DNA of 64,000 bases from IMG/VR virus record IMGVR_UViG_3300010163_000002, positions 160,001 to 224,000 of that record. One strand, 5' to 3'. This stretch comes from a virus (Duplodnaviria; Caudoviricetes). A program made the translations under genes and the position numbers. The notes under the pieces were generated by a model. That model was not told where the DNA came from. It ran no database searches and was given only the letters and a program-made list of their open reading frames with translations. Of the stretch, positions 1 to 64,000 are shown one piece after another (position 1 is the first letter of the stretch; the number at the start of each line of letters is the position of its first letter).

Positions 1-3000
1 TTATTCGATAATATGTATTCTGAAGATAACCTAACAATAGAGATACCTAATATTAAGGTAGGCCATAAATTTAGATTTATGGATGTGGTTTGCTATTTAT
101 TCTCATTGATGTATTTGTATAATGGTATTGAAGATAATATCATGTATTCTCCAACACAAATACTTTACGTTAAAGGATATAATTTTAATAGTGATTTTGA
201 TGAGGTTCTTGAGGATGAGAACGCATTTCAGCAAAATCATCCAATAAGCAATGAGCCTTTACAGGATTATGAAAAATATAATATCTTTGATGTAAATAAA
301 CAAATTGAAGAAAATAATTATGATTATAGAGAAGCGTTTAAAGATTTCAATATGAGAGCGTTTAATCTTGAATGTGATGTTGATGCTCTTGAGAAATGGC
401 TAAATGTTAATCATCAAATGTCGTTAGATGATTTCATTGTAGATGATAGTTTGACTGATTATGATCAAGTAATTACACTAAAGAACTTCTTCTCATTACA
501 TAATACATACTATCAGAAAAGCATATTTAACGGTACTAGTTTATATCCTATAGGATATAATCAGGATATTAAATATGCATTTAAATATCTTTTATATGAT
601 AAAAATATCATTATGGATATAAATGATAATGAGCATACATATGTGGTTGAAGATGAATCATATATGGAAGTCATATCCACTACAGATAAAGAAATATATA
701 TTATGGATTATGAATCATATATTATGATTGATCCTACATCATATGCTGTGTTCTACAAATGGATCAAGCAACCAGATGGTTCATTTATAAAAGAAAGTAA
801 TATTGTGTATATTAAAAATCCATCTATATCAGATGAATATAAGCAATTATTTATTGGAGAAATTGGAATTATAAATCAATTTGGAAAGTATATATTTGCT
901 GCAGATTCTTATTATACGTTAGATGAAAATGATAATTATATTGAAGTTACAGATCCAAAATACTTTAGAGTAGATCCAAATGATAATACTAAAAAAGTAT
1001 TAAATTTTGGCCAATATTTCGTATATAAAGAAGGTCAATGGATTCTTGATCCTAATAATTGTTACGTTAAGGTTGAGAAGAATGGGAAATTCTTTTATGT
1101 GTTAGCATCAGAAACTGATAAATATCAGAATATAATAATATCTGAAGATGATTGCTATGTTATGCATAGCGATGGTCATTTTATACCACTTGTGGATAGT
1201 GATTATTATACCGATCATGATGGTGACGGTAATTATGAATACAATGAAGAAGTGTGCTACATAATAACAGATAAGGTTACAGAATACTATGATCCTAGCG
1301 TTACACCTAGGGTATATTATCAAAAACTTACTGATTATTATAATGAGAATAACTATATTATCTATGAGGACCAGTACTACGTTAAAGACAGTGAGGGTAA
1401 CTATATACCGCAAACTGAATTGTTAGATCCTAATAATTGTTATTTTGATAAGGGCGGAGGAAGGTATTTCTTAGTAATTGATTATCTTGCTAGATATGTA
1501 GATTATAGAGATCCGTTAAATCTTACGCATATACTTATCTTACAGCCAAATAATGACTATCTAAAATATAAGCTTATTAATAATATCTACACACCAACAA
1601 CAGATAGCGTTAGAAGATATATTATTAATTCTGATAACGAATCTATTGTAGTGCTACTTGAAGGATATAGCTACAATGATACTAAGACATTTATCGTTGT
1701 ATTCAATAAATATCTTGATTCATATGATGATGGATTAGATCATCCAGATAAATATGATCCAGAATTAACAGACGGTATATGGGATGAAAATGATTGGTAC
1801 TATCGTGAAGGTTATGAAGGAGAACACGCATGGTACTATAAAGAGCCAGGAAGTAATCCTACTCCTGAAGTAGTAGAAAAAGATCCTGTTGGGTCTGGAT
1901 ATTATCTTGAATCTACATCTTATATTGGAGATGTAGAGCTTGAAGAAGGCAAAAAATATTATATAGCGTTTGATTTCGAAACTAATTTTACTGGAAGAAT
2001 TCAAATTGCTTGTGATGCAGATAATACAGTTGTAGATTCTCAGCAAAGAATATATGAAGTATCCAAAGGAGAAAGGATTCATATAGCTCAAACATTTGTA
2101 GCAAATACCAATAAAAAGCCTGCTCTTAAGTTTCTTATTTATGATTATCCGGTTAACCCAATTGAAATTGGAGATTTCTGTATAGTAAGTAATATGAGAT
2201 TTGTTAGAGCGCATAACGAGCATTTCATTGAACAAGATATTCCATCCTATGATAGGCTTCAGGAATTATACAGAGTTAATGAAATGATATATAAATATCT
2301 TACTAATCTTATGGTGAATTGTGATAATATTCACACATATGATATTTATAAAAAGATCTACGATTCATTCATGATTTCAAAATATAACAAAGAAGCATTT
2401 AAGATTGGTGAAAACAAATACGCTAAAACATATACTGATTTCTTGGAAACAAGAGATGCTGTATTGTATGAAAGATTATGCTATTTCAAATCACTAGATC
2501 CAGATGCTATGCACAAACAGATAGCTGATAACATCATTGAAGTTACATATGCTATAGATGATTGTATAGATACATATTCGTATGGTTATTTATATTCATA
2601 CTTTCCTGCGGTATCAGCATCATACATCCAGCAATATATTATTAAAATAATAAATTTCTTTAAATCATGGAAAGTGCATTTATTAGGAATCAATACGGTT
2701 TATAAGTTTGACGATCCATGGGAAAATACAGTAAAGATCCGCGAATGCCAACAGCTTGGCAATAGATACGATCATATCAAATCTAACGTTTTCATTTATG
2801 GAACTGTAAAAATTAACCCATTGGATTCTACAGACGCTTCTGGCAATAGATATGATGAACTATTTCCTGATATTGCTAATCCTATCCATAGATTTAGAGA
2901 AGAATATATCATTCGAAATAGGGTGAGACTAATGTCTACCACGGCAAATAAACTTGATCATATATATGATACAGATGAAGGATTAAATCTTATTCTTAAT

Positions 3001-3201
3001 GATGAAACTGTTAAGGTTAAAATTGATGATAACACAGCTACCATCACAAGTTCTAAAGCAGGATTTACTGTTGAGAATGAGAACCAGTTGTTTATGGAAT
3101 CTGATGAATCTGAGCATGATGTATTTAGCATTCAGACTATAGATGAAATTAATAAAGATTCTACCGATATAATTGAATGGAGGGATTTAGAAAATGAATA
3201 A
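1..3201 (+). CDS. large jumbo-phage virion structural protein, baseplate-wedge-like (5'-partial)
   Basis: Frame is open from position 1. Tyr/Asp-rich beta-type middle region; C-terminal YIIKIINFFKSWKVHL block resembles AR9/phiKZ-type baseplate proteins; coupled to the next structural gene. Confidence 0.6.
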   Translation, partial: LFDNMYSEDNLTIEIPNIKVGHKFRFMDVVCYLFSLMYLYNGIEDNIMYSPTQILYVKGYNFNSDFDEVLEDENAFQQNHPISNEPLQDYEKYNIFDVNKQIEENNYDYREAFKDFNMRAFNLECDVDALEKWLNVNHQMSLDDFIVDDSLTDYDQVITLKNFFSLHNTYYQKSIFNGTSLYPIGYNQDIKYAFKYLLYDKNIIMDINDNEHTYVVEDESYMEVISTTDKEIYIMDYESYIMIDPTSYAVFYKWIKQPDGSFIKESNIVYIKNPSISDEYKQLFIGEIGIINQFGKYIFAADSYYTLDENDNYIEVTDPKYFRVDPNDNTKKVLNFGQYFVYKEGQWILDPNNCYVKVEKNGKFFYVLASETDKYQNIIISEDDCYVMHSDGHFIPLVDSDYYTDHDGDGNYEYNEEVCYIITDKVTEYYDPSVTPRVYYQKLTDYYNENNYIIYEDQYYVKDSEGNYIPQTELLDPNNCYFDKGGGRYFLVIDYLARYVDYRDPLNLTHILILQPNNDYLKYKLINNIYTPTTDSVRRYIINSDNESIVVLLEGYSYNDTKTFIVVFNKYLDSYDDGLDHPDKYDPELTDGIWDENDWYYREGYEGEHAWYYKEPGSNPTPEVVEKDPVGSGYYLESTSYIGDVELEEGKKYYIAFDFETNFTGRIQIACDADNTVVDSQQRIYEVSKGERIHIAQTFVANTNKKPALKFLIYDYPVNPIEIGDFCIVSNMRFVRAHNEHFIEQDIPSYDRLQELYRVNEMIYKYLTNLMVNCDNIHTYDIYKKIYDSFMISKYNKEAFKIGENKYAKTYTDFLETRDAVLYERLCYFKSLDPDAMHKQIADNIIEVTYAIDDCIDTYSYGYLYSYFPAVSASYIQQYIIKIINFFKSWKVHLLGINTVYKFDDPWENTVKIRECQQLGNRYDHIKSNVFIYGTVKINPLDSTDASGNRYDELFPDIANPIHRFREEYIIRNRVRLMSTTANKLDHIYDTDEGLNLILNDETVKVKIDDNTATITSSKAGFTVENENQLFMESDESEHDVFSIQTIDEINKDSTDIIEWRDLENE

Positions 3202-4153
3202 ATTATTATATATGCGAGATGCTGTACGTAATACGGAGGAATATGAAATTAATAAAGATCAGTGGTCAATAGAGAATGGCGCCAGAGTAAATTCAAAAAT
3301 TATTATCAAAAACGAATTTACCGGAGAAGTGATCTGGGAAGGTCATAATAAGACTGTAATTGCAGGATCTGCGTTGGTTGCAATGAAGCTGTTTAATCTT
3401 GACAGGAATTGTCTTGATGCTACACCGACATATGATACTGCATTGAATCTTGAAAATGGGGCTAATGGTTCCACATATCCAACTGTTGTTATTACAGACA
3501 GCAATGGTAATGTGGTTGGTAGCATGCATGATGAAACACAAAGAACTATTATTGGATTTTGTGTTGGGCAGGGTGGCGCAGGATTGGATATCTCAGATGT
3601 ATTTGATGTGGAGTACTGTAGTTGGATTACTCCTGATAATCTTGTACCATTAAGATATCCTTTGCAGAATGCTGATGATGTAGACGAGACAATGTATAAA
3701 GGCCGCAAAGGCCTTACATTGGCAGATGGGACAAAGCGCAACGCATATTACTTCAAGGCATTCTCCAATACTCCAAATTTAGTACAGAATTATCTTAGTA
3801 CTATTGGTACTTTTTCTGATTCTGTATCTGCAGCCAATGTATATAATAAGAATACAAGTGCGGATAAGGCGCAGTCATATGTGGAATTACATTTAAAAAT
3901 CACTCCTAATGATTGTAGAGAATTCTTTATTGCTCATAAAGGAATTGAGAACGCTAAAATTAATCAAATTTCCCTTGTTTCAGCATGGACAAAAACTGTT
4001 GAAGTTACAAAGCTTGATATGGCTGGTAATATGAAAACTGGTTCTTATGAATATTTCCAGGATATTAGACCATTCAGTATTGTTAATATTCCTAACGAAA
4101 TCTTATCTAATTTGGAGAAGAGTATTAGTATTGTATATACTTTATACTTCTGA
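3194..4153 (+). CDS. conserved virion structural protein (baseplate/tail-fibre attachment-like)
   Basis: 319 aa, overlaps the upstream stop, RBS GGAGGG. HNKTVIAG, YYFKAF and YVELHLKI blocks plus a terminal IVYTLYF resemble tail-collar/baseplate proteins. Confidence 0.55.
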   Translation: MNKLLYMRDAVRNTEEYEINKDQWSIENGARVNSKIIIKNEFTGEVIWEGHNKTVIAGSALVAMKLFNLDRNCLDATPTYDTALNLENGANGSTYPTVVITDSNGNVVGSMHDETQRTIIGFCVGQGGAGLDISDVFDVEYCSWITPDNLVPLRYPLQNADDVDETMYKGRKGLTLADGTKRNAYYFKAFSNTPNLVQNYLSTIGTFSDSVSAANVYNKNTSADKAQSYVELHLKITPNDCREFFIAHKGIENAKINQISLVSAWTKTVEVTKLDMAGNMKTGSYEYFQDIRPFSIVNIPNEILSNLEKSISIVYTLYF

Positions 4154-4260
4154 TCTTATATAATACATAAGATAAAGATTAATTATAAACCAAATAAACA
4201 ATTAAAATATTGCTTTAGTGCAAGTATAGTGGTAATAATATAAACTGATTAATATAGAAT

Positions 4261-4285
4261 GATACTGGGATTATTTCCCAGTATC
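4261..4285. terminator. intergenic hairpin (intrinsic terminator-like)
   Basis: GATACTGGGA-ttatt-TCCCAGTATC followed by GTTTTATTT. Confidence 0.7.
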
Positions 4286-4341
4286 GTTTTATTTATAAAA
4301 ATACAATATTATAAAATCAAATATAAAGGGAGGTAAACGCC

Positions 4342-5151
4342 ATGCTTAAATTAGCTCATGATTATACTAATATATTACGTAAAATGTCGAATATTTGTTT
4401 TTGCGATAAATTTAAATGGTTAAATTACACGTGGTGTTTTTGTAATGCCTGCGAAGATGAAGGTCTTAAACTTTTGAAATATCACGAATTTGTTTCTATT
4501 GATAATAATGGCAGTGGAGAAGTTGTTGGTTATATACGTTATTACTTAATGCCAGATTCAGGATATTGTGCAGGATTTACAGCTATAAATTTTACATCAT
4601 GTGATGATAATGAAATATTTTTACATGATGTAAGAACAGCATTTAATAATATTTTTCATGTGTTTGGCTATGACGGTGTGACATTCACTGTGGTAGTCGG
4701 TGATCCGATGGAAAAAGAGTATGATCGTTTAGTTAAAGAAATGGGCGGTAGTATTTTTGGTGTGTTTGAAAAATATCAGCAACTATCGGATAGAAAATTA
4801 TACGACGTGAAAGTATATAAAATATATAACAATAAAGAAGTTCAGAATAGTGGACCAATTAAGATTGAAATGCAAATAACTGAAGAAGGTTTAAAGTATG
4901 AATTACCAGAAGATGCTAAAGACATATCTAAAACTAATCAGAATAATCCACCAAAGCAACGTGGTAGAAAAAATATTGATACCGGAAAGATTATAGCGCT
5001 GCATAATGCGGGATGGAGTAATGTTAAAATTGCTGATGAAATGGGACTGAGCCCTATTACTATAGGAAAATATGTTAAAACATTATGCGGCGGCGTAAGA
5101 AAACCGAAGAATAATGCACCGACCGGGTATTATAGTGATGGAAGATATTAA
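4342..5151 (+). CDS. GNAT/RimL-like domain fused to a C-terminal helix-turn-helix
   Basis: N-terminal FVSID..GEVVGYIRY..VTFTVVVGDPMEKEYDRLV..MGG..G pattern is acetyltransferase-fold-like. C-terminal IDTGKIIALHNAGWSNVKIADEMGLSPITIGKYV is an HTH. RBS GGGAGGT. Confidence 0.5.
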   Translation: MLKLAHDYTNILRKMSNICFCDKFKWLNYTWCFCNACEDEGLKLLKYHEFVSIDNNGSGEVVGYIRYYLMPDSGYCAGFTAINFTSCDDNEIFLHDVRTAFNNIFHVFGYDGVTFTVVVGDPMEKEYDRLVKEMGGSIFGVFEKYQQLSDRKLYDVKVYKIYNNKEVQNSGPIKIEMQITEEGLKYELPEDAKDISKTNQNNPPKQRGRKNIDTGKIIALHNAGWSNVKIADEMGLSPITIGKYVKTLCGGVRKPKNNAPTGYYSDGRY

Positions 5152-5157
5152 AAAATA

Positions 5158-5183
5158 ACCCCTAGGGAGTTATCCCTAGGGGT
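5158..5183. terminator. bidirectional hairpin between convergent genes
   Basis: ACCCCTAGGGA-gtta-TCCCTAGGGGT between stops at 5151 (+) and 5189 (-). Confidence 0.8.
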
Positions 5184-5188
5184 ATATT

Positions 5189-5635
5189 CTATGCCGAATA
5201 ATAAGCTTTAAATGTATCGTTATCAATTAGTGGAACATCAAATTTTGTTACATAGCAACCATCTTTTTTTGTAAAGCATGGCGTTACATCCTGCCCAGTC
5301 TTTTCTTGTACAATTCTATACAAATTACATCCAGATGGAATTTTAATCGATACTTCTTTTGTCCCTATAGGACAATACTTATAAGCAGTTTTTAGTTTAT
5401 CAAGATGCAAAATATCAGACACATCCATAGTTCTGATCATTTGCATTAATACGCCATCTTTCAATTTAGTGTTTGCAGGAATTATAACTTGTTTATCACC
5501 TGCATTTGCAGAATCATCGTAATCCTGATTAATAAAGTCAATACCTATAGATAGTCTTGATACAAAATCAAATACAGTTTCACGTTCTGTAATCAGATCT
5601 AGTATATGATTGAAAGGTTCCATATTACTTGGCAT
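5189..5635 (-). CDS. hypothetical protein (late operon)
   Basis: 148-aa ORF, RBS GGGGGTG, co-oriented with the 5650-7086 gene. Confidence 0.6.
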   Translation of the reverse strand: MPSNMEPFNHILDLITERETVFDFVSRLSIGIDFINQDYDDSANAGDKQVIIPANTKLKDGVLMQMIRTMDVSDILHLDKLKTAYKYCPIGTKEVSIKIPSGCNLYRIVQEKTGQDVTPCFTKKDGCYVTKFDVPLIDNDTFKAYYSA

Positions 5636-5649
5636 ATATTCACCCCCTG

Positions 5650-7086
5650 CTAAATACCAAGAGATTCAAATATTATACGTTCTCCATCTTCTGTACGAAC
5701 GTATAATGTAATTGTCTCTGATATATAATTAATAGAATAATCAAGGTCTTGGAATAATCTTACGCCATTACGATATACATGTATAAGATCTCCATTTGTA
5801 TATGATAATCCTTTATAAGAAATATTATATTCTTGATCTACACAATCATGAATCAATCTTGAAGTCCTAATTTCCTGAGTATAACCATCTAATAAAATGG
5901 CTTTATCGCCTTCGATTTTTATTGTTATTACTTGATTCTTTTTGTATCTTCTCTGAGGTAATTTTCCATCCACCATAAGCACTTGGTATTCTGGAGCAGA
6001 TCCAGATATATTTTCAATAGAAAGTTTAGCTGTAGCTAATTTATCGCTTGCTAAAGTAATAATAAGAGTATCTCCTATTGTTATATTAGTATTTGGTATG
6101 ACTTTAATACTTTTTTCATTGTCTTTTTCCACATCGGCGCAATGAAATACATGATTATCTGTAGTACTGTTAATGGCATTTGTTAATGTTACAAATAGAT
6201 CATGAAGCGCTTTAGATGTAGCAAGGCTTGTATCATCGTTATAGGCATAAGAATTAGAAACCTTCTCAAGTTTACATGTTGGTACTGAACCATCTGCCAA
6301 TGTGTTACCAGACATAAATTTTACTTTACTATCCTTACTATAAGCAGAGTTATATAACCACAATATATCAATGCGTCTGCCCTTTTCAATAGATTCATTA
6401 AGAAATGTTATTGTACCAGATTTATAATGCTTTTCTCTATCATAGTGCTTTTCTACTTTATAACGACTCTTATCAATGAATGTAGTACCAATGCGTACTT
6501 CCATAAAATCCGGATAGTCTTCAAATGGATAATCAAATTCATACGATGTCTGATTCTGCTGAGTCGTATACAAATAAGACATGGAAAATCCTAACCTCGT
6601 CATATCATCAAGACGTTCCTGGATGGTTCTGCCGTCTTTATCGTATACATTATCTGCAAGAGTTACTGGAAGTAGAATTGTACCATCGGTTGTTCTTAAT
6701 AATACAGATTTAGCTGCAGGGCTAAATACTTTTTCCATATCCTCTTCAGGAACAAATCCTGATGAATCTTCAGGATAAGCAAATCTTTTGAAAATAAAAT
6801 TGATAATATCTTCGAGAGATTTTGGGTCTTCCTCCCCTTCAATATTAATTACGAATTTATTGGCATTGATATCTGCATTAGGCAGCATATCTTTTATGAT
6901 CATTGCAGTTAGGTCTATATATTTAGTATCATCAGAATGATGAACTATATACATATGATAACTTCTACCCTCGCCGTAATCAATCATAAATTCATTACAC
7001 TGAGCTTGCTGCTTATTTTTATATGGTAACGGTTTTATTGGTATTCTACCATGTTCAAACTGATCATCTAATGATGGCATACACAT
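5650..7086 (-). CDS. virion structural / tail-fibre-associated protein
   Basis: 478 aa with two Ig-like repeats (…FMEVRIGTTFIDKSRYKV…, …VYRNGVRLFQDLDYSI…) and an SLATSKAL fibre motif; late-promoter motif upstream. Confidence 0.5.
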   Translation of the reverse strand: MCMPSLDDQFEHGRIPIKPLPYKNKQQAQCNEFMIDYGEGRSYHMYIVHHSDDTKYIDLTAMIIKDMLPNADINANKFVINIEGEEDPKSLEDIINFIFKRFAYPEDSSGFVPEEDMEKVFSPAAKSVLLRTTDGTILLPVTLADNVYDKDGRTIQERLDDMTRLGFSMSYLYTTQQNQTSYEFDYPFEDYPDFMEVRIGTTFIDKSRYKVEKHYDREKHYKSGTITFLNESIEKGRRIDILWLYNSAYSKDSKVKFMSGNTLADGSVPTCKLEKVSNSYAYNDDTSLATSKALHDLFVTLTNAINSTTDNHVFHCADVEKDNEKSIKVIPNTNITIGDTLIITLASDKLATAKLSIENISGSAPEYQVLMVDGKLPQRRYKKNQVITIKIEGDKAILLDGYTQEIRTSRLIHDCVDQEYNISYKGLSYTNGDLIHVYRNGVRLFQDLDYSINYISETITLYVRTEDGERIIFESLGI

Positions 7087-7107
7087 ATCCTCCTTTTACG
7101 TTGATAT

Positions 7108-7148
7108 TATCAAAATGTTGGGCCATAACACTTTTTGACATATTTGTA
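7108..7148. promoter_or_regulatory. divergent pair of putative phage late promoters
   Basis: AACA-ttttga-TAA on the minus strand (7108-7119) and GACA-tatttg-TAA on the plus strand (7137-7148). Confidence 0.65.
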
Positions 7149-7174
7149 AACACTGAATGGGGAGGTGAGCGGTT

Positions 7175-7630
7175 ATGTTTTTTAAACGTTTTAGAAAAAA
7201 TAGAGCCAATAAATATAATAAAGAATTAGACGAACTTAATAAAAAACAAGAAGAATTTGATTTGAAAATCAAAAAAGAAAAACAGAAAAGTTCGTTTAAA
7301 TCCATAATAAATAAACTAAAATTTGAAAATTATGTTAAAACTCTTGTAGCTGTAGTAATATTCGTAAGTTTAGTAGATCTGCAATTATCTTATATATTAG
7401 CATTTCTTGGTAGAGAAAATATTGCTGAGAAGCTATCTATTCAAATATGCACCACAATTCTTGGAACTGTACTTATATATATTATAAGATCTTATTTTGA
7501 TGATAAGAATAACCCAACTAAAATAGATACCGATGGAATAAAAGATAAAGCTAAAGAAATATTAGAAGATACTGGGTTATCCGATTTTATTAATAAAGAA
7601 CGAGAGCCGGAAAATCCAGATGATGTATAA
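7175..7630 (+). CDS. two-TM membrane protein (lysis-cassette-associated)
   Basis: Basic N-terminus, two hydrophobic helices, RBS GGAGGTG, directly upstream of a holin. Confidence 0.55.
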   Translation: MFFKRFRKNRANKYNKELDELNKKQEEFDLKIKKEKQKSSFKSIINKLKFENYVKTLVAVVIFVSLVDLQLSYILAFLGRENIAEKLSIQICTTILGTVLIYIIRSYFDDKNNPTKIDTDGIKDKAKEILEDTGLSDFINKEREPENPDDV

Positions 7631-7686
7631 ATAAATACACCTAACAGTTAGGTAAATAAATCAACCCAAAGGAGGATAATAAAATT

Positions 7687-8121
7687 ATGGAAAATGTAAA
7701 TTCTGATCTTTTAATGATGATCGTGGGAGTTATTATTGCAGCGGCTGCCGCAGTAGTAGGGCGATATGTAATCCCCAAGATTCCTAAAGACAAAGTTACA
7801 GAAGCAACTAATACTGTAAACATGGTTCTCGAATATGCTAGCAGCTTTTGCGCTTATGCTAAGCAGTTCATGCAGACTTCTACCGGTGAGGAGAAGATGG
7901 AATACGTTGTAGAGATGGTTACCGATGTCTGTGTCGCAAATGGAATTGACATCGATGAGAAACAATTGAGAGCTATTTGTCAGAGGGCCTATAATATTAT
8001 GAAAGCTGAATTGGCCAAAACAGAAACGCCGGTAGTTGGACTGCTTGATATTGCAGAACCTATTAAAGAATTTCCGCCGGTAGAAACTCAGACAGAGCCT
8101 GATACCAATGAACACGAATAA
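7687..8121 (+). CDS. LL-H-family phage holin
   Basis: One N-terminal TM helix followed by GEEKMEYV..IDIDEKQLRAICQRAYNIMK, typical of LL-H holins; promoter motif AACA-gttagg-TAA at 7643-7654. Confidence 0.65.
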   Translation: MENVNSDLLMMIVGVIIAAAAAVVGRYVIPKIPKDKVTEATNTVNMVLEYASSFCAYAKQFMQTSTGEEKMEYVVEMVTDVCVANGIDIDEKQLRAICQRAYNIMKAELAKTETPVVGLLDIAEPIKEFPPVETQTEPDTNEHE

Positions 8122-8128
8122 ATAAATT

Positions 8129-8158
8129 ATACGGATAGGGTTAACTCCCTATCCGTAT
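8129..8158. terminator. intergenic hairpin
   Basis: ATACGGATAGGG-ttaact-CCCTATCCGTAT. Confidence 0.75.
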
Positions 8159-8212
8159 GAATTGTCGCCGAAAACATTTTGATAATAAACCAATATAAAG
8201 GAGGATCAATCT

Positions 8213-8929
8213 ATGAATTCTTTAAATACTCCTATGTCGTATCATAGGCTTAATAGACAGCCGTTAGATGATTCTGAAGTGTTTTCCTCACTTAAAGATT
8301 TGATGGATTATTGCGATAACATGGCAAGATATGATGGTCAAAGAGTTGTAGTTACAGCTAATAATTCCCATAATCTTCCGGCTATAGAATATGTTATAAA
8401 AAATAATATTCCCATCATATCTAATATGATGGGTTCAGAATTGATTTTTAGAGAAGATATTAATTTTTTTGGAGATTCTTCTGCCAATTCTGCAGGTTTG
8501 CTTATATATGAGAATAATGATAATGGATCGTGGAAACCTAATAGTACATACATTATGGAAGAAGGTCATTTGTGTCTTATCAGTCAGGCAGAAATATTTA
8601 GATCAAAAACAAAAAGTTATAAATTTTACCTTGAAAGAATCAAAAGGAATGGATTCTTAAATCCTGGAGAAACTACAAAATATTATTGTTCATGGGAACA
8701 GAATTTTAACCCATTTACAGCAACAGGTACATATCCTAAAGTGGGAACTTTATTGAATAATGGAATACATAGCCTATTTGTTATTCAAGGTAATGACTAT
8801 CTCGACGTAGATACTACAGGATTACGTTTGATGCCTCATACTGATTCTGAGTTAGAGTCGGAAAAAAATTGGATTACCAGAATATATATCAAAGCAGATG
8901 ATTACTATAAGGCATATAAAGGTAGATAA
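8213..8929 (+). CDS. putative tail-fibre-associated structural protein
   Basis: N-terminal RLNRQPLDDSEVF..YDGQRVVV motif seen in phage fibre proteins; promoter motif AACA-ttttga-TAA at 8173-8184. Confidence 0.45.
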   Translation: MNSLNTPMSYHRLNRQPLDDSEVFSSLKDLMDYCDNMARYDGQRVVVTANNSHNLPAIEYVIKNNIPIISNMMGSELIFREDINFFGDSSANSAGLLIYENNDNGSWKPNSTYIMEEGHLCLISQAEIFRSKTKSYKFYLERIKRNGFLNPGETTKYYCSWEQNFNPFTATGTYPKVGTLLNNGIHSLFVIQGNDYLDVDTTGLRLMPHTDSELESEKNWITRIYIKADDYYKAYKGR

Positions 8930-8944
8930 TTATTAAGGAGGTGA

Positions 8945-9487
8945 ATGGTAATGGCTAAAACAACATATCTTGGGCCATATAGATTAAGACCGAGAGGTAA
9001 ATATGATGATACGGCTTCATATAGATTTCTTGATGTGGTATCATACGATGGTGGTTCATACATGTGTAGAAATTTAGATACCATAGACAGCACATCTTGC
9101 ATTGGGGTTGCTCCTAAAGGAGAGTCTAATTCAGAAGCATATTGGCAGTGCTTAGCAGAACGTGGAGAGCCAGGGCTAATCAGAGTAGAGTATCTGCCAA
9201 TTACTGAGCTTAAGGGTAATGTATGGGATTTTGATGTAACTGATAAAATATATGTTCCTGAGTATTTTACTCAGAAACTTGAGATTGTTAATGTTGAAGA
9301 GGGAGAATGCGGAGTTATTATTACAAGAAATAGAAGCCTTCAATTGCCAGACAATAGCAACTATTCAGTAGACTTCAATTATATTACTGCAAATTTGGCA
9401 ACGCAATATTATGTATATACTTTCATATATGCAAAAGTTGGTGGTTACGATACGTTCTTATGGAACAGGACGGTGATGCAGGGATGA
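8945..9487 (+). CDS. tail-fibre protein with N-terminal carbohydrate-binding-like motif
   Basis: LGPYRLRPRGKYD…YRFLDVVSYDGGSYMC…YWQCLAERGEPG; RBS AGGAGGTG. Confidence 0.5.
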   Translation: MVMAKTTYLGPYRLRPRGKYDDTASYRFLDVVSYDGGSYMCRNLDTIDSTSCIGVAPKGESNSEAYWQCLAERGEPGLIRVEYLPITELKGNVWDFDVTDKIYVPEYFTQKLEIVNVEEGECGVIITRNRSLQLPDNSNYSVDFNYITANLATQYYVYTFIYAKVGGYDTFLWNRTVMQG

Positions 9488-10551
9488 TCATTTTAGATGA
9501 AAAGAAACCCATACCAATGAATCATATAATTCATTCTGTAAATCATATTCAATATGATAGAGGGTGTATTATAAGTAAATCTCACACATACGAAATCAAA
9601 AAACTTGAGTATGAACTCGGCAAAGTACAATATAACGTCAGAGCAGGTTTATATAGGATAGATATAGACGGCGTAGAATATATCATTGACGTTTTCTATA
9701 ACTTAACTGACGCTGATCATTTCATCATATATGATAAGTATAATATATTTATGGTTCGTGGAGATATTTATTATCCTGTAATACCATATAAAGTATTATC
9801 AACACAAAATAATCTTAAGCAATACAATATAACCAATAGTCTTAACGATAACGTAAGTATGATAATGATTGTTGGTAAAACAACTACATTGTTAGAACCA
9901 GCGTTAGACCACCCATGCCAAATTATAAGATTATCAAATTTTGATTTTTCTTCTAGTGGTACTGGAGTATCAACGCTGGAATTCGGATTTAAATATGGTC
10001 TTGGATGTATGCCTAATGGAGCTAAAGATTTATTTGTTCTTAATGCAGAACAATTAGAATGCCATGTTGTAATGAATACAAATAAAGAAATCTTATCAGG
10101 TGGATTAAATTGGCAGTTGCAAGAAGAATATGTTACTGACGATCATTACGTATTTTTTGCAAAATACGATAATATCGCAGATAATATTTATGGCACATCG
10201 TTAAGATGTACACATTTACCGACAATGGGGCTTGAAACTCTTCTTGATAAAAATACAAAAATAAATTGCATTTCAACCTCTGGACCAAGGCATGAGCATG
10301 GGTTATGGATTAAGCTTGCTAAATCTGTATTAAATATTCATGGAGATAAAAATATAAGCAATGAATTTTGTATGTGGGTTGCTAAAATGGCCTCTTCAAA
10401 TAATCCAATATATATTGAATATGAAATTAATGGAACAAAATATATTAATTTTACCATAGATGAGTATCATCTTAAAACATTTTATCCAAAAACATTCATA
10501 AAATCAAATAATGGATGCGAATTTTCTGTATTTTATAAAGGTCTATTTTAG
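9484..10551 (+). CDS. hypothetical structural protein
   Basis: ATGA overlap with the upstream stop favours a start at 9484; lies in a late operon. Confidence 0.5.
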   Translation: MIILDEKKPIPMNHIIHSVNHIQYDRGCIISKSHTYEIKKLEYELGKVQYNVRAGLYRIDIDGVEYIIDVFYNLTDADHFIIYDKYNIFMVRGDIYYPVIPYKVLSTQNNLKQYNITNSLNDNVSMIMIVGKTTTLLEPALDHPCQIIRLSNFDFSSSGTGVSTLEFGFKYGLGCMPNGAKDLFVLNAEQLECHVVMNTNKEILSGGLNWQLQEEYVTDDHYVFFAKYDNIADNIYGTSLRCTHLPTMGLETLLDKNTKINCISTSGPRHEHGLWIKLAKSVLNIHGDKNISNEFCMWVAKMASSNNPIYIEYEINGTKYINFTIDEYHLKTFYPKTFIKSNNGCEFSVFYKGLF

Positions 10552-10564
10552 GAGGTGAGATATA

Positions 10565-11158
10565 GTGCATTGGAATAATGGCGAATTTCATAAACATCTT
10601 ACTGTGTATAATACACTGTTTATGACAGAACATAAGCATTACGGTATTAGAGGCTCAGAAACCTCCACAATATTTGGAGATGGTATTGTAGATACCGAAA
10701 TGTATGGAAATAAGATTAAGATAAAAAGTACTAATGGAGATATAGATATTGTATCTCCAAAAGATGTGAATGTAAGTGCGATAACTAATGCTATTACATG
10801 TAAAGATTTCAAAGTCGATGCAAATAATGGCGCTAGTATTAAAGCTAAAAATACTGTTGTTATTTCTTCTGACGGTACAGCTAATATTTATGCAGATAAA
10901 AAGCTTGAAATTATATCTAATACGGATACGATACGAATTGAAGCAAGTAAAGATGTTGGTATTAAATCTGTAAATGGTAATGCTGCTATCAATGCAAAAA
11001 ATAATGTTAGCATTACAAGCGGAAATAATATTGATCTTAATTGTACAAATTTAAATCTTAAACCATCAAGTAGATGTACTTTAAGTTCAGCAATGTATGG
11101 AACTTCTTTACCGGGAAGCGGAGTGCAAGGGCAAGTATTCTTTAAGCTTATCTCATGA
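10565..11158 (+). CDS. beta-helix repeat spike/fibre protein (gp5-C-like)
   Basis: 8-residue repeats (IKAKNTVV/ISSDGTAN/IYADKKLE) and a C-terminal YGTSLPGSGVQGQVFFKL motif; GTG start with RBS GGAGGTG. Confidence 0.55.
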   Translation: MHWNNGEFHKHLTVYNTLFMTEHKHYGIRGSETSTIFGDGIVDTEMYGNKIKIKSTNGDIDIVSPKDVNVSAITNAITCKDFKVDANNGASIKAKNTVVISSDGTANIYADKKLEIISNTDTIRIEASKDVGIKSVNGNAAINAKNNVSITSGNNIDLNCTNLNLKPSSRCTLSSAMYGTSLPGSGVQGQVFFKLIS

Positions 11159-11187
11159 TATAAGATGGGTAAGGAGGTGAAGTAAGT

Positions 11188-13119
11188 ATGGGATTTTCAT
11201 ACACTGGTAGTCACTCATTTGATATTACAGAAACAAATTTAACGGTTGATGTTTGGCATGAACATCCATCTTTTAATTTGTCATTTTCTTTGGAGAACGT
11301 TACAGATAAAGTCGCTACATGGAAATATAATGGCGGATCTATAAGCGGTTCATCATTCTTTACAGGTACAATTACTTTTAGAGGAAATAAAAGTAGTTAT
11401 GTTGTTAATATCGCAAGGCCTGAAGGAAGTAGTGGAACTACGATTATACCTGGTGGTACTTTTAAGAGTACTTGGAGCGATAGCCCATCTGATTTTGTTG
11501 TTAGCTTGGATTGTAGCTTGTGTAATGATACGCTTGATATATCTATTATAGATAAACGCCATAGCCATAATAATAAAAAACCAACTTGTAAAATAGATGC
11601 TACATCAGGTACAACTATAACTGTTAGTGCTCATGACAGTGATGGTACATTAAAGGTTAGGGAAGGTACTAGCGGATCTGAAAAGGGTAATCCGCATACA
11701 TTTACTGGATATTCTCAAGGCAGTAACCATACATATTATGCTATTAGTAAGTGTTCTAATAGCGGTTGCAAAACTGATAAGAATAAAAAAGTATCAAACT
11801 CTGTATCAGGTAAAACATGGGCGATATCGTGCTATGAGCTTACAGCACAAAGAAAAACAAAACAGTTAACTTTTGAAGCTCACCAAACACCTGGAACATT
11901 GGGCAATGCAACTCAACCAGTTGTGTTCGAACTAATGGATGGGTCTGGTAATATAATAGCAACATCGCCAAATATTGCATGTACTGCTAATGGTTTTGCT
12001 AATTATACATTTACAGGATTATCCCCTGGTGTTAATTATGTTTGTAAAGCACATACCGTTGGAATATTAAATGCATCAGGTGTTCCTGACAATGTTGCTT
12101 CGAGTAATGGATCAACATCAGAATCATTTAAACCTGTAGCGCCGTCTGGAGATTATTCTGCCACAACATGGGTATATTATATCTCATGGGATGCCGGAGG
12201 TTCAGAAGATGTTACTTGCAGTTGGAGCTGCTCTAATGGCCAAGGAGGATCTTTATCTAATGGCGGAGGATATGCTTTTATGTCAGGATTAACTCCTGGC
12301 GCTACTTATAGTATATACTATACAATAACAGATAAAGAAGGAAACACTTCTTCTGGGTCTGGTTCAATTACTACTCATAAAGCATCATTTTATCAAGATT
12401 TTAGCAGTACAAAAATTATTCAATTTAGCTCGTATTCCAACCATGGCAGCGATTCTATGGAACAAAGCTGTGGAGGTGGATGGGAAGCAGTAGAACAGAA
12501 AGAATTATCTACTTATAATAATTTAGGAGACGGAAGAGGGTATACCATAAGGGCAAGAATTTATGGTTGCTATGCGTTTAATTCAAGTGGCGGAAGAACA
12601 AGTTATAATGATAGCGAAATATCAAAAACGGTATATACTCAATCACTATCTTTATCAGGATGGATTACTGAAGAGCATCAGCATTCTATAGTAACCGGAT
12701 GGCAGGCATATGCAGATGGTTCATCGAGAGATTACGACCCACTTGATGGAACAGCATTTAGTTTTACTTATATGGTAACAAAAGCAAGAAAAACATATCC
12801 ATATCAACGTTCTGAAGTTATTGCAGGACCTAATGGCAATACTACAGGAAGCTATTCATCTAAAAGAATATACTCCAATAATCTTACATGGTATTATTGT
12901 GAATATGAAATAACTGCTACTGTAACAGATGGTTACAATACTGCATCTGATACTGTAATTGGGCATACTACATTTCCATTTACTTGGGTATTTGATGGAG
13001 GAAGATGGCATAAAGCGATGCCGCATATTTATGCATCAGAAGCAGGTTCTTCTGGTTTTATACCCGCTGCAGGGTTTGTATATAGAGGGCAAGGCTTTAA
13101 TGAGCCTAATGGGGAGTAA
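11188..13119 (+). CDS. fibronectin-III-repeat tail-fibre/adhesin protein
   Basis: FTGLSPGVNY, MSGLTPGATY and YNNLGDGRGY Fn3 signatures; Ser/Gly/Thr-rich; C-terminal WHKAMPHIY. Confidence 0.6.
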   Translation: MGFSYTGSHSFDITETNLTVDVWHEHPSFNLSFSLENVTDKVATWKYNGGSISGSSFFTGTITFRGNKSSYVVNIARPEGSSGTTIIPGGTFKSTWSDSPSDFVVSLDCSLCNDTLDISIIDKRHSHNNKKPTCKIDATSGTTITVSAHDSDGTLKVREGTSGSEKGNPHTFTGYSQGSNHTYYAISKCSNSGCKTDKNKKVSNSVSGKTWAISCYELTAQRKTKQLTFEAHQTPGTLGNATQPVVFELMDGSGNIIATSPNIACTANGFANYTFTGLSPGVNYVCKAHTVGILNASGVPDNVASSNGSTSESFKPVAPSGDYSATTWVYYISWDAGGSEDVTCSWSCSNGQGGSLSNGGGYAFMSGLTPGATYSIYYTITDKEGNTSSGSGSITTHKASFYQDFSSTKIIQFSSYSNHGSDSMEQSCGGGWEAVEQKELSTYNNLGDGRGYTIRARIYGCYAFNSSGGRTSYNDSEISKTVYTQSLSLSGWITEEHQHSIVTGWQAYADGSSRDYDPLDGTAFSFTYMVTKARKTYPYQRSEVIAGPNGNTTGSYSSKRIYSNNLTWYYCEYEITATVTDGYNTASDTVIGHTTFPFTWVFDGGRWHKAMPHIYASEAGSSGFIPAAGFVYRGQGFNEPNGE

Positions 13120-13131
13120 AAATTAAAATAC

Positions 13132-13160
13132 ATCACAGGGGGTAATATACCTCCTGTGGT
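13132..13160. terminator. intergenic hairpin
   Basis: CACAGGGGGTA-ata-TACCTCCTGTG (one G-U pair). Confidence 0.6.
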
Positions 13161-13222
13161 AATATTATCCAGCATGACGAAGATAAACATAAAATTAAAT
13201 GAACAAAAAATATTAAGGGGGT

Positions 13223-14017
13223 ATGAATGTCATGCTAACTTCTGACAATACAGTCTTACCGCTGATTATTATTCTGGTGCTTTTGATATTTGTTATGCTA
13301 ATTATACTGATTATTATGGTGACGAATTTCAAAAAATCGATTAGCTCGTTTAATGAGAATACTTTATCTGATTTCAGTAAGTATAAAAACGAGTTAATAG
13401 AACAGAATAACGTATTAGCAAAACAGCTATTAGAGCAACAGAAAAACTCAGAAATTAATAATGGAAAACATAAGGGCATAGGAAATAAATGCCTTGTTGA
13501 TACATTTGTACGAATAAGCGGAGCTATAAAAGAGAATTGCATATTGGCAATGAATGATATCAGCGCTGTAAGGCTGGCAATATATCTGTTTCATAATGGC
13601 ACGTCGTCTACTCATGGAATTAGTTTTTTGAAAATTTCATGTATTTGCGAAAAAGTGGCTATCGGAAGCGGTGTACGAGAGCGTATGATCGAGCATACAA
13701 ATATCCCTATAAATTTATTTGATGAAATGATAGGAAAAATGATTGTTAATGATAGATATATTATTATTAACAAAGAGGATGAAATTCAGAATAGCAATCA
13801 TAAAATGTTTATTTCGTCTGATAAAATTACATACGCTCAGCTTATTCCTATATATGATATAAACAATAACATGTTGGGGTTTGTTGAGGCTGAGATGGAA
13901 CATGTTTATTCTAAAGATGTTGCTGATAAAGAGAAGTCTAATCTTAATTTGTTAGTTAAACAATTAGTTCCAATTCTTTCATACTCTGAATACGCAACTA
14001 TTAATAGTCATGAATAG
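13223..14017 (+). CDS. single-TM protein with coiled coil and GAF-like C-terminal domain (possible holin/lysis regulator)
   Basis: Long N-terminal hydrophobic helix; YLFHNG motif; IPIYDINNNMLGFVEAE GAF-like end; own promoter motif at 13186-13197. Confidence 0.45.
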   Translation: MNVMLTSDNTVLPLIIILVLLIFVMLIILIIMVTNFKKSISSFNENTLSDFSKYKNELIEQNNVLAKQLLEQQKNSEINNGKHKGIGNKCLVDTFVRISGAIKENCILAMNDISAVRLAIYLFHNGTSSTHGISFLKISCICEKVAIGSGVRERMIEHTNIPINLFDEMIGKMIVNDRYIIINKEDEIQNSNHKMFISSDKITYAQLIPIYDINNNMLGFVEAEMEHVYSKDVADKEKSNLNLLVKQLVPILSYSEYATINSHE

Positions 14018-14021
14018 CTTA

Positions 14022-14047
14022 ATAGCCATGGAGCAATCCATGGCTAT
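14022..14047. terminator. intergenic hairpin, GNRA loop
   Basis: ATAGCCATGGA-gcaa-TCCATGGCTAT followed by ATTTTATT. Confidence 0.75.
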
Positions 14048-14089
14048 ATTTTATTACTTTGACATTTGAATAAAATGGAGGTGACAGAT

Positions 14090-15316
14090 ATGTCTAATGT
14101 ATACAAATTATCATCGGCAAATGGCGAAGAATATTATATCCCGTCAATAGAATATATAAATGAATTATTAAAACTTCTTGAAGATGCTGTAATGACTCAT
14201 TCTCTTAATACGGCATTACATAATGGAGATCCGGATTTTAAAGGATTTCCAGAAATTAAAACAGATAAAGTAGGGCTTAATATACTTGAAAACATTCTTA
14301 CGAATAACATGATGATTCATGCTAGTGCTATTGAAACTGATGCTGCTCATATGTTCATAACAAGAACATTATTAGATACATTGATTGCAAAACCAACATC
14401 GGCACAATTGGATGAACGTCTTAATGAATTAAAAATTAAATTAGAGCAAGAGCTTGATAATAACTATGTAAGAATTCTTAATACTCCAAATGCAATTAAT
14501 AAATTAAGAGATATTTCAATGATTCTTCAGGAGGAAGGTAATCTAGAAGCATTGCTTCAGGTTATGTCAGAAAAAGTTACTACAGAAGATCTTAAAAATC
14601 ATGAATTATCTAAATTCCATCTTAATGATAATGATCGTAAGGCGATTAATATTATATTGTCATTTATTAATGAAGGTTGCGCCGACTGGAATGCAACCCC
14701 AGACAAATACAATTATATAAGAAATAAACCAGAATCATTACCGGCAAATGGCGGTAACGCTGATACTGTAGCGAACCACGAAATAAAGGATGTAAGGAAT
14801 AAACACGGAGAAGACTTTGTTATTGGCGTTAACAACAATAATATATTTTACGATAAAGATTCATGCGATATTATGTATGAAAACACAGAGTCTCTTAAAG
14901 TAATAGACAATTATTCATTTGATTGCACTGCATTATTTAAACGTGGCACATATTTGATGCCGGATGTATATTTTAAAGGCCATCCTAAAATGATTAAGGG
15001 TATGAAACATCTTACGGTACTTAATAGCGGAAATGGCATCTTGAGCTTTGATAATATGGAAGTTAGGGATTTAACTATATCTGGCAAGGTAATTATATCA
15101 TCTAACACTATACTTGATAACGTTGTATTCAGTAATTGCGATATTACGCTATCTAATGCTGAAAACTGCGATATAAGGAATTGTGTATTTAGTAATTGTG
15201 AGTTTAAGCTTAATGGATCGTTTGTTCATAATGTAATAGCAATGAATAGATTCAATATGTGCAGTTATGTAAAATATATAGGATCTGACAATGTAATTTT
15301 TGGAAACGTATATTAA
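14090..15316 (+). CDS. tail-fibre/tailspike protein with C-terminal right-handed beta-helix
   Basis: ADWNAT..YNYIRNKP and SLPANGGNADTV fibre motifs; NC-rich repeats (NVVFSNC, NCVFSNC). ATG at 14090 follows GGAGGTG; promoter motif at 14061-14072. Confidence 0.55.
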   Translation: MSNVYKLSSANGEEYYIPSIEYINELLKLLEDAVMTHSLNTALHNGDPDFKGFPEIKTDKVGLNILENILTNNMMIHASAIETDAAHMFITRTLLDTLIAKPTSAQLDERLNELKIKLEQELDNNYVRILNTPNAINKLRDISMILQEEGNLEALLQVMSEKVTTEDLKNHELSKFHLNDNDRKAINIILSFINEGCADWNATPDKYNYIRNKPESLPANGGNADTVANHEIKDVRNKHGEDFVIGVNNNNIFYDKDSCDIMYENTESLKVIDNYSFDCTALFKRGTYLMPDVYFKGHPKMIKGMKHLTVLNSGNGILSFDNMEVRDLTISGKVIISSNTILDNVVFSNCDITLSNAENCDIRNCVFSNCEFKLNGSFVHNVIAMNRFNMCSYVKYIGSDNVIFGNVY

Positions 15317-15326
15317 ACTATAAAAA

Positions 15327-15352
15327 TCCGATAGGGTTTACACCCTATCGGA
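15327..15352. terminator. hairpin overlapping the 3' end of the convergent gene
   Basis: TCCGATAGGGT-ttac-ACCCTATCGGA. Confidence 0.7.
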
Positions 15353-16666
15353 ATTCGTTTCGTTATATTCATTTATGAAACTTATAGTATCATTTACAAA
15401 TTTTCTATCTGTATATATTCCTATAATAGTTCTTTCATTTATTATACCTTCATCTATATGGGCAATCATTTTTCCCCAATCCATTTTGTATTCAAGTCTT
15501 TTACCGCCATTAAAGATAATAAAATTTAAAAATCTCATTGGACTAATTGCTATACGTTGCGTATAGTCTAATACTTTATCTATACCAGAGCCATAAAATA
15601 TATTCTTGAAATGTATATCGAGAGGTTTATTTAAATCTTCAGTATCAACTCCATATTCTGTAGTTGTTAAAAGGGCCCAATGATTTTCATCTTCATGCGG
15701 TACTCTAGTAACAATACCTGTCATGATAGATATATAATCAAAATTACTAGGAATATCTTTATTAAGAAATCTGTGTTCATCTTTTTGCGAGAAGTATGTA
15801 TAACAATACGGTGCTGTCATTTCCACTTCTAAAGGAAATTCAATATTATAGTTTGTGGTGATAGAATCAATTCTATCTCCGCTATCCATTGTTGGTAATT
15901 CACTTTTAATATGTACAACACAGTTAGGCACTTTAATAAAATATTCATCATTTCCTGTAGCGCATCTTAATTTGTACATGAATGGTATCAGGGAATGCGA
16001 GTTGAGATAATTCAATAATGATATAGGACTTTTGGGGTTTCCGTCTTGTTCAAGTTCAAATCCATTATCAAATGCAATCTGCTTTATAATATCTTTTGGC
16101 ACATGTACATCAACGTCAATATTTAATGTTTCGCTCCATCCAGCCCTATGTTTTAGTTTAATAAATTCCATCATATCAAGCTGCTGAGCTTTGGTATCTA
16201 CTCTCATTTTAAACAAAAAATTCATTTTTATTGTTTTAAATATAATCTGCAGAAATAATCCTTTATTATTTTCAATATCTTTAAAGAATATTCCTTCAAG
16301 ACGAGATCTTCTTAGTAACATAGGAATTTCAGGAGCGGAGTCAATCCAATCTCTATTATAAGAAAGGTCTATTTCCGGAACTAATGCTAATAATGGATTT
16401 GTTCTTTGTAATTTATCATTTATTGATGAGAATTTTCTAAATTCATCAAAACTATGAGTTCCATCCACATAAATAGAATTAAAGAATTTTTCCTTGAATT
16501 TAGACAAAAACCACTCTAATATAACTTCAGTGCATACTGAATATGATTGCTGCTGAGATGGTAATATGACACTGGTTCTCATTAATCTTGGTGTTTTTGC
16601 TTCAAATATATCTTGAGGCCTTAATGGTCTCAGACGATCTTTTTTTGTATTGCCTAAAGAGATCAT
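15338..16666 (-). CDS. conserved jumbo-phage virion structural protein (neck/tail-terminator-like)
   Basis: 442 aa, RBS AGGAGGG, promoter motif GACA-tctgaa-TAA at 16692-16703; fold assignment is inference. Confidence 0.45.
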   Translation of the reverse strand: MISLGNTKKDRLRPLRPQDIFEAKTPRLMRTSVILPSQQQSYSVCTEVILEWFLSKFKEKFFNSIYVDGTHSFDEFRKFSSINDKLQRTNPLLALVPEIDLSYNRDWIDSAPEIPMLLRRSRLEGIFFKDIENNKGLFLQIIFKTIKMNFLFKMRVDTKAQQLDMMEFIKLKHRAGWSETLNIDVDVHVPKDIIKQIAFDNGFELEQDGNPKSPISLLNYLNSHSLIPFMYKLRCATGNDEYFIKVPNCVVHIKSELPTMDSGDRIDSITTNYNIEFPLEVEMTAPYCYTYFSQKDEHRFLNKDIPSNFDYISIMTGIVTRVPHEDENHWALLTTTEYGVDTEDLNKPLDIHFKNIFYGSGIDKVLDYTQRIAISPMRFLNFIIFNGGKRLEYKMDWGKMIAHIDEGIINERTIIGIYTDRKFVNDTISFINEYNETNSDRV

Positions 16667-16720
16667 ATTAAATCCCTCCTTTATTAACTATTATTCAGAT
16701 GTCAAGGTAAAAAAATAATA

Positions 16721-16745
16721 TAGGGGCGAGTTTGCATCGCCCCTA
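16721..16745 (-). terminator. hairpin with U-tract on the minus strand
   Basis: TAGGGGCGA-gtttgca-TCGCCCCTA preceded by an A-run. Confidence 0.7.
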
Positions 16746-16753
16746 CATCATAT

Positions 16754-17302
16754 TTATTTTCCAAATAAGCCGCCAAAAATATCATTAAATTTATTAATTG
16801 TATCATAAGCAGCGTTTATTGAATCTTTTAAACGTTTTATTTCATCTACTGCTAATTCGTGGTGTGAGCGGGTATTATCTAGCTCTTCAGACTTACTTCC
16901 GACAGATATAGTATCTTTAAATGCGAATAGTTCGTCGTCATATAATAATAATATTGCACGAAGCTCTAATAATGCAAGAGCCTTTTTAATCCCAATTTCC
17001 ATACATTCTGATTTTACTTTATCCATCTTTTCTATATCTGCATAAATAGAGTCGGTGATACTAAATAACTCGTATTCATTTGTTATACAATCTGTACTAT
17101 AGGCTTCGATTGAATCAAGCTTTACCTGTGATTGTTCAACTAATACATTACAAAATAAAGTATGTATTAATGAATATCCTTCCCATACCTCTACGGCTTC
17201 ATTAATTGTAAACTTTTTCTTTATGCAATTTTCAATTATATCGCTTCCCATTTCCATTCCGGTATCCGCCAACATATTGGCAACTGCTAATGTTATTTTC
17301 AT
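16754..17302 (-). CDS. hypothetical protein, paralog of 17307-17786
   Basis: Start MKITLAVANM at 17302 follows RBS AAGGAGGG; aligns by eye with the upstream gene. Confidence 0.6.
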   Translation of the reverse strand: MKITLAVANMLADTGMEMGSDIIENCIKKKFTINEAVEVWEGYSLIHTLFCNVLVEQSQVKLDSIEAYSTDCITNEYELFSITDSIYADIEKMDKVKSECMEIGIKKALALLELRAILLLYDDELFAFKDTISVGSKSEELDNTRSHHELAVDEIKRLKDSINAAYDTINKFNDIFGGLFGK

Positions 17303-17306
17303 ATTA

Positions 17307-17786
17307 TCATCCCTCCTTAAGAACTTTATAAATTGCATTATCGTCATTTAATTCTATGCATTCTTTTGCAATGCTAAAAGCGGTATTAATATTATTGCCA
17401 TTAAAGAACCGCATATTGCAAAATTGATGACATAATATCTTTATGCATATTAATGCGGTCATAATACCTATTTTAGTATATTTGGAATCATCGTGTAATG
17501 AGTTTTCTTTTTGAGCCCGATTATATATAGACTTTAGCAACTCAGTAAGATCGTCTTTTTTTGTTATAAATTGTGTATAAAATACTTCACAATCATCCCA
17601 TCCAAATTTCATCATATCATCGGTTATAAGTCTTCCATATATTTCGAAAGCCATTCTATACCCGATCCATGCATGTAAAATATTTTCACTTTTATACCCT
17701 TGAGACTTTACTTCTTGTACAAAATCACTGGTTTTTTCGACTCCTAAATCGAATATCCAGTTTGCCATTGCTTGTGTAACTTTCAT
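17307..17786 (-). CDS. hypothetical protein, paralog of 16754-17302
   Basis: 159 aa, RBS AAGGAGGA, TATATTAT element upstream (17831-17838). Confidence 0.6.
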   Translation of the reverse strand: MKVTQAMANWIFDLGVEKTSDFVQEVKSQGYKSENILHAWIGYRMAFEIYGRLITDDMMKFGWDDCEVFYTQFITKKDDLTELLKSIYNRAQKENSLHDDSKYTKIGIMTALICIKILCHQFCNMRFFNGNNINTAFSIAKECIELNDDNAIYKVLKEG

Positions 17787-17856
17787 ACTATTTCCTCCTT
17801 GAGTATATATTAATTTCTATTATCATAATTATAATATATAAATGAAAAATATATTA

Positions 17857-17878
17857 GAGGGTGGAATTAACCACCCTC
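17857..17878. terminator. intergenic hairpin
   Basis: GAGGGTGG-aattaa-CCACCCTC. Confidence 0.65.
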
Positions 17879-17886
17879 CGTTGTAA

Positions 17887-18381
17887 TCAATCCTCTTCAA
17901 ACTTAGGTGTTTTACATTTTGTACCCTTCTTCTTTTTACAAGGATATCCTTTATCCTTAAGTGACTTGGCTAACCTTGTGGCTTTACTAACCTTATCAAG
18001 CACCTTGTCTTTAACCTTAGCGTTCTCTTTCTCACACGCTTTGCCAATCATTTCTGATACCCCACACTCGCTTTCAATGAGGAGCCCCACGGATTTAGCC
18101 GGCAGATTGTTCGCAGATGCAACAGCATCAAGAGCTTCTGCAATACTCTTAACTCCGTTATCCCTCATAAATGGCGCTAAGAATGTAGCTTCAGTAAAGT
18201 ATTCTTCATTAATCTTAACTACAGGAACCATCTCTGCAGTTGCAATATACTCTTCAGAGACTTCTTCAATGCTGCTATAATCTGAACGCACTTCTGACTC
18301 TCTTACAATACCATCAGTTCCAGGAAGATCAATTGCAGCGCATTCTGCTAATACGCTAAAACTATCTTTAATATACGGCAT
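17887..18381 (-). CDS. hypothetical late protein (possible internal head protein)
   Basis: Acidic N-terminus, Lys-rich C-terminus; promoter motif AACA-tctaag-TAA at 18406-18417. Confidence 0.5.
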   Translation of the reverse strand: MPYIKDSFSVLAECAAIDLPGTDGIVRESEVRSDYSSIEEVSEEYIATAEMVPVVKINEEYFTEATFLAPFMRDNGVKSIAEALDAVASANNLPAKSVGLLIESECGVSEMIGKACEKENAKVKDKVLDKVSKATRLAKSLKDKGYPCKKKKGTKCKTPKFEED

Positions 18382-18408
18382 AGTTATAATACCTCCTTTA
18401 AATTTTAC

Positions 18409-19185
18409 TTAGATGTTTTGGTTTGTAATAACACACATCTCTTTTAATGGGCCATTATGTCGTCCATTACTCTTAAGTTGGTCTATATGAGTTTTAATAT
18501 CTCCCCTAACTCTATCCTTTTCAGGAATATTATAAGATCCATTTACATTTACATACATTTTATGTACATTAAATATCTGCATTCTTTTTTGTTCAAGATT
18601 ATCCTTAACGGCTTGTTCTGCCGCATCAATAGCATCAAGCAATTCAGGATTAATATGGTTATAATACGATTCTATAAAAGCTCTATAGTTTCCTCTTACT
18701 TTATTAGTAGATATGTACATATAAGCGTTATGAACCGTATCATGCGGAGTTTTTGATAACGGAATCAATCCAACCCATGCTATATAATGAAGATACAAAA
18801 CTTCTTCTGCAACAGCATTAATATTCATATCTTCATTATTAGCGATTCTCTTTTTAACCACAATATTACAGATATCATATAATGTAAATGGAGAATGGTG
18901 AATTTCAATTTTTACCTTAGAACCCATTCTATTCGATGATACATTTTCTAAAACTGCACATTCTGTCATTCCTTCAATTCCTTTAAGATAACCAATGAAT
19001 CGTCTATATTCAAATGAATTTCTAACAATTCTTTCAAGATTATCTATATACTTATCAAACGATTTTGGATTGCTAAGATCATATGGCTCTTCATCATAAT
19101 CCGGCAACTCATTTATATTTATAATACTTTCACCGCCATCAGTGTATATATTATCTATTTTATTCATAGCTTCAACATTTATCAT
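18409..19185 (-). CDS. jumbo-phage protein with HNH-like motif
   Basis: ECAVL…IEIHHSPFTLYD…GLIPLSKTPHDTVHN resembles a beta-beta-alpha-metal pattern; promoter motif at 19204-19215. Confidence 0.45.
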   Translation of the reverse strand: MINVEAMNKIDNIYTDGGESIININELPDYDEEPYDLSNPKSFDKYIDNLERIVRNSFEYRRFIGYLKGIEGMTECAVLENVSSNRMGSKVKIEIHHSPFTLYDICNIVVKKRIANNEDMNINAVAEEVLYLHYIAWVGLIPLSKTPHDTVHNAYMYISTNKVRGNYRAFIESYYNHINPELLDAIDAAEQAVKDNLEQKRMQIFNVHKMYVNVNGSYNIPEKDRVRGDIKTHIDQLKSNGRHNGPLKEMCVITNQNI

Positions 19186-19257
19186 ATTAGAACACCTCCT
19201 AATTATATAAATGTTTAAGCCTTTATATCAAGTTGCCCTTGATTTAAATGATTTATT

Positions 19258-19845
19258 TTATTTGATTTGAACATCTCTTGATAGATTATTGGATTTAGAA
19301 TATACTATCTTCTTTGATGACATTCTATAATATCTTGATGGCACGAATGTGTATTCGCTATGGCAAACTTTACATTTACACATTAGAGCATCAGGATTAC
19401 CATTTACTCTTTTAAAATCCATCATATCAGCACTATCGCATACTTGGCATTTAAATGCATTGATATCAACCAATCCAGCCATATTTACATCTTTATCTGT
19501 AGCTAAACATACATCCCTATTTATTGCAGGTTTATTATCCCCTGGCAAAGCTTCATATGTTTCTTTAAGCGCATTAAGGTTATTTATGATTTCTTTATAC
19601 TTCATTTCATGGGTGTATTTATATATATTCAAGTAAAACATATGATTTACATCCACAAATAAAATATACTCAGCATCTTTAACAGATTTAATGTGAATAT
19701 ATCCATCACTACCGACAGATTTTTCTACACTCCCATCAGAGTATACAGACTCTAATAGAGATAAATATTCTCTTCCTCCAATATTATTTTTTACATCCGT
19801 TACTTCGTATACGTCAAATAATTTACATACATTATCAAGTATCAT
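19258..19845 (-). CDS. hypothetical protein with C-terminal zinc ribbon
   Basis: CQVC…CKVC motif; overlaps the upstream gene. Confidence 0.55.
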   Translation of the reverse strand: MILDNVCKLFDVYEVTDVKNNIGGREYLSLLESVYSDGSVEKSVGSDGYIHIKSVKDAEYILFVDVNHMFYLNIYKYTHEMKYKEIINNLNALKETYEALPGDNKPAINRDVCLATDKDVNMAGLVDINAFKCQVCDSADMMDFKRVNGNPDALMCKCKVCHSEYTFVPSRYYRMSSKKIVYSKSNNLSRDVQIK

Positions 19846-20782
19846 CTGCCATGTCCTCCGGCCTCATATTTTCAGTTTCTTCATCGTCTTCAAGACGTTC
19901 ATCGATATCTTCATATATTACATCATCGTCAGCAATAGAAAATCTTTCATATTGCTGTTTAAAGATATCATCCAGTTTATCATCAGGCATTTTACCAACG
20001 TTGAAATCGTCATCATCTACACTTGGTTGACGATATAGAGGCTCAAGAATTATATCAATAATCCTATCAATTGGCTCATCGGTCATTTTTTCAATAATAT
20101 GATACTCTATATCATATTTATCAGGCATATAACCACTTTCAGCGCAATCTTTTAATAGATCATATAGTGGTTTACTAGTAACGTCGTTTTTATTTTCTAC
20201 TATAATGAAATTAGATATATCAATTATAGAAAATCCTTTAGGTAGATTCTCCATTAATACTAATGGATCGGTATATGCGTAGTCCAAGCGAGTTACCTGA
20301 ACATCAAATTTAGGTTTGATATTATTGTATTTGAATCTTCTTCTAATAATATGATCATCTATAAGAGATTCAAATTGCTTATTCGAACAATGTTCGGCAA
20401 TTTCTAATGATATTTTTTCAAGTATTGAATTACTAATATTACGAATATTATTATACATATTTTTCCAACCTGCTAGATCTCCTCCAATAAGTAAATAATA
20501 CTTTTTATGTATGATCCAAATAGGTTTACCGTTATCGTCTTTCATATCTGTTTCTTCATCATACGATGAAAATAAAGATTTACAGCGCATATTGCGGCAC
20601 CAGTGTACCCCCATAATAGCTTCTTGTAGTTCTATAACATCTTCAAAATAATCTGGGGTGTACGATATCAGCATCACCAAGTTATCTTCAGTATTCCATA
20701 TCGTATTGCAATAACAATATGAATCTTTTGATTCTATTTTAGCCCTCTTAAGAGAAAATTTCTTTATTAGTTTATTAAGCAT
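19835..20782 (-). CDS. hypothetical protein with acidic C-terminal tail
   Basis: 315-aa ORF, RBS AGGAGG, co-oriented downstream of thyA. Confidence 0.55.
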   Translation of the reverse strand: MLNKLIKKFSLKRAKIESKDSYCYCNTIWNTEDNLVMLISYTPDYFEDVIELQEAIMGVHWCRNMRCKSLFSSYDEETDMKDDNGKPIWIIHKKYYLLIGGDLAGWKNMYNNIRNISNSILEKISLEIAEHCSNKQFESLIDDHIIRRRFKYNNIKPKFDVQVTRLDYAYTDPLVLMENLPKGFSIIDISNFIIVENKNDVTSKPLYDLLKDCAESGYMPDKYDIEYHIIEKMTDEPIDRIIDIILEPLYRQPSVDDDDFNVGKMPDDKLDDIFKQQYERFSIADDDVIYEDIDERLEDDEETENMRPEDMADDT

Positions 20783-20805
20783 ATAATTATCCTCCTATAG
20801 GATTG

Positions 20806-21663
20806 TTATACAGCTAACGGGAAAAAAAGCTGTGGATTAACTTCTTTAATTTTATCAACTGGATAGTCAACGATTTTAATATCATCCGGTTCAAGGTCCC
20901 AAAATGATTTCTTATTAGGATTAATTTCCACATACGGATGGCATTCTACAGAATCCCTAGATAACATAATTGCAGCATTAACCATATGACGATCATAAAT
21001 CTGGGTATTCTGCATAAAATGAGTGAATATACCTGGTTTGTATCCAAAGTGATGGGCAACCATACACATAAATACAGCATACTGAACTTCATTTACCGTG
21101 CAACCAGCAGTCATATAATCTGTACTTCTTTGATACATTGTCATATCAAGATAATCCCCATCAGCACAATGCCTTATATTGAAATTGGTCTGGAAGCAGC
21201 AAGGTTTTAATCCATGCGGTTCTTTGAAATCTTCAACCTGCCAAAGATTAATAATATGGTATCTGCTATCTGGATTTTCTTCAATACCTTTAAGCAGATT
21301 TTCCATAAGATTATGCCGTCTTACAGTCTCTCCATAGCATGTTCCGATAGTATCATCAGGCAGTGCCCAATCATCCCACCAATTAATGCCATATACTTCA
21401 CGTAATCTTTTGAGGGAATTACTTGCATCTTTGTAAATCCAGAAAATCTCTTTGATGGCATTCTTGTATACTACCGGTCTTAATGTTATTAATGGAAATT
21501 CACCATTGCTTAAATCGTATTGTGTTATACATCCATTAATGCTTATTGCATGTGCAGGGGTACCATCCTTCCATTTAGGTCTAGGATTAATATCAACAGA
21601 TCCTTCTTTAATTATTTTGATTAAAATCTCTTTGCAATATTTGTCTGCTTTATTTGTTACCAT
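20806..21663 (-). CDS. thyA: thymidylate synthase
   Basis: FPLITLR, catalytic LKPCC, YQRSTD, NEVQY and QIYDRH motifs; Firmicute ThyA-type N-terminus (PRPKWKDGTPAH). Confidence 0.93.
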   Translation of the reverse strand: MVTNKADKYCKEILIKIIKEGSVDINPRPKWKDGTPAHAISINGCITQYDLSNGEFPLITLRPVVYKNAIKEIFWIYKDASNSLKRLREVYGINWWDDWALPDDTIGTCYGETVRRHNLMENLLKGIEENPDSRYHIINLWQVEDFKEPHGLKPCCFQTNFNIRHCADGDYLDMTMYQRSTDYMTAGCTVNEVQYAVFMCMVAHHFGYKPGIFTHFMQNTQIYDRHMVNAAIMLSRDSVECHPYVEINPNKKSFWDLEPDDIKIVDYPVDKIKEVNPQLFFPLAV

Positions 21664-21764
21664 TTTATTATCCTCCTTAAGATAAATATTTTTAATTTAA
21701 AGTAATAAATGTAATAATTTCTGAGTTTACATTACAGTAATTTTACGTATGGAGGAATAGAATT

Positions 21765-21983
21765 ATGGGTAATGGTATGCAACTTTATAGAATAACAAAT
21801 CTAAATAAAGATATAGAATTTTGGTACGCTATAATTGATTTAAATTTAAACCTCCATTACCGTATAGTAAATTTCACTGATGGCAAAATAATTCCTCATG
21901 AATTTAGAAATAAAGATGAAATAGAAAAATATTTAGATGGATTGATTAAATCAGAAATAATACTGGCATGGCAAAAGGCTTAG
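21765..21983 (+). CDS. small hypothetical protein
   Basis: 72 aa, RBS GGAGGA, promoter motif TACA-ttacag-TAA at 21728-21739, followed by a hairpin. Confidence 0.6.
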   Translation: MGNGMQLYRITNLNKDIEFWYAIIDLNLNLHYRIVNFTDGKIIPHEFRNKDEIEKYLDGLIKSEIILAWQKA

Positions 21984-21986
21984 GAT

Positions 21987-22014
21987 TTCCCATAGGGATA
22001 ACTCCCTATGGGAA
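21987..22014. terminator. bidirectional hairpin between convergent genes
   Basis: TTCCCATAGGGA-taac-TCCCTATGGGAA. Confidence 0.8.
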
Positions 22015-22021
22015 TTATTTT

Positions 22022-22414
22022 TCATATTCTTCCTTCGTGTTTTAAATCATACAATGCTGTATGTATAAGACTGTGAATATAACTATCAAGATCTGGATTA
22101 GCGTCTTTGAGAGCTTTAATCATTTTAGACGGTAAAGCTTGTAATGTTTTTGTCTTTGCTAAATCTTCAACATATTGTTTACTTTCATCAGTCCATTGAT
22201 CTGTGCCTTTGATGTGTTTTACATAGTTTTCATACACACTTTTAACTGATTTCTTAACCTCTACATAAAGAATTTTTTGGTATTGATCAATTTTACGGTC
22301 TTTAACGTTATTCCCAATAGCATTAACTGTCCATGTTAAAATAGGAATAAATATTATAGTCCATATGGTTGACAATATTTCAGAGTAGTTAATATAGTCT
22401 GTCACGTTTTTCAC
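22022..22414 (-). CDS. holin-like membrane protein (LL-H-related)
   Basis: N-terminal TM helix then a helical domain (YVKHIKGTDQWTDE…DLDSYIHSLIH); divergent from the endolysin; GTG start. Confidence 0.5.
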   Translation of the reverse strand: MKNVTDYINYSEILSTIWTIIFIPILTWTVNAIGNNVKDRKIDQYQKILYVEVKKSVKSVYENYVKHIKGTDQWTDESKQYVEDLAKTKTLQALPSKMIKALKDANPDLDSYIHSLIHTALYDLKHEGRI

Positions 22415-22432
22415 CTCCGATTTTTGTATACT

Positions 22433-22473
22433 TACTATTTTGTTTGGGTATTAAAATGCCAGACATCTTAATA
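22433..22473. promoter_or_regulatory. divergent pair of putative late promoters (holin-like gene / endolysin)
   Basis: AACA-aaatag-TAA on the minus strand (22433-22444) and GACA-tcttaa-TAA on the plus strand (22462-22473). Confidence 0.65.
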
Positions 22474-22498
22474 AAATATATAAAGGAGGTAGTTCTAT

Positions 22499-23587
22499 AT
22501 GTTGAAAGGTATAGACGTAAGTACGTGGAATGGCAAGATTAATTGGGCTAGCATGAAAAGTAAAATTAATTTTGCAATGATCAGATTGGGATATGTTAAG
22601 GGTACTAAGAAAATCGATGATAGAGCTTTGTATAACATGTCTGAATGCGACCGTTTAGGAATTCCTTACGGATTGTATTTATATAGTTATGCATTGAATG
22701 AATCCCAGGTAATAATTGAAGCTAACCACGCAATTGATGTAGCTAAAAAGGGTAATCCTGTTCTTGGTATTTATTTTGATATGGAGGATGCTGATGGATA
22801 TAAAGCAAAGAATAATATGAATCCATACAATAATGGAGCCAAGCTTGCAGGATTCTGTAAGACGTTTATAAGAATTGTTAAAAATGCCGGATATGAATCT
22901 GGAGTTTATGCAAATACAGATTACTTGAATAATGTAATTGGTAAAACTGGATTTGAACATATCTGGGTAGCATCATGGAAAGCAAATAATGGCCCTCAGG
23001 ATTGTCCTAAGGGATATAATGCAGAAATTTGGCAGTATACAGATAATGCTACCATTGATGGCAAGAGATTTGACTGCAATTATTATATCAATGAAAGTAG
23101 ATTCAAAACCCTTACGACTAAAAAAGAATCAGATAAGGAATCTGTTAAAGAAGAAGCCGTTACCAAACCATCAAAACCTGCAACTACAACAGTTCTTAAA
23201 CATAAGGTAGGAGAAACAGTATCATATAATAAGATTTACATTTCTGAAGACGATCCGTCTAGCGGAGCTAAGCCTTATTATAAATCCGGAAAAATTACTA
23301 AGATTTTCCCTAATAGTAAGCATCCATATCTTATTGGTGCTGGTATTGGATTCGTTGATGATAACTGCATTACAAGTGGAGCAAGTTCTAATACTACATT
23401 CAAAAAGGGAGATAAAGTAAAACTTAAAAAGGGATCTACTTGGTATAATGGTACAAAGGTCGCGAGCTTTGTATTTAATGTAACTCTATACGTAATTGGT
23501 CAGGATAGCCGTGGTGTATTGGTTAGCACTTCTAAAGGCGGAGCATGCACAGGGGTTGTAAAACCTGATAGACTTAGTAAAGTTTGA
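22499..23587 (+). CDS. GH25 muramidase endolysin with C-terminal cell-wall-binding domains
   Basis: KGIDVSTWNG, GLYLYSYA, YFDMED, IWQYTD and FDCN GH25 motifs; SH3-like C-terminal modules. Confidence 0.9.
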   Translation: MLKGIDVSTWNGKINWASMKSKINFAMIRLGYVKGTKKIDDRALYNMSECDRLGIPYGLYLYSYALNESQVIIEANHAIDVAKKGNPVLGIYFDMEDADGYKAKNNMNPYNNGAKLAGFCKTFIRIVKNAGYESGVYANTDYLNNVIGKTGFEHIWVASWKANNGPQDCPKGYNAEIWQYTDNATIDGKRFDCNYYINESRFKTLTTKKESDKESVKEEAVTKPSKPATTTVLKHKVGETVSYNKIYISEDDPSSGAKPYYKSGKITKIFPNSKHPYLIGAGIGFVDDNCITSGASSNTTFKKGDKVKLKKGSTWYNGTKVASFVFNVTLYVIGQDSRGVLVSTSKGGACTGVVKPDRLSKV

Positions 23588-23600
23588 TAAAAAATAAATG

Positions 23601-23626
23601 GCAGTCAGGGAGAAATCCCTGACTGT
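23601..23626. terminator. hairpin, GNRA loop
   Basis: GCAGTCAGGGA-gaaa-TCCCTGACTGT followed by TATTCTTTT. Confidence 0.8.
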
Positions 23627-23771
23627 TATTCTTTTCCAAAATTGGTAAAATTTTCCTTTTTACAACGTTATCAACATTATGCATTTTAGGATAACATTCT
23701 TGCCAGAAAGTTAACGAAATATTCGTTATATCTCTTTATTTGCCGTTGTTAAAGCCCATATTGCGTTATGA

Positions 23772-26177
23772 TCTGATGAGATTGCCGCCATAAACAAGAG
23801 AATTGGGAATCTGTTTTTGGGAATCGAAGACGGAGAAATTTCCAATTTAAAGGAAGCAGAGCTTGTCGATATCAGAACTCCGTTTAGAGATCTTGTTGGC
23901 GATGAGGTTGAATATACAAATGCTGGCGATGCTGTCAGAGGGCAGATCGAAGCATTATATAATATAACAAAAGGCGCTGCTGATCCAGATAAATTCTCTC
24001 ATATTATTTCTCCTGTAATGGTCATGGAAGATATCAATAGTGCCACCGGAGATAAATATGAGTCTATTATTGAAATAGACTATTCTGGGCTTGTTGCAAA
24101 AAATACTGGAGATTCTGGCATATACACTGGAGTATTTGATGAATTGCTTAGTTTGTTATCATCTAATCGTATTAGATTGAAGTTATTTAATTCTAAAGGA
24201 ATTATTGACGCTTATATTAATCATAATGGTATTACTGTTAATACATGTGATGGTATGAGCGAAAAACTTACTAGCATCAGATCACTCCTTGTAGAATCAG
24301 TCCATAAGATCTATATTCAGATTGGTATTGCCGGAGCTAATTCTGCTGGAAATTCTGATGGTAAAGTTTTTGCTCTTGTTGATATTGCTGATACAGGAGA
24401 AACAATTAAATCTTTTGAAGCTAATGGAGTTAATATAAAGATTATTCCTCATAGCGAAGATCATGCAATATATACTCCTAGTTCTTATGATAGAGAAACT
24501 ACAGTGAGCTGTTCAAAACCTGTAGTACAGATAGATACTGATAATATAGATTCATATATTGAAACTCCATATGATTGGGCTAATGTAACACCAAAAGCCA
24601 ATCAGTGGGCCACAATATTTTCTATTGTTTCAAAGTCTACGGCTGTAGGAAGCGATCCGAGGACAGTTATCGGTTCATTGAAGCATAGATTGTATTTGAA
24701 ATATAAAGAAGCAATGTGCGTTGCTGACCTTATAGTGTATAAAGAGGCAGATACTTTTAAACAGAAGATTTCTATTATACGTAAAGATGCTCTGTTCTCT
24801 CAGTATATAACAGATATCAGATTTGGATGGTGTATGCAGGACGATACTTCATGTATAGTTGTTCAGGCATTATGTAAAGACTCTTCTGTAGAAGCCGAAT
24901 CTTTATATGTAGCGGCGGATTATCTTTCCAACACTAACGTTACATATGATTTTTCATCTGAATTGACAATAGATGAAACTTATCCGGTATATTCTTCTAC
25001 GATCACAAGTGCTGCTGTAGAAGAAGTAACCTCTGCAAACATTGCAGAGTATATTCCTGATATTCCTGTACCCGAGCAGTTAAGAGAATATGTTGTTACT
25101 ACAAATGGTTCATATACTGTAAATCAAAATACTAAAAATATTCCATTAGTAGAAGTTGTTGATAGTGTATCAACAAATAATTCCAAATTGGATACTATAC
25201 TCGGAGAATTTCGTAGTAGATTTAATTTAAATAATACTACTGAGATTATACTTAAAAAGAGCGGAAGCAGTGTTCAATCATCAATTATTAACAATGAGAG
25301 TGCATTACCGTATAATAATCTGAGTTATAATGTGTATTCAGATGGAACTAATAGAATTGGTATTATTTATTTGGAACTTCCTAAAGCTGTAGCAACAAAT
25401 ACTATTTATAGCATTTCGTTTGTTACAGATGTGACAAGTGGAGGAAAAACTCTTAAACAATTAGAGGCTGAAGGGATTAAGTTCAATATAATTGGAAAAG
25501 ACTCCACGTCTCAGACTAAATATAATAATTATATTTTAGCGTCCACAGCGGGCAGTATCAGCAATACAAAAATCTTTAGCATAGATTTAAGCACACTGAT
25601 CTATACTGTTAAGAATACCACGTTTGATGAGCATACTAGCGCCCTTCAGGATCAGATTACGGCGTTAGCTGCAAGAAAAACTGCATTCATAGCCAGTGTA
25701 GATCTTGTTATTCCAACAACAGGTTGGGTGGCTGATACCGATACGAATGAGGTATATGCTCTTTGTGTAGATATGGCTTCAGAAATAATCAAAGAAGACA
25801 TGATTCCTATATTAACAATACACCCATCTGGTGATGAGATTGCTAGAGAGTGTGATATGAGTACTGCAGCAAGAACTATTGATGGAGCTCTAAGAGTTTA
25901 TGCGCAAAAAGCTCCCGCTGAAAATATTAATTGTAGTTTAACATTGCTTGCTGTTGGAGGATCTACTGGGGGGAATGGTGAAGGCGGAACCTATGTATTA
26001 CCAACTGCAACTGCGACACGGCTTGGTGGAGTAAAAATTGGAGATGGAATAGATGCAAATAGTGATGGAACTATATCTGTTGACAGTAATGCTGTAGCAG
26101 AAAAAGTAATAGCATCTCCAGAAGAAGTTAAAGCGATGTTGGAAGAAGTTCATAAAGATGAAACTGTTACAAGTTGA
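23772..26177 (+). CDS. tail-fibre protein, apparently lacking its 5' end
   Basis: Frame opens after TGA at 23769-23771 (SDEIAAINKRIGNL…EAELVDIR…YTNAGDAVRGQI); no RBS or promoter motif upstream; C-terminal IPTTGW…LRVYA…YVLPTATATRLGGVKIG fibre motifs. Confidence 0.65.
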   Translation, partial: SDEIAAINKRIGNLFLGIEDGEISNLKEAELVDIRTPFRDLVGDEVEYTNAGDAVRGQIEALYNITKGAADPDKFSHIISPVMVMEDINSATGDKYESIIEIDYSGLVAKNTGDSGIYTGVFDELLSLLSSNRIRLKLFNSKGIIDAYINHNGITVNTCDGMSEKLTSIRSLLVESVHKIYIQIGIAGANSAGNSDGKVFALVDIADTGETIKSFEANGVNIKIIPHSEDHAIYTPSSYDRETTVSCSKPVVQIDTDNIDSYIETPYDWANVTPKANQWATIFSIVSKSTAVGSDPRTVIGSLKHRLYLKYKEAMCVADLIVYKEADTFKQKISIIRKDALFSQYITDIRFGWCMQDDTSCIVVQALCKDSSVEAESLYVAADYLSNTNVTYDFSSELTIDETYPVYSSTITSAAVEEVTSANIAEYIPDIPVPEQLREYVVTTNGSYTVNQNTKNIPLVEVVDSVSTNNSKLDTILGEFRSRFNLNNTTEIILKKSGSSVQSSIINNESALPYNNLSYNVYSDGTNRIGIIYLELPKAVATNTIYSISFVTDVTSGGKTLKQLEAEGIKFNIIGKDSTSQTKYNNYILASTAGSISNTKIFSIDLSTLIYTVKNTTFDEHTSALQDQITALAARKTAFIASVDLVIPTTGWVADTDTNEVYALCVDMASEIIKEDMIPILTIHPSGDEIARECDMSTAARTIDGALRVYAQKAPAENINCSLTLLAVGGSTGGNGEGGTYVLPTATATRLGGVKIGDGIDANSDGTISVDSNAVAEKVIASPEEVKAMLEEVHKDETVTS

Positions 26178-26235
26178 TTTTACCGAGTTAGCCGCTCGAT
26201 AAAATAAAAATTTTAAATCTAAGGAGGAAAAAATA

Positions 26236-27090
26236 ATGGCTGAAACTAGACTTACATTAGACGCGCTAAGAGAGATGGCGGAGGACGCCAAGAAGCGATA
26301 TACTACTAAAACTGAGCATAATGCGCTGAAAACACAGGTTGAAAATCTTGTAACTGCAGGCGGTGAACCGAATAAGCTGGAAGGCGTAAAGGTTAATGGA
26401 ACTGCTCTTACCATTGCAGAAAAGATGGTTGATATCTTGATTGGTCAGGGTGCAGCAAACGGCGCAGTATCTGTAAATGGTGTAGACGTAATGGTTAAAG
26501 GCCTTGCTGCACTGGCATTCAAGGCAAATGTATCTGAATCTGATCTTGATGCTGCTCTTAAGGCAGTGCTTGACGGTAAGGCCGCAGGTACAGATGTTGA
26601 GGCTCTTTCCGGTAAAGTTACAACTCTTATTGGAACAGATGCAAACAAATCTGCTCGTACTATTGCAAATGAAGAACTTGCAAAACAGCTTATTCCGGAT
26701 AACGCTAAGGAGAGTCTTGATACACTAGCTGAGATCGCAGCATGGATTCAGGATCATCCGGATGATGCTTCAGCAATGAATACTGCTATTACTTCACTGC
26801 AGAGTCTGGTTGGTAAACTGCCGGAAGGTGCAACAAGCACTACAATTGTAGACTACATTTCTGAAGCAATCACAAAGGCTGAATACAAGCATCCAACTCA
26901 CACAGCTTATACAAGTGGTCTGTATAAGGTTACTGTAGATGGCAATGGCCATGTTACAGCAGCAGATGCTGTTAAGAAAGAAGATATTACTTCTCTTGGT
27001 ATTCCTGCGCAGGATACAACCTATGAAGCAACTACACTAGCAGAAGTCAAGGCAATGCTGGCAGAAGTTTACGGTGAAACAACTGCGTAA
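26236..27090 (+). CDS. tail-fibre protein
   Basis: GGEPNKLEGVKVNG, ESLDTLAEIAAWI, YKHPTH and YKVTVDGNGHVT motifs; RBS AAGGAGG. Confidence 0.7.
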   Translation: MAETRLTLDALREMAEDAKKRYTTKTEHNALKTQVENLVTAGGEPNKLEGVKVNGTALTIAEKMVDILIGQGAANGAVSVNGVDVMVKGLAALAFKANVSESDLDAALKAVLDGKAAGTDVEALSGKVTTLIGTDANKSARTIANEELAKQLIPDNAKESLDTLAEIAAWIQDHPDDASAMNTAITSLQSLVGKLPEGATSTTIVDYISEAITKAEYKHPTHTAYTSGLYKVTVDGNGHVTAADAVKKEDITSLGIPAQDTTYEATTLAEVKAMLAEVYGETTA

Positions 27091-27105
27091 TTCCATATTC
27101 TGGTT

Positions 27106-27128
27106 AGCCGGGGATTATATCCCCGGCT
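27106..27128. terminator. intra-operon hairpin
   Basis: AGCCGGGGAT-tat-ATCCCCGGCT. Confidence 0.65.
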
Positions 27129-27152
27129 TACTGTTAAGGAGGTGACGCATAA

Positions 27153-28073
27153 TTGAGCGCGAAAAAGTTAGACATACTGGAGTTATTTAAAGAATGTGCC
27201 AATAAATCCAAACAGTATTGTCTAGATAAGGTAGATGCTTTAACTCTAGCTACATATCAGAGTATTACAGAATTGACAGATCGAATTAAGGGCTATTTAC
27301 CTTTAGCCGGAGGAACAGTAGATGGAAATACGATATTTAAAAAAGTCGTATACACGCATCACGCTGTAGGAACATCTGCCACAGCAGGCTATGTAAAAAT
27401 AGCTCAAATCAAAATTACTAATAATTATCAAAATATTCCTCTTATCTTTGAAGTGGTGAACCGTAATAGCCGTTTTCCAATGCATCTATTTTTACAATTT
27501 AACTCAGAAAATAATGTTGATCCGGCCATCGGTTCATTTACATATTTTGGCGCTAATATTGGCGCATATATTATTAAATCTGCTGCAAGCACATGGGATT
27601 TATATATCAAGAAATCTGAAGCTTATGATAATATCGGTATAACAAGATATACGACAAATGCTAATTACATGGCTGGCGTTACAGTTACTTGGACAGATGT
27701 TCATGCTAATAGTTTACCATCCGGGTGCACTACGGCAACAGTTGCAGCTATGAATATTGCAGGAACATTATCAACAGCCGATAGAGATAAATTAGATAAA
27801 CTTGCTGTACCATCCGGTGTGAATATAACCGTTCCAACTACAGGATGGGATAGTGATAGTTCAGCATATCCTAAATATTATGACATTGCTGTCAGTGGAG
27901 TAACGAATAAAGATCGTGCGGATATTATAGTTGCTCAAGCTAGTTTGGATACGATTGAAAAATGTGGATTGTATTCAATTACCGAAACACTTGCTGGTAA
28001 AATCAGAATACGTGCTACTAGTGTACCAACAGCAACAATATCTATGCAGTACTGGATTACTAAAGGACAGTAA
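27153..28073 (+). CDS. tail-fibre protein
   Basis: YLPLAGGTV, GTLSTADRDKLD and VPTTGW…KIRIRA motifs; TTG start with RBS AAGGAGGTG. Confidence 0.7.
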   Translation: MSAKKLDILELFKECANKSKQYCLDKVDALTLATYQSITELTDRIKGYLPLAGGTVDGNTIFKKVVYTHHAVGTSATAGYVKIAQIKITNNYQNIPLIFEVVNRNSRFPMHLFLQFNSENNVDPAIGSFTYFGANIGAYIIKSAASTWDLYIKKSEAYDNIGITRYTTNANYMAGVTVTWTDVHANSLPSGCTTATVAAMNIAGTLSTADRDKLDKLAVPSGVNITVPTTGWDSDSSAYPKYYDIAVSGVTNKDRADIIVAQASLDTIEKCGLYSITETLAGKIRIRATSVPTATISMQYWITKGQ

Positions 28074-28087
28074 GAAAGGAGTACAAT

Positions 28088-29641
28088 ATGGCATACGGAA
28101 ATGTAAATATGCCAGGAGCTTCTGCTGCTGATGTTAAAGCGGCAGAGGCTGCGGCACAAAATGCATTAGATAAGATTGGAAATACATCAGATACTGGCGG
28201 AAGTCCTTCCGCCGGTACAGTTATGGGAAAGCTTAATAAAATTATTGAAAGCAGTAGTGGTTCGGCTAGCGCCGATACTCATCTTATTTGGTTAAATGAC
28301 TATAAAACATTTGGCGAAGATTCATATGTATTTCAGAATAAAGATATTCTGCATGAATTATATGAAGATTTCAGTCTTGTTATTCACGATATGTTAATAC
28401 GAGTTGAAGCATTAGAATATGCAGATAAAAATAATCTTGCTGGGCAGTATTTAGCTGCAGCATATGATATTTCCAATGCAGATTCTGTAAAGAATATACA
28501 AACCACAAGTGCTCTTGTACAAAATTCTGCAGCTATGAATGTGGTACGACAATCTGATGTGGATATGAAAGCATTGCTTGATTATAATGCAAGTATGAAC
28601 GCTTTAATTAAATCTACAACAGCTATGAATTCAGTTGCTGCGTCAATAATAGGTATGAAAGCTATTGCTGAGTCGGAAGAAGCTATGAATACTCTTCTTG
28701 CTTCTAATACTTTAAGTATTGTCGCTAGTTCTGCAACAGCTATGAACCAAGTTGCCGCATCCGAAGTTGCTGTAGACGCTATTGTAAAACAGAATAAAAT
28801 GGATAGTTTTTTAAATGCAACATCAATGGCCGCAATTGCTGCTTCTGAGACTGCTATGCGAATTATATCGGAATCTGAGGAGGCTATGACTGCTATTTCT
28901 CAATCTGAAGTTGCTGTAGACGCTATTGCTAAGTCTAGCGTTGCATCAAATGTTGTATGCGCTTCTAATAATTCCATGGGTATTTTATGTAACTCAGAAA
29001 TTGCTTTAAATAACTTATATACTGTTTTCTTTAATTCTACTCCAGCCATGAATTGTATTTGCAATAATGAGTCAAATATGGCAGCGGTTGCAGCATCTTA
29101 TGATTGCATGCAAGCGGCAGTTGCCGATGCAGCTATTATGCAAACTTTTAGTGAATCCGATATATGTAAAGACGCTATTACTAAATCAGCCACCGCATTA
29201 CAAATTATAGCTAAAAACGCTGATAAATGGGAATCATTAAAACCATTTATAATTGCAATAAATAATAATGGGATTAAGTATGTACAAAACGCATATGACA
29301 TACTTACCAATACAAATTATTTTACTAGAAAAACAACATCTAGAATTACTCAATATGATACTTATATGGAGAAATTACACGAATACTGTACCAGCGAGTA
29401 CGCTAATAATGGGTTTATTATAGGTCATGCAGGCGTACCTTCAAATTCACAAACTGCTACCGATCCAACTACAATTAGAATAAATAATGAAATAGTTGTA
29501 GAAAGGGCAAAAAGTTTTAATGCTGATGGATGGTTAAAAGATATTTCCAAAGGTAATGTTAATATTTTATTAATACCAACAGCTACATTTACTACTTCAA
29601 ATAATTGTTACGCGACCATAGCTGTATTTATTTCGAAATAG
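28088..29641 (+). CDS. tail-fibre tip / receptor-binding protein A with Ala/Met/Ser helical repeats
   Basis: MAYGNVNMPGAS N-terminus; GTVMGKLN motif; many short AMxxVAxS repeats; 22-bp exact repeat at 28763-28784 and 28907-28928. Confidence 0.6.
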   Translation: MAYGNVNMPGASAADVKAAEAAAQNALDKIGNTSDTGGSPSAGTVMGKLNKIIESSSGSASADTHLIWLNDYKTFGEDSYVFQNKDILHELYEDFSLVIHDMLIRVEALEYADKNNLAGQYLAAAYDISNADSVKNIQTTSALVQNSAAMNVVRQSDVDMKALLDYNASMNALIKSTTAMNSVAASIIGMKAIAESEEAMNTLLASNTLSIVASSATAMNQVAASEVAVDAIVKQNKMDSFLNATSMAAIAASETAMRIISESEEAMTAISQSEVAVDAIAKSSVASNVVCASNNSMGILCNSEIALNNLYTVFFNSTPAMNCICNNESNMAAVAASYDCMQAAVADAAIMQTFSESDICKDAITKSATALQIIAKNADKWESLKPFIIAINNNGIKYVQNAYDILTNTNYFTRKTTSRITQYDTYMEKLHEYCTSEYANNGFIIGHAGVPSNSQTATDPTTIRINNEIVVERAKSFNADGWLKDISKGNVNILLIPTATFTTSNNCYATIAVFISK

Positions 29642-29653
29642 GGGTGATTTATA

Positions 29654-30058
29654 TTGAATAGTTTATTACAACAGATTTTGTCTAATATAAAATGCGTAAA
29701 GAGCGTACAACGTGGAACAGGTAGATTATATGTTAAATTTAAATCTGACAATGTTAAAAATTACCATCCAGAGTTAAAAGTTCCATTAAACACTATCGAT
29801 CCGAATAAATGTGTTGTTATTTTGAATGGCGCGTGTTCTACATATTTTGCTAATGATATACCAGCATATAGTAGCGGAAATGCTGAAAGAATAAATCCGC
29901 CACATTTATTTTCTCTGAATAGTAATGAATTAATAATTAAAGATAGCTTTCAAGTCAACCTAACCAGCTATAGTACTTCCGATCCAAAGGATGAGGAAGG
30001 CTATTTTACATATACTGGTGCTGCTATAATTAGTTGGCAAGTAATAGAATTCTATTAA
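29654..30058 (+). CDS. small tail-fibre-associated protein
   Basis: VKSVQRG…ISWQVIEFY family pattern. Confidence 0.55.
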   Translation: MNSLLQQILSNIKCVKSVQRGTGRLYVKFKSDNVKNYHPELKVPLNTIDPNKCVVILNGACSTYFANDIPAYSSGNAERINPPHLFSLNSNELIIKDSFQVNLTSYSTSDPKDEEGYFTYTGAAIISWQVIEFY

Positions 30059-30072
30059 TAGGGGGTGTTTAA

Positions 30073-30381
30073 ATGTATAGATATGCTCAAATTATTCCTG
30101 GCAATGGAGCTGTAGTAGGAGACAGCCATTTAAGTGGGCCGGTAAATCATCCAAATATGATTCCAATTCCGGAAAATTTTGATCTTACAAATAAGAGATA
30201 CGTTAATGGAGAGTGGCAGGTACACATTCCTCCGGAACCAGAGCCTGTTGAACCTGAACCGACAGAGCAGGATCTTATTAATGCGGAAATACTGTTAAAG
30301 CAGGCTAAGATTATAAGTACTCAGAATGAGACTAACGATACATTGAAACAGATTTTAGCAAATCAGCAGACAAAGGAGTGA
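30073..30381 (+). CDS. tail-fibre assembly/chaperone-like protein
   Basis: MYRYAQI…NKRYVNGEW…PEPEP…EPTEQDLINAEILL; precedes an XkdX-like gene. Confidence 0.55.
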   Translation: MYRYAQIIPGNGAVVGDSHLSGPVNHPNMIPIPENFDLTNKRYVNGEWQVHIPPEPEPVEPEPTEQDLINAEILLKQAKIISTQNETNDTLKQILANQQTKE

Positions 30382-30390
30382 TAATAAGAT

Positions 30391-30534
30391 ATGAGTAAGA
30401 AGATACTTGATATCATAAAGAATTATTACAAATTAAAGATTTATAAGAATGAAGACGTAGCAGCGTTTGTTAAATCAAACGATATTACTCCAGAAGAATA
30501 CAAAGAAATTACTGGAGAAGAATACGTAAAATAA
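30391..30534 (+). CDS. xkdX: XkdX-family small phage protein (not in ORF track)
   Basis: 47 aa MSKKILDIIKNYYKLKIYKNEDVAAFVKSNDITPEEYKEITGEEYVK, with the ITxEEYKEITGEEY signature. Confidence 0.8.
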   Translation: MSKKILDIIKNYYKLKIYKNEDVAAFVKSNDITPEEYKEITGEEYVK

Positions 30535-30556
30535 GAGGTAAAGGAGGTTAAGTAGG

Positions 30557-31855
30557 ATGGCATATGGAATTGTAAATGGTCCTGCAGGAGCATCTAGATC
30601 ATCTGGTGTTTCTGGATCTGGAATAAGTATTGTGCCATTTCAAACTGGCGGATTAACATATAACAGCAAAGAACAATCCCCTGTATGGAGTAATTATGAT
30701 ACCGAAAAGCTTACACTTGGTGGAGTGACTAAGAGTACTAATGCCGGTACATATATTGCTACATTCACTCCTAAGGAAGGTTATACATGGATGGACGGAA
30801 CCACTGGAGCCAAAGAGGCTCCGTGGACCATCGCTAAAGCACCAGGAAATTTGACAGCAGGAAGAACAGATATGATTTTTGATGTTTTTAATTTATCAGA
30901 AACTATAAATATTATATGTGATGGGGATGGAGCCATAAGTGTTAAGGTTATAAATGAAGATATTGCTACAGTTGAACTATTTGGTACAGAATTGACAATA
31001 ACTGCTATAAAGAAGGGTTATACAGGTATTATTTTAAGATCGATGGAAGACGATAATCATACTGTTTCTGAATTTAAAGTAATACACGTGCATTGCGATA
31101 TTCCAAGTAGCGTATTAGAAGAAAATGATATTAAATATATTGTAGATGCGGCAAAATCAGGAACGGCCAAAAATTTCTGGTCTGTGGGCGATACTATTCC
31201 TATACAGTTAGAGTATGGCTACGATGTTGGTTTAGGCGCACATCCGATTATATATGCGTATATAATTGGTTTTAATCATAATCCAGATATTGAAGGAAAT
31301 AATACAATACATTTTCAATTAGGCAAAACTGAAGATGGTACTGATATAGCCATTACAACTACACACTATGGTAGTGGTAGCAGTTCTAGCTCTGGAACTT
31401 TCCATATGATTTTGCAAGGTAGCAATGCAGGGGGGTGGGAAGGAACTAGCTTGAGAAAAAATGATTTAAATAAAACATTTTTTAGCGCATTTCCAACCGA
31501 ATGGCAAAATGCTATGAAAAATTGTCCTAAATATACCAATAATATAGGACAAAAATCTTCATCCGTTTCAGTTACCGAAGATAAATTATGGCTATTATCT
31601 GAATTTGAAGTTTTTGGAGAAATAACTAGATCAACTGAACTAGAACAAAATTTCCAAAAACAATATTCATATTATGCTAATGGTAATAGTAAAATAAAAT
31701 ACAGAAGTAAATCATTAGATACTACTGCTATTTGGTGGTTACGTTCTCCTGCTTTTGCAAGTAGCGGTTTTTGCTGCGTTTTAAATGATGGTTTGCCTGG
31801 CGTAGCACAACAGTACATGGCATATGGATTATCCGCGTGTTTTGCAGTAGGTTAA
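30557..31855 (+). CDS. receptor-binding protein B with Ig-like repeats and DUF6273/C-type-lectin-like C-terminus
   Basis: MAYGIVNGPAGAS N-terminus; LTYN..EQSPVW..NAGTY Ig-like repeat; WSVGD, IIGFNH, DKLWLLSEFEVFG, WWLRSP and GLSACFAV motifs. Confidence 0.75.
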   Translation: MAYGIVNGPAGASRSSGVSGSGISIVPFQTGGLTYNSKEQSPVWSNYDTEKLTLGGVTKSTNAGTYIATFTPKEGYTWMDGTTGAKEAPWTIAKAPGNLTAGRTDMIFDVFNLSETINIICDGDGAISVKVINEDIATVELFGTELTITAIKKGYTGIILRSMEDDNHTVSEFKVIHVHCDIPSSVLEENDIKYIVDAAKSGTAKNFWSVGDTIPIQLEYGYDVGLGAHPIIYAYIIGFNHNPDIEGNNTIHFQLGKTEDGTDIAITTTHYGSGSSSSSGTFHMILQGSNAGGWEGTSLRKNDLNKTFFSAFPTEWQNAMKNCPKYTNNIGQKSSSVSVTEDKLWLLSEFEVFGEITRSTELEQNFQKQYSYYANGNSKIKYRSKSLDTTAIWWLRSPAFASSGFCCVLNDGLPGVAQQYMAYGLSACFAVG

Positions 31856-31870
31856 GAGGAGGGATATAAT

Positions 31871-32278
31871 ATGAACTACATAGTTCATCATAGATTTAAA
31901 GATAAAGGGGCTTGCGGTAAATATTTTAATCTTCCGTACGGAACAAAACTTATTACGGTAGGAGAATTTATTGCAACTACAGATAAGAAAATAATCTGTT
32001 TTCCAACAAGTGAAAACGGTCGTAAATATTTTGCAATCAATGAGGATGGTAAAGGATTAGAGCGCGGGGCTCTGACTTACGCTATTGCGTATCAGCAGAG
32101 AAATGCTGGAAACGGCTTCAGATTTTCAGATGATGAAGCTAAACTAATAAAGGAAAATTATTCTCATTTTCTTAGACAAGATGCTGATGTAATTCTGTTT
32201 AACGACAGTTTCTTCGAAGCTGATGTTAAAGAATTGCAGGCTTTAGCAGATGCTCTTAATATAAAAATTAAGCAATAA
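31871..32278 (+). CDS. conserved hypothetical protein of Clostridial phage tail-tip/DGR loci
   Basis: MNYIVHHRFK..GACG..NLPYGT…SENG..YFA.NEDG.GLERG.LT family pattern, recognised from memory only. Confidence 0.5.
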   Translation: MNYIVHHRFKDKGACGKYFNLPYGTKLITVGEFIATTDKKIICFPTSENGRKYFAINEDGKGLERGALTYAIAYQQRNAGNGFRFSDDEAKLIKENYSHFLRQDADVILFNDSFFEADVKELQALADALNIKIKQ

Positions 32279-32288
32279 TAAAAAAATA

Positions 32289-32361
32289 CAGCCCCATATA
32301 CATTTATTTAAAGCAGCGAGGTTTAATATAAAGCGAAATAATAAATATATATGGGAGGCTG
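32289..32361. promoter_or_regulatory. imperfect inverted repeat covering the recombinase RBS
   Basis: CAGCC-CCATATACATTTATT (32289-32308) pairs with AATAAATATATATGG-GA-GGCTG (32340-32361), with one mismatch and a 2-nt bulge. Confidence 0.55.
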
Positions 32362-32367
32362 AATTTT

Positions 32368-33387
32368 ATGTACGAAAATTTTAAAGCTGAATTTACAGCA
32401 AATTTGAATAATTTGTGTTTTGATCTTGATAGCAATCAGATAGATAGAGTATTATTATCCATGGATAATACTGCAAAGAATTATGATATTTACGAAAAGC
32501 CAGAATCAGAGCTGGAAGTAATGGCCAGAACCAATGGTATCCCTAAATTGGTTTACACGTACTTAGCATGTAAAGGTGCAGAAGGTTTATCAAAGGATAC
32601 TATTTACGGTTATAAAATCTTATTGGAGTTGTTCTTCAAAGATGTACCAAAGAATCCAGATCAGGTTAACGCAAATGATATAAGAGTATTCTTATTCAAT
32701 TACCAAGCCCGTACTGGAATATCTAATAGAACATTAGATAAGTATAGGGAATATGTAATGAGATTCTTTACATGGTGCCATGAGAATGGTGAAATTCCTA
32801 TAAATATTTCTCGTCAGGTTAAACCAATTCATTATGAGACACCACAGAGACAGGCGTTAACCCCATATGAATTGGAAGAGCTTAGATTGGCATGCCATTC
32901 AAGAAGAGATAAAGCCATTATAGAGTTTTTATACTCTACAGCATGTCGAGTATCAGAATTAACTAAAGTTAAGTTTACTGATATTGACTGGAATAACAAT
33001 ACTGTTCATATTATTGGTAAGGGAAGAAAACATCGTATTTCATTCTTAAATCCAAGAGCAAGAATTACTCTTGAACAGTACATCAAATATGAGCGTATGG
33101 GAGATTCTGAATATGTATTCGTATCTCAGAAAGCCCCATACGATCATCTTTCAAAAGAAGCAATAGAGAAAGTAGTACGAACAATTGCCGTTAAAGCTGA
33201 AGGAATCCATAAACATATAACTCCTCATGTTTTGAGACATACTACAGCAACGATAGGATTGCATAACGGAATGTCTATAAATGAATTATCAACTCTTCTT
33301 GGTCATTCTAATATAGAAACTACAATGATTTATGCTAAAACATCTCTTGATGCTGTACAGTCTGCTCATAGTAAATACATTATCTAA
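32368..33387 (+). CDS. XerC/D-like tyrosine recombinase
   Basis: N-terminal SAM-like domain; catalytic R (STACRVSEL), K (GKGRK), HxxR (HVLRH), H (LGHS) and Y (TTMIY) all present. Confidence 0.92.
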   Translation: MYENFKAEFTANLNNLCFDLDSNQIDRVLLSMDNTAKNYDIYEKPESELEVMARTNGIPKLVYTYLACKGAEGLSKDTIYGYKILLELFFKDVPKNPDQVNANDIRVFLFNYQARTGISNRTLDKYREYVMRFFTWCHENGEIPINISRQVKPIHYETPQRQALTPYELEELRLACHSRRDKAIIEFLYSTACRVSELTKVKFTDIDWNNNTVHIIGKGRKHRISFLNPRARITLEQYIKYERMGDSEYVFVSQKAPYDHLSKEAIEKVVRTIAVKAEGIHKHITPHVLRHTTATIGLHNGMSINELSTLLGHSNIETTMIYAKTSLDAVQSAHSKYII

Positions 33388-33479
33388 TTAATGCCATAAA
33401 GAATCAGACATTAATGTAAATTCAGTGATAGTGCTGAATTAACTCAAAAAATAATGTTTTATAGAGGAGGTAACTACAA

Positions 33480-34355
33480 ATGGCAATTAAGAAAGTATTG
33501 CTTACCAAAAAGCTGAACAACACTATTTACGACATCTTCCCGAAGACATCTGCTGATGTTGTAACGTACGGCGACTCTACTGTTGCTGCGGCTCTTGCTG
33601 CATTTGCTACAGATCTTAACAATGTATACAGCAAAACAGATGCGGATGCAAAGACCAAGGCTGCTTGCGATGCTCTGTATAATAAAATCATGGGTATTAC
33701 AGAGGAAGATGGCGCTACAGTAGATCAGGCATACGATACTCTTAAGGAAGTTGCTGCATGGATCGATGAGCATGGTGATGTTGCTGCTGCATTCACTACT
33801 GATATTACAGCTCTTAAGACTGCTGTTGGCGAGGCTCCGGCTGAGGGTAAACCTGGTTCTGGTCTGTTGAAGGCTATGGCTGAGGTAACAGCTAAAGCAG
33901 ATACTAATGCAACAGATATCGAGGCTCTTGAACAGGCAGTAACGGATTTGCAGACTGCTGTTGGAAATGCAAGTGCTGGTCTTGTAAAGACTGTTGCTGA
34001 TCATACTACAGATATTACAGCTCTTAAGACTGCTGTTGGTGAAGAGCCGAATGCCGCTGCTGGTAAGGCTGGTTCTGGTATTCTTAAGAGAGTTGCTGAC
34101 CTTGAAGCCGCTGGAGCAACTAAGGTTGAGAAATCTGATACCAATGGTAACATCAAGGTTAACGGTGTTGAGGTTGAGGTATACAAGCTTCCGTCTACTC
34201 TTGATGCTGCAATTATTAAGGAGAGCGAGGATCGTAAGTTCGTTACTGCGGATCAGCTTGGTATTATCAATAACGCTGCTGCGATCAAAGTTGTTGCCGA
34301 CCAGAGCGCTGTAGATAATGAGAGAGACCTGTTCATGGTTGAGATTACTGCCTAA
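33480..34355 (+). CDS. coiled-coil fibre/decoration structural protein
   Basis: IFPKTSADVV, AYDTLKEVAAWI and KVEKSDTNGNIKVNG motifs; 29-bp exact internal repeat (33801-33829 and 34011-34039); promoter motif at 33407-33418. Confidence 0.6.
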   Translation: MAIKKVLLTKKLNNTIYDIFPKTSADVVTYGDSTVAAALAAFATDLNNVYSKTDADAKTKAACDALYNKIMGITEEDGATVDQAYDTLKEVAAWIDEHGDVAAAFTTDITALKTAVGEAPAEGKPGSGLLKAMAEVTAKADTNATDIEALEQAVTDLQTAVGNASAGLVKTVADHTTDITALKTAVGEEPNAAAGKAGSGILKRVADLEAAGATKVEKSDTNGNIKVNGVEVEVYKLPSTLDAAIIKESEDRKFVTADQLGIINNAAAIKVVADQSAVDNERDLFMVEITA

Positions 34356-34390
34356 TCCGGTCTACCACGAAATGATGTAAATAAATTATA

Positions 34391-34416
34391 GATGGGTGGA
34401 GCAAAATCCGCCCATC
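34391..34416. terminator. intergenic hairpin
   Basis: GATGGGTGGA-gcaaaa-TCCGCCCATC (one G-U pair). Confidence 0.6.
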
Positions 34417-34445
34417 GACTAATTAAAGATTGGAAGGTAGGATAT

Positions 34446-34691
34446 ATGGCAGTAAAAAAGATTGAATTAACAAAGAAAGTAGGTTCTAACAAACACAGTT
34501 ATTACCCGAGGTCAAGCGCTGACGTAATTGTATATGACGAAGTGCTTAATGTTAAGGATATTCTTGATGCTGTCATCGATTCCGTTGAACAAGTCGAAAA
34601 TCGTTTACAGGGTAGAAGTGTCTACATGAAAGACAGCACTGGAAAAATAGTAACTGATGATGCAGGAACTGGGTTGGTAGAGATTCTATAA
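34446..34691 (+). CDS. small structural protein, paralog of the 33480 N-terminus
   Basis: MAVKKIELTKK…YPRSSADVIVY versus MAIKKVLLTKK…FPKTSADVVTY. Confidence 0.6.
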   Translation: MAVKKIELTKKVGSNKHSYYPRSSADVIVYDEVLNVKDILDAVIDSVEQVENRLQGRSVYMKDSTGKIVTDDAGTGLVEIL

Positions 34692-34715
34692 ATCATGTAT
34701 AAACAGATAAATTAT

Positions 34716-34742
34716 ATCCGGAAGGGAATATCCCTTCCGGAT
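34716..34742. terminator. intergenic hairpin
   Basis: ATCCGGAAGGGA-ata-TCCCTTCCGGAT. Confidence 0.75.
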
Positions 34743-34826
34743 GTTCTTATCCATTTTAAGGCAACCTACATAAAGGTAATTATGTATTAATACATAATAA
34801 AATTTTTAAGAAGGAGGACTAAAATT

Positions 34827-35894
34827 ATGATTAGTAATTGTGGTCATGACGAAAATGGCAGATACCATGGTGGAGTTGCAGGTGATCAGACTGGTACAGA
34901 GTGGCAAATCAGATCTTGGTATAACAGACCGTGGAATTGTGTTCTCAGACATCCGGATGCTAATGTAAGAGCTGCCATTTGCAAACTTGCTAAAGATGCT
35001 GCCAACAATAATCATATTGGATACGATCAGTATCAGCGTACTACATTCTGGACTCAGCTTCAGGCTGCTGGCTATGATGCTTCCAAGATTAAGGTAAACT
35101 GTGAGACTGACTGTTCTGCTGGCGTTGCTGCAATTGTAAAGGCTGTAGGATATAAGCTTGATATTACTGCGCTTAAGAATGTAAGTAAAGATATCTATAC
35201 CGGTAATCAGAGACAGGCGCTTCAGGCTGCTGGATTTATGGTATTGACAGAATCCAAATATCTTACATCTGATGCGTATCTGCTTGAGGGGGATATTCTG
35301 CTTAATACAGCAGCACATACGGCTATTAATGTTAGCAACGGCTCTAAGTCGGGAGCAGGATCTTCTAGCTCCGGTGGTTCGTCTGCTGGTAAACCGGCAT
35401 CTTCCGGCACAAGCCTTAGTAAAGTAGTTAAATGGAAGGGTATTGTTAATGCATCTTCCCTTGCTGTTCGTACATGGGCCGGCACTGAGAATGCTAAACT
35501 CAGGGATCTTAAATACGGAACCGAAATTGGTGTATGCGATACTGTAGAAGATAAAGACGGCGATGTATGGTATTATATATTAGAGGGCGGTAAATACGGA
35601 TTCGTATCTGCAGATTATGTAGTTAAGAAGACTGCTACGTCAAGCGTTGGTACTCCGGTAAACACATCTGGCACTCTTAATAAAACATGCAAATGGAAAG
35701 GCAAAGTTACAGCATCTTCCCTTGCTGTTCGTACATGGGCCGGCACTGAGAATAAGAAACTTAGGGATCTTGTCAAAGGGACCGAAGTTGAAGTATGCGA
35801 TGCTATCAAGGCAACTGACGGCTCTACATGGTATTATATCAAAGAGAGCGGAAAGTACGGATTTGTGCATTCTAAATACGTTACGGAAGCATAA
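34827..35894 (+). CDS. endolysin: NlpC/P60-like Cys-His amidase/peptidase plus two SH3b domains
   Basis: GDQTG.EW, GYDQ, DCSA, GDILL and HTAI motifs; two SH3b repeats sharing a 42-bp exact repeat (35451-35492 and 35712-35753); promoter motif at 34767-34778. Confidence 0.85.
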   Translation: MISNCGHDENGRYHGGVAGDQTGTEWQIRSWYNRPWNCVLRHPDANVRAAICKLAKDAANNNHIGYDQYQRTTFWTQLQAAGYDASKIKVNCETDCSAGVAAIVKAVGYKLDITALKNVSKDIYTGNQRQALQAAGFMVLTESKYLTSDAYLLEGDILLNTAAHTAINVSNGSKSGAGSSSSGGSSAGKPASSGTSLSKVVKWKGIVNASSLAVRTWAGTENAKLRDLKYGTEIGVCDTVEDKDGDVWYYILEGGKYGFVSADYVVKKTATSSVGTPVNTSGTLNKTCKWKGKVTASSLAVRTWAGTENKKLRDLVKGTEVEVCDAIKATDGSTWYYIKESGKYGFVHSKYVTEA

Positions 35895-35912
35895 AAAATT
35901 AATACAGAGGTG

Positions 35913-35937
35913 TACGGAGGGGGATTCCCCCTCCGTA
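35913..35937 (+). terminator. intrinsic terminator
   Basis: TACGGAGGGGG-att-CCCCCTCCGTA followed by TATTTTTT. Confidence 0.8.
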
Positions 35938-36121
35938 TATTTTTTCGCCGAGGATAAAATCTATTATTACTTAATTTAAGTTTATCATTAGTGTAATAGC
36001 TAGTTTCATCCCCGACGTAGTAATGTACTCTATATTTTTATCTTATAAGTAATGTAAATGAGTTCACCTCCTTTACAGAAATATAATATACAATTTAAAT
36101 AATTATGCATTGCAAAATGTA

Positions 36122-36146
36122 TCCTCTAGGGAATTTCCCTAGAGGA
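36122..36146. terminator. intergenic hairpin
   Basis: TCCTCTAGGGA-att-TCCCTAGAGGA, just past the stop of the minus-strand protease gene. Confidence 0.75.
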
Positions 36147-36153
36147 ATGATTA

Positions 36154-37527
36154 TTATTTTAATTTAACCTTATCAAAGATCTTATCATACTGATTAAATC
36201 TTGTATTATCTCCCATTGATTTATCTCTTGCATTAGCAATGGAAGCTAATATATTAAAATTCTTTTGATTCATATTTTCTGCTAATAACACGTTCCATGC
36301 TTTATTGGCAAAATCTTTATCTTTAATGCCTTCAGACTTATCAAGAAATTCATCGATTTCTTTTTCGATTCTATCTGCATCTTCTTTTATACGTTTTTTC
36401 ATTGCTGGCTTAAGATCAGATTTATTAAGTTCCTCTCTAAGCATATCAAGCTGTCCTTTAAGTCTAAAATATTCGTATGGATGTTCGTCAAACATTCCAG
36501 CTACTATTCTGGCTATATTATTATTCATTCTGTATATAGTACCTGTTACAGGTATACTAGATAATGCCTTAGATACAGTAAATGGATCTGATTTATATGA
36601 TAATAATTTTGGTATTGCAGATGCTAAAGCTGGGCCATAACCATACATAGATGCAAAGTTATCTGCGATTTGTTCATCCATGTATCTTTTACGTTTTATT
36701 GGCCCAATAACAATTATACCTAATGGGTTTCTTACAGCATCAAATACACTCAATCCGGCAGATATTGCTGAGCATGCTAAGCTTAATAAACCGAGTGATA
36801 ATATATCTACAATTTTGAAAGCCATATCGCCAATACCGTCAAAAATATCTCCTAATGCATTTAGAACACCAACAACTTCCATAAATACCGGAGTCTTTTT
36901 ATTTAAGTATCTTGTAAATCTACCATCTAATCTCATAAATGTATTTGAAGTACTTAGTATATATTCTACTAAATCTAATGGCATCATTTTTCCGGTTAAT
37001 ACCATTATCAATAATGATGGTACAATAAGAATTTTATTATATGTAGTCAATACACTACTATTGTCATTAATAGCCGACTGGAAATTATGACCTATTTCAT
37101 GCAAAAGTATTGCTAATATTTCTTCGTCAGTAAATTCTGCATTAAATATACAGCCTGTGTAAATAGATATAACTGCTGCATATTTAGCTTCATTTTTGTA
37201 CTTAAATCCTTTACTGGTTGCTTCAACCATTTTTGATGGTTTTCTTATATCATATCTCATACTAATTGGCATTGTATATGCATTTACTACTGGCTTATTT
37301 TCTACGGTTAAATCAAGTATATCAAATCCAAAATAATCTTCAATCATTTCCTCGAATTTTATTTTATCTGGATCTGATGATGCTTTTGGCGTATAATTAT
37401 GCCCAATATATTTTGATCTGAATTTGCCGAGTTGTTTTTCTATAGCAACTAATTCAGGAGTTTTACCAAAATATGCTTCATTTAGCGGTATTCTTTTTTG
37501 TATTAAATTCCCATTAAAGAAAATCAT
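36154..37527 (-). CDS. M48-like zinc metallopeptidase
   Basis: VNAYT, EEILAILLHEIGH, EQIADNFA..YG and HP…RL motifs; hydrophobic helical insert. Confidence 0.75.
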   Translation of the reverse strand: MIFFNGNLIQKRIPLNEAYFGKTPELVAIEKQLGKFRSKYIGHNYTPKASSDPDKIKFEEMIEDYFGFDILDLTVENKPVVNAYTMPISMRYDIRKPSKMVEATSKGFKYKNEAKYAAVISIYTGCIFNAEFTDEEILAILLHEIGHNFQSAINDNSSVLTTYNKILIVPSLLIMVLTGKMMPLDLVEYILSTSNTFMRLDGRFTRYLNKKTPVFMEVVGVLNALGDIFDGIGDMAFKIVDILSLGLLSLACSAISAGLSVFDAVRNPLGIIVIGPIKRKRYMDEQIADNFASMYGYGPALASAIPKLLSYKSDPFTVSKALSSIPVTGTIYRMNNNIARIVAGMFDEHPYEYFRLKGQLDMLREELNKSDLKPAMKKRIKEDADRIEKEIDEFLDKSEGIKDKDFANKAWNVLLAENMNQKNFNILASIANARDKSMGDNTRFNQYDKIFDKVKLK

Positions 37528-37572
37528 TGTTTACGAGCTCCTTTGCCATAATATAAATTATTTTATTTAGCG

Positions 37573-37959
37573 CTATTTTATATTTAAAATTTCTTTTAGT
37601 ATGATTTCTTCGCTTTTTAATATTTTTAATTCTGTTTCTTTATACTTTTTATATCTACAATATTCTGACATTTCATAAAAATATTTAGCAAATGTTTTCC
37701 AGAAATATATAGGGTCTGCAGATTTAAATGGTGAATGTTGCGGTAATTTTGTTGGATCTTGATTCCCATTTATTACATCTAATATATACTTTAATGCATC
37801 TTCGTTTCCATGTAAAAATATTGTAGTGCTTGAAACGTATTGTTCTAATTTTGGTAATGATGTATCTTTTTCTAATTTAGAAATTCTTTGTTGCACATTT
37901 TTAAGTTTTGCTAGATTTTTCTTTTCATTTTTATCTTTAAATAAGTTTAAAATATGCAT
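37573..37959 (-). CDS. hypothetical protein
   Basis: Probable start MHILNLF at 37959 after GGAGA; basic coiled-coil ends. Confidence 0.55.
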   Translation of the reverse strand: MHILNLFKDKNEKKNLAKLKNVQQRISKLEKDTSLPKLEQYVSSTTIFLHGNEDALKYILDVINGNQDPTKLPQHSPFKSADPIYFWKTFAKYFYEMSEYCRYKKYKETELKILKSEEIILKEILNIK

Positions 37960-37985
37960 AATATATCTCCATAATATAAAATTTA

Positions 37986-38012
37986 GCCCATAAGCCATAA
38001 AGACTTATGGGC
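37986..38012. terminator. hairpin after the RNA polymerase gene
   Basis: GCCCATAAG-ccataaaga-CTTATGGGC. Confidence 0.6.
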
Positions 38013-38020
38013 ATCTGTTT

Positions 38021-41000
38021 TTATTGATTTTTCATATCTTCATCATATATTTCATGAAGAGTTGGCCATTTAACTCCCATGATATCACATACTTTACGCC
38101 ATAGTTCAATCATAAGTTTATTTAATGCTCCTACCATTATAGGAGAACAAATCATACGACCGTCTATAGCAGAACAAGAGTTAACAGCATCTATTGGTTC
38201 ATTTGGTCTAAAGTCAGTATATGGCGCATCTTCATCATCATACTGACTCATTAATACATTCTTATTAGCATTAAGGTTAACAATCTTATCACCAACACTA
38301 AGCTTATCATGATATTCCATATAAATTTCAATCTTTACTCCATCTACATTTTTAAGTTTACCAATTGGAGGTAGCTTATCGGCTTCAGATAATTGTACAT
38401 CATCTGAATTAATGCATGAGTTAGCTACCTTTTTAAGTCTATTTACATCTCTTTCATATGAAGTAACAATCTTTCTAAGACTTTCACTCATATTTTCATC
38501 TACATCGCATGTGCGATATACTTTAATATCTGAAATTCTTCCCGTTACTTTAGATTTTATTACGTTACGGCCTATCTCTGTTATATCCCCATCTTCTGTA
38601 TTAAGATTCTTAAGAAGATTATTAGCATCCTTATCATCAAATGCGTTCTGGAATATCAGTATAGGCTCTCCTTCTACTACTTTCTGTCCTTTTTTAGCAA
38701 TGAATAGTACATTAGTTGATGCGTTTAATGTAACATCTTTCATTACTACAATATTAGATGCCATTGCTTCTGACAACCATTCAGAACAAATTCCTGAATC
38801 TTCATAGCCATCTTCAGTAGTCATAATAGCAACCTTGGTAAGACATCCTAAATTGTATGCGATTTGTCCAGATCCAACTCTGCCTGAGAAGGATTTTTTG
38901 TCATATGCTAAAATTTGCCCTGCTTTTACAGAGCTACCAACCTTAAGGTCGGTCTTTAATTGTAGAGTGATATAAAATCCTCCATCAGAATTCTTCATAC
39001 TCTGCTCATCAAGATTTACGTATTCTTTAGTGTTATCATTGTATGATATAATCATATACTTATCAGTGATTTCTGTAACTTTACCTGACTTTTTGGCCTT
39101 ATGGCAAAACATATCGGATGTTAAATACGGCATTGCTGCATCGGCTCCTGTAGTTACAAGAAGCGGAGTGCCATACTCGATAGGCGTTGAATGCTTTGAC
39201 GTTTGTACGAACGTCATGTCATTTCTGAATGGGTCGTCAGATGTTACACAGTATGGAGATAATGCTTCTGTCATGCAGAATGTATTGGTTACACTAACAT
39301 CTTTAAGATCTGATTTCTTAAATAATCCTCTACCGCCTTCAATATTTGGGTTAATAGTTGTTTGCCTGTTTACACCTACAGTGGATGCAAAACCAGTGGC
39401 CTGGGCAATGATATTTACCATACTATCATCGTACCCACGCTTATCAATCTTATATGCTCTTTCACTATTCATACCTGTTACACCTTTAGTGGAAATTGTA
39501 TTCTTAGCTTCAATTTCCCATAAAGGTTGGAATACAGATAAATCTGAAGTATTATTCTGGGCAAGAATTAAATCAATTACAGCAGACTGTTTCATACTCA
39601 TTGGGACATTTCTTCCATGCTTATTCTGCAAAGCATAACTCTTATAAGAATCAGAAAGTGCTCTATAAAACTGGGCTGCTATAACCTCATTAGTTCTATA
39701 CCGATTTGTACTTAAATCTTTATGAATAGTGTGCTTATTATCTACAAGAAGATTAGATGAATAAACCAATGCTTCATGATAATCTTCTGGTAAATCATAC
39801 ATTTTACAAACCTCTACAGTTACAGGATCAAACATAAGATCTTTGAAGTTATCAAGACCATCTGATTTAATCCTTCCTCCAAAGTTATCTAAAATATCAA
39901 CCCATGTCATCTTTGAGTTAATATCTTTAATCGAATAATTTTCCAATCCGCAATCTTTCAATCCATTCATTAGCATTAATGAATCATACGTAATTGCATA
40001 ATGGATATAACAATCATTCAATTTAATAGTATCATATCCTGGATCGGACTTTCTTTTTTCTGTAATATCATAATTGATTCCAGCAAGATCCATTGCTTTT
40101 GTAAGGCCAATGTCATGAGCAAGAATTACAATTACAGGGATATCAGTATTAAGAATTGATGCCCTAGAGTATGTAGATTTTTTGGATGGTTTCTGATCAT
40201 ATACAAGATTTATAAACTCTTGATCTTCAATCAGAGAAATAATAAACTGCCCCATTGTAATATTTCCGTTATTATAAGTATAATAACTTACATTACCACT
40301 ATTGGATACTGCAACTGGAATTCCCTTTTTTGGATCTACTCCATCTATTGCTCTAATTTCATCTTGATTGAAGTATATGGTTACATTATCTTTAAGATAT
40401 TCTGAATAGCATTCAATTTTAGAATATGAAGATGCCAAATCTACATAGTCTATCGGAAGCTCATATTTCTTACAAATTTTACTATTATCACCAGTAGTAA
40501 TTTTTACTTTCTTTCCAGTATATTTTGGAATTGCTTTCATAAGCATATCTGTATATGGATTAGTTTTACCCTTAGAGGTATAATAAGTTTCAATGAAAAT
40601 CTTATTGTAGAAGGAACAAATCTGGACTGTATCAGGATCTGTTTTCGATATAGGAATAAGAGGCATCTCAATGGAGAATACTTTTTCATTACCACGTAAT
40701 CTCATGAATCTATTTGATCTAAATTTAGGAATATCGAATCTAAGAGTAAATCTCTTACCATCGTATCCTTCACACTTTACTGTGTAAGTATATACGTAAT
40801 CCTCTGCGGTAGAAGTATCTTCTTTTTGAATATCAAGAATACTTACAGGGAATTCTTTATCTGTTGATGATAATGAATTAAGACACTTTACAATATCTGC
40901 ATCAAGATCGTATTCTTTTTCAAAGTTTACTGCTTTAAGATGTTTCCATTCGTCATTAATAGTTTTAATTGGCAATGATGTTTCTGGTAATTCTTTTGGC

Positions 41001-42400
41001 ATATTGGACGAATTTACCATATCTTTAATAGACTTATTCTGAAATTGTTTATTCATAAGGCTATCTTGAGCTTTAATAATTCTACTAGCCCTTGCAGGAG
41101 TTATTCTTCTTGCTTCATCAGCATCATCCTGAAGATCCATAATAATTCTCTTAAGATCTTGATCGTCATTAAGTTTATCAAGAACTTCGTCCTCATCCTT
41201 AGCATTTTCGGCAGCATCAGCAATTGTTTTTACTAATTTAGCCTTATCTGCTTCTTTATCTGTATCTGTAGCGGGTTTAGTCTCTGTTGGCTTAGAATCA
41301 TCTTTTTTAACATCATCAGCTTTTCCTGTAAGACTATATACCGTAATACCCTTATTTTTTTCAAGCTTATCTATAATACTGGTTGTTATTCCATCTTTTG
41401 AATTATCAGGAGTATCAGAATCATCAATAAGGTCTTGATTAACTAATTTAGTGATTAGTCTCATAAACACGCTATATGACTTTTCATTTATTTCTGATGT
41501 ATTCATTTTGAAGTATCCATTATAACCAAAGAATACAAAATCAATACCATTAAATACATCAAGATCTGTAATGGAGAATTTCATCTTTTTGTATAATACT
41601 GATATAGGATTAAGATTTTTCAAATAATCATATACATAGCTACCATCTTTCGTAGACCATCCGTATACAGGTACAAATACTGTTTTCTTTGTATAACCAG
41701 CATTATTAATTCTTCTATCATTAATAAATCTTCTAATGAATTCAAAATACATATCTATACTTCTCGTTATAGTAAATGTATTATTAGCAAGATAAGCCTG
41801 GTTGTAGAAATAGAGATCTATAAACAAATTAAGCCGGGCATATCTATCATAGTTAAGAAAAGTTTTCTTAATCCATGGATTATCTGCTTTAACCTGTCTA
41901 TATAATTTGATAACCTCTTTATTGTTTCTAATTCTATCGTTATAAAGAAGATTTTTATATTTTGTGTTATACATATTTACTTCATTATATACAGACTCGT
42001 CGTATAACTCGTTAAAGAAAATAAGCTTATCTCCAAGCTTACAATAGAATTCGTTAATAGAATCCCCATTTATATCTGGCTCATAACATTTCACATCTGT
42101 AGTTTCAACAAATACACTTGGCTGCTCATTAATGATCTGGCTATAATCATTATGAGCCACTTCAAGATATCTTGACTCATGCTGAATTGTGTACATAATA
42201 TCTTTTTCAATGTAATAAGATATGAATGCTTTATTAGAGTTATTAAAAAATGGATTATTCATAAGACGTTTTGAAATTTCATAGTTTGGAGTCAATAATA
42301 ATATTGCCGATCCATGTTTTCTATCTTCCATATTTACTGGCATATATAAGTTACGTTTCTTATACAGCTTCATATATTTTAAATCGTTAAGATATAACAT
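38021..42400 (-). CDS. phage multisubunit RNA polymerase beta-like subunit (split; virion-RNAP type, phiKZ gp178-like)
   Basis: Beta motifs TVGVNRQ, DDPFRNDMTFVQTSKH, GYEDSGI, LSVGDKI..NANK and DGRM. Protein ends soon after the region equivalent to PSRM, as in split phage beta subunits. Long unique N-terminus; late-type promoter motif at 42426-42437. Confidence 0.85.
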   Translation of the reverse strand: MLYLNDLKYMKLYKKRNLYMPVNMEDRKHGSAILLLTPNYEISKRLMNNPFFNNSNKAFISYYIEKDIMYTIQHESRYLEVAHNDYSQIINEQPSVFVETTDVKCYEPDINGDSINEFYCKLGDKLIFFNELYDESVYNEVNMYNTKYKNLLYNDRIRNNKEVIKLYRQVKADNPWIKKTFLNYDRYARLNLFIDLYFYNQAYLANNTFTITRSIDMYFEFIRRFINDRRINNAGYTKKTVFVPVYGWSTKDGSYVYDYLKNLNPISVLYKKMKFSITDLDVFNGIDFVFFGYNGYFKMNTSEINEKSYSVFMRLITKLVNQDLIDDSDTPDNSKDGITTSIIDKLEKNKGITVYSLTGKADDVKKDDSKPTETKPATDTDKEADKAKLVKTIADAAENAKDEDEVLDKLNDDQDLKRIIMDLQDDADEARRITPARASRIIKAQDSLMNKQFQNKSIKDMVNSSNMPKELPETSLPIKTINDEWKHLKAVNFEKEYDLDADIVKCLNSLSSTDKEFPVSILDIQKEDTSTAEDYVYTYTVKCEGYDGKRFTLRFDIPKFRSNRFMRLRGNEKVFSIEMPLIPISKTDPDTVQICSFYNKIFIETYYTSKGKTNPYTDMLMKAIPKYTGKKVKITTGDNSKICKKYELPIDYVDLASSYSKIECYSEYLKDNVTIYFNQDEIRAIDGVDPKKGIPVAVSNSGNVSYYTYNNGNITMGQFIISLIEDQEFINLVYDQKPSKKSTYSRASILNTDIPVIVILAHDIGLTKAMDLAGINYDITEKRKSDPGYDTIKLNDCYIHYAITYDSLMLMNGLKDCGLENYSIKDINSKMTWVDILDNFGGRIKSDGLDNFKDLMFDPVTVEVCKMYDLPEDYHEALVYSSNLLVDNKHTIHKDLSTNRYRTNEVIAAQFYRALSDSYKSYALQNKHGRNVPMSMKQSAVIDLILAQNNTSDLSVFQPLWEIEAKNTISTKGVTGMNSERAYKIDKRGYDDSMVNIIAQATGFASTVGVNRQTTINPNIEGGRGLFKKSDLKDVSVTNTFCMTEALSPYCVTSDDPFRNDMTFVQTSKHSTPIEYGTPLLVTTGADAAMPYLTSDMFCHKAKKSGKVTEITDKYMIISYNDNTKEYVNLDEQSMKNSDGGFYITLQLKTDLKVGSSVKAGQILAYDKKSFSGRVGSGQIAYNLGCLTKVAIMTTEDGYEDSGICSEWLSEAMASNIVVMKDVTLNASTNVLFIAKKGQKVVEGEPILIFQNAFDDKDANNLLKNLNTEDGDITEIGRNVIKSKVTGRISDIKVYRTCDVDENMSESLRKIVTSYERDVNRLKKVANSCINSDDVQLSEADKLPPIGKLKNVDGVKIEIYMEYHDKLSVGDKIVNLNANKNVLMSQYDDEDAPYTDFRPNEPIDAVNSCSAIDGRMICSPIMVGALNKLMIELWRKVCDIMGVKWPTLHEIYDEDMKNQ

Positions 42401-42522
42401 TTATTCCGACCTCCTCTTTTCATATTAATATATTGTTTTTCGGTAGCATAAATACGATATTATAATTTAAACCTCCATAATACAATAGAATAATGACTAT
42501 AATATACAAGAGAGGTAGTAAT

Positions 42523-42810
42523 ATGAATAATTATTGTTTTTCATGGTATAATCCAATTGCTCAAGCAGAACAGGTTGATTTCATCCATGCAAAAGATATG
42601 CACGAAGCAAAACAGATTGCTGTTATGGTAATGAGATTCTTCGGAGGCAAAAAATTCGAACAGGACGATATTGATAGTATCATTGAGGTGGATGAAAGGT
42701 ATTACTATACATTAGATAATATCATTAATAGATATAAGAGAGCTGGAAAAGAAGTCGAGATTCCTATTATAACAGACGATGAGGAGGATGATGAAGATGA
42801 AGACTCATAA
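42523..42810 (+). CDS. hypothetical protein with acidic tail
   Basis: Start at 42523 after AGAGGT; first gene of a cluster of small ORFs. Confidence 0.55.
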   Translation: MNNYCFSWYNPIAQAEQVDFIHAKDMHEAKQIAVMVMRFFGGKKFEQDDIDSIIEVDERYYYTLDNIINRYKRAGKEVEIPIITDDEEDDEDEDS

Positions 42811-42961
42811 TAATAAAAAAGACTTCATTCAGTTATTAAGCTCAATGTCTGATACTGAGATTAATGATTATATCAAAAAAAATGGCAAAGGCCCTAAACC
42901 TGTAGTGATGTGCAGAATAATTAGTAAGGAGGGAAGCTATGATTCAACAAAGGTTTCCTAA
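42797..42961 (+). CDS. small hypothetical protein
   Basis: RBS GAGGAGG; EINDYIKKNGKGPKPV motif. Confidence 0.5.
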   Translation: MKTHNNKKDFIQLLSSMSDTEINDYIKKNGKGPKPVVMCRIISKEGSYDSTKVS

Positions 42962-43160
42962 AAAAGTCAAGGGCGCTAGAAAGAAGAGAAGAATAGATGA
43001 ATTAGAAAGAATATCATCTATGTTTCCAACATGGCTAGACGATAAACCTCCTGAAATTCAGAATAAATTAATTTCCGCATGGCTAGCAAGCAAAATAGAT
43101 GATTATAATGAATTTCCATCATTTGTTATGAAATGGGAAACAGAAAACAATTATAGATGA
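42939..43160 (+). CDS. small hypothetical protein
   Basis: RBS AAGGAGGG; 73 aa. Confidence 0.55.
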   Translation: MIQQRFPKKVKGARKKRRIDELERISSMFPTWLDDKPPEIQNKLISAWLASKIDDYNEFPSFVMKWETENNYR

Positions 43161-43200
43161 TATATTATATTCATATAATAAATCTAAGGAGGATTCAAAT

Positions 43201-43338
43201 ATGAATAAGAAAAAATCATCATTATCAAAGAAACAGAATAAGAATGGATTCGCTCAGAATCCAAATAATCTTAAACCATGGAAGAATAATTCTATTATTC
43301 TTAAAGGCACAAAACAATATTCAAGAGTTAAACACTAA
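43201..43338 (+). CDS. small basic protein (not in ORF track)
   Basis: 45 aa MNKKKSSLSKKQNKNGFAQNPNNLKPWKNNSIILKGTKQYSRVKH; RBS AAGGAGG; TATATTAT at 43161-43168. Confidence 0.55.
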   Translation: MNKKKSSLSKKQNKNGFAQNPNNLKPWKNNSIILKGTKQYSRVKH

Positions 43339-43379
43339 TATTGCAGTTGATGCTGTAAATTTTAAGGAGATGATTATAG

Positions 43380-44288
43380 GTGAAATTTGAACTGGATAAA
43401 TCAATCAAAAGATTATGCTTTTTAGATGCAGAATACAATACATCTGAATATAAAGGACAATTTCCTAACGAATTAATTTCTATTGGTCTTGTTGTTTATG
43501 ATATAGATAAGAAGGCCGAAATTGATTCTTATTATTCAACCGTGCGTCCAAAACATAGATTATCTAAATATGTAATAGGACTTACAGGGTTAACAGATGA
43601 TGAATTAGCATGGGCTCCAGATTATTGGAAAATTATAAAAGAAATAATGGAATTTATGAATAAATATGAAGTCAATAAACCGGAGCAAATTATTACTTGG
43701 GGAGACGATGCTAAAAAGCTCAAAAAGGATTTATATACAAGAAAATACGCAAGCAGAACAATACCTAAAAAGATGTTGCATAGGTTGAAGAATTTCTTAT
43801 TGGAAATGACAGAAAATATAATAAGTGTTGATTCAACTATTTCATACCAGATATGCGATAACATAATATCATTGGATAATATGAGGTGGTTATGTAATTT
43901 AGATAAATTACTGCACCATAATGCATTAAAAGATGCAGAAGATTTAATGCATATTTTTATCAGCGTATTAAATGATGAAATACCGGCAGATCGTATTGAA
44001 ATACTAAAGCGGTATTATATTTATAGAATATTGTACAATAGCACAAGAAGATTCCGTGGGGATATAAGTAATCTTAGGGACGCGTTTAATAAGGAAAATA
44101 ATCATGATATTATATCAGACAAAATAATGAGTTTATTATGCTATTTAGACTATACCAAAATTCCAGAACTTATGGCTCTTCGTGATGATATGATAAGTTT
44201 ATTACATCCAGGCGCTCCTGACGTATTAACATTAGAAGAATTTGCAAATACTATAAGTAAAAAGGAGAAGATGAATGAAAAAGCTTGA
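43380..44288 (+). CDS. DEDDh 3'-5' exonuclease (DnaQ/KapD-like)
   Basis: ExoI FLDAEYN, ELISIG, LTGLT, ExoII TWGDD and ExoIII HNALKDA. Confidence 0.85.
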   Translation: MKFELDKSIKRLCFLDAEYNTSEYKGQFPNELISIGLVVYDIDKKAEIDSYYSTVRPKHRLSKYVIGLTGLTDDELAWAPDYWKIIKEIMEFMNKYEVNKPEQIITWGDDAKKLKKDLYTRKYASRTIPKKMLHRLKNFLLEMTENIISVDSTISYQICDNIISLDNMRWLCNLDKLLHHNALKDAEDLMHIFISVLNDEIPADRIEILKRYYIYRILYNSTRRFRGDISNLRDAFNKENNHDIISDKIMSLLCYLDYTKIPELMALRDDMISLLHPGAPDVLTLEEFANTISKKEKMNEKA

Positions 44289-44841
44289 TATAAACAATGA
44301 AGATTGTTTAGTAGAATATACTACAAGTAATCCTAAATTAGTAGTGGTTACAATAGATTTTGAAAAATCTAACGATAAAGAAAAACTTAAAAATCTGTTA
44401 GAGATGCTTAAATCATTCTGTGATAATGTGGTTATTATGCCTAAAGAAGTTAGACCTGAAATTGTGCATGATAAAGATGAAGCCATAGAAGCATTAGACG
44501 CAGCTATAGGCGAATTAAATAAAATGAAACTCAAGTTAAATCCAAAAGCTGTCATCACAGATTTTAATAAATATTCAGAACAATGGCAAGAATTTAGAGA
44601 TACCGGTTTATTGTGGTGGGTAAACATGATTTTACATACGTTCGGGTATGCTATATGCGCCATACCGGATGATGATGGTAAAGCAGTTTACGCTTTTCCG
44701 GAAAAAGTAGATTTCAGAGGATTTTCTGTAGATAGCAATTCCAAAGGATATGCTAAAGTAACTAAATATTTAGCCAATAATATGATTGATTTGCTTAAAG
44801 CTGTAGAAACAGAGGAGGATAATAATGATGGAACAGAATGA
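44275..44841 (+). CDS. conserved phage hypothetical protein
   Basis: C-terminal WQEFRDTGLLWWVNMILHTFGY…FRGFS…GY.KV block. Confidence 0.55.
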   Translation: MKKLDINNEDCLVEYTTSNPKLVVVTIDFEKSNDKEKLKNLLEMLKSFCDNVVIMPKEVRPEIVHDKDEAIEALDAAIGELNKMKLKLNPKAVITDFNKYSEQWQEFRDTGLLWWVNMILHTFGYAICAIPDDDGKAVYAFPEKVDFRGFSVDSNSKGYAKVTKYLANNMIDLLKAVETEEDNNDGTE

Positions 44842-45121
44842 AAACAAAAATGCAGTGAGCGTATCTATTTATAAAATAACAGGTTGTAAAGTAAAGAGTG
44901 ATTACATATTTGATGGTTATGTTTTAAGAGTTAATGATGAAGATATAACCAAATCAATTCGCCGTAAACTTGACATGGGCGCATTATTATGCGAAATAAC
45001 AAATGAAGGTTTCGAGTATAATATAGCATCGCTTTTCAGTGTACCAATTACAGAGCTTTCTATTGGTGAACTCTTGGTAATTTTCGGCAATGATCAACTT
45101 ATTAATTTAGCTCAGTTGTAA
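44825..45121 (+). CDS. hypothetical protein
   Basis: 98 aa, RBS GAGGAGG, overlaps the upstream gene. Confidence 0.5.
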   Translation: MMEQNENKNAVSVSIYKITGCKVKSDYIFDGYVLRVNDEDITKSIRRKLDMGALLCEITNEGFEYNIASLFSVPITELSIGELLVIFGNDQLINLAQL

Positions 45122-45196
45122 ATTATAGCTAGAGATACATACTGGTAAATACCAAATACCAGTATTTATTAAAATCATTTTAAGGAGGATGCACAA

Positions 45197-45736
45197 ATGG
45201 CAAACAGTGTAACAGAACTTGTACAGGAGATTAATGAAGCTAGAAAGAAGAAGACTTCTGCATCTAGCAAAGATGAAGTAAGAGTTATGAGAGCTATGGT
45301 TAATGATCCGGAATTCGTTATTGATGTATACGGCGGCGATGGGGTAATTGGTCAGTTCTCCCCATGTGAGACAGCTCACAATATGGCGGCAAATATTATT
45401 AAAGGAGCGGCAAAAGTATCATCTAAGGAAGCAGAAGAGCTTGCAGCGAATTATGAATTCACAAAACAGGATGCGGAAGCACTTGTTTCTATCTCTAAAG
45501 AATTCATTAATACGTATATCGAGACCGGTAGAAAGCTTCCGCTAGGCGGCAGAGAAACGTCAAACATTGCCATTGCCAAAAAGGTTAAAGAAGAAAGAAG
45601 TAATAGCTTTCCTAAGAAGGTTGGCGTTAACAGCGATGGATCTGATAAATACGAGTCTGTTAAAGATGGGGTTATTCCGTCTCATGGCAGTCTTAAGGTT
45701 TATTCATCTTGCCCGTCTTGGGTAAAGAACAATTAA
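45197..45736 (+). CDS. conserved jumbo-phage protein, possible HU-like DNA-binding protein
   Basis: KEFINTYIETGRKLPLGG…IAKKVKE arm-like segment; strong RBS; own promoter motif at 45136-45147. Confidence 0.4.
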   Translation: MANSVTELVQEINEARKKKTSASSKDEVRVMRAMVNDPEFVIDVYGGDGVIGQFSPCETAHNMAANIIKGAAKVSSKEAEELAANYEFTKQDAEALVSISKEFINTYIETGRKLPLGGRETSNIAIAKKVKEERSNSFPKKVGVNSDGSDKYESVKDGVIPSHGSLKVYSSCPSWVKNN

Positions 45737-45782
45737 GTAAAGATCTTGTTCATAAATTTCTCCTTTCATTAAAAAATGGGTG

Positions 45783-45808
45783 TGGGTGGTGATTAAGTTC
45801 ACCACCCA
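45783..45808 (+). terminator. intrinsic terminator-like hairpin
   Basis: TGGGTGGTGA-ttaagt-TCACCACCCA followed by a T-rich tract. Confidence 0.7.
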
Positions 45809-45904
45809 TGCTTATTTGTTTTTTTATCCATTTAACGTAGAATAGAACCTCACGTATATTTAAGCTCCTAAAACATAGTAGTAACTATAAAAATAGAAGG
45901 GAGG

Positions 45905-48900
45905 ATGAAGATAAAAATGAAACGTGTAAATAATTACATGAAAAATGTAATGAAATCTGTTACTTACGCTGCTGCCGATATTGCGTCGGATTATACACCT
46001 GGAATGCAAGAACTGAAATCGTCCAATCAGGAATTTATTAAGAGCACATACGCTGCATTAAAAAATCCTAAAGCGGCTATTAAAAGATCAGTTGAAGCTA
46101 TTCAGGAATCTAAAACATTTAAAGCTTTAGATTACGGTGCAAAGAACCTAGTTGAAGATCTTCGTACTGGTAATTTTTATAATAAAGAGCGTAAAGATCG
46201 TGATGAGTTAAGACTCTCGGGATTAGATTTCGACATGGACGACCTTTCACAATTCGGTATAGATGATGATTGGGAGTCAAAAGTAAATAATTCTTCGTCA
46301 TCTTCTGATTCTGGCATTACTGCAGGGGATATGAGAATAGTTAACTCTATCGAAGGATCAAATGCAGCATTAGCCAGTGCAACAGTAAACGCAGTAATTA
46401 GAACATCAAATAGTCAAATTAGAGCCGGTAGAGCTAATATGGGTATGATATACGTACAAAATGAAAAACTGTTTGGCGGACTTCATAATGATATTAGCAT
46501 TTTAAATAATACAATGAATGAAATGTATAAGATGCAAGCCGCATCTTTACAAAATATCGACAAAAACATGTCTAATTTTTTTACGTCTGAAGCTAAGCTT
46601 AGCGCCGAAAGAAATGCAATACTAAAAGAAATGCTTGAGATGCAAAGAAATCAGTATAAATCTGCAATTGATAAGGAAAGAGAATCAAAACTTAAAAAGA
46701 CTAATAAAGTACGTTGGAGCGATGTTAATGTCAACGGTATGGTTGATTTTGATGCTTACTTTAAAAATGTACAGAAAAATATATCAAACCAACTCTCTTC
46801 CATGATTGGAATGGAGGGGTTTGGAGAAGACGGCAATTTATTGGCCACATTTATGACATCCCCTCTTGAGGGCGCTGTAAAGGCCGTTGTTAACGGAGTT
46901 ATACCTGCAACTGTAAAAGCTGCAGCTAAAGAATTCGATGGTACCTTATCTGGTATATTTGGTACATTAATGGGTAAAATGGCAAACGCTAAATCAAATG
47001 ACGATGGAGGATTGCTAGGAATACTCTCTAAATTCCTGGGAATTAATACTGGTGTTAATAAATCTATTGATACTAGTAGGTATGAAAAAGGGCCTGTGCC
47101 ATTTGATGGAATTACTCGTAAGGCAATTATAGAAGTTATTCCTACATATTTAAGACGTATTGAAGCTGCTATATCTGGCAGACCAGAGCAGTTATTTGAT
47201 TATAAATCAGGCAAATGGACCAAGGGAGCAGATCTTAAAAAGCAATACGACGAAATTCATAAGAATGCTATTAAGTCTGGTACTTCTGAAGTAAGAGAAA
47301 TGCTCAATCCTTCAATGGCAGCAATGAAGAATGGAGCTAAAAGTAGATCTGAAGCAGAAGCAATGGAAAAGGCATGGGATGAATTTTATCAGTTCCTTAT
47401 GGACAATAACGGTATATTCAATCCTAAAGTATCAGCCTTTAAGAATGGAGTTTCTTCCAGCACTTATCCTAATTTCTATAAATACTATAATGCTATAAGA
47501 AAAGCTTATGCCGAACAAGATGTTGTTGAACAGCGTGACAACACAGGTAAAGTTATTCGTTCTCGTAATACTAAGAATAGAGTAAGAATGCAATTAGCAG
47601 GAAATGTTCTTAGTGCCAAAGAGAGAGAAGAACAGCAGTACAGGGATATAGAATTAGATCCTACAAGCCCATTTTATGCTCTGTTCAGCGGAATTAAGTT
47701 TGATGAGCATGGGAAATGGAAAGGTGATAATAAGAATTTTAAAGCATTCAATCGTTTATCAAACGAGAAAGATGAGCTTGGTAATAATATATTCAATTAT
47801 CTTCAAAATATTAATAAAGAACTTACATGGGTGAGATTAAATTTGCCTAACATGACATTCAGCGCAGGAAGAGGTAGAAGAAAAGCTACTGATTCTGTTA
47901 CAGGCACAAGAGTTTCTTTTGATAGCATTAATCTTATGAATGCTTCATTGAAAAATGCTAACGATGCTGAATATAGAAATAAAAATAATGATGATGAAAA
48001 AATTAGAAGAGCTGCTCTTGAAAAAATTAAATCAGGTAAAGCTGTTGATTTAAGTGTATTCTCTGAAGATGAACAGGAATACTTGTTAGCTCTTGCTGAG
48101 TTAATGAGGAATAGCTCTGCAGAAGAATACAAATCAGAACTTGAAGGATATAATGCTGGTGGCATATCCAGTTGGATGAATAAGAATGTATATAAAGCTA
48201 ATATAAGAACTAGAAAAGATTTAGAAGAAGCTATAAGGAAAGCAAATAAAGAAGGAAAAAATATTGACGATGAAAAGATGGATCAGAAAGAAGAAAAATT
48301 CTTCCAGAAGATTATGAAAAGAGTCAATGCAGGAGGAGATATAATCGGAGGTGTAGTTGGAGCTGCAGCCGATTCATTCACGAATGTTCTTTATGCTGCT
48401 GATAAAGCTGTCTATGAAATGTTTTATAAAACAGAAATCCAAGACGAAGAAGATAAAACCAAATATAAAGGTTTTATGGATATGATGGCTCATAAAATGT
48501 CCGATACATTCAAAGATATTAAAGAAAAATTCAAGAAAGATATATTAGATCCATTTAAGGAACGTTTTGGAATCACAGAAGAAAATAAAAAACGTTTTAA
48601 AGAAGGCGCTATTAATACTCTTGGTAGTATATGGGGGGTATTTAAAGATTCTAATAAATCTATATATGGCCCTTTATTGGATAAAATGCGGGAAGGAGAA
48701 TTCGATTACGAGGAATATGGACGCCAGCAGTCCGAAGCTGCAAGAGCATTAACCAAAGAAGAGCGTGACCGCAGAAAAAATGTACGAAGAGGACTACATG
48801 TTTCTGATATAGCTACTTCAAAAATAACGAATAAAGATTTTGCTAGGGCTATATCTAATGGCACAAAGGAATGGGGAGCTATCACAACGAACTCTGTTGA

Positions 48901-51900
48901 AGCTAATGATTCAAGACGAGTGAGAAACTTAGTTATTAGACGTGGCGGAGATGAACTTGAAGAATGGTGTAGAGCCAATGGTTTTACAGGAAGTCTTGAT
49001 GAAAAGAAAGTACGACTTGGCAACGAATTTGGTTTACCTGCAACTGCATTAGCAAAAATTAAGACTGACGAGGATGCGAATTTAGTATTTGCTAAGCAGT
49101 ATAGGCATAACGCTAAAGGTACATCTGGAAAACCATTTATGGGAATATCTGCACTTACTAAAGGCGAAGGCCTTCTTAGTAATCGTGGGTTTGGTGTGGT
49201 TCCTAAAACTGGTGTTTATAATGTAACAACTCCTACTCATATTATTAATACTGAAGATATGCATACATTATCCGGCGGTAAGGGCACTAGAGTATCTGTA
49301 CAGCAGGCTCTTGGAAAAGAAAAGTTGGCTGCAAAGGCTGCTGGGTATAAGATTGCATCTCATGCTGGTGGTACTGGTATGAAAATCACTAATGATGGCG
49401 TTGATATAGATACCAATGCTATTATGAGCGAAGCTAAAAGATTTATACCTGAAGCTGCAGGTGGCGGCTTAGTTGGCGGTATTTTATCACTGGTATTAGG
49501 CTTAGCAGGAGGACCAATTCTTGGTGCTGCTGTAGGCGCAGCAGGCACTATCGTATCTAAATCTGATACATTGAAAGACATGTTATTCGGTAAAGCCGGA
49601 GAAGATGGTAAAAGAGACGGCACTGGTATTGTTTCTAAAACTATCATGGATACAGTTAATAAATATGCTCCCGATGCTCTTAAATATGGTATGGCTGGAG
49701 TTATTCCTGGATTACTTACACCTCTTGGCCCTGTAGGAGGACTTCTCGTTGGTGGAGCAATTGGAGTATTAAAGAATAATGAAAAATTCACTAATAAATA
49801 CTTTGGCGAAGAAGGAAAACTTACCATTGGTTCTAAGGAAAAGAAAATACTTGAGAAGATGTTTCCGGCTGCTGCTAAGGGAGCTGCGATTGGCACTATA
49901 GCAGGATTCCTTTTACCAACACCGTTTGGATTCCTTGGTAACGCTATGTTTGGTAGCGCTATTGGGATGATGACTGCTACTGATGAATTTAAAGATCTTA
50001 TACTTGGTAAAGAGATTAATGGTGAAAGATTTGGTGGTGTTCTTGGAGCGATTAAGGACGCACTAAATCCATTTACAAATTCATTAAAAAATGTTGGAGA
50101 AAAATTATCTGACGCGTTTGAAGCAAATGTAATTAGCCCGTTGCAAAAATTCATTAAACCTGCAATACACGCCCTGCCAATAGCACTTGGAGCAGTACCA
50201 AGATTTCTTGGAAAGCAACTTGACAAACATACTCAGGGTATAAGACGTACTGTAGGTGGTAAAGTTAAAGACGTACTCGGAAGACCTGCTAAAATTGTTG
50301 CTGGTGGAATGGAAGCTGTAGCCGGTGGGGTAGGAAAAGTATTATCCGTACCTGGCAAAATTATAGGCGGGGCTGGTGATAAGTTAAGAGAATACGATAT
50401 TAGAAATGGCGATTTTGTAGATATGAATCAGGTTCAGGCTGTTGCTTGGATGGATTCTCACAAGAGAGGCGATAAAGTAAGTTCTACCCTTAGAGCATCA
50501 TCAAAAGTTGGTTCCGGCGCAGATGACTCAATGACTGTTGAAGATGCTGAGGCAATGGCTAAATATCTTGATAGAATGAATGATTCAGAATCTACCGCAC
50601 GTAAAAATCTGGATGCGAAAAATAAAGCATTAAATAATTTACTTGATAATTATACAACCAAAGATGGTACAAAACTTTCAAAGAAGCAGATTAATGGAAT
50701 ATTAGATGCTGCTGACAGGAAAGAATTTGGAGACATATCTAGGATATTACAATCAGATGGAACGCTAACTAAAAGCGAATTTAACAAATTCATGGATGAA
50801 GGCGGCTTAAAGAAAGCCGTTATGGATGCTCATGATGCTAAATCTAGGCTTAAAAATATAACAGATATTGGAAGTACAGACGAAGCTGCAAAAGGCTTAA
50901 ATGAAATGCTAGAAAAATTTAATATTACTGATGACTTTGATTGGACTAATAAGAAAGAAAGAGCTAAGTTTTCAGCTCTTCTTAAAGATAGATTAGTTGA
51001 GCTTCAAGCTAATCCTGATGAAATTAAGGAAAAGCGAGAAGAAGAAGTAATGGAAGAAAATAATAAAAATATTATAACAATTACAGACAAAGTTTCTGCT
51101 ATTGCTAAATTCTTTGAAGATATGACTAATATGAATAATGAAGCTACCAAAGATATTAATGAACAAACTCAAGCTAGCCTTGAAGCTGGGCAAAGGTTTA
51201 TAAATGGAAAGTACGATAAAAATATTGAAAGCGCTAAAAAAGATATGGGCAAAGATGAAGCTTCTAAACTTACTCCGGAAGGAGAAGATAGATTATCTTC
51301 TGAAAAAACATCTAACCGTGCATATAAATATACTGCTGATATCGTTAATAATGCTACTGGCGGTATGGGCAATTTCAATAAGGCTCAAGGGTTATTCAGA
51401 AAAGGAGCTACAGGAATACTTGGCGATCTAAGCAAAGCGTTTACTCCAGAAGGAGTTAAATATGTATCTAACTTATCCAAAACTAAACTTAAAACGTTTA
51501 ATACTTGGGTAAATAAGAAATTTATCAAGAAAACTATTCTTAATGGTAAATTTAAAATAACTGATAAAACTGTTGAATTTATGACTAAAACTGTTAATAA
51601 TAAACAGCTATATGATAATTGTAGATTCCTTAGCCAGATTTATAATAAACCTACAGGTAAAGGCATTTATAGTAGATTCGAATCTCTTGAGGCTATAGGA
51701 ATGCTTGATGACATAGCATTACAAGAATTGAGAGAGGAATTTGGGGTTAATGACTCTGATGCCACATCGTCATTTACAACAAATGCCGCTGGAGTAGCTG
51801 GTAGAACTGCTAAGGGCGTTGCATGGGGAACCGGAGCTGTTGTAGGCGGTCTTGCAGGTGCGGGAAAAGAAATTGTATCAGGTACTGCGAAGACTGCTGG

Positions 51901-54900
51901 TAAAGGAGCAAGGTATGTTAGAGGAGCACGTTCTGATGAATGGTATTCTAAACATGCCCCTGCAGAAGAAGCTCAGCCTGAAGCAGAACAGAACGGCCTT
52001 GGTACTTTACTTCTTAGCGGCGCAGGAAAACTAGCAAGTGGAACTCTCGGAAGCGTCGGTAACCTTGCTATGAACGGTATTGGAGCTGTTGGTAAGTTGG
52101 CCGGAGGACTACTAGGTGGTGTAGGAAAACTTGCTGGTGGTTTACTTGGATCTATATTCGGAAAGAATAAAAAAGATTCTGGAGACGAAAATTCATCTAA
52201 AGCATTAGGAGCTATGGCAGGTTTACTTGGATTAAATAGCGCTAGTGCATCCTCACCAGTGTTGTCTAGCGGTGAAGGATTTGAAGAAACTGATAAAAAA
52301 GGTGATGGTAAAGACGTAGTAAGTCTTGGCGATGGTATGTTTGGCCAGGTTAGACGAGATTCATCTGGCAATGTTGAGTTGGATGGATCAGATTCTGCTA
52401 CTAAAAATGCCATGAACAAGATAGCACTAAAAGAAAAAGCTCAAGAAAAATTAAGAGATGCTCAATTAAAAGCATGCGAAATCATCAAGAGTAATTTTGA
52501 TACATCAGCTATCAAAGAATCTAAAGGTGGTAAAATAGGTTGGCTTGGATTGCTTCTTATGGGAGGATTACTTGCTAAAACTGGTGTGCTTAAGAAAATA
52601 TATGAAGGAGTTATAGAACCTATATGGACTAATGGTATCAAACCTTGGGCCGAAAAAATATGGACTGAAAAACTCAAACCATTTTTAACAGAAGATGTGC
52701 CAAACTGGATTATGAATACTGCTATTCCATGGCTTGGTAAAACTTTTGGTGGCATATTAAATACTGCAATACAAGGTTTACCTGCTATTTTAAGTGGCGG
52801 AGGGTCTGTAATTGGTGGTATTCTTGATTATGTAGTTGGAAATAAAAATAATGCTGGAGCAAGTACAAGCGGATCTATATCAAAAGATGCATATGATGGA
52901 TCTTTGGTAGATGAAAATGGTAAAACTCTTAGTTATGACGATATAATTAATAAAAATTATAATACCGCTTATAATGAGCAAGGAGCTGAAGTGCAAATTG
53001 ACGAGGACGGTAATTTTACTGTACAGGATGAATCTGTTAAGGGCAGTAATTATTTATCAGCACTTGGCAAGGGTGCAAGTAGAGCTTTTAACCTCGGAAT
53101 GATGAGCGGCAAACAAAGTAAAATTATACAAGCCGCATCAAAAGTAACCGGATGGCTTGGTAAACATGGAACAACGCTTACGAAATTTGGTGGTAAAATA
53201 GGGAATTTCTTCACCAAACCTCTTGAATTTGCTAATAAAAAAGGAGTTAATTTTAGTGAAAGATGGGGGAATTTTACAGATAGTATAATAGATAAGGCAT
53301 TAGGAAAAAATACAGCAGAAGAAACAGCATTAGCTGTAATTGATAATGTCAGCGAACAGGCAGCAGATTCTGCTATAGGAAAAGCATTAAAAAATGGTGC
53401 TGAAGATATAGCTCAGGAAGCTGTAGAAACAGCAACAAAGAAAGGTGTATTAGGCACTATCGGAGATTTCTTTAAGGGAGTCGGGTCAAAAATACAGCAC
53501 GGCGCCGGTAAAGCACTCAATGCTCTGGTTGATGCTGTTAAAAAAGTAATTGATAAATTCTGCAATAGCTGGATAGTCAAAGATGCTTTAAGTAAAGTTG
53601 CTAAAACTCTCAAAATCGACGACGTTACAGGTTATATTGCAAAATTCAGATCTAAAGCTAATGAAGTATTTGAAACTGCAGTAAAAAAAGCATGTGATAA
53701 ACTAGGCGAAAATGCAGTAAAACAATTGGCAAAAACTGTTTTGGCTGCTGTAACTGCAGGTATTGATTTTACTGTAGCATTAGACCAGGCAGAATCAATT
53801 CTTGAAGTAAGAGAGACATCTTTTATGGAAGAATTAATTGCAGGTTTGATTAATACAGTTATAGGATTAATACCAGTGATAAACATGTTTTCAGATTGGA
53901 TTATAAAACAATTATTCTCATTTTTCGGTGAAGACTATGATGTAAGACATGCTGAAGCCGAAGCATATGCGGAACAGTATAATGCAGAACATCAAACTAC
54001 GTATTCTACAGCAGAAATTTTAAAATATCAGAATTCTGTTACTGGTAAAGTAGAAAAAGCTGTTGGAGACTTTGTTAAACCTATTGGAGATGCTGCAGTA
54101 GGAGCCGGTAAAGCAATATACAATGGTGGTAAAGCTGCTGTGGGGTGGATAGGTGATAGAGGAAAAGATATTGCCAACTTCTTTGGATGGGGCGGAGATG
54201 ATGAAGTAGAGTCTAATGCCGAAGGTACAATGACCAAAGGATGGTTGAATACAACTACTATTTCTAAAAATCCAATACATAATTTATTTAATAAAGGATT
54301 AAAGGGATTGGCTAATATTATGGGAGATCCTATTAAAATCCTTGCAAACGCAAATGAATTTAAAACTTTAGATTCTATTATGGCTAAAGCTAAAGAAGGC
54401 AAGATTTCAGTATTCTCTAAAGAATTCTGGAAAAATGATGACATCAAAGATAATTCCGTTGCAGGAATACTTAGAAATGTATTAAGTAAATTTACTAGAT
54501 TTATGAGCGCTCCTATGCTTATGGTTAAGAGTTCTCTTGAATCATTGTATGATGATATTAATGTAGTTGGAAATGCTATGATTGGCAAAACTAATGCTGC
54601 TACATCATCAAAATCAATTACATCTTCTAGCAAAGCTGTAACAACTTCACCATTAAAGAAATCTACTGGATTCTTATCTAAAGTTAAAACAACGTTTGGT
54701 AGCGCTGTTAGCAAGATCAAATCATTCTTTGGATTTGGTTCTGGTCCTGATTATCAGTATGGTACAGGAATGTATTCTAAACAGATTGATCCTGATGTTG
54801 CTGGTATTAGATTCAATACATCATCTGATAGCGAGTATCAGACCATTGGTAATTCTGGTTGCGGCCCTGCGGCTGCTGTTAACGCATTAGAGTCTATATA

Positions 54901-57900
54901 TGGGCGTGGTAATGCTGTTGCTGATGCCGCTAGATTCGCGCTTAACCATGGATATAAAGAAACAGACGGTGGTACAAAGCCTGGATTCTTTACTGATTAC
55001 TTCAATAGAAATGGTTTAGGAGCTCAGACTTCTTATAACAAGAGCCAAATTGAAAGAAATATTAATAGCGGTTTGCCTACAGTAATTATGGGTAGAAACG
55101 CTAAGGGCACGTCATCGGCATCTCCATTTGGAAGTACTCCTCATTATGTAACAGTAACTGGAACTGATGGTCATGGAAATGCTATTGTACAAGACCCTGA
55201 ATCTAAATATGATAATCAGCTCTATCCTGTAAAGAGCCTTATGAAGAATACCTCATTAGGAGTTTCTGCATTTGGCAAACGGTATGGTATGGGTATGAGG
55301 CCTGATAGATTTGCATACAAAAATAAACGTATAACTAGATGGGGTACAGGTAAGGGTACTATTATTTTTATAGGAGATTCTCGTACTGTTGGTATGAAGA
55401 GCGCCGTCGGTAACAATAGCCATATATGGTCTTGTAAGGTTGGTATGGGTCTTAACTGGATGAAATCTACTGGAGTTCCAGATGTAGAAAGTCAGATTGA
55501 TTCTAATAAGGCTGTAGTAATACTTATGGGAGTTAATGACTGTGATGGTAGCGCTTCTGCTAAGAGATATGCTGCTTATATAAATGATAAGGCCTCTGAT
55601 TGGGTATCTAAAGGGGCTGAGGTGTACTTTGTATCTATTAACCCTGTAGATGAAAGTAAATATCATGGTGCTGTAACAAATGCTAAGATAGACGAATTTA
55701 ATAGTACTATTAAGACTGCACTGTCTAGCAATGTAAAATATATTGATACAAATAGCCAAATTAAATCATCAATGTCTTCTTCTGACGGGCTGCATTATAA
55801 TAATGCAACGTATAAGGAGATTTATAATATTATTACAAATGCTGTAGCTACAGGTGTATCAGCAAGCACCACTTTAACTTCGACAAGTAGTTCTACTTCT
55901 TCAAGCATCACTACATCTAATGCTAATGATAACTCCGCTCCTCAGACTCCAACTGTGGTAAGCATGTTTTCTGATATTCTTATGAATTCTAAAGCTGGTA
56001 AAGCTCTTGGATTATTTATAGGAACTTCAAATAATGATCAACAATCGTCTAATACTACTTCTAATAATACATCTTCAAGCTCTTCATCTTCCAGCACAAA
56101 TAAAGGATCATTCCCTAAGTATGATCTTAATGATCAGCAGATTAAGGGTATTGCTAATATACTTCAGCATGAACAGCCAGGATTATCTGGTATGCTTGCG
56201 GAAGCTTCATTGATGGCCAATCTTACTGATATGGGTGGAGATGATAAAGCTACAACTGAAAATCTTGTTCGTAAAGCTACCTCAGGGTGGTTTGCTTACG
56301 GAAGTAGCAGATTTAATAATCCTGGCACTCCAAGTGCTGAAGCTATTAAAGCTGCAAAAGCCGTATTACTTAATGGTAAACGTACAGTACCTAGGTATGT
56401 AGATGAGCATGATTGCTTTAGCGATCTTTCTTCAGTTACAACCGATGGTAAATCAAATACTATATCTGATAGATCTGGTTATGTACAGCACAAAACCAAG
56501 ATTAATAACCGTTATGGTTCATCTTATACATTCTGGGGATTCCCGAATAGTGGAGCAGATCCATTTGGTTATACTAGCGATGCTAATCGTCAAAAATGGG
56601 GAGATGATTGTTTCTCTGCAGAAGATGCGACATCCGGTCTTGGTAGATTTAAACGTAGAAAACATGGTAGAGGCAAATGGGGTAGAGGTACCGAAGATCA
56701 AATTTGGTATTACCTGAGACATACCGGTGGAATGACTGAAGAGGGCGCTGCTGGTCTTATGGGTAACCTTGAAGCAGAGTCTGGAATGAGACCAAACAAT
56801 GCTGAAAATGGTTATGAGTATTTGACTGGTAACGATGAAGAATATACTAAAAAGATTGACTCTGGACAAGTATCAAGATTCCAGTTTGCACATCCTTGGG
56901 GAGATAGCAGGCAGTGTGGTTATGGTCTTGCTCAATGGACTAGCGCTGGAAGAAAAGAAGGACTATATGATCTTGTTAAAGAACGTAATGTATCTATTGC
57001 CGATTTGAAAACTCAGCTTGATTGGCTTATGACGGAATTAAATAAATCATATGCCGGAGTATATTCAGTACTTAAATCAACAAATAGTTTACAAGCTGCA
57101 TCGGATAAAGTTCTTGGAGAATTTGAAATTCCTGCAAACTGGAGAAGCCAATCTGGAACTAGGGCAAGTATGGGGCAGAAATGGCTTAATAAGTTTAAAG
57201 GAACAGAAGGAGAGCAGTTAGGAGATTCTACTACCATGAACAATTCTTCTAGCGGCGATTCAGATTCTGAAACTACCCAACAGAATAGTAGTCCAACAAT
57301 TATTGATATGATGACCAATATCTTAGCAGAATCTAAAGTTGGTAAAGCGTTGCATGCATTTATCGGTGGAAATACTGGCGCTGCACCTTCAGGATCGGAC
57401 AACAATAGTTCAGGCTCTACAGCATCTGGGGACGCAGCGGAAGTAGTTAAGATAGCTAAGGAACAGGTTGGTATTAAGGAATCTCCTGTAAACGTATGTA
57501 AATACAATGACTGGTATTATGGCCACCATGTAAATGGAGATGCATATCCATGGTGCGCAGCATTCACATCATGGGTAACAAATGAAGCTGGAGTACCTAC
57601 AAGTATTATGCCTAAAGACGCTTATACGGTAACAGCGTACCAGACTCTTGTTAATAGAGGAGGTAAAATATCTAACTCTGAAGCTAGACCTGGAGATATC
57701 ATTTACTTCACAAAGAATGGCGCTGCTAGTGGTATTTATCATACCGGTATTATTACAGACAATAGCAATGGCGTAATTAGTACTGTTGAAGGTAATAGTG
57801 GTAATGCTGTAAAAGAGCATACATATAACGTTAGCAGTGGTAAAGTACTTTGTGCAAGGCCGCAATATAAAAATACAAGCAATAATACATCAACAACAAC

Positions 57901-58510
57901 TTCTACAACTACAAATAGTTCTGAAACCAAAACCGCCGGAGATGCTCCAGATGTATCTAATACCCGTGGCGGAAATGGTAATAAACCATTATCTAGATAC
58001 GGCCAATATAGAGATACTATCTATGGTAGAGGATCAGAAAGAAAAATTAAAAATAGAGGAGTTCCTAAACAGCATCTGTCTCGTGAAGGATACACTAAAG
58101 TTGATGTATCTACATTTGATACCCAGCTTGGAAATGCACTTAAAACAGCAAACCGTCCTAAGGTGTATAAGTATGGTTCTGTTGGACTTGGTTCTGGCCC
58201 GGCATATGGTAAAGGAACTAGTCCGGATTATAGTAAACTAATTAATAGTATTATTAAAATCTTAATGACTATTGCAGATAATACTGATAAACTTAATATT
58301 ATCGTATCTATTCTCAATAATAAATTAGGGGCTAATATAACAGCATCTGATGTATCTGATCAAAATGCTAAACACGAAAGCTTAAAATCTAAATTAGCTA
58401 GTAGTTTAAATAACGTAGATTTATCTAAATTTAATAATGCAGCAGATCAAATTGGTGATAATTCGATTAATTCGATTATATCTGCCATGAATGCTATTGC
58501 ATCTGAATAA
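45905..58510 (+). CDS. giant tape-measure protein with C-terminal peptidase C39-like, SGNH, unknown hydrolase-like, phage tail lysozyme and CHAP domains
   Basis: 4,201 aa, helical and Gly-rich hydrophobic segments. Motifs: FDGITRKAIIEVIPTYLRRI; GNSGCGP..HYV..QDP; FIGDSRT..GVND..DGLH; AAGLMGNLEAESG..GYGLAQWT; PWCAAF..HTGI..TVEGN. Promoter motif at 45872-45883. Confidence 0.85.
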   Translation: MKIKMKRVNNYMKNVMKSVTYAAADIASDYTPGMQELKSSNQEFIKSTYAALKNPKAAIKRSVEAIQESKTFKALDYGAKNLVEDLRTGNFYNKERKDRDELRLSGLDFDMDDLSQFGIDDDWESKVNNSSSSSDSGITAGDMRIVNSIEGSNAALASATVNAVIRTSNSQIRAGRANMGMIYVQNEKLFGGLHNDISILNNTMNEMYKMQAASLQNIDKNMSNFFTSEAKLSAERNAILKEMLEMQRNQYKSAIDKERESKLKKTNKVRWSDVNVNGMVDFDAYFKNVQKNISNQLSSMIGMEGFGEDGNLLATFMTSPLEGAVKAVVNGVIPATVKAAAKEFDGTLSGIFGTLMGKMANAKSNDDGGLLGILSKFLGINTGVNKSIDTSRYEKGPVPFDGITRKAIIEVIPTYLRRIEAAISGRPEQLFDYKSGKWTKGADLKKQYDEIHKNAIKSGTSEVREMLNPSMAAMKNGAKSRSEAEAMEKAWDEFYQFLMDNNGIFNPKVSAFKNGVSSSTYPNFYKYYNAIRKAYAEQDVVEQRDNTGKVIRSRNTKNRVRMQLAGNVLSAKEREEQQYRDIELDPTSPFYALFSGIKFDEHGKWKGDNKNFKAFNRLSNEKDELGNNIFNYLQNINKELTWVRLNLPNMTFSAGRGRRKATDSVTGTRVSFDSINLMNASLKNANDAEYRNKNNDDEKIRRAALEKIKSGKAVDLSVFSEDEQEYLLALAELMRNSSAEEYKSELEGYNAGGISSWMNKNVYKANIRTRKDLEEAIRKANKEGKNIDDEKMDQKEEKFFQKIMKRVNAGGDIIGGVVGAAADSFTNVLYAADKAVYEMFYKTEIQDEEDKTKYKGFMDMMAHKMSDTFKDIKEKFKKDILDPFKERFGITEENKKRFKEGAINTLGSIWGVFKDSNKSIYGPLLDKMREGEFDYEEYGRQQSEAARALTKEERDRRKNVRRGLHVSDIATSKITNKDFARAISNGTKEWGAITTNSVEANDSRRVRNLVIRRGGDELEEWCRANGFTGSLDEKKVRLGNEFGLPATALAKIKTDEDANLVFAKQYRHNAKGTSGKPFMGISALTKGEGLLSNRGFGVVPKTGVYNVTTPTHIINTEDMHTLSGGKGTRVSVQQALGKEKLAAKAAGYKIASHAGGTGMKITNDGVDIDTNAIMSEAKRFIPEAAGGGLVGGILSLVLGLAGGPILGAAVGAAGTIVSKSDTLKDMLFGKAGEDGKRDGTGIVSKTIMDTVNKYAPDALKYGMAGVIPGLLTPLGPVGGLLVGGAIGVLKNNEKFTNKYFGEEGKLTIGSKEKKILEKMFPAAAKGAAIGTIAGFLLPTPFGFLGNAMFGSAIGMMTATDEFKDLILGKEINGERFGGVLGAIKDALNPFTNSLKNVGEKLSDAFEANVISPLQKFIKPAIHALPIALGAVPRFLGKQLDKHTQGIRRTVGGKVKDVLGRPAKIVAGGMEAVAGGVGKVLSVPGKIIGGAGDKLREYDIRNGDFVDMNQVQAVAWMDSHKRGDKVSSTLRASSKVGSGADDSMTVEDAEAMAKYLDRMNDSESTARKNLDAKNKALNNLLDNYTTKDGTKLSKKQINGILDAADRKEFGDISRILQSDGTLTKSEFNKFMDEGGLKKAVMDAHDAKSRLKNITDIGSTDEAAKGLNEMLEKFNITDDFDWTNKKERAKFSALLKDRLVELQANPDEIKEKREEEVMEENNKNIITITDKVSAIAKFFEDMTNMNNEATKDINEQTQASLEAGQRFINGKYDKNIESAKKDMGKDEASKLTPEGEDRLSSEKTSNRAYKYTADIVNNATGGMGNFNKAQGLFRKGATGILGDLSKAFTPEGVKYVSNLSKTKLKTFNTWVNKKFIKKTILNGKFKITDKTVEFMTKTVNNKQLYDNCRFLSQIYNKPTGKGIYSRFESLEAIGMLDDIALQELREEFGVNDSDATSSFTTNAAGVAGRTAKGVAWGTGAVVGGLAGAGKEIVSGTAKTAGKGARYVRGARSDEWYSKHAPAEEAQPEAEQNGLGTLLLSGAGKLASGTLGSVGNLAMNGIGAVGKLAGGLLGGVGKLAGGLLGSIFGKNKKDSGDENSSKALGAMAGLLGLNSASASSPVLSSGEGFEETDKKGDGKDVVSLGDGMFGQVRRDSSGNVELDGSDSATKNAMNKIALKEKAQEKLRDAQLKACEIIKSNFDTSAIKESKGGKIGWLGLLLMGGLLAKTGVLKKIYEGVIEPIWTNGIKPWAEKIWTEKLKPFLTEDVPNWIMNTAIPWLGKTFGGILNTAIQGLPAILSGGGSVIGGILDYVVGNKNNAGASTSGSISKDAYDGSLVDENGKTLSYDDIINKNYNTAYNEQGAEVQIDEDGNFTVQDESVKGSNYLSALGKGASRAFNLGMMSGKQSKIIQAASKVTGWLGKHGTTLTKFGGKIGNFFTKPLEFANKKGVNFSERWGNFTDSIIDKALGKNTAEETALAVIDNVSEQAADSAIGKALKNGAEDIAQEAVETATKKGVLGTIGDFFKGVGSKIQHGAGKALNALVDAVKKVIDKFCNSWIVKDALSKVAKTLKIDDVTGYIAKFRSKANEVFETAVKKACDKLGENAVKQLAKTVLAAVTAGIDFTVALDQAESILEVRETSFMEELIAGLINTVIGLIPVINMFSDWIIKQLFSFFGEDYDVRHAEAEAYAEQYNAEHQTTYSTAEILKYQNSVTGKVEKAVGDFVKPIGDAAVGAGKAIYNGGKAAVGWIGDRGKDIANFFGWGGDDEVESNAEGTMTKGWLNTTTISKNPIHNLFNKGLKGLANIMGDPIKILANANEFKTLDSIMAKAKEGKISVFSKEFWKNDDIKDNSVAGILRNVLSKFTRFMSAPMLMVKSSLESLYDDINVVGNAMIGKTNAATSSKSITSSSKAVTTSPLKKSTGFLSKVKTTFGSAVSKIKSFFGFGSGPDYQYGTGMYSKQIDPDVAGIRFNTSSDSEYQTIGNSGCGPAAAVNALESIYGRGNAVADAARFALNHGYKETDGGTKPGFFTDYFNRNGLGAQTSYNKSQIERNINSGLPTVIMGRNAKGTSSASPFGSTPHYVTVTGTDGHGNAIVQDPESKYDNQLYPVKSLMKNTSLGVSAFGKRYGMGMRPDRFAYKNKRITRWGTGKGTIIFIGDSRTVGMKSAVGNNSHIWSCKVGMGLNWMKSTGVPDVESQIDSNKAVVILMGVNDCDGSASAKRYAAYINDKASDWVSKGAEVYFVSINPVDESKYHGAVTNAKIDEFNSTIKTALSSNVKYIDTNSQIKSSMSSSDGLHYNNATYKEIYNIITNAVATGVSASTTLTSTSSSTSSSITTSNANDNSAPQTPTVVSMFSDILMNSKAGKALGLFIGTSNNDQQSSNTTSNNTSSSSSSSSTNKGSFPKYDLNDQQIKGIANILQHEQPGLSGMLAEASLMANLTDMGGDDKATTENLVRKATSGWFAYGSSRFNNPGTPSAEAIKAAKAVLLNGKRTVPRYVDEHDCFSDLSSVTTDGKSNTISDRSGYVQHKTKINNRYGSSYTFWGFPNSGADPFGYTSDANRQKWGDDCFSAEDATSGLGRFKRRKHGRGKWGRGTEDQIWYYLRHTGGMTEEGAAGLMGNLEAESGMRPNNAENGYEYLTGNDEEYTKKIDSGQVSRFQFAHPWGDSRQCGYGLAQWTSAGRKEGLYDLVKERNVSIADLKTQLDWLMTELNKSYAGVYSVLKSTNSLQAASDKVLGEFEIPANWRSQSGTRASMGQKWLNKFKGTEGEQLGDSTTMNNSSSGDSDSETTQQNSSPTIIDMMTNILAESKVGKALHAFIGGNTGAAPSGSDNNSSGSTASGDAAEVVKIAKEQVGIKESPVNVCKYNDWYYGHHVNGDAYPWCAAFTSWVTNEAGVPTSIMPKDAYTVTAYQTLVNRGGKISNSEARPGDIIYFTKNGAASGIYHTGIITDNSNGVISTVEGNSGNAVKEHTYNVSSGKVLCARPQYKNTSNNTSTTTSTTTNSSETKTAGDAPDVSNTRGGNGNKPLSRYGQYRDTIYGRGSERKIKNRGVPKQHLSREGYTKVDVSTFDTQLGNALKTANRPKVYKYGSVGLGSGPAYGKGTSPDYSKLINSIIKILMTIADNTDKLNIIVSILNNKLGANITASDVSDQNAKHESLKSKLASSLNNVDLSKFNNAADQIGDNSINSIISAMNAIASE

Positions 58511-58533
58511 ATATAATATATAAATATTTAACA

Positions 58534-58557
58534 GGGCAGGTCATTTTTGACCTGCCC
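58534..58557. terminator. hairpin abutting the next late promoter
   Basis: GGGCAGGTCA-tttt-TGACCTGCCC, then AACA-attaag-TAA at 58558-58569. Confidence 0.75.
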
Positions 58558-58588
58558 AACAATTAAGTAAATTTTAGGAGGTGGTTTA

Positions 58589-60433
58589 ATGGCTAATTGG
58601 ACTGGCGATCTTAAAACTGCTAAAGAATATAAAACATCGGGCGGATTTACAGAATACTGTATGTATATTAATAAAGAATTTGTAACTGCTGGTAGATTAG
58701 AGTCTGGGACGGTTTTAGGATTATCATATGATTCTAAAAAAGATGCTATGAAAATCATTAGCTGTAGTGCCAAACCAGAAGCAGAAGGTAAATATATAAA
58801 ATCACCGCAAAATATTGCTGGTACAACTACAGTTAAAGCTACGAAAGATAAAAATGGAAAATCAATTAAAGCTTCCACAGAGGCCAAATCAACTAAAGAT
58901 AAAAAAACTGGTAAAACTACGGCTCAAAATACAGATGAAGATGGTAATACATCGACAACAACTATTGTTGATGAAATTTCATATGTAGATGATGCATTCA
59001 TAGATAATGAGTATTATGAGTATATTGATTCTGATACTTATAATGCTAATCTTTCGCAGGGATTAAGGGTTGCTGATTTAAGAGGAGTACTTGGTATGCC
59101 TCATCAATTTACAGCATTAACAGATCCAAGAATTGAAAACAGTAATACTCCTGGAGATGAAGAATCATTCGGCAGACTTTATGCAGAAAGAATTGTTAAG
59201 CACATACCATTGCTTCTTATGACTCCTGGAGTACCAACGTTTATGTCTGGCTATTCTGAAAATCAGAAAAGTACAATAATAGATAAACTTATAGGAAATA
59301 CAATAGCAGATATAGAATCGTTAGTAAATACAACTAAAGGTAAATATTATTCTCTTAAATATGCATATACTGAATATTTCCATTATGTGAATGCAATGCT
59401 GCGTTCAGCAGCAGTATTTCTAGAAATTGATGGGGAGAGTATTGATAGAAATAATAAAACTTTAGGAGATTTAGACTGGTTATATGAAACTGCTGGAGGA
59501 GAAAAATTTGGACATAAGGGCCTTAAAAACTTTCTTGGTCCTTATGCAGGATGTATTGCATTTTATGCAGATGCTGGAACATCGGTGGATGAATCATTTG
59601 GAAATGGTACAACCGAATCCCAGTTAGCATCTGCTTTAAATAATATAACTGATACAGGCAGGGAATTAAATTTCCTTGTAGGTAATGTTGGAGGCGCTGC
59701 AGGTGTAAATTTAAGTAAATATTTAGGCGCAGACGATATTAATGGAAAAATCGACGAGATTAAAGGAACTTTAGGCAGTATAGGTCTTGCTGAAGGTAAT
59801 ATCTTTAGTAATATTGTCGGAAAAGCAGTTACGCTACTTGCAGGCGGTAGAATGATATTTCCAGAAATATGGTCGGATTCTCAATTTTCTAGATCGTACT
59901 CTTGTAGTATGAAACTAGTTTCTCCATCTGGAGATAAACTAAGTATATATTTAAATATACTTGTCCCGTTTTATCATTTGTTAGGATTTGTATTGCCACG
60001 ACAGGCAGACGGACAATCATATTTCTCCCCATTTCTTGTTAGAGCATTCTATAAAGGATTATTTAATATTGATATGGGAATAATTACAGGATTATCTGCA
60101 TCTAAAGGAGCTGAAGGAGAATGGACTATTGATGGTTTACCTACAGTATTAAATGTAAGCTTTGACATAAAAGATATGTATGACTCATTATTTATGAGCA
60201 AACAAGAAAGTCTTACAGATAGTAATGGTCTTATGAGCAATATACAAGAATTAGATTATATCGCAAACTCATGCGGTATTAATGTAAACGATCAGGAAGT
60301 GTACAGAACACTCAAAATGTATAAAGTATTAGGGTTTGGGGCTTATAAAGATAAAGTCGGAGTTGATATTTTCGGCGGCATTGCTCAATACTTTAATCAG
60401 AAAATGAATAATATATTCGGCGTATTTAAGTAA
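58589..60433 (+). CDS. tail-tube-initiator / baseplate-hub-like structural protein
   Basis: Directly follows the tape-measure gene; FPEIWSDS.FSRSY, SPFLVRA, MGIITGLS and DGLPT..VSFDIKD tube-fold-like motifs. Confidence 0.6.
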   Translation: MANWTGDLKTAKEYKTSGGFTEYCMYINKEFVTAGRLESGTVLGLSYDSKKDAMKIISCSAKPEAEGKYIKSPQNIAGTTTVKATKDKNGKSIKASTEAKSTKDKKTGKTTAQNTDEDGNTSTTTIVDEISYVDDAFIDNEYYEYIDSDTYNANLSQGLRVADLRGVLGMPHQFTALTDPRIENSNTPGDEESFGRLYAERIVKHIPLLLMTPGVPTFMSGYSENQKSTIIDKLIGNTIADIESLVNTTKGKYYSLKYAYTEYFHYVNAMLRSAAVFLEIDGESIDRNNKTLGDLDWLYETAGGEKFGHKGLKNFLGPYAGCIAFYADAGTSVDESFGNGTTESQLASALNNITDTGRELNFLVGNVGGAAGVNLSKYLGADDINGKIDEIKGTLGSIGLAEGNIFSNIVGKAVTLLAGGRMIFPEIWSDSQFSRSYSCSMKLVSPSGDKLSIYLNILVPFYHLLGFVLPRQADGQSYFSPFLVRAFYKGLFNIDMGIITGLSASKGAEGEWTIDGLPTVLNVSFDIKDMYDSLFMSKQESLTDSNGLMSNIQELDYIANSCGINVNDQEVYRTLKMYKVLGFGAYKDKVGVDIFGGIAQYFNQKMNNIFGVFK

Positions 60434-60487
60434 TACAGCATGAACTACATAAGGTTAAATATACTCTTATATGGAGGTGGCGCTTGT

Positions 60488-61198
60488 GTGTTATCACGTA
60501 AACAAAAAATGATATTATATGATGAAAAATATGGTCATATACCAAAAGATTATATACAAAGACTAGAATATCTTTATGATACTCTTAATATAGATGATAA
60601 TAAATCTGACGAAATATTAAGGGCAAGACAAGCATTTATTAATTCTACATATTATCAAACTTTAAAAATCATTTTATATGAAATACCAGAATATACTCCT
60701 AGACCAAGAGCTAGGATTATACATAAAAATGGTATTATAAATGCCGTTACTGGTGGAAATGATTTCATTCAGGTATATTCAATTACCGGAAGACAGAATA
60801 GAGAATATATGAAGATGTTTACAAGGGAAAATATAAACGAATTGCAACAACTTCTTTGCACTCCATGCGATATAGAGTATAAAACATATTTCCCAACACC
60901 ATCATATTATAACAAAACTCAAGTTTTTCTAGCCGAAATAGGATTGGATAGACCTATAAATAAACCAGACTTTGACAACATAGAAAAATCATATGCAGAC
61001 TCATTTACAGGTAATATATGGATAGATGATATAGTTGTAATAGATGCAACGATAAGAAAATATTATTCTATATTACCTAGAGTGGAAATAGATCTCAAAT
61101 ATTCGAATCAATTATTTAACGCTCATCAATATAAAGCCATGCTTAAAAGGAAGGATTTTACTGACGATATGAATGTAAATTATTTCGGAGGTAAATAA
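60488..61198 (+). CDS. rusA: RusA-like Holliday junction resolvase
   Basis: PRPRAR, KPDFDNIEK, DSFTG.IWIDD.VV and KYYS.LPRVEI motifs; GTG at 60488 after GGAGGTG; promoter motif at 60446-60457. Confidence 0.8.
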   Translation: MLSRKQKMILYDEKYGHIPKDYIQRLEYLYDTLNIDDNKSDEILRARQAFINSTYYQTLKIILYEIPEYTPRPRARIIHKNGIINAVTGGNDFIQVYSITGRQNREYMKMFTRENINELQQLLCTPCDIEYKTYFPTPSYYNKTQVFLAEIGLDRPINKPDFDNIEKSYADSFTGNIWIDDIVVIDATIRKYYSILPRVEIDLKYSNQLFNAHQYKAMLKRKDFTDDMNVNYFGGK

Positions 61199-61200
61199 AA

Positions 61201-61482
61201 ATGGAAAAATTAAGACAGGCTTATGATATGAAAAAAAATATTATCGAAAATGGGGATATGCTTGAATTAGAGAAAGCTCTCAAAAAATCTCCAAACATAG
61301 ATAATGTAAATGTAAATAGCGACGGCACAATGAGATTAGAATCTAATAGCGGAATGGATTCTTTAAATTGTGCTGTAGAAAATACAGTACTTAATTGGAT
61401 AAAGCAGGAACTTAAATTTCCTGTTTCTATTATTTGTAATACTTTACCTATTAATCATAACGCGTGCATACTTAAAGTATAA
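61201..61482 (+). CDS. hypothetical protein
   Basis: 93 aa, RBS GGAGGT. Confidence 0.55.
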   Translation: MEKLRQAYDMKKNIIENGDMLELEKALKKSPNIDNVNVNSDGTMRLESNSGMDSLNCAVENTVLNWIKQELKFPVSIICNTLPINHNACILKV

Positions 61483-61492
61483 ACAAAAAACT

Positions 61493-61518
61493 ACCCCTAG
61501 GGATAACTCCCTAGGGGT
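61493..61518. terminator. bidirectional hairpin; exact inverted copy of 5158-5183
   Basis: ACCCCTAGGGA-taac-TCCCTAGGGGT between convergent genes. Confidence 0.8.
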
Positions 61519-61528
61519 TATATGTTGA

Positions 61529-62503
61529 TTAAAGATTCTCAAGATAATTATTCAAGAAGTTTTCATCAATATTAATCATCTGCATGGTATTAACCATCTC
61601 AAGCATGGTATAAATAAGCTGGGCTGATTCAACAATCATATTCATATCTACAGCAGCTTCATGAATATAAATAGCTCCAAGCTTACTGTCTTTAAGCACA
61701 GACTTAGTAAGAGATTCTACAATACATCCAAAGATGTTCTTATCCTGCATTGCTCTTCTCTCATCAATATCCAGCTTAGCCATATCAAGATAAGATTCTG
61801 CTAATGCATCATTTCCCTTAACAAGAGCGGCTTTATCCTGAGCTTGCTTAATGATCTCTTCGTACTCAACCTTATTTGCAGCATTGGAATCTACAAAGTC
61901 TGTAATAGCATCCGCAACTCTATCTTTAATCATCTTAGATGCATCCGTTACATCAACCTCTTCAAGCTCTCTGTAAAATTCATCAATTGTGTCTGGATCA
62001 ACAATCTGCTTAGCGTTGGAGAAATCATTTGTACTGCATGCTTCACAATCTTTAGCTTCAAGAATCTTATCATAGTATTTCGTACAAATTCTACTGAATT
62101 CTGCCAAAATAAAATTCTTCGAAGCGAATGAATGAATTAATTCTCCCGCACTGTTTTCAATGACAAACTTGTTTACAAGATTCTTTGCTACTGTTTTGTC
62201 TCTTGATGTAAGCGGAGCTACAGATGATTCCTTATAAAGCTTATAAATGCATTCAGAAATAAGAGATTTCTTAATATTATCGATAAACTCTGCTCTGGAT
62301 GCGTCGCTCTCAAGCATGGATTTGTTATACTCCATCATATTATTGATATATTCCTGCCTCTCAAGCTGAGCTGCTCTTGACTCCGCATATTCTTTATCAT
62401 TATCATTATTATAAATCTCTTCCTTCTGCTCCCTGAGCATTTTAGCTATATCAGTAAAACTAAGTTGCATGTTTTCTGATGGTTTATTCATATCATAAAT
62501 CAT
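61529..62503 (-). CDS. acidic helical late protein (probable head/scaffold-associated)
   Basis: 324 aa, helical, several hydrophobic-x-E-(A/S) sites; promoter motif at 62536-62547. Confidence 0.45.
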   Translation of the reverse strand: MIYDMNKPSENMQLSFTDIAKMLREQKEEIYNNDNDKEYAESRAAQLERQEYINNMMEYNKSMLESDASRAEFIDNIKKSLISECIYKLYKESSVAPLTSRDKTVAKNLVNKFVIENSAGELIHSFASKNFILAEFSRICTKYYDKILEAKDCEACSTNDFSNAKQIVDPDTIDEFYRELEEVDVTDASKMIKDRVADAITDFVDSNAANKVEYEEIIKQAQDKAALVKGNDALAESYLDMAKLDIDERRAMQDKNIFGCIVESLTKSVLKDSKLGAIYIHEAAVDMNMIVESAQLIYTMLEMVNTMQMINIDENFLNNYLENL

Positions 62504-62548
62504 TATTACCGTGCCTCCTTATTGAATTCAATTTTTATTAAAATGTTT

Positions 62549-64000
62549 TTAGTATACCGTAATGCTTATATCTGGAACATTGTATCCCTCTACTGTAGTT
62601 GCCACATTAAGGAATTCCATTGGTATATCGGCATCAACTTTATCATCAAGATATAAATGTTGACATGCCGGGCCATATCCATTTACATCCAAAAATTCAA
62701 AGTACACTAACTGTTCCCTATAGTTATTTGTAATAAGAGTAATAACATTTGGAATATGGAGTTCGTTAATTACATTGATATCTTCCATGTAATCTTTAAT
62801 ATCAAGAATGATATCTTCTGTAACATATTTATCTGCAGATGTTTCTGCTTCAAGCTGGAATTTCATATCCAATGCTACGTTATTAATATAGGTGATAACC
62901 TTAACAGTATCAGCAAGTTTAATCCATCCTTCATATGGATATTTAATATACCCCCATTGACCTCTTACCTTAGTGATATTAACTTGCATACCAAAGTTAA
63001 GCCAACCAGCAATAGCGGATTCATCATCTTCGTCCTCTGTTCTGGTAAGAACTTTAAGCTTTTCAATAGCAACTTTAACACTATATTCCTCAGATTCTGG
63101 AATATTATAGTAGAACCTTCTCGATGGTCCATATGTATTAAAGAATTTAACGTCAATACTAAAAGTATCTTCAAGAACACGAACACATTCTTCAGTATAT
63201 TTTCGTCTTTCTTCAAGATCAAATATGAATTCTTGCATAAGAGCCTCTGTAGTAAGGTAATTGTTTCTAATCATTGGAACCCTTTTTACTTCATAATTGT
63301 AATGATACGTTCCATCATCGTTAGTTTTAAATAATGGTATTAATTGGCTATAATCATGCCCAAGAGAATCTGTCCTTTTAATTTCTTTATACAAAGGATT
63401 ACCATCGCTATCAGTTTGAGGTATTTGTTTAACTACAATAGTACTTCTCATTATAGGTGAATAATCATGATAGAAGTCAATTCCTCCATCAATGCTCATT
63501 ACATTACACAATGTCCATCTAGATAAATCTACGTAATTATAAGAATCAATAACTTCAATTACATCTTCATCCTTAAGAAGAATATCTTGAACAAATTCTG
63601 AATCTTTATTATTACGAAGATATCTTAATATTGCTAATTCTGTTTCTTGTTCATTATTATTATATTGCTTAACTTCGTTCATGTATTTAGGGTTGGCCTT
63701 CATTATGGTAACAACGTTAACTTGATTACCATTCTTTTCAAGGTAAATATCGTTTTTTAAGAAAGAATCTACTATATCGTCTCTTATTGGCAAAATATTT
63801 TCGATTTCTGTTCTATTACCAATTCCATCTTCTCCATAAAGTATTACTTCTGCAGCTTCTTCAGTAACAGTTCCAGTTTCTGTTTCATCTCCAGGTTTTG
63901 TGCCGAAGTCTGCTAATATATAAATTTTAGCATAAGTATTTTTATTCATATAACCATGAGCATTTGGAAGATTATACTTATGCTGGAATTCTTCTGGTTT
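62549..64000 (-). CDS. baseplate-like virion structural protein with an SH3-like insert (5'-partial)
   Basis: Frame is open to the window edge. LEDTFSIDVKFFNTYGPS and LHIPNVIT blocks; insert VNITKVRGQWGYI…GWIKL. Confidence 0.55.
   Translation of the reverse strand, partial: KPEEFQHKYNLPNAHGYMNKNTYAKIYILADFGTKPGDETETGTVTEEAAEVILYGEDGIGNRTEIENILPIRDDIVDSFLKNDIYLEKNGNQVNVVTIMKANPKYMNEVKQYNNNEQETELAILRYLRNNKDSEFVQDILLKDEDVIEVIDSYNYVDLSRWTLCNVMSIDGGIDFYHDYSPIMRSTIVVKQIPQTDSDGNPLYKEIKRTDSLGHDYSQLIPLFKTNDDGTYHYNYEVKRVPMIRNNYLTTEALMQEFIFDLEERRKYTEECVRVLEDTFSIDVKFFNTYGPSRRFYYNIPESEEYSVKVAIEKLKVLTRTEDEDDESAIAGWLNFGMQVNITKVRGQWGYIKYPYEGWIKLADTVKVITYINNVALDMKFQLEAETSADKYVTEDIILDIKDYMEDINVINELHIPNVITLITNNYREQLVYFEFLDVNGYGPACQHLYLDDKVDADIPMEFLNVATTVEGYNVPDISITVY

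Follow-up and report, generated by a model that had tools for sequence, protein, structure and literature searches.

A short motif, DACA-N6-TAA, precedes genes in the 249-kb genome of an uncultured giant phage, a distant relative of Bacillus phage AR9. We consider it, with a probability of roughly 0.7, to be an AR9-type late promoter of a non-virion multisubunit RNA polymerase (nvRNAP) that the phage itself encodes, used on what is very probably thymine DNA, to which the enzyme's promoter pocket has adapted. The AR9 nvRNAP is the standard example of a polymerase that recognizes its promoter through the template strand and depends on uracil in the DNA, a requirement that has been proposed as AR9's way to avoid transcribing host DNA. 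Promoter function, start site and thymine content in the phage studied here are all inferred from comparative sequence evidence.

Results

All 20 sites listed in a first-pass annotation of the window (the whole 64,000-nucleotide stretch analysed) match the motif, in every case on the same strand as the downstream gene (Table 1), and its counts were exact both for the first base (A in 11, G in 5 and T in 4) and for T after ACA (16 of the 20). Its plus-strand coordinates were also correct, whereas the seven minus-strand ones were one base off and are given in corrected form in Table 1, together with two sites absent from the earlier list. Sites lie 16–60 nt from the start codon, every start has an AGGAGG-type ribosome-binding site (RBS), and two gene starts were corrected (ATG 14090 and GTG 60488). 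Two pairs of sites stand back to back (7107–7119(−) with 7137–7149(+), and 22432–22444(−) with 22462–22474(+)), and a terminator-like hairpin (14024–14045) lies just before the site at 14061–14073(+).

Table 1 Predicted promoter motifs and selected genes in the window. 'Late' denotes the late-promoter motif; distances run from the motif to the start codon.
Feature	Position	Strand	Remarks
Late, TACAATATTATAA	4302–4314	+	27 nt before ATG 4342, HTH protein; absent from earlier list
Late, AACATTTTGATAA	7107–7119	−	20 nt before start of gene 5650–7086(−); predicted +1 7108
Late, GACATATTTGTAA	7137–7149	+	25 nt before ATG 7175; predicted +1 7148
Late, AACAGTTAGGTAA	7643–7655	+	31 nt before ATG 7687, holin
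Late, AACATTTTGATAA	8173–8185	+	27 nt before ATG 8213
Late, AACATAAAATTAA	13186–13198	+	24 nt before ATG 13223
Late, GACATTTGAATAA	14061–14073	+	16 nt before likely true start ATG 14090, RBS GGAGGTG
Late, GACATCTGAATAA	16691–16703	−	24 nt before start of gene 15338–16666(−)
Early promoter motif, AR9-type (virion RNAP), with TATATTAT-N6-G	17824–17844, approximate	−	Upstream of gene 17307–17786(−)
Late, AACATCTAAGTAA	18405–18417	−	23 nt before start of gene 17887–18381(−)
Late, AACATTTATATAA	19203–19215	−	17 nt before start of gene 18409–19185(−), AR9 g242 homologue
thyA, thymidylate synthase, 285 aa	20806–21663	−	Pfam PF00303, E 2e-59; PHROG thymidylate synthase
Late, TACATTACAGTAA	21728–21740	+	24 nt before ATG 21765
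Late, AACAAAATAGTAA	22432–22444	−	17 nt before start of holin-like gene 22022–22414(−)
Late, GACATCTTAATAA	22462–22474	+	24 nt before ATG 22499, GH25 lysin
Late, TACATTTATTTAA	32299–32311	+	56 nt before ATG 32368; absent from earlier list
Late, GACATTAATGTAA	33407–33419	+	60 nt before ATG 33480, fibritin/whisker-like protein
Late, TACATAAAGGTAA	34767–34779	+	47 nt before ATG 34827, amidase-like C-terminus
Virion RNA polymerase beta-like subunit, 1459 aa	38021–42400	−	Pfam RNA_pol_Rpb2_6; AR9 g189 homologue; late gene as in AR9
Late, AACAATATATTAA	42425–42437	−	24 nt before start of gene 38021–42400(−), virion RNAP beta-like subunit
Late, TACATACTGGTAA	45136–45148	+	48 nt before ATG 45197
Late, AACATAGTAGTAA	45872–45884	+	20 nt before ATG 45905, 4201-aa ORF
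Late, AACAATTAAGTAA	58558–58570	+	18 nt before ATG 58589, homologue of AR9 virion protein g205
Late, TACATAAGGTTAA	60446–60458	+	29 nt before likely true start GTG 60488, RBS GGAGGTG
Late, AACATTTTAATAA	62535–62547	−	31 nt before start of gene 61529–62503(−)

Both split RNA polymerases, virion and non-virion, are encoded in the genome. The nvRNAP set comprises homologues of AR9 g105, g089, g270 and g154 plus gp226 (beta-N matches g105 with E 1e-57, beta-C is 33.5% identical to g089, and the beta' halves, like three virion RNAP subunits, were found by homology). The gp226-like subunit, anticipated by the first-pass annotation, is a full-length homologue: its family aligns with that of gp226 over 422 columns and AR9 residues 34–464 (hhalign probability 99.7%, E 9e-27), and the sole match of the family profile in the PDB is AR9 gp226 itself (7S01_A, E 1.3e-17). 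The protein has approximately 520 aa, versus 464 in AR9, at only about 24% identity, with splicing assumed for a 1.2-kb insertion that interrupts its gene. The clade to which the phage belongs is large, and a protein search recovered 452 gp226-like proteins from metagenomes. By homology with AR9, a holoenzyme of the four split beta/beta' subunits and this sigma-like specificity subunit would recognize the template-strand bases opposite ACA (−10 to −8) and start transcription at the first A of TAA, leaving 5' leaders of about 17–35 nt.

The genome also has the AR9-type early promoter, TATATTAT-N6-G, with AR9's spacing (compared with PMC5312081), found at the genes for the gp226-like subunit, nvRNAP beta-C and beta'-C, an SF2 helicase, gyrA and dTMP kinase. 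The late motif occurs at 15 virion, lysis or virion-RNAP genes, none of which is early-only, and the split between early and late gene classes (assigned by gene function) is significant (Fisher P values of 0.003 and 0.0006); gyrB and thyA, among the few replication or nucleotide genes with weak late-like variants, count against a clean split. These data support AR9's division of labour between gene classes here: packaged virion RNAP would read the early promoters to express nvRNAP and replication genes, and nvRNAP would then read D-ACA-T-N3-A-R-TAA to express virion, lysis and virion-RNAP genes. The earlier reading of the motif as an AR9-type late promoter is thus supported by the nvRNAP set, the gp226 homologue, the early promoters, the class split and conservation in relatives.

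Position frequencies derived from three genomes by one identical procedure set this motif apart from that of AR9. The frequency of A at −11 is 0.84 in AR9, 0.42 in this phage and 0.36 in a relative (G003), the last two being background level, whereas that of A at +2 is 0.46, 0.90 and 0.77, respectively; position −11 is therefore degenerate, as previously claimed, although A there (U in the template) is a strict requirement in AR9. The Val206 gate of gp226, invariant in seven cultured AR9-type phages, corresponds in the clade to a hypervariable column inside a conserved KSKNPDKxLWEKN segment, where 12 different amino acids occur across 68 sequences, including P, I, L, Q, V and K (Pro in this phage). 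Where AR9 has Tyr210, the clade has Lys throughout, so that the aromatic residue at 210 is absent, while Leu (for Ile207) and Trp208 are kept in the gp226-like family and R396 is the counterpart of the stacking Arg363 of AR9 beta-N. Two observations count against this picture: the AR9 beta-N residue that bonds to the −10 base, Lys375, is matched by Thr, and every residue at the Val206 column has a C-beta, with Val or Ile retained in some relatives, so that acceptance of thymine would need a changed pocket geometry.

The background-level −11 and the hypervariable Val206 column support relaxed −11 recognition and the uracil-independent version of the system proposed from the window, and genomic indicators point away from a dU requirement at template −11/−10. 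In mechanistic terms, the Val206 gate, which in AR9 keeps the methyl group of thymine out of position −10, would be unconstrained in the clade; the −11 readout, which leaves no methyl room in AR9, would be lost; and extra specificity may be placed at −7 (T), −3/−2 (A, R) and +2 (A). Engineered AR9 gp226 V206G accepts T at −10, with relief of the −11 requirement not reported (PMC9209446). The clade would resemble this mutant in having the side chain that gates the −10 base removed or unconstrained, but its column is naturally variable and never Gly among the 68 sequences, and the −11 requirement also appears to be gone.

Gene content likewise points to thymine, as the first-pass annotation had proposed from an intact thyA. 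The encoded thymidylate synthase is full-length and belongs to the Bacillus ThyA type: the catalytic Cys, R-S-x-D and the Asn that specifies dUMP all align with those of Bacillus subtilis ThyA (1B02), its closest solved relative, and it is 45% identical to a Tsamsa-like Bacillus phage ThyA. dUTPase and dTMP kinase are also encoded, and none of these three enzymes was found in AR9. ThyA is present in seven of seven genomes of the clade (every long relative checked encodes it) versus none of seven cultured AR9-type phages (AR9 and six relatives), several of which are known uracil-DNA phages. No homologue of AR9 Ugi, dCMP deaminase, deoxyribonucleotidase, g221 or g151 was detected in the genome, nor was a Pfam dCMP/cytidine deaminase domain found there. 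Thymine DNA is therefore likely, the three enzymes being present and ThyA separating the clade from AR9-type phages.

The best-surviving alternative, although unlikely, keeps the AR9-type late promoter but places another C5-substituted uracil in the DNA (for example, from 5-hydroxymethyl-dUMP, as in SPO1-type phages), which a remodelled gp226-like pocket would read, preserving the distinction between self and host. ThyA-family enzymes include dUMP and dCMP hydroxymethylases, and ThyA homologues in other phages make 5-hydroxymethyl-dUMP, such phages also carrying dUTPase-like and dNMP kinase genes. In this direction point a ThyA score slightly below the equivalog cut-off (299.8 bits versus 327 for NCBIfam NF002495), a Tyr in place of one of the paired phosphate-binding arginines in the ThyA alignment, and neighbouring genes (19258–19845(−) and 19835–20782(−)) without a family match. 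However, the best ThyA matches are bona fide, full-length thymidylate synthases, only thymidylate synthase families score, and the dTMP kinase passes its equivalog cut-off. Were the modified-base reading true, AR9's logic would be kept with a different base, the promoter being legible only on the phage's own DNA.

Somewhat less probable again is that the DNA contains uracil as in AR9 despite ThyA, with a uracil-dependent promoter system. The clade does share the AR9 promoter core and gp226 family, and Val or Ile does persist at the Val206 column in some relatives, but the combination of dUTPase, ThyA and dTMP kinase works against a build-up of dUTP, and the distribution of ThyA, the lack of detected Ugi, dCMP deaminase or deoxyribonucleotidase homologues in the genome, and the loss of the constraint on Val206 as well as of the preference for A at −11 all argue against uracil.

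Whether the motif is more than a chance pattern was assessed from its statistics. Across the whole window DACA-N6-TAA is not enriched (40 observed versus 58.8 ± 7.8 expected), because it is depleted in coding DNA. Genome-wide, 66 of the 165 matches lie in non-coding DNA (7.5% of the genome), and 58 of these 66 face a gene start, most commonly at 24–27 nt. Against 500 dinucleotide shuffles of the same sequences, the 154 upstream spacers (73% A+T) hold 55 sense matches versus 7.7 ± 2.8 (largest 22), so that the enrichment over an AT-matched background implied by the earlier claim is borne out in the spacers. A score cut-off of 10 bits yielded 89 sites, and 70 of them are followed by an RBS and open reading frame within 120 nt, versus 10.6% of random positions. 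Blind expectation-maximization on the 40 nt before the RBS recovered D-A-C-A-T-N3-A-R-T-A-A (A 0.98, C 0.95 and A 0.76, then T 1.00 and A 0.98 at AR9 spacing), a blind search in a 313-kb relative gave ACAT-N5-TAA, and in orthologous spacers of four relatives ACA and TAA alone are conserved. The blind motif has no TTGACA/TATAAT architecture and no sigma-70 domain (Sigma70_r2) was found in the genome; a host-type sigma-70 or phage sigma-factor promoter was accordingly rejected.

The tight spacing to the start codon could instead suggest an RNA leader element (a processing or translation signal) or the target of a different DNA-binding factor. We regard this as improbable, and more so than uracil DNA: a near-identical consensus and spacing marks mapped transcript starts in AR9 (PMC5312081), this genome has genes for the matching polymerase and specificity subunit, sites occur just after terminator-like hairpins and in divergent pairs, and distances reach 47–89 nt at some orthologous genes (for example, the capsid gene). 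A chance pattern in AT-rich spacers, for which the lack of enrichment across the window and the base composition might speak, is refuted by the shuffling control, as well as opposed by strand and position bias, blind discovery in two genomes and conservation at orthologous sites.

Discussion

AR9 and PBS1 late promoters, 5'-AACA-N6-T(A/G), are read by the nvRNAP–gp226 holoenzyme (PMC5312081, PMC5449584, PMC9209446). The system described here shares their ACA core at −10 to −8, N6 spacing, T at −1 and A at +1, along with split beta/beta' subunits, a gp226-like subunit, the early promoter, and the association of the late motif with virion and virion-RNAP genes. It differs in lacking A-specificity at −11 and in having an additional T at −7, R at −2 and A at +2; in the variable Val206 position and the Lys in place of Tyr210; and in the encoded ThyA, dUTPase and dTMP kinase. 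The presence of thymidylate synthesis genes and the lack of a Ugi homologue also distinguish this phage from the uracil-DNA jumbo phages generally (PBS1/AR9, S6 and phiR1-37). The nvRNAP of phiKZ with gp68 uses TATG late promoters (PMC7598289, PMC8287921). Like this phage, phiKZ is a jumbo phage with a five-subunit nvRNAP, the fifth subunit being a distant gp226 homologue, and it has thymine DNA, as this phage very probably does; the phiKZ consensus, in contrast, is start-site-proximal without a −10-like ACA element, and the nvRNAP subunits of this phage are far closer to AR9's.

Together, these results suggest that a transcription system reported to depend on uracil DNA probably functions on ordinary DNA in this phage, and that the clade, which has kept the polymerase, its specificity subunit and the core of the promoter, appears to run them on thymine DNA. 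The clade would thus offer natural variants of the uracil gate, with Val206 unconstrained, Tyr210 replaced by Lys, the −11 readout lost, and +2 A and −7 T gained. The early and late motifs together may allow gene classes to be assigned in uncultured phages of the clade. In addition, the findings reopen the question of how a polymerase with so short a promoter would avoid the host chromosome once DNA chemistry stops marking self.

Placement and conservation of the late motif

All 20 sites of the late motif (DACA-N6-TAA) listed in the first-pass annotation are present on the strands assigned to them, with its base counts exact, and each is followed 16-60 nt downstream by a start codon with an AGGAGG-type ribosome-binding site (RBS; for two of the sites, the gene starts were reassigned to ATG 14090 and GTG 60488). 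Two additional sites fitting the pattern lie at 4302 and 32299 of the window. Enrichment over background held for upstream spacers but not for the window as a whole: total counts revealed none (40 matches versus 58.8 ± 7.8 expected), and the signal is instead one of placement, with 55 sense matches in the 154 upstream spacers genome-wide versus 7.7 ± 2.8 in 500 dinucleotide-preserving shuffles. Non-coding DNA, which makes up 7.5% of the genome, holds 66 of the 165 genome-wide matches, and 58 of these 66 face a gene start, most commonly at a distance of 24-27 nt.

The late promoter also emerged from a blind search once spacers were trimmed at the RBS and the proximal 40 nt taken (the motifs returned early on, first the RBS and then terminator hairpins, were set aside), appearing as D-A-C-A-T-N3-A-R-T-A-A in ~36% of spacers. 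By the resulting matrix, 89 sites in the genome score at least 10 bits, 70 of them with an RBS and open reading frame (ORF) within 120 nt downstream, compared with 10.6% of random positions. The second strongest spacer motif genome-wide was a GC-rich hairpin with a T-run.

In four relatives whose homologues of gp226 (the promoter-specificity subunit of the AR9 non-virion RNA polymerase, nvRNAP) are 57-78% identical to that of this phage, ACA and TAA alone are kept in the spacers of the capsid, g165-like and virion RNA polymerase (RNAP) beta' genes; the late motif is conserved although the surrounding sequence is not. A blind search of a complete 313-kb relative again yielded ACAT-N5-TAA. The capsid leader contains a block conserved in four genomes, within which the palindrome TTATTTATATAAATAA may act in regulation or form part of an RNA structure.

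Features of the late-promoter system and associated genes (window coordinates unless the whole record, G000, or locus L005 is named)
Feature	Location	Strand	Remarks
Divergent late-promoter pair	7107-7149		Back to back; 17 nt between motifs
Holin-like genes, two separate	7687-8121 and 22022-22414		About 14 kb apart; own late promoter each
Terminator-like hairpin with T-run	14024-14045		Directly upstream of late promoter 14061
thyA	20806-21663	minus	Full-length alignment with thymidylate synthases
Variant late-like motif TACTTTAAATTAA	about 21692-21704	minus	ACT in place of ACA; 28 nt upstream of thyA start
Divergent late-promoter pair	22432-22474		17 nt between motifs; serves holin-like gene and GH25 lysin in opposite directions
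Single 4201-aa ORF	45905-58510	+	Directly downstream of late promoter 45872
gp226-like gene, interrupted	G000 about 25,700-27,963 (L005:1106-3964)	minus	Outside the window
Capsid gene leader	G000 about 35,480-35,570		Also in L018, L020 and L021 (relatives' genomes); 68-89 nt between late promoter and gene start

A probable AR9-type transcription system

Nucleotide searches with this phage (a 248,905-bp record with direct terminal repeats and ~33% G+C, whose bases 160,001-224,000 make up the window) revealed no cultured-phage relatives, or one short nvRNAP match only, and a search with the 478-aa protein encoded at 5650-7086 of the window as query found no relatives. At the protein level, the closest nvRNAP beta-C is that of Bacillus phage AR9/PBS1 (33.5% identity), followed by those of Staphylococcus S6-like phages, Listeria LPJP1 and Yersinia phiR1-37. 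The genome encodes homologues of the AR9 nvRNAP beta-N (g105), beta-C (g089), beta'-N (g270) and beta'-C (g154) and of the AR9 virion RNAP (g145, g189 and g264); no sigma-70 domain was found in it.

AR9 late promoters read AACA-N6-TA/G, with the final base the mapped start, and its early promoters read AAATATATATTAT-N6-G (PMC5312081). A second motif in this phage, TaaTtR-TATATTAT-A-N4-tG, has the core and spacing of the AR9 early promoter. The genes behind the late motif are those for the capsid, portal, sheath, prohead protease, holin and lysin, several whose products are homologous to AR9 virion proteins, and the full set of three virion RNAP genes. The early motif lies upstream of the gene for the gp226-like protein, a position at which it is kept in 5 of 5 genomes, and of those for two nvRNAP subunits (beta-C and beta'-C), gyrA, dTMP kinase and an SF2 helicase. 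With classes set by gene function, this late/early division is significant (Fisher P = 0.003 and 0.0006) and resembles that of AR9. A weak late-like variant, similar to that of thyA, is found upstream of gyrB.

The specificity subunit, expected elsewhere in the genome, was found there as a 347-aa ORF matching AR9 gp226 residues 26-289. When the gp226 proteins of seven cultured phages were aligned, profile against profile, with 68 gp226-like family members, the probability was 99.7% (E = 9 × 10−27) over AR9 residues 34-464, and a PDB search with the family profile returned AR9 gp226 (7S01_A) as its sole match (E = 1.3 × 10−17). The gene is interrupted by an insertion of ~1.2 kb that contains an ORF for an HNH_3/NUMOD4 endonuclease and in which Rfam identified no group I intron; AR9 has the same endonuclease type, encoded within an intron of its nvRNAP beta'-N gene (g270/g271). 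Many relatives have an uninterrupted 521-aa gene, and many others a split one. The next ORF, which gave no tblastn matches and an insignificant BLASTP result against AR9 gp226, is identified as the C-terminal exon by its alignment with the uninterrupted relatives, with a junction between SEYD and RYEARL; exon 1 ends in U. The encoded nvRNAP, the gp226-like subunit, the early motif, the division of genes and the conservation among relatives support, at the sequence level, the assignment of the late motif to an AR9-type template-strand promoter system.

Probable thymine DNA and the promoter pocket

The proposal that an intact thyA points to thymine DNA gained weight from the accompanying genes. 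The encoded ThyA has B. subtilis ThyA as its best-matching relative of known structure and retains, in the alignment, the catalytic Cys, the Asn that specifies dUMP and the R-S-x-D motif. A dUTPase and a dTMP kinase are encoded as well; the kinase scores above its equivalog cut-off and lies behind the top-scoring early promoter among annotated genes (17.7 bits). None of these three families occurs in AR9, and no homologues of the AR9 Ugi, dCMP deaminase or 5'(3')-deoxyribonucleotidase were detectable in this phage. ThyA cleanly separates the clade from cultured AR9-type phages, being present here and in 6 of 6 IMG/VR relatives (dUTPase in 5 of these 6) and absent from all seven cultured phages (AR9, BpSp, LPJP1, Machias, S6, SA1 and phiR1-37). 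ThyA homologues can also make hydroxymethyl or other C5-derivative bases, and the ThyA match falls slightly below the NCBI equivalog cut-off, so DNA carrying such a derivative rather than thymine is conceivable, if improbable. Thymine is the likeliest state of this phage's DNA, because of the three genes present, the lack of detectable AR9 Ugi-type genes and the clean ThyA split.

In AR9, the template-strand uracil at -10 sits tightly between Ile207 of gp226 and Arg363 of beta-N, with its C5 3.9 Å from the C-beta of Val206, and thymine is accepted by a V206G variant; the uracil at -11 packs on the DNA backbone so closely that a methyl group would not fit, and Tyr210 stacks with G at -9 (PMC9209446). 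Three independent alignments assigned Val206 to one column of the gp226-like family, which is hypervariable (P 15, I 13, L 11, Q 7, V 6, K 6 and others; Pro in this phage) within the otherwise conserved segment KSKNPDKxLWEKN, as against Val in 7 of 7 cultured phages. Relative to AR9, Ile207 is replaced by a conserved Leu, Trp208 is invariant and Tyr210 is replaced by an invariant Lys; in beta-N, Arg363 is retained as R396 and Lys375 aligns with Thr. Because all residues at the Val206 column have a C-beta, a pocket that admits thymine at -10 must, to judge from these alignments, differ in geometry from that of AR9.

The degeneracy noted at -11 was borne out when one procedure was applied to AR9, this phage and the relative G003: A frequencies were 0.84, 0.42 and 0.36, respectively, with an upstream-region background of ~0.4 in all three. 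The corresponding frequencies were 0.46, 0.90 and 0.77 for A at +2, and 0.32, 0.65 and 0.62 for T at -7. Position -11, which AR9 reads via a methyl-intolerant DNA conformation, appears to be no longer read here, with specificity moved elsewhere. Among the papers searchable, including a 2026 review, the AR9-type system is still presented as uracil-based; our comparisons support the view that a clade of uncultured jumbo phages that encode ThyA, and whose DNA probably contains thymine, carries template-strand promoters of the AR9 type.

Follow-up and report, generated by a model that had tools for sequence, protein, structure and literature searches.

Two receptor-binding genes in a jumbo phage genome of 248,905 bp begin with the same short peptide, and the tyrosine recombinase encoded just downstream would not act on the DNA repeat found at their starts. 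The explanation that we favour, and regard as fairly probable when its parts are taken jointly, is as follows. A ~249-kb jumbo phage with an RNA polymerase of its own would carry, at positions 22.0 to 37.6 kb of the window (the whole 64,000-nucleotide stretch of DNA analysed), a variable island for host recognition and lysis, and parts of this island would resemble parts of small Clostridia phages. Two receptor-binding proteins (RBPs) would carry one adaptor, here called MAYG, which docks on the protein encoded by gene 27153; the second slot would be a mosaic; and the recombinase would not use the MAYG repeats. Genes are named here by their first nucleotide in the window.

Gene content of the variable island

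All ORFs from 22499 to 35894 lie on the plus strand. The left edge of the variable fibre-lysis island is a GH25 endolysin (22499..23587; PF01183, E = 5.9e-22; phrog_291), which is kept in phage L034, where the fibre genes between endolysin and recombinase differ. It is followed by a 786-aa tail fibre protein (23817..26177; phrog_27381 tail fibre, E = 4.8e-24), whose C-terminus shares 41-42% identity with the 335- and 337-aa fibre genes of the small prophages L006 and L008. Next comes a 284-aa fibre-associated protein (26236..27090; phrog_38190), 47% identical to L008_5593 and syntenic with 287-aa genes in L006, L047 and L048. The 306-aa fibre protein 27153 (27153..28073; phrog_23587, phrog_13589) has no homologue in the five relatives searched. 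Beyond the recombinase lie a fibritin-like fibre protein 'A' with a second shared N-terminal module, MAIKK..YPKTSADVV (33480..34355; phrog_1056), and an 81-aa protein 'B' with the same type of N-terminus (34446..34691). Homologues of the 33480 protein adjoin the recombinase in L003, L032 and L034 and occur without it in G005. An endolysin-like domain with two SH3 domains (34827..35894; PF25309, E = 1.3e-72; PF08239) forms the right edge of the plus-strand block. In the relative G003 the RNA polymerase beta gene adjoins the ThyA homologue, so that the island block is missing there.

RBP A (28088..29641, plus strand; phrog_7809 tail fibre) has 517 aa and starts MAYGNVNMPGAS; its MAYG module (residues 1 to ~64) is fused to a body that belongs to a different family. 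From residue 65 the body shares 47% identity with the final tail gene of the small phage L009, in which the N-terminus differs; the homologues of this body bear other N-termini, and 28088 is therefore a mosaic. Three small genes follow on the same strand (29654..30534; starts 29654, 30073 and 30391), encoding 134 aa, 102 aa and a 47-aa XkdX (30391-30534; PF09693, E = 1.8e-15). In L009 and L010 the homologues of the 28088 body are followed by a matching order of fibre, ~160 aa, ~70 aa and ~50 aa, then a holin; no sequence match between the three small genes and these counterparts was found, and the layout alone is common to them. The second slot would have arisen by ordinary mosaic recombination, in which the final tail gene of a different type of phage received the MAYG module and was acquired along with the three small downstream genes.

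RBP B (30557..31855, plus strand; PF19789, E = 3.9e-15; phrog_37900, E = 2.6e-99) has 432 aa, starts MAYGIVNGPAGAS and is built of a short MAYG peptide, Ig-like repeats and a C-terminal DUF6273 (C-type-lectin-like), described as a C-lectin receptor-binding domain (PMC10743442). The accessory gene 31871 (31871..32278, plus strand; 135 aa; phrog_29409), a companion of DUF6273 fibre genes, encodes a protein 57-58% identical to L006_13873 and L048_12218. The preliminary description had assigned each RBP gene its own accessory genes, and all of these (29654, 30073, 30391 and 31871) are present. As read from the genes, the two RBPs are probably made together, because each has its own ribosome-binding site, they share one strand and no terminator lies between them: between 27566 and 34724 no terminator-like site was found on the plus strand except a weak one inside 30557.

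The DUF6273 and WWLRSP-type ending of 30557 recall the targets of diversity-generating retroelements (DGRs), the tentaclins and their relatives (PMC10743442), and 30557 homologues in L006, L037 and L048 adjoin a reverse transcriptase. In 30557, however, the DUF6273 is C-terminal after Ig-like repeats and not N-terminal as in tentaclin-type targets. The phage's own DGR template (genome 137986-138072) has no match at 30557, including its 3' end, and pairs only with 136945-137031; 30557 was rejected as a DGR variable protein.

The MAYG module and its predicted platform

Judged by its occurrence in sequence, the N-terminal module MAYGxVNVPG is common among phage fibre proteins. Among the 119 listed of the 3139 homologues of 30557, 73 begin with a MAYG-type motif. 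A profile built from 51 such N-termini, with this phage left out, was compared with the 1904 frames of the genome. It matched residues 1-32 of 28088 (E = 2.8e-8) and, weakly, 30557 (E = 2.5e-3), which retains only ~13 residues of the module; no other frame was matched. The module is joined to DUF6273 bodies as well as to the bodies of 28088 and of the L038 protein, so that one N-terminal module is borne by unrelated distal domains. RBPs A and B would thus have in common an N-terminal adaptor composed of MAYGxVN(x)PG and, after it, a short helix; this adaptor would be a widespread and exchangeable module.

Gene order suggests the partner of this adaptor. Six small-phage loci (L006, L008, L037, L038, L047 and L048) have, directly 5' of the MAYG gene, a homologue of the 27153 C-terminal domain (~residues 200-306). 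L007 is a seventh small-phage MAYG locus, likened to L006 from gene layout alone. The MAYG genes that follow 27153-like genes in these loci carry at least two different bodies.

A complex of three copies of 27153 (195-306) with three copies of 28088 (1-64) was modelled together with three controls. The model scored 0.77, and the best control 0.19; 58 of 80 solved complexes and 2 of 110 mismatched pairs attain that mark, counts that are rough here. Trimers are unlike the calibration set. Contacts agree at 97% or more between runs, and the partner pLDDT is at least 76. On the 28088 side the contacts are residues 1-10 and 12-14, which is the part in common with 30557, and on the 27153 side they are residues 252-280, 286, 299 and 305. 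The proposal that two fibre tips share a docking peptide with 27153 as partner is thus supported by the family-wide module, by gene order and, for 28088, by the complex model. From the model and the gene order, the adaptor most likely uses its first ~14 residues to dock on 27153, encoded just upstream, where the C-terminal domain is the predicted platform.

The shared 21 nucleotides and the recombinase

The DNA at the two starts was described earlier as a shared repeat, ATGGCATAYGGAAWTGTAAAT, and the two copies are indeed identical at 19 of 21 positions. The first (28088..28108) encodes MAYGNVN and the second (30557..30577) MAYGIVN, both on the plus strand; past these 21 nt the DNA is unrelated, also as described. 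At up to 3 mismatches the 21-mer occurs exactly twice in the window, with 0.01 occurrences expected by chance and two reached in 0 of 100 shuffles, and among the real genes of the genome only 28088 and 30557 start with MAYG. The repeat exceeds the expectation from random DNA but not that from conserved residues and codon bias: given these, at least 4 of 5 codons are identical with P = 0.15, and the unrelated phage L038 likewise matches 28088 at 19 of 21 positions. The DNA identity is accounted for by the shared protein motif and codon bias.

The recombinase gene (32368..33387, plus strand; PF00589, E = 9e-36; PF13495, E = 1.6e-5) encodes 339 aa, with a SAM-like core-binding domain before the catalytic domain. 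Its alignment with XerA (5hxy, E = 8e-27) puts every catalytic residue in register, and it also aligns with XerD. The preliminary description was right to call it Xer-like and, by sequence, catalytically complete: R (STACRVSEL), K (GKGRKHR), HxxR (HVLRHT), H (LLGHSN) and Y (MIYAK) are present. A possible hairpin that would hide its ribosome-binding site (32290..32372, plus strand; MFE -16.8 kcal/mol, z -1.9) is weak, with compensatory changes in 5 of 13 pairs among G000, L034 and L032. The gene is missing from the relatives G003 and G004 (96-98% complete) and occurs in two copies in G007. In the clade, the recombinase adjoins receptor-binding genes at 13 of 13 loci examined (12 phages; two in G007), that is, here and at 12 others, and in carriers with another integrase (TPELB_ph1 and L040) it is distinct from that integrase. 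Its carriers are small prophages, phage-plasmids and jumbo phages, and lysis genes come next at most loci. It was fairly remarked earlier that nothing obvious would make a jumbo phage require this gene at such a position. In the comparison the distribution of the gene within the clade is patchy, and its lineage is always found beside receptor-binding genes.

An integron-like action of the recombinase, by which fibre cassettes would be taken up, cut out or rearranged at direct MAYG repeats, had been proposed from the two co-oriented cassettes whose common 21-nt start lies directly 5' of an intact recombinase. In comparison with L034, moreover, the spacer upstream of the recombinase is the exact end of the variable fibre region. 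We regard this proposal as very improbable. Tyrosine recombinases generally need identical crossover regions, and between these two copies 2 of the 21 positions are mismatched; their identity is explained without the enzyme, and an unrelated phage is equally identical. No third site lies by the recombinase at up to 3 mismatches, and no attC-like or otherwise folded site or other repeat was found at the cassette boundaries in the window. The nearest recombinase orthologues, with 78-80% identity (L032 and L034), serve loci without MAYG, the recombinase is present at 0 of 7 small-phage MAYG loci, and the MAYG pattern occurs at no recombinase locus examined from other phages, so that the two are found together nowhere else. 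Integrons (IntI, attI, attC) resemble the window in having a tyrosine recombinase beside a co-oriented, exchangeable gene array. An integron was rejected here for want of attC-type sites and of an attI beside the recombinase, and an IntI-type integrase was rejected because the recombinase is co-oriented with the cassettes and not divergent. The closest structural relatives are Xer proteins rather than IntI; IntI4 aligns only with residues 259-324 (66 residues, E = 9e-10, against 8e-27 for Xer).

A role unrelated to the fibres, be it multimer resolution, genome circularisation of the Cre/Xer type or integration for an unrecognised lysogenic or carrier state, would suit the Xer-like fold with its complete active site. 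The match to phrog_1 'integrase', the weak MrpR_C_cat matches of recombinase homologues and the occurrence of the clade in some phage-plasmids with ParM or ParAB point the same way. We consider such a role improbable, as it leaves the constant position beside fibre genes unexplained. Absence from near-complete G003 and G004 and doubling in G007 fit a core replication function poorly, and TPELB_ph1 and L040 have another integrase. Direct terminal repeats of 115 bp bound the jumbo phage genome, which encodes RNA polymerases of its own and in which no lysogeny genes were seen. In Robinsoniella a homologue with 48% identity is flanked by tail and lysis genes in what appears, from a 200-kb contig, to be an integrated prophage. 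A lysogeny integrase (gene at the prophage end, attP adjoining) was rejected for this contig.

Relation to known systems

The constant position beside receptor-binding genes argues for some fibre-linked function of the recombinase, and this is a counter-argument to the explanation that we favour. It is possible, though we think it unlikely, that the enzyme is dedicated to the receptor-binding locus and inverts or swaps fibre modules at short unrecognised sites, within one genome or between co-infecting genomes, with the sites in this window cryptic or lost. The 13 loci favour such a role, as do separate serine integrase or Par genes in several carriers (TPELB_ph1, L040, phiCp-D and L039). Homology between paired loci starts in the recombinase's upstream spacer, at 32274 for G000/L034 and 47 nt before the gene for L035/L036, the latter pair having identical recombinase and lysis genes and different fibre genes. 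Three loci have inverted repeats near the recombinase: in L041 they are nested (31 nt, 100%; 42 nt, 93%) around the gene, between two divergent giant fibre genes; in G007, 97-nt repeats (95%) enclose a 5.8-kb segment containing it; and the arrangement in L040 resembles the Mu G segment, with an in-frame repeat of 20 nt. However, the L040 segment has the same orientation in 7 of 7 places listed, of 23 contigs, and of the six copies of the G007 element three lie far away from any recombinase. In the window all genes of the block lie on one strand, and no repeated site and no inverted repeat above chance was found at gene boundaries. A candidate motif, TAGTYNRCTTTCT, occurs here at chance frequency and could be a promoter, and phage module boundaries at gene ends are common without a site-specific enzyme.

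A close parallel is Rin of Bifidobacterium prophages, a predicted invertase whose variable segments are separated by 11-bp rix sites, with inversions between genomes (Mavrich et al. 2018, PMC6109161). Rin is likewise a tyrosine recombinase of XerD-like, armless type, encoded distally in a receptor-binding locus and apart from the prophage integrase, and a constant N-terminal part is joined there to variable receptor-binding parts. The genes here, in contrast, are complete and co-oriented, have no rix-like repeat and share only 7-13 codons. In Mu (Gin), P1 (Cin) and p15B (Min) the recombinase gene also adjoins alternative tail-fibre genes and the enzyme controls host range; these are serine invertases with inverted sites and opposed fibre segments, none of which is seen in the window. 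A tail-fibre shufflon or invertase (Rin, Min, Gin, Cin) acting by inverted crossover sites was rejected for 22499-35894.

In the explanation that we favour, the recombinase, of an Xer-like clade found mostly at the boundary of receptor-binding and lysis genes, most likely arrived with the island. To call it a passenger here may be too dismissive, and it may have a link to receptor-binding genes in general, comparable to that of Rin, the predicted invertase. There is a small chance that the clade represents an unrecognised phage system that exchanges or flips entire receptor-binding modules at the lysis-gene boundary in small prophages, phage-plasmids and jumbo phages of Clostridia, with the two-slot MAYG arrangement as one product.

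In some phages with several RBPs the second RBP docks by a short peptide conserved at its N-terminus (Klebsiella KP32-type phages; G7C gp66/gp63.1; CBA120 tailspikes). The present RBPs are similar in having unrelated distal domains, a short N-terminal adaptor that would attach them to one upstream tail protein and modules exchanged between phages at the adaptor boundary. The pair is different, MAYGxVNVPG plus helix with a predicted 27153-like C-terminal platform in phages of Firmicutes, and is to our knowledge undescribed; moreover, the two RBPs appear to use one site rather than a branched chain. RBPs A and B would compete for, or share, the same docking sites, and virions with two specificities would result.

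Gene order of the fibre-lysis block

The phage is represented by an IMG/VR virus record of 248,905 bp with direct terminal repeats of 115 bp and a G+C content of about 33%; the window covers bases 160001-224000 of this record. It encodes a multisubunit RNA polymerase (RNAP), with a minus-strand match to phage RNAP beta families at 38021-42400 (E 1e-133). Between 22499 and 35894 every gene lies on the plus strand. This block opens with a GH25 endolysin (22499), followed by a 786-aa tail fibre (23817), a 284-aa protein (26236) and a 306-aa fibre protein (27153). Then come the first of two fibre genes with the MAYG N-terminal peptide (28088, 517 aa), three small genes of which XkdX is the last, the second MAYG gene (30557, 432 aa, DUF6273) and a 135-aa gene (31871). 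The tyrosine recombinase (32368-33387) is followed by a fibritin-like protein, A (33480), an 81-aa protein, B (34446), and an endolysin-like protein with SH3 domains (34827). A perfect 20-nt palindrome (34779-34798) separates B from the endolysin-like gene. A perfect 24-nt direct repeat upstream of the 23817 fibre gene (23692-23715) recurs in another tail-fibre region at genome position 130929-130952, and a 21-nt repeat pairs 23921-23941 with genome position 135147-135167.

Close DNA relatives were not found among GenBank phages, nor were close relatives of either MAYG fibre protein in IMG/VR. Five jumbo relatives (G003-G007) were identified via the RNAP beta gene, with 61-75% identity. In G003 a ThyA homologue adjoins the RNAP beta gene and the 22.0-37.6 kb block of the window is missing; the block is therefore an insertion relative to that genome. 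No homologue of 27153 was found in any of the five. The 22000-37600 block is a variable island, parts of which resemble those of small Clostridia phages.

The MAYG start and its predicted docking platform

The preliminary description proposed that two fibre tips dock on one shaft through a shared start, and that the recombinase reorders the cassettes at the resulting direct repeats in an integron-like manner. The 21-nt start is real. Exactly two copies are present in the window, identical at 19/21 positions, with 0.01 expected in shuffled sequence, and the flanking DNA is unrelated, as had been described. A 7-bp dyad (TGGCATA...TATGCCA, 28089-28114) occurs in the first copy only and was taken as chance.

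Judged from its homologues, the shared start is not private to this genome. Homologues of the 30557 protein number 3139, and a MAYG-type start is found in 73 of the 119 matches listed (own protein excluded), where the commonest form is MAYGxVNVPG followed by a short helix. A profile derived from 51 distinct N-termini, all from other phages, matches residues 1-32 of 28088 (E 2.8e-8) and 30557 (E 2.5e-3), and has no further match in the genome, which contains 1904 open frames. Homologues of the 28088 body, from HLIWLNDYKTFGE onward, have other starts, MSDWAG or MNEPIF. Hence 28088 is a mosaic, in which a MAYG module of approximately 64 residues is fused to a body taken from the final tail gene of a different type of phage (47% identity to that of the small phage L009). 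A third body type is joined to the module in the phage locus L038. The start of 28088 agrees with this unrelated gene at 19/21 nucleotides, equal to its likeness to 30557, and the probability of at least 4/5 identical codons is 0.15 given the shared residues and the codon usage of this genome. The DNA repeat is thus a by-product of a conserved peptide.

Proteins of this phage clade that range in length from 81 to 2960 aa have a second N-terminal module in common, MAIKK.L.KK..G...IYPKTSADVV.Y (33480-33580, 34446-34540, L034:4690, L041:9765 on the minus strand and 11389, L019:14428-17200). This module probably serves as a further tail adaptor.

The proposed docking on 27153 is supported by conserved gene order and by a complex model. 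Seven small-phage loci (L006, L008, L037, L038, L047, L048 and L007, the last counted by the gene layout it has in common with L006) share an identical order: a fibre gene with a 23817-like C-terminus, a 26236-like gene, a gene corresponding to the 27153 C-terminal domain and then directly one MAYG gene. Three copies of 27153 residues 195-306 modelled with three copies of 28088 residues 1-64 scored 0.77 in 3/3 runs, a mark reached by 58/80 solved complexes and 2/110 mismatched pairs in a calibration that applies only roughly to this job; the highest-scoring of three controls had 0.19. Contact agreement among runs was at least 97% and partner pLDDT at least 76. The modelled peptide contacts are 28088 residues 1-10 and 12-14, the part common to 30557. 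Those on 27153 are residues 252-280, 286, 299 and 305, including columns invariant among its homologues. No terminator-like site lies between 28088 and 30557 and each has its own Shine-Dalgarno sequence, so both MAYG proteins are probably made and would share the platform. Two MAYG genes stand behind one 27153 here, as against one in each of the seven small-phage loci, and the arrangement is unusual.

The C-terminal end of 30557 contains a WWLRSP motif like that of targets of diversity-generating retroelements (DGRs). The genome carries DGR variable/template repeats at genome positions 136945-137031 and 137986-138072, roughly 22 kb ahead of the window (87 nt, 84% identical, mismatches at template adenines). 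The gene was rejected as a remote target of this DGR because the template has no match in 30557. In the small prophages L006 (11671-13901), L037 and L048, the genes downstream of a MAYG-DUF6273 gene are, in order, a 156-aa gene, a reverse transcriptase and a 31871 homologue. A DGR is therefore the ancestral context of the second cassette (that of 30557), which lacks the reverse transcriptase in this phage.

The recombinase and its neighbours

The recombinase is intact, as described (PF00589, E 9e-36), with every catalytic residue present in the alignment to XerA and XerD. The idea of integron-like shuffling at the MAYG repeats is not supported, and nothing ties the recombinase to them. The window contains no third 21-nt copy, no attC-like site and no inverted site. 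The closest orthologues (80% identity in L034, 78% in L032/L033) follow quite different fibre genes, an S74 fibre with a glycosyltransferase in L034 and a 718-aa Metallophos protein in L032/L033, and the MAYG start is absent from these. Within the fetched flanks, the recombinase is absent from 7/7 small-phage MAYG loci. JGI metagenome contigs scanned for the 27153|MAYG junction of a deletion variant gave no match, which says little. In G005 three tandem DUF6273 receptor-binding genes (L019:18698-24332; 659, 668 and 504 aa) all start with MSAI[VA]RN.GG, in a genome that has no recombinase homologue; tandem fibre genes with a common start therefore need no recombinase.

Among the jumbo relatives the recombinase is absent from G003 (98% complete), G004 (96% complete), G005 and G006. 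G007 has two copies, and G001, another relative, has one elsewhere in its genome. Homology between the window and L034 begins at 32274, just upstream of the recombinase. L035 and L036 have identical recombinase and lysis genes and different fibre genes, with homology beginning 47 nt upstream of the recombinase. Most likely, the recombinase arrived with the fibre-lysis island. A small mobile unit of recombinase, A and B (ordered A-B-recombinase in G001 and recombinase-A-B here) was dropped as an explanation, because G005 has A and B but no recombinase, and because in three genomes A is preceded by a promoter-like motif and a hairpin. This motif, AACATTAAT.TAAAT, and its small hairpin with compensatory changes (33405-33440, L034:9880-9915, L003:8700-8735) look like a phage promoter and start-site element. 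A further hairpin (32290-32372, z -1.9) pairs the recombinase Shine-Dalgarno with an upstream CCCCATATA stretch; 5/13 of its pairs covary among three orthologous loci, and it may exert translational control of the recombinase.

A recombinase clade at receptor-binding loci

Members of the recombinase clade adjoin receptor-binding genes in 13/13 loci examined, in most cases directly after the last such gene, on the same strand and ahead of lysis genes. The window copy (100% identity) follows the MAYG cassettes and 31871 and, like that of L034, precedes A, B and an ELLD lysin; the L032/L033 copies precede A- and B-like genes. The G001 copy (62%) comes after its A and B genes, that of L041 (56%) between two divergent giant fibre genes, and that of L039 (51%) after 571- and 410-aa tail genes and before a lysin. 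In L040 (49%) it lies among receptor-binding genes, in L035 and L036 (48%) after GDSL-type proteins and before small genes and a lysin, and each of the two G007 copies (44%) follows an SGNH-type protein. Terrisporobacter phage TPELB_ph1 (34%) has it after the last tail gene and Clostridium phage phiCp-D (33%) after a polysaccharide deacetylase, both before holin and lysin; the papers on these two phages make no mention of it. In size the carriers extend from 36 kb (prophages) to 313 kb (jumbo phages), and several of them have an integrase or partition system of their own (ParAB in the L039 phage, a large serine recombinase in the L040 phage, a second annotated integrase in TPELB_ph1, ParM in phiCp-D). 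The placement of the gene next to receptor-binding genes, seen in each of the phages examined, points to a function linked with host recognition and undescribed for Clostridia phages. That such a function belongs to receptor-binding loci as a class is a real, if rather unlikely, possibility.

Among described systems, the Rin shufflon of Bifidobacterium prophages comes closest; in it, a predicted armless Xer-like invertase occupies the same position at the receptor-binding locus (PMC6109161). Inverted repeats occur close to the recombinase in L041, G007 and L040. In L041 nested repeats bracket the gene (31 nt, 100%, 9787-9817/11339-11369; 42 nt, 93%, 9862-9903/11020-11061) and may represent either an invertible switch or a single promoter present four times. 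In G007 97-nt repeats (95%) enclose 5.8 kb holding the recombinase, and L040 has a 20-nt in-frame inverted repeat within two convergent fibre genes, a layout resembling the Mu G segment. Three points speak against active inversion: the L040 segment has a single orientation in 7/7 places shown, out of 23 contigs carrying the same recombinase, three of the six copies of the G007 element are distant from any recombinase, and the repeat motif of L040 and L041 may be just a promoter. A candidate crossover motif from those repeats, TAGTYNRCTTTCT, was rejected as chance-level in the window (one 1-mismatch match on the wrong strand, equalled by 87/100 shuffles), and was kept out of the evidence because it also resembles a -35/-10 promoter.

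The six copies of the ~95-nt G007 element (27.7, 34.5, 126.7, 266.9, 272.8 and 296.3 kb; 95-98% identity) precede unrelated depolymerase-like genes and comprise a 5' hairpin and the codons M(T)YFSFDLSND, with ATA replacing ATG in one copy. Two of them form the inverted repeats around a recombinase copy (L030:4876-4972, 10821-10917). The 3' end of the G007 recombinase gene has a ~95-nt duplicate 950 nt away (L030:7006-7102 and 7956-8046), which may be an insertion scar, and a 199-aa HTH-like ORF sits between the two.

Host range is poorly understood in the Firmicutes phages of the gut, few of which are cultivable. Should the recombinase move or flip fibre modules, these phages would have a third route to a changed host range, in addition to diversity-generating retroelements and ordinary mosaic recombination. 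The MAYG peptide and the 27153-like C-terminal domain, if their pairing is real, form a defined and portable adaptor and platform. Such a pair would account for the fitting of very dissimilar receptor-binding domains to one tail, and would offer a rule by which host-range modules can be read from metagenomes.
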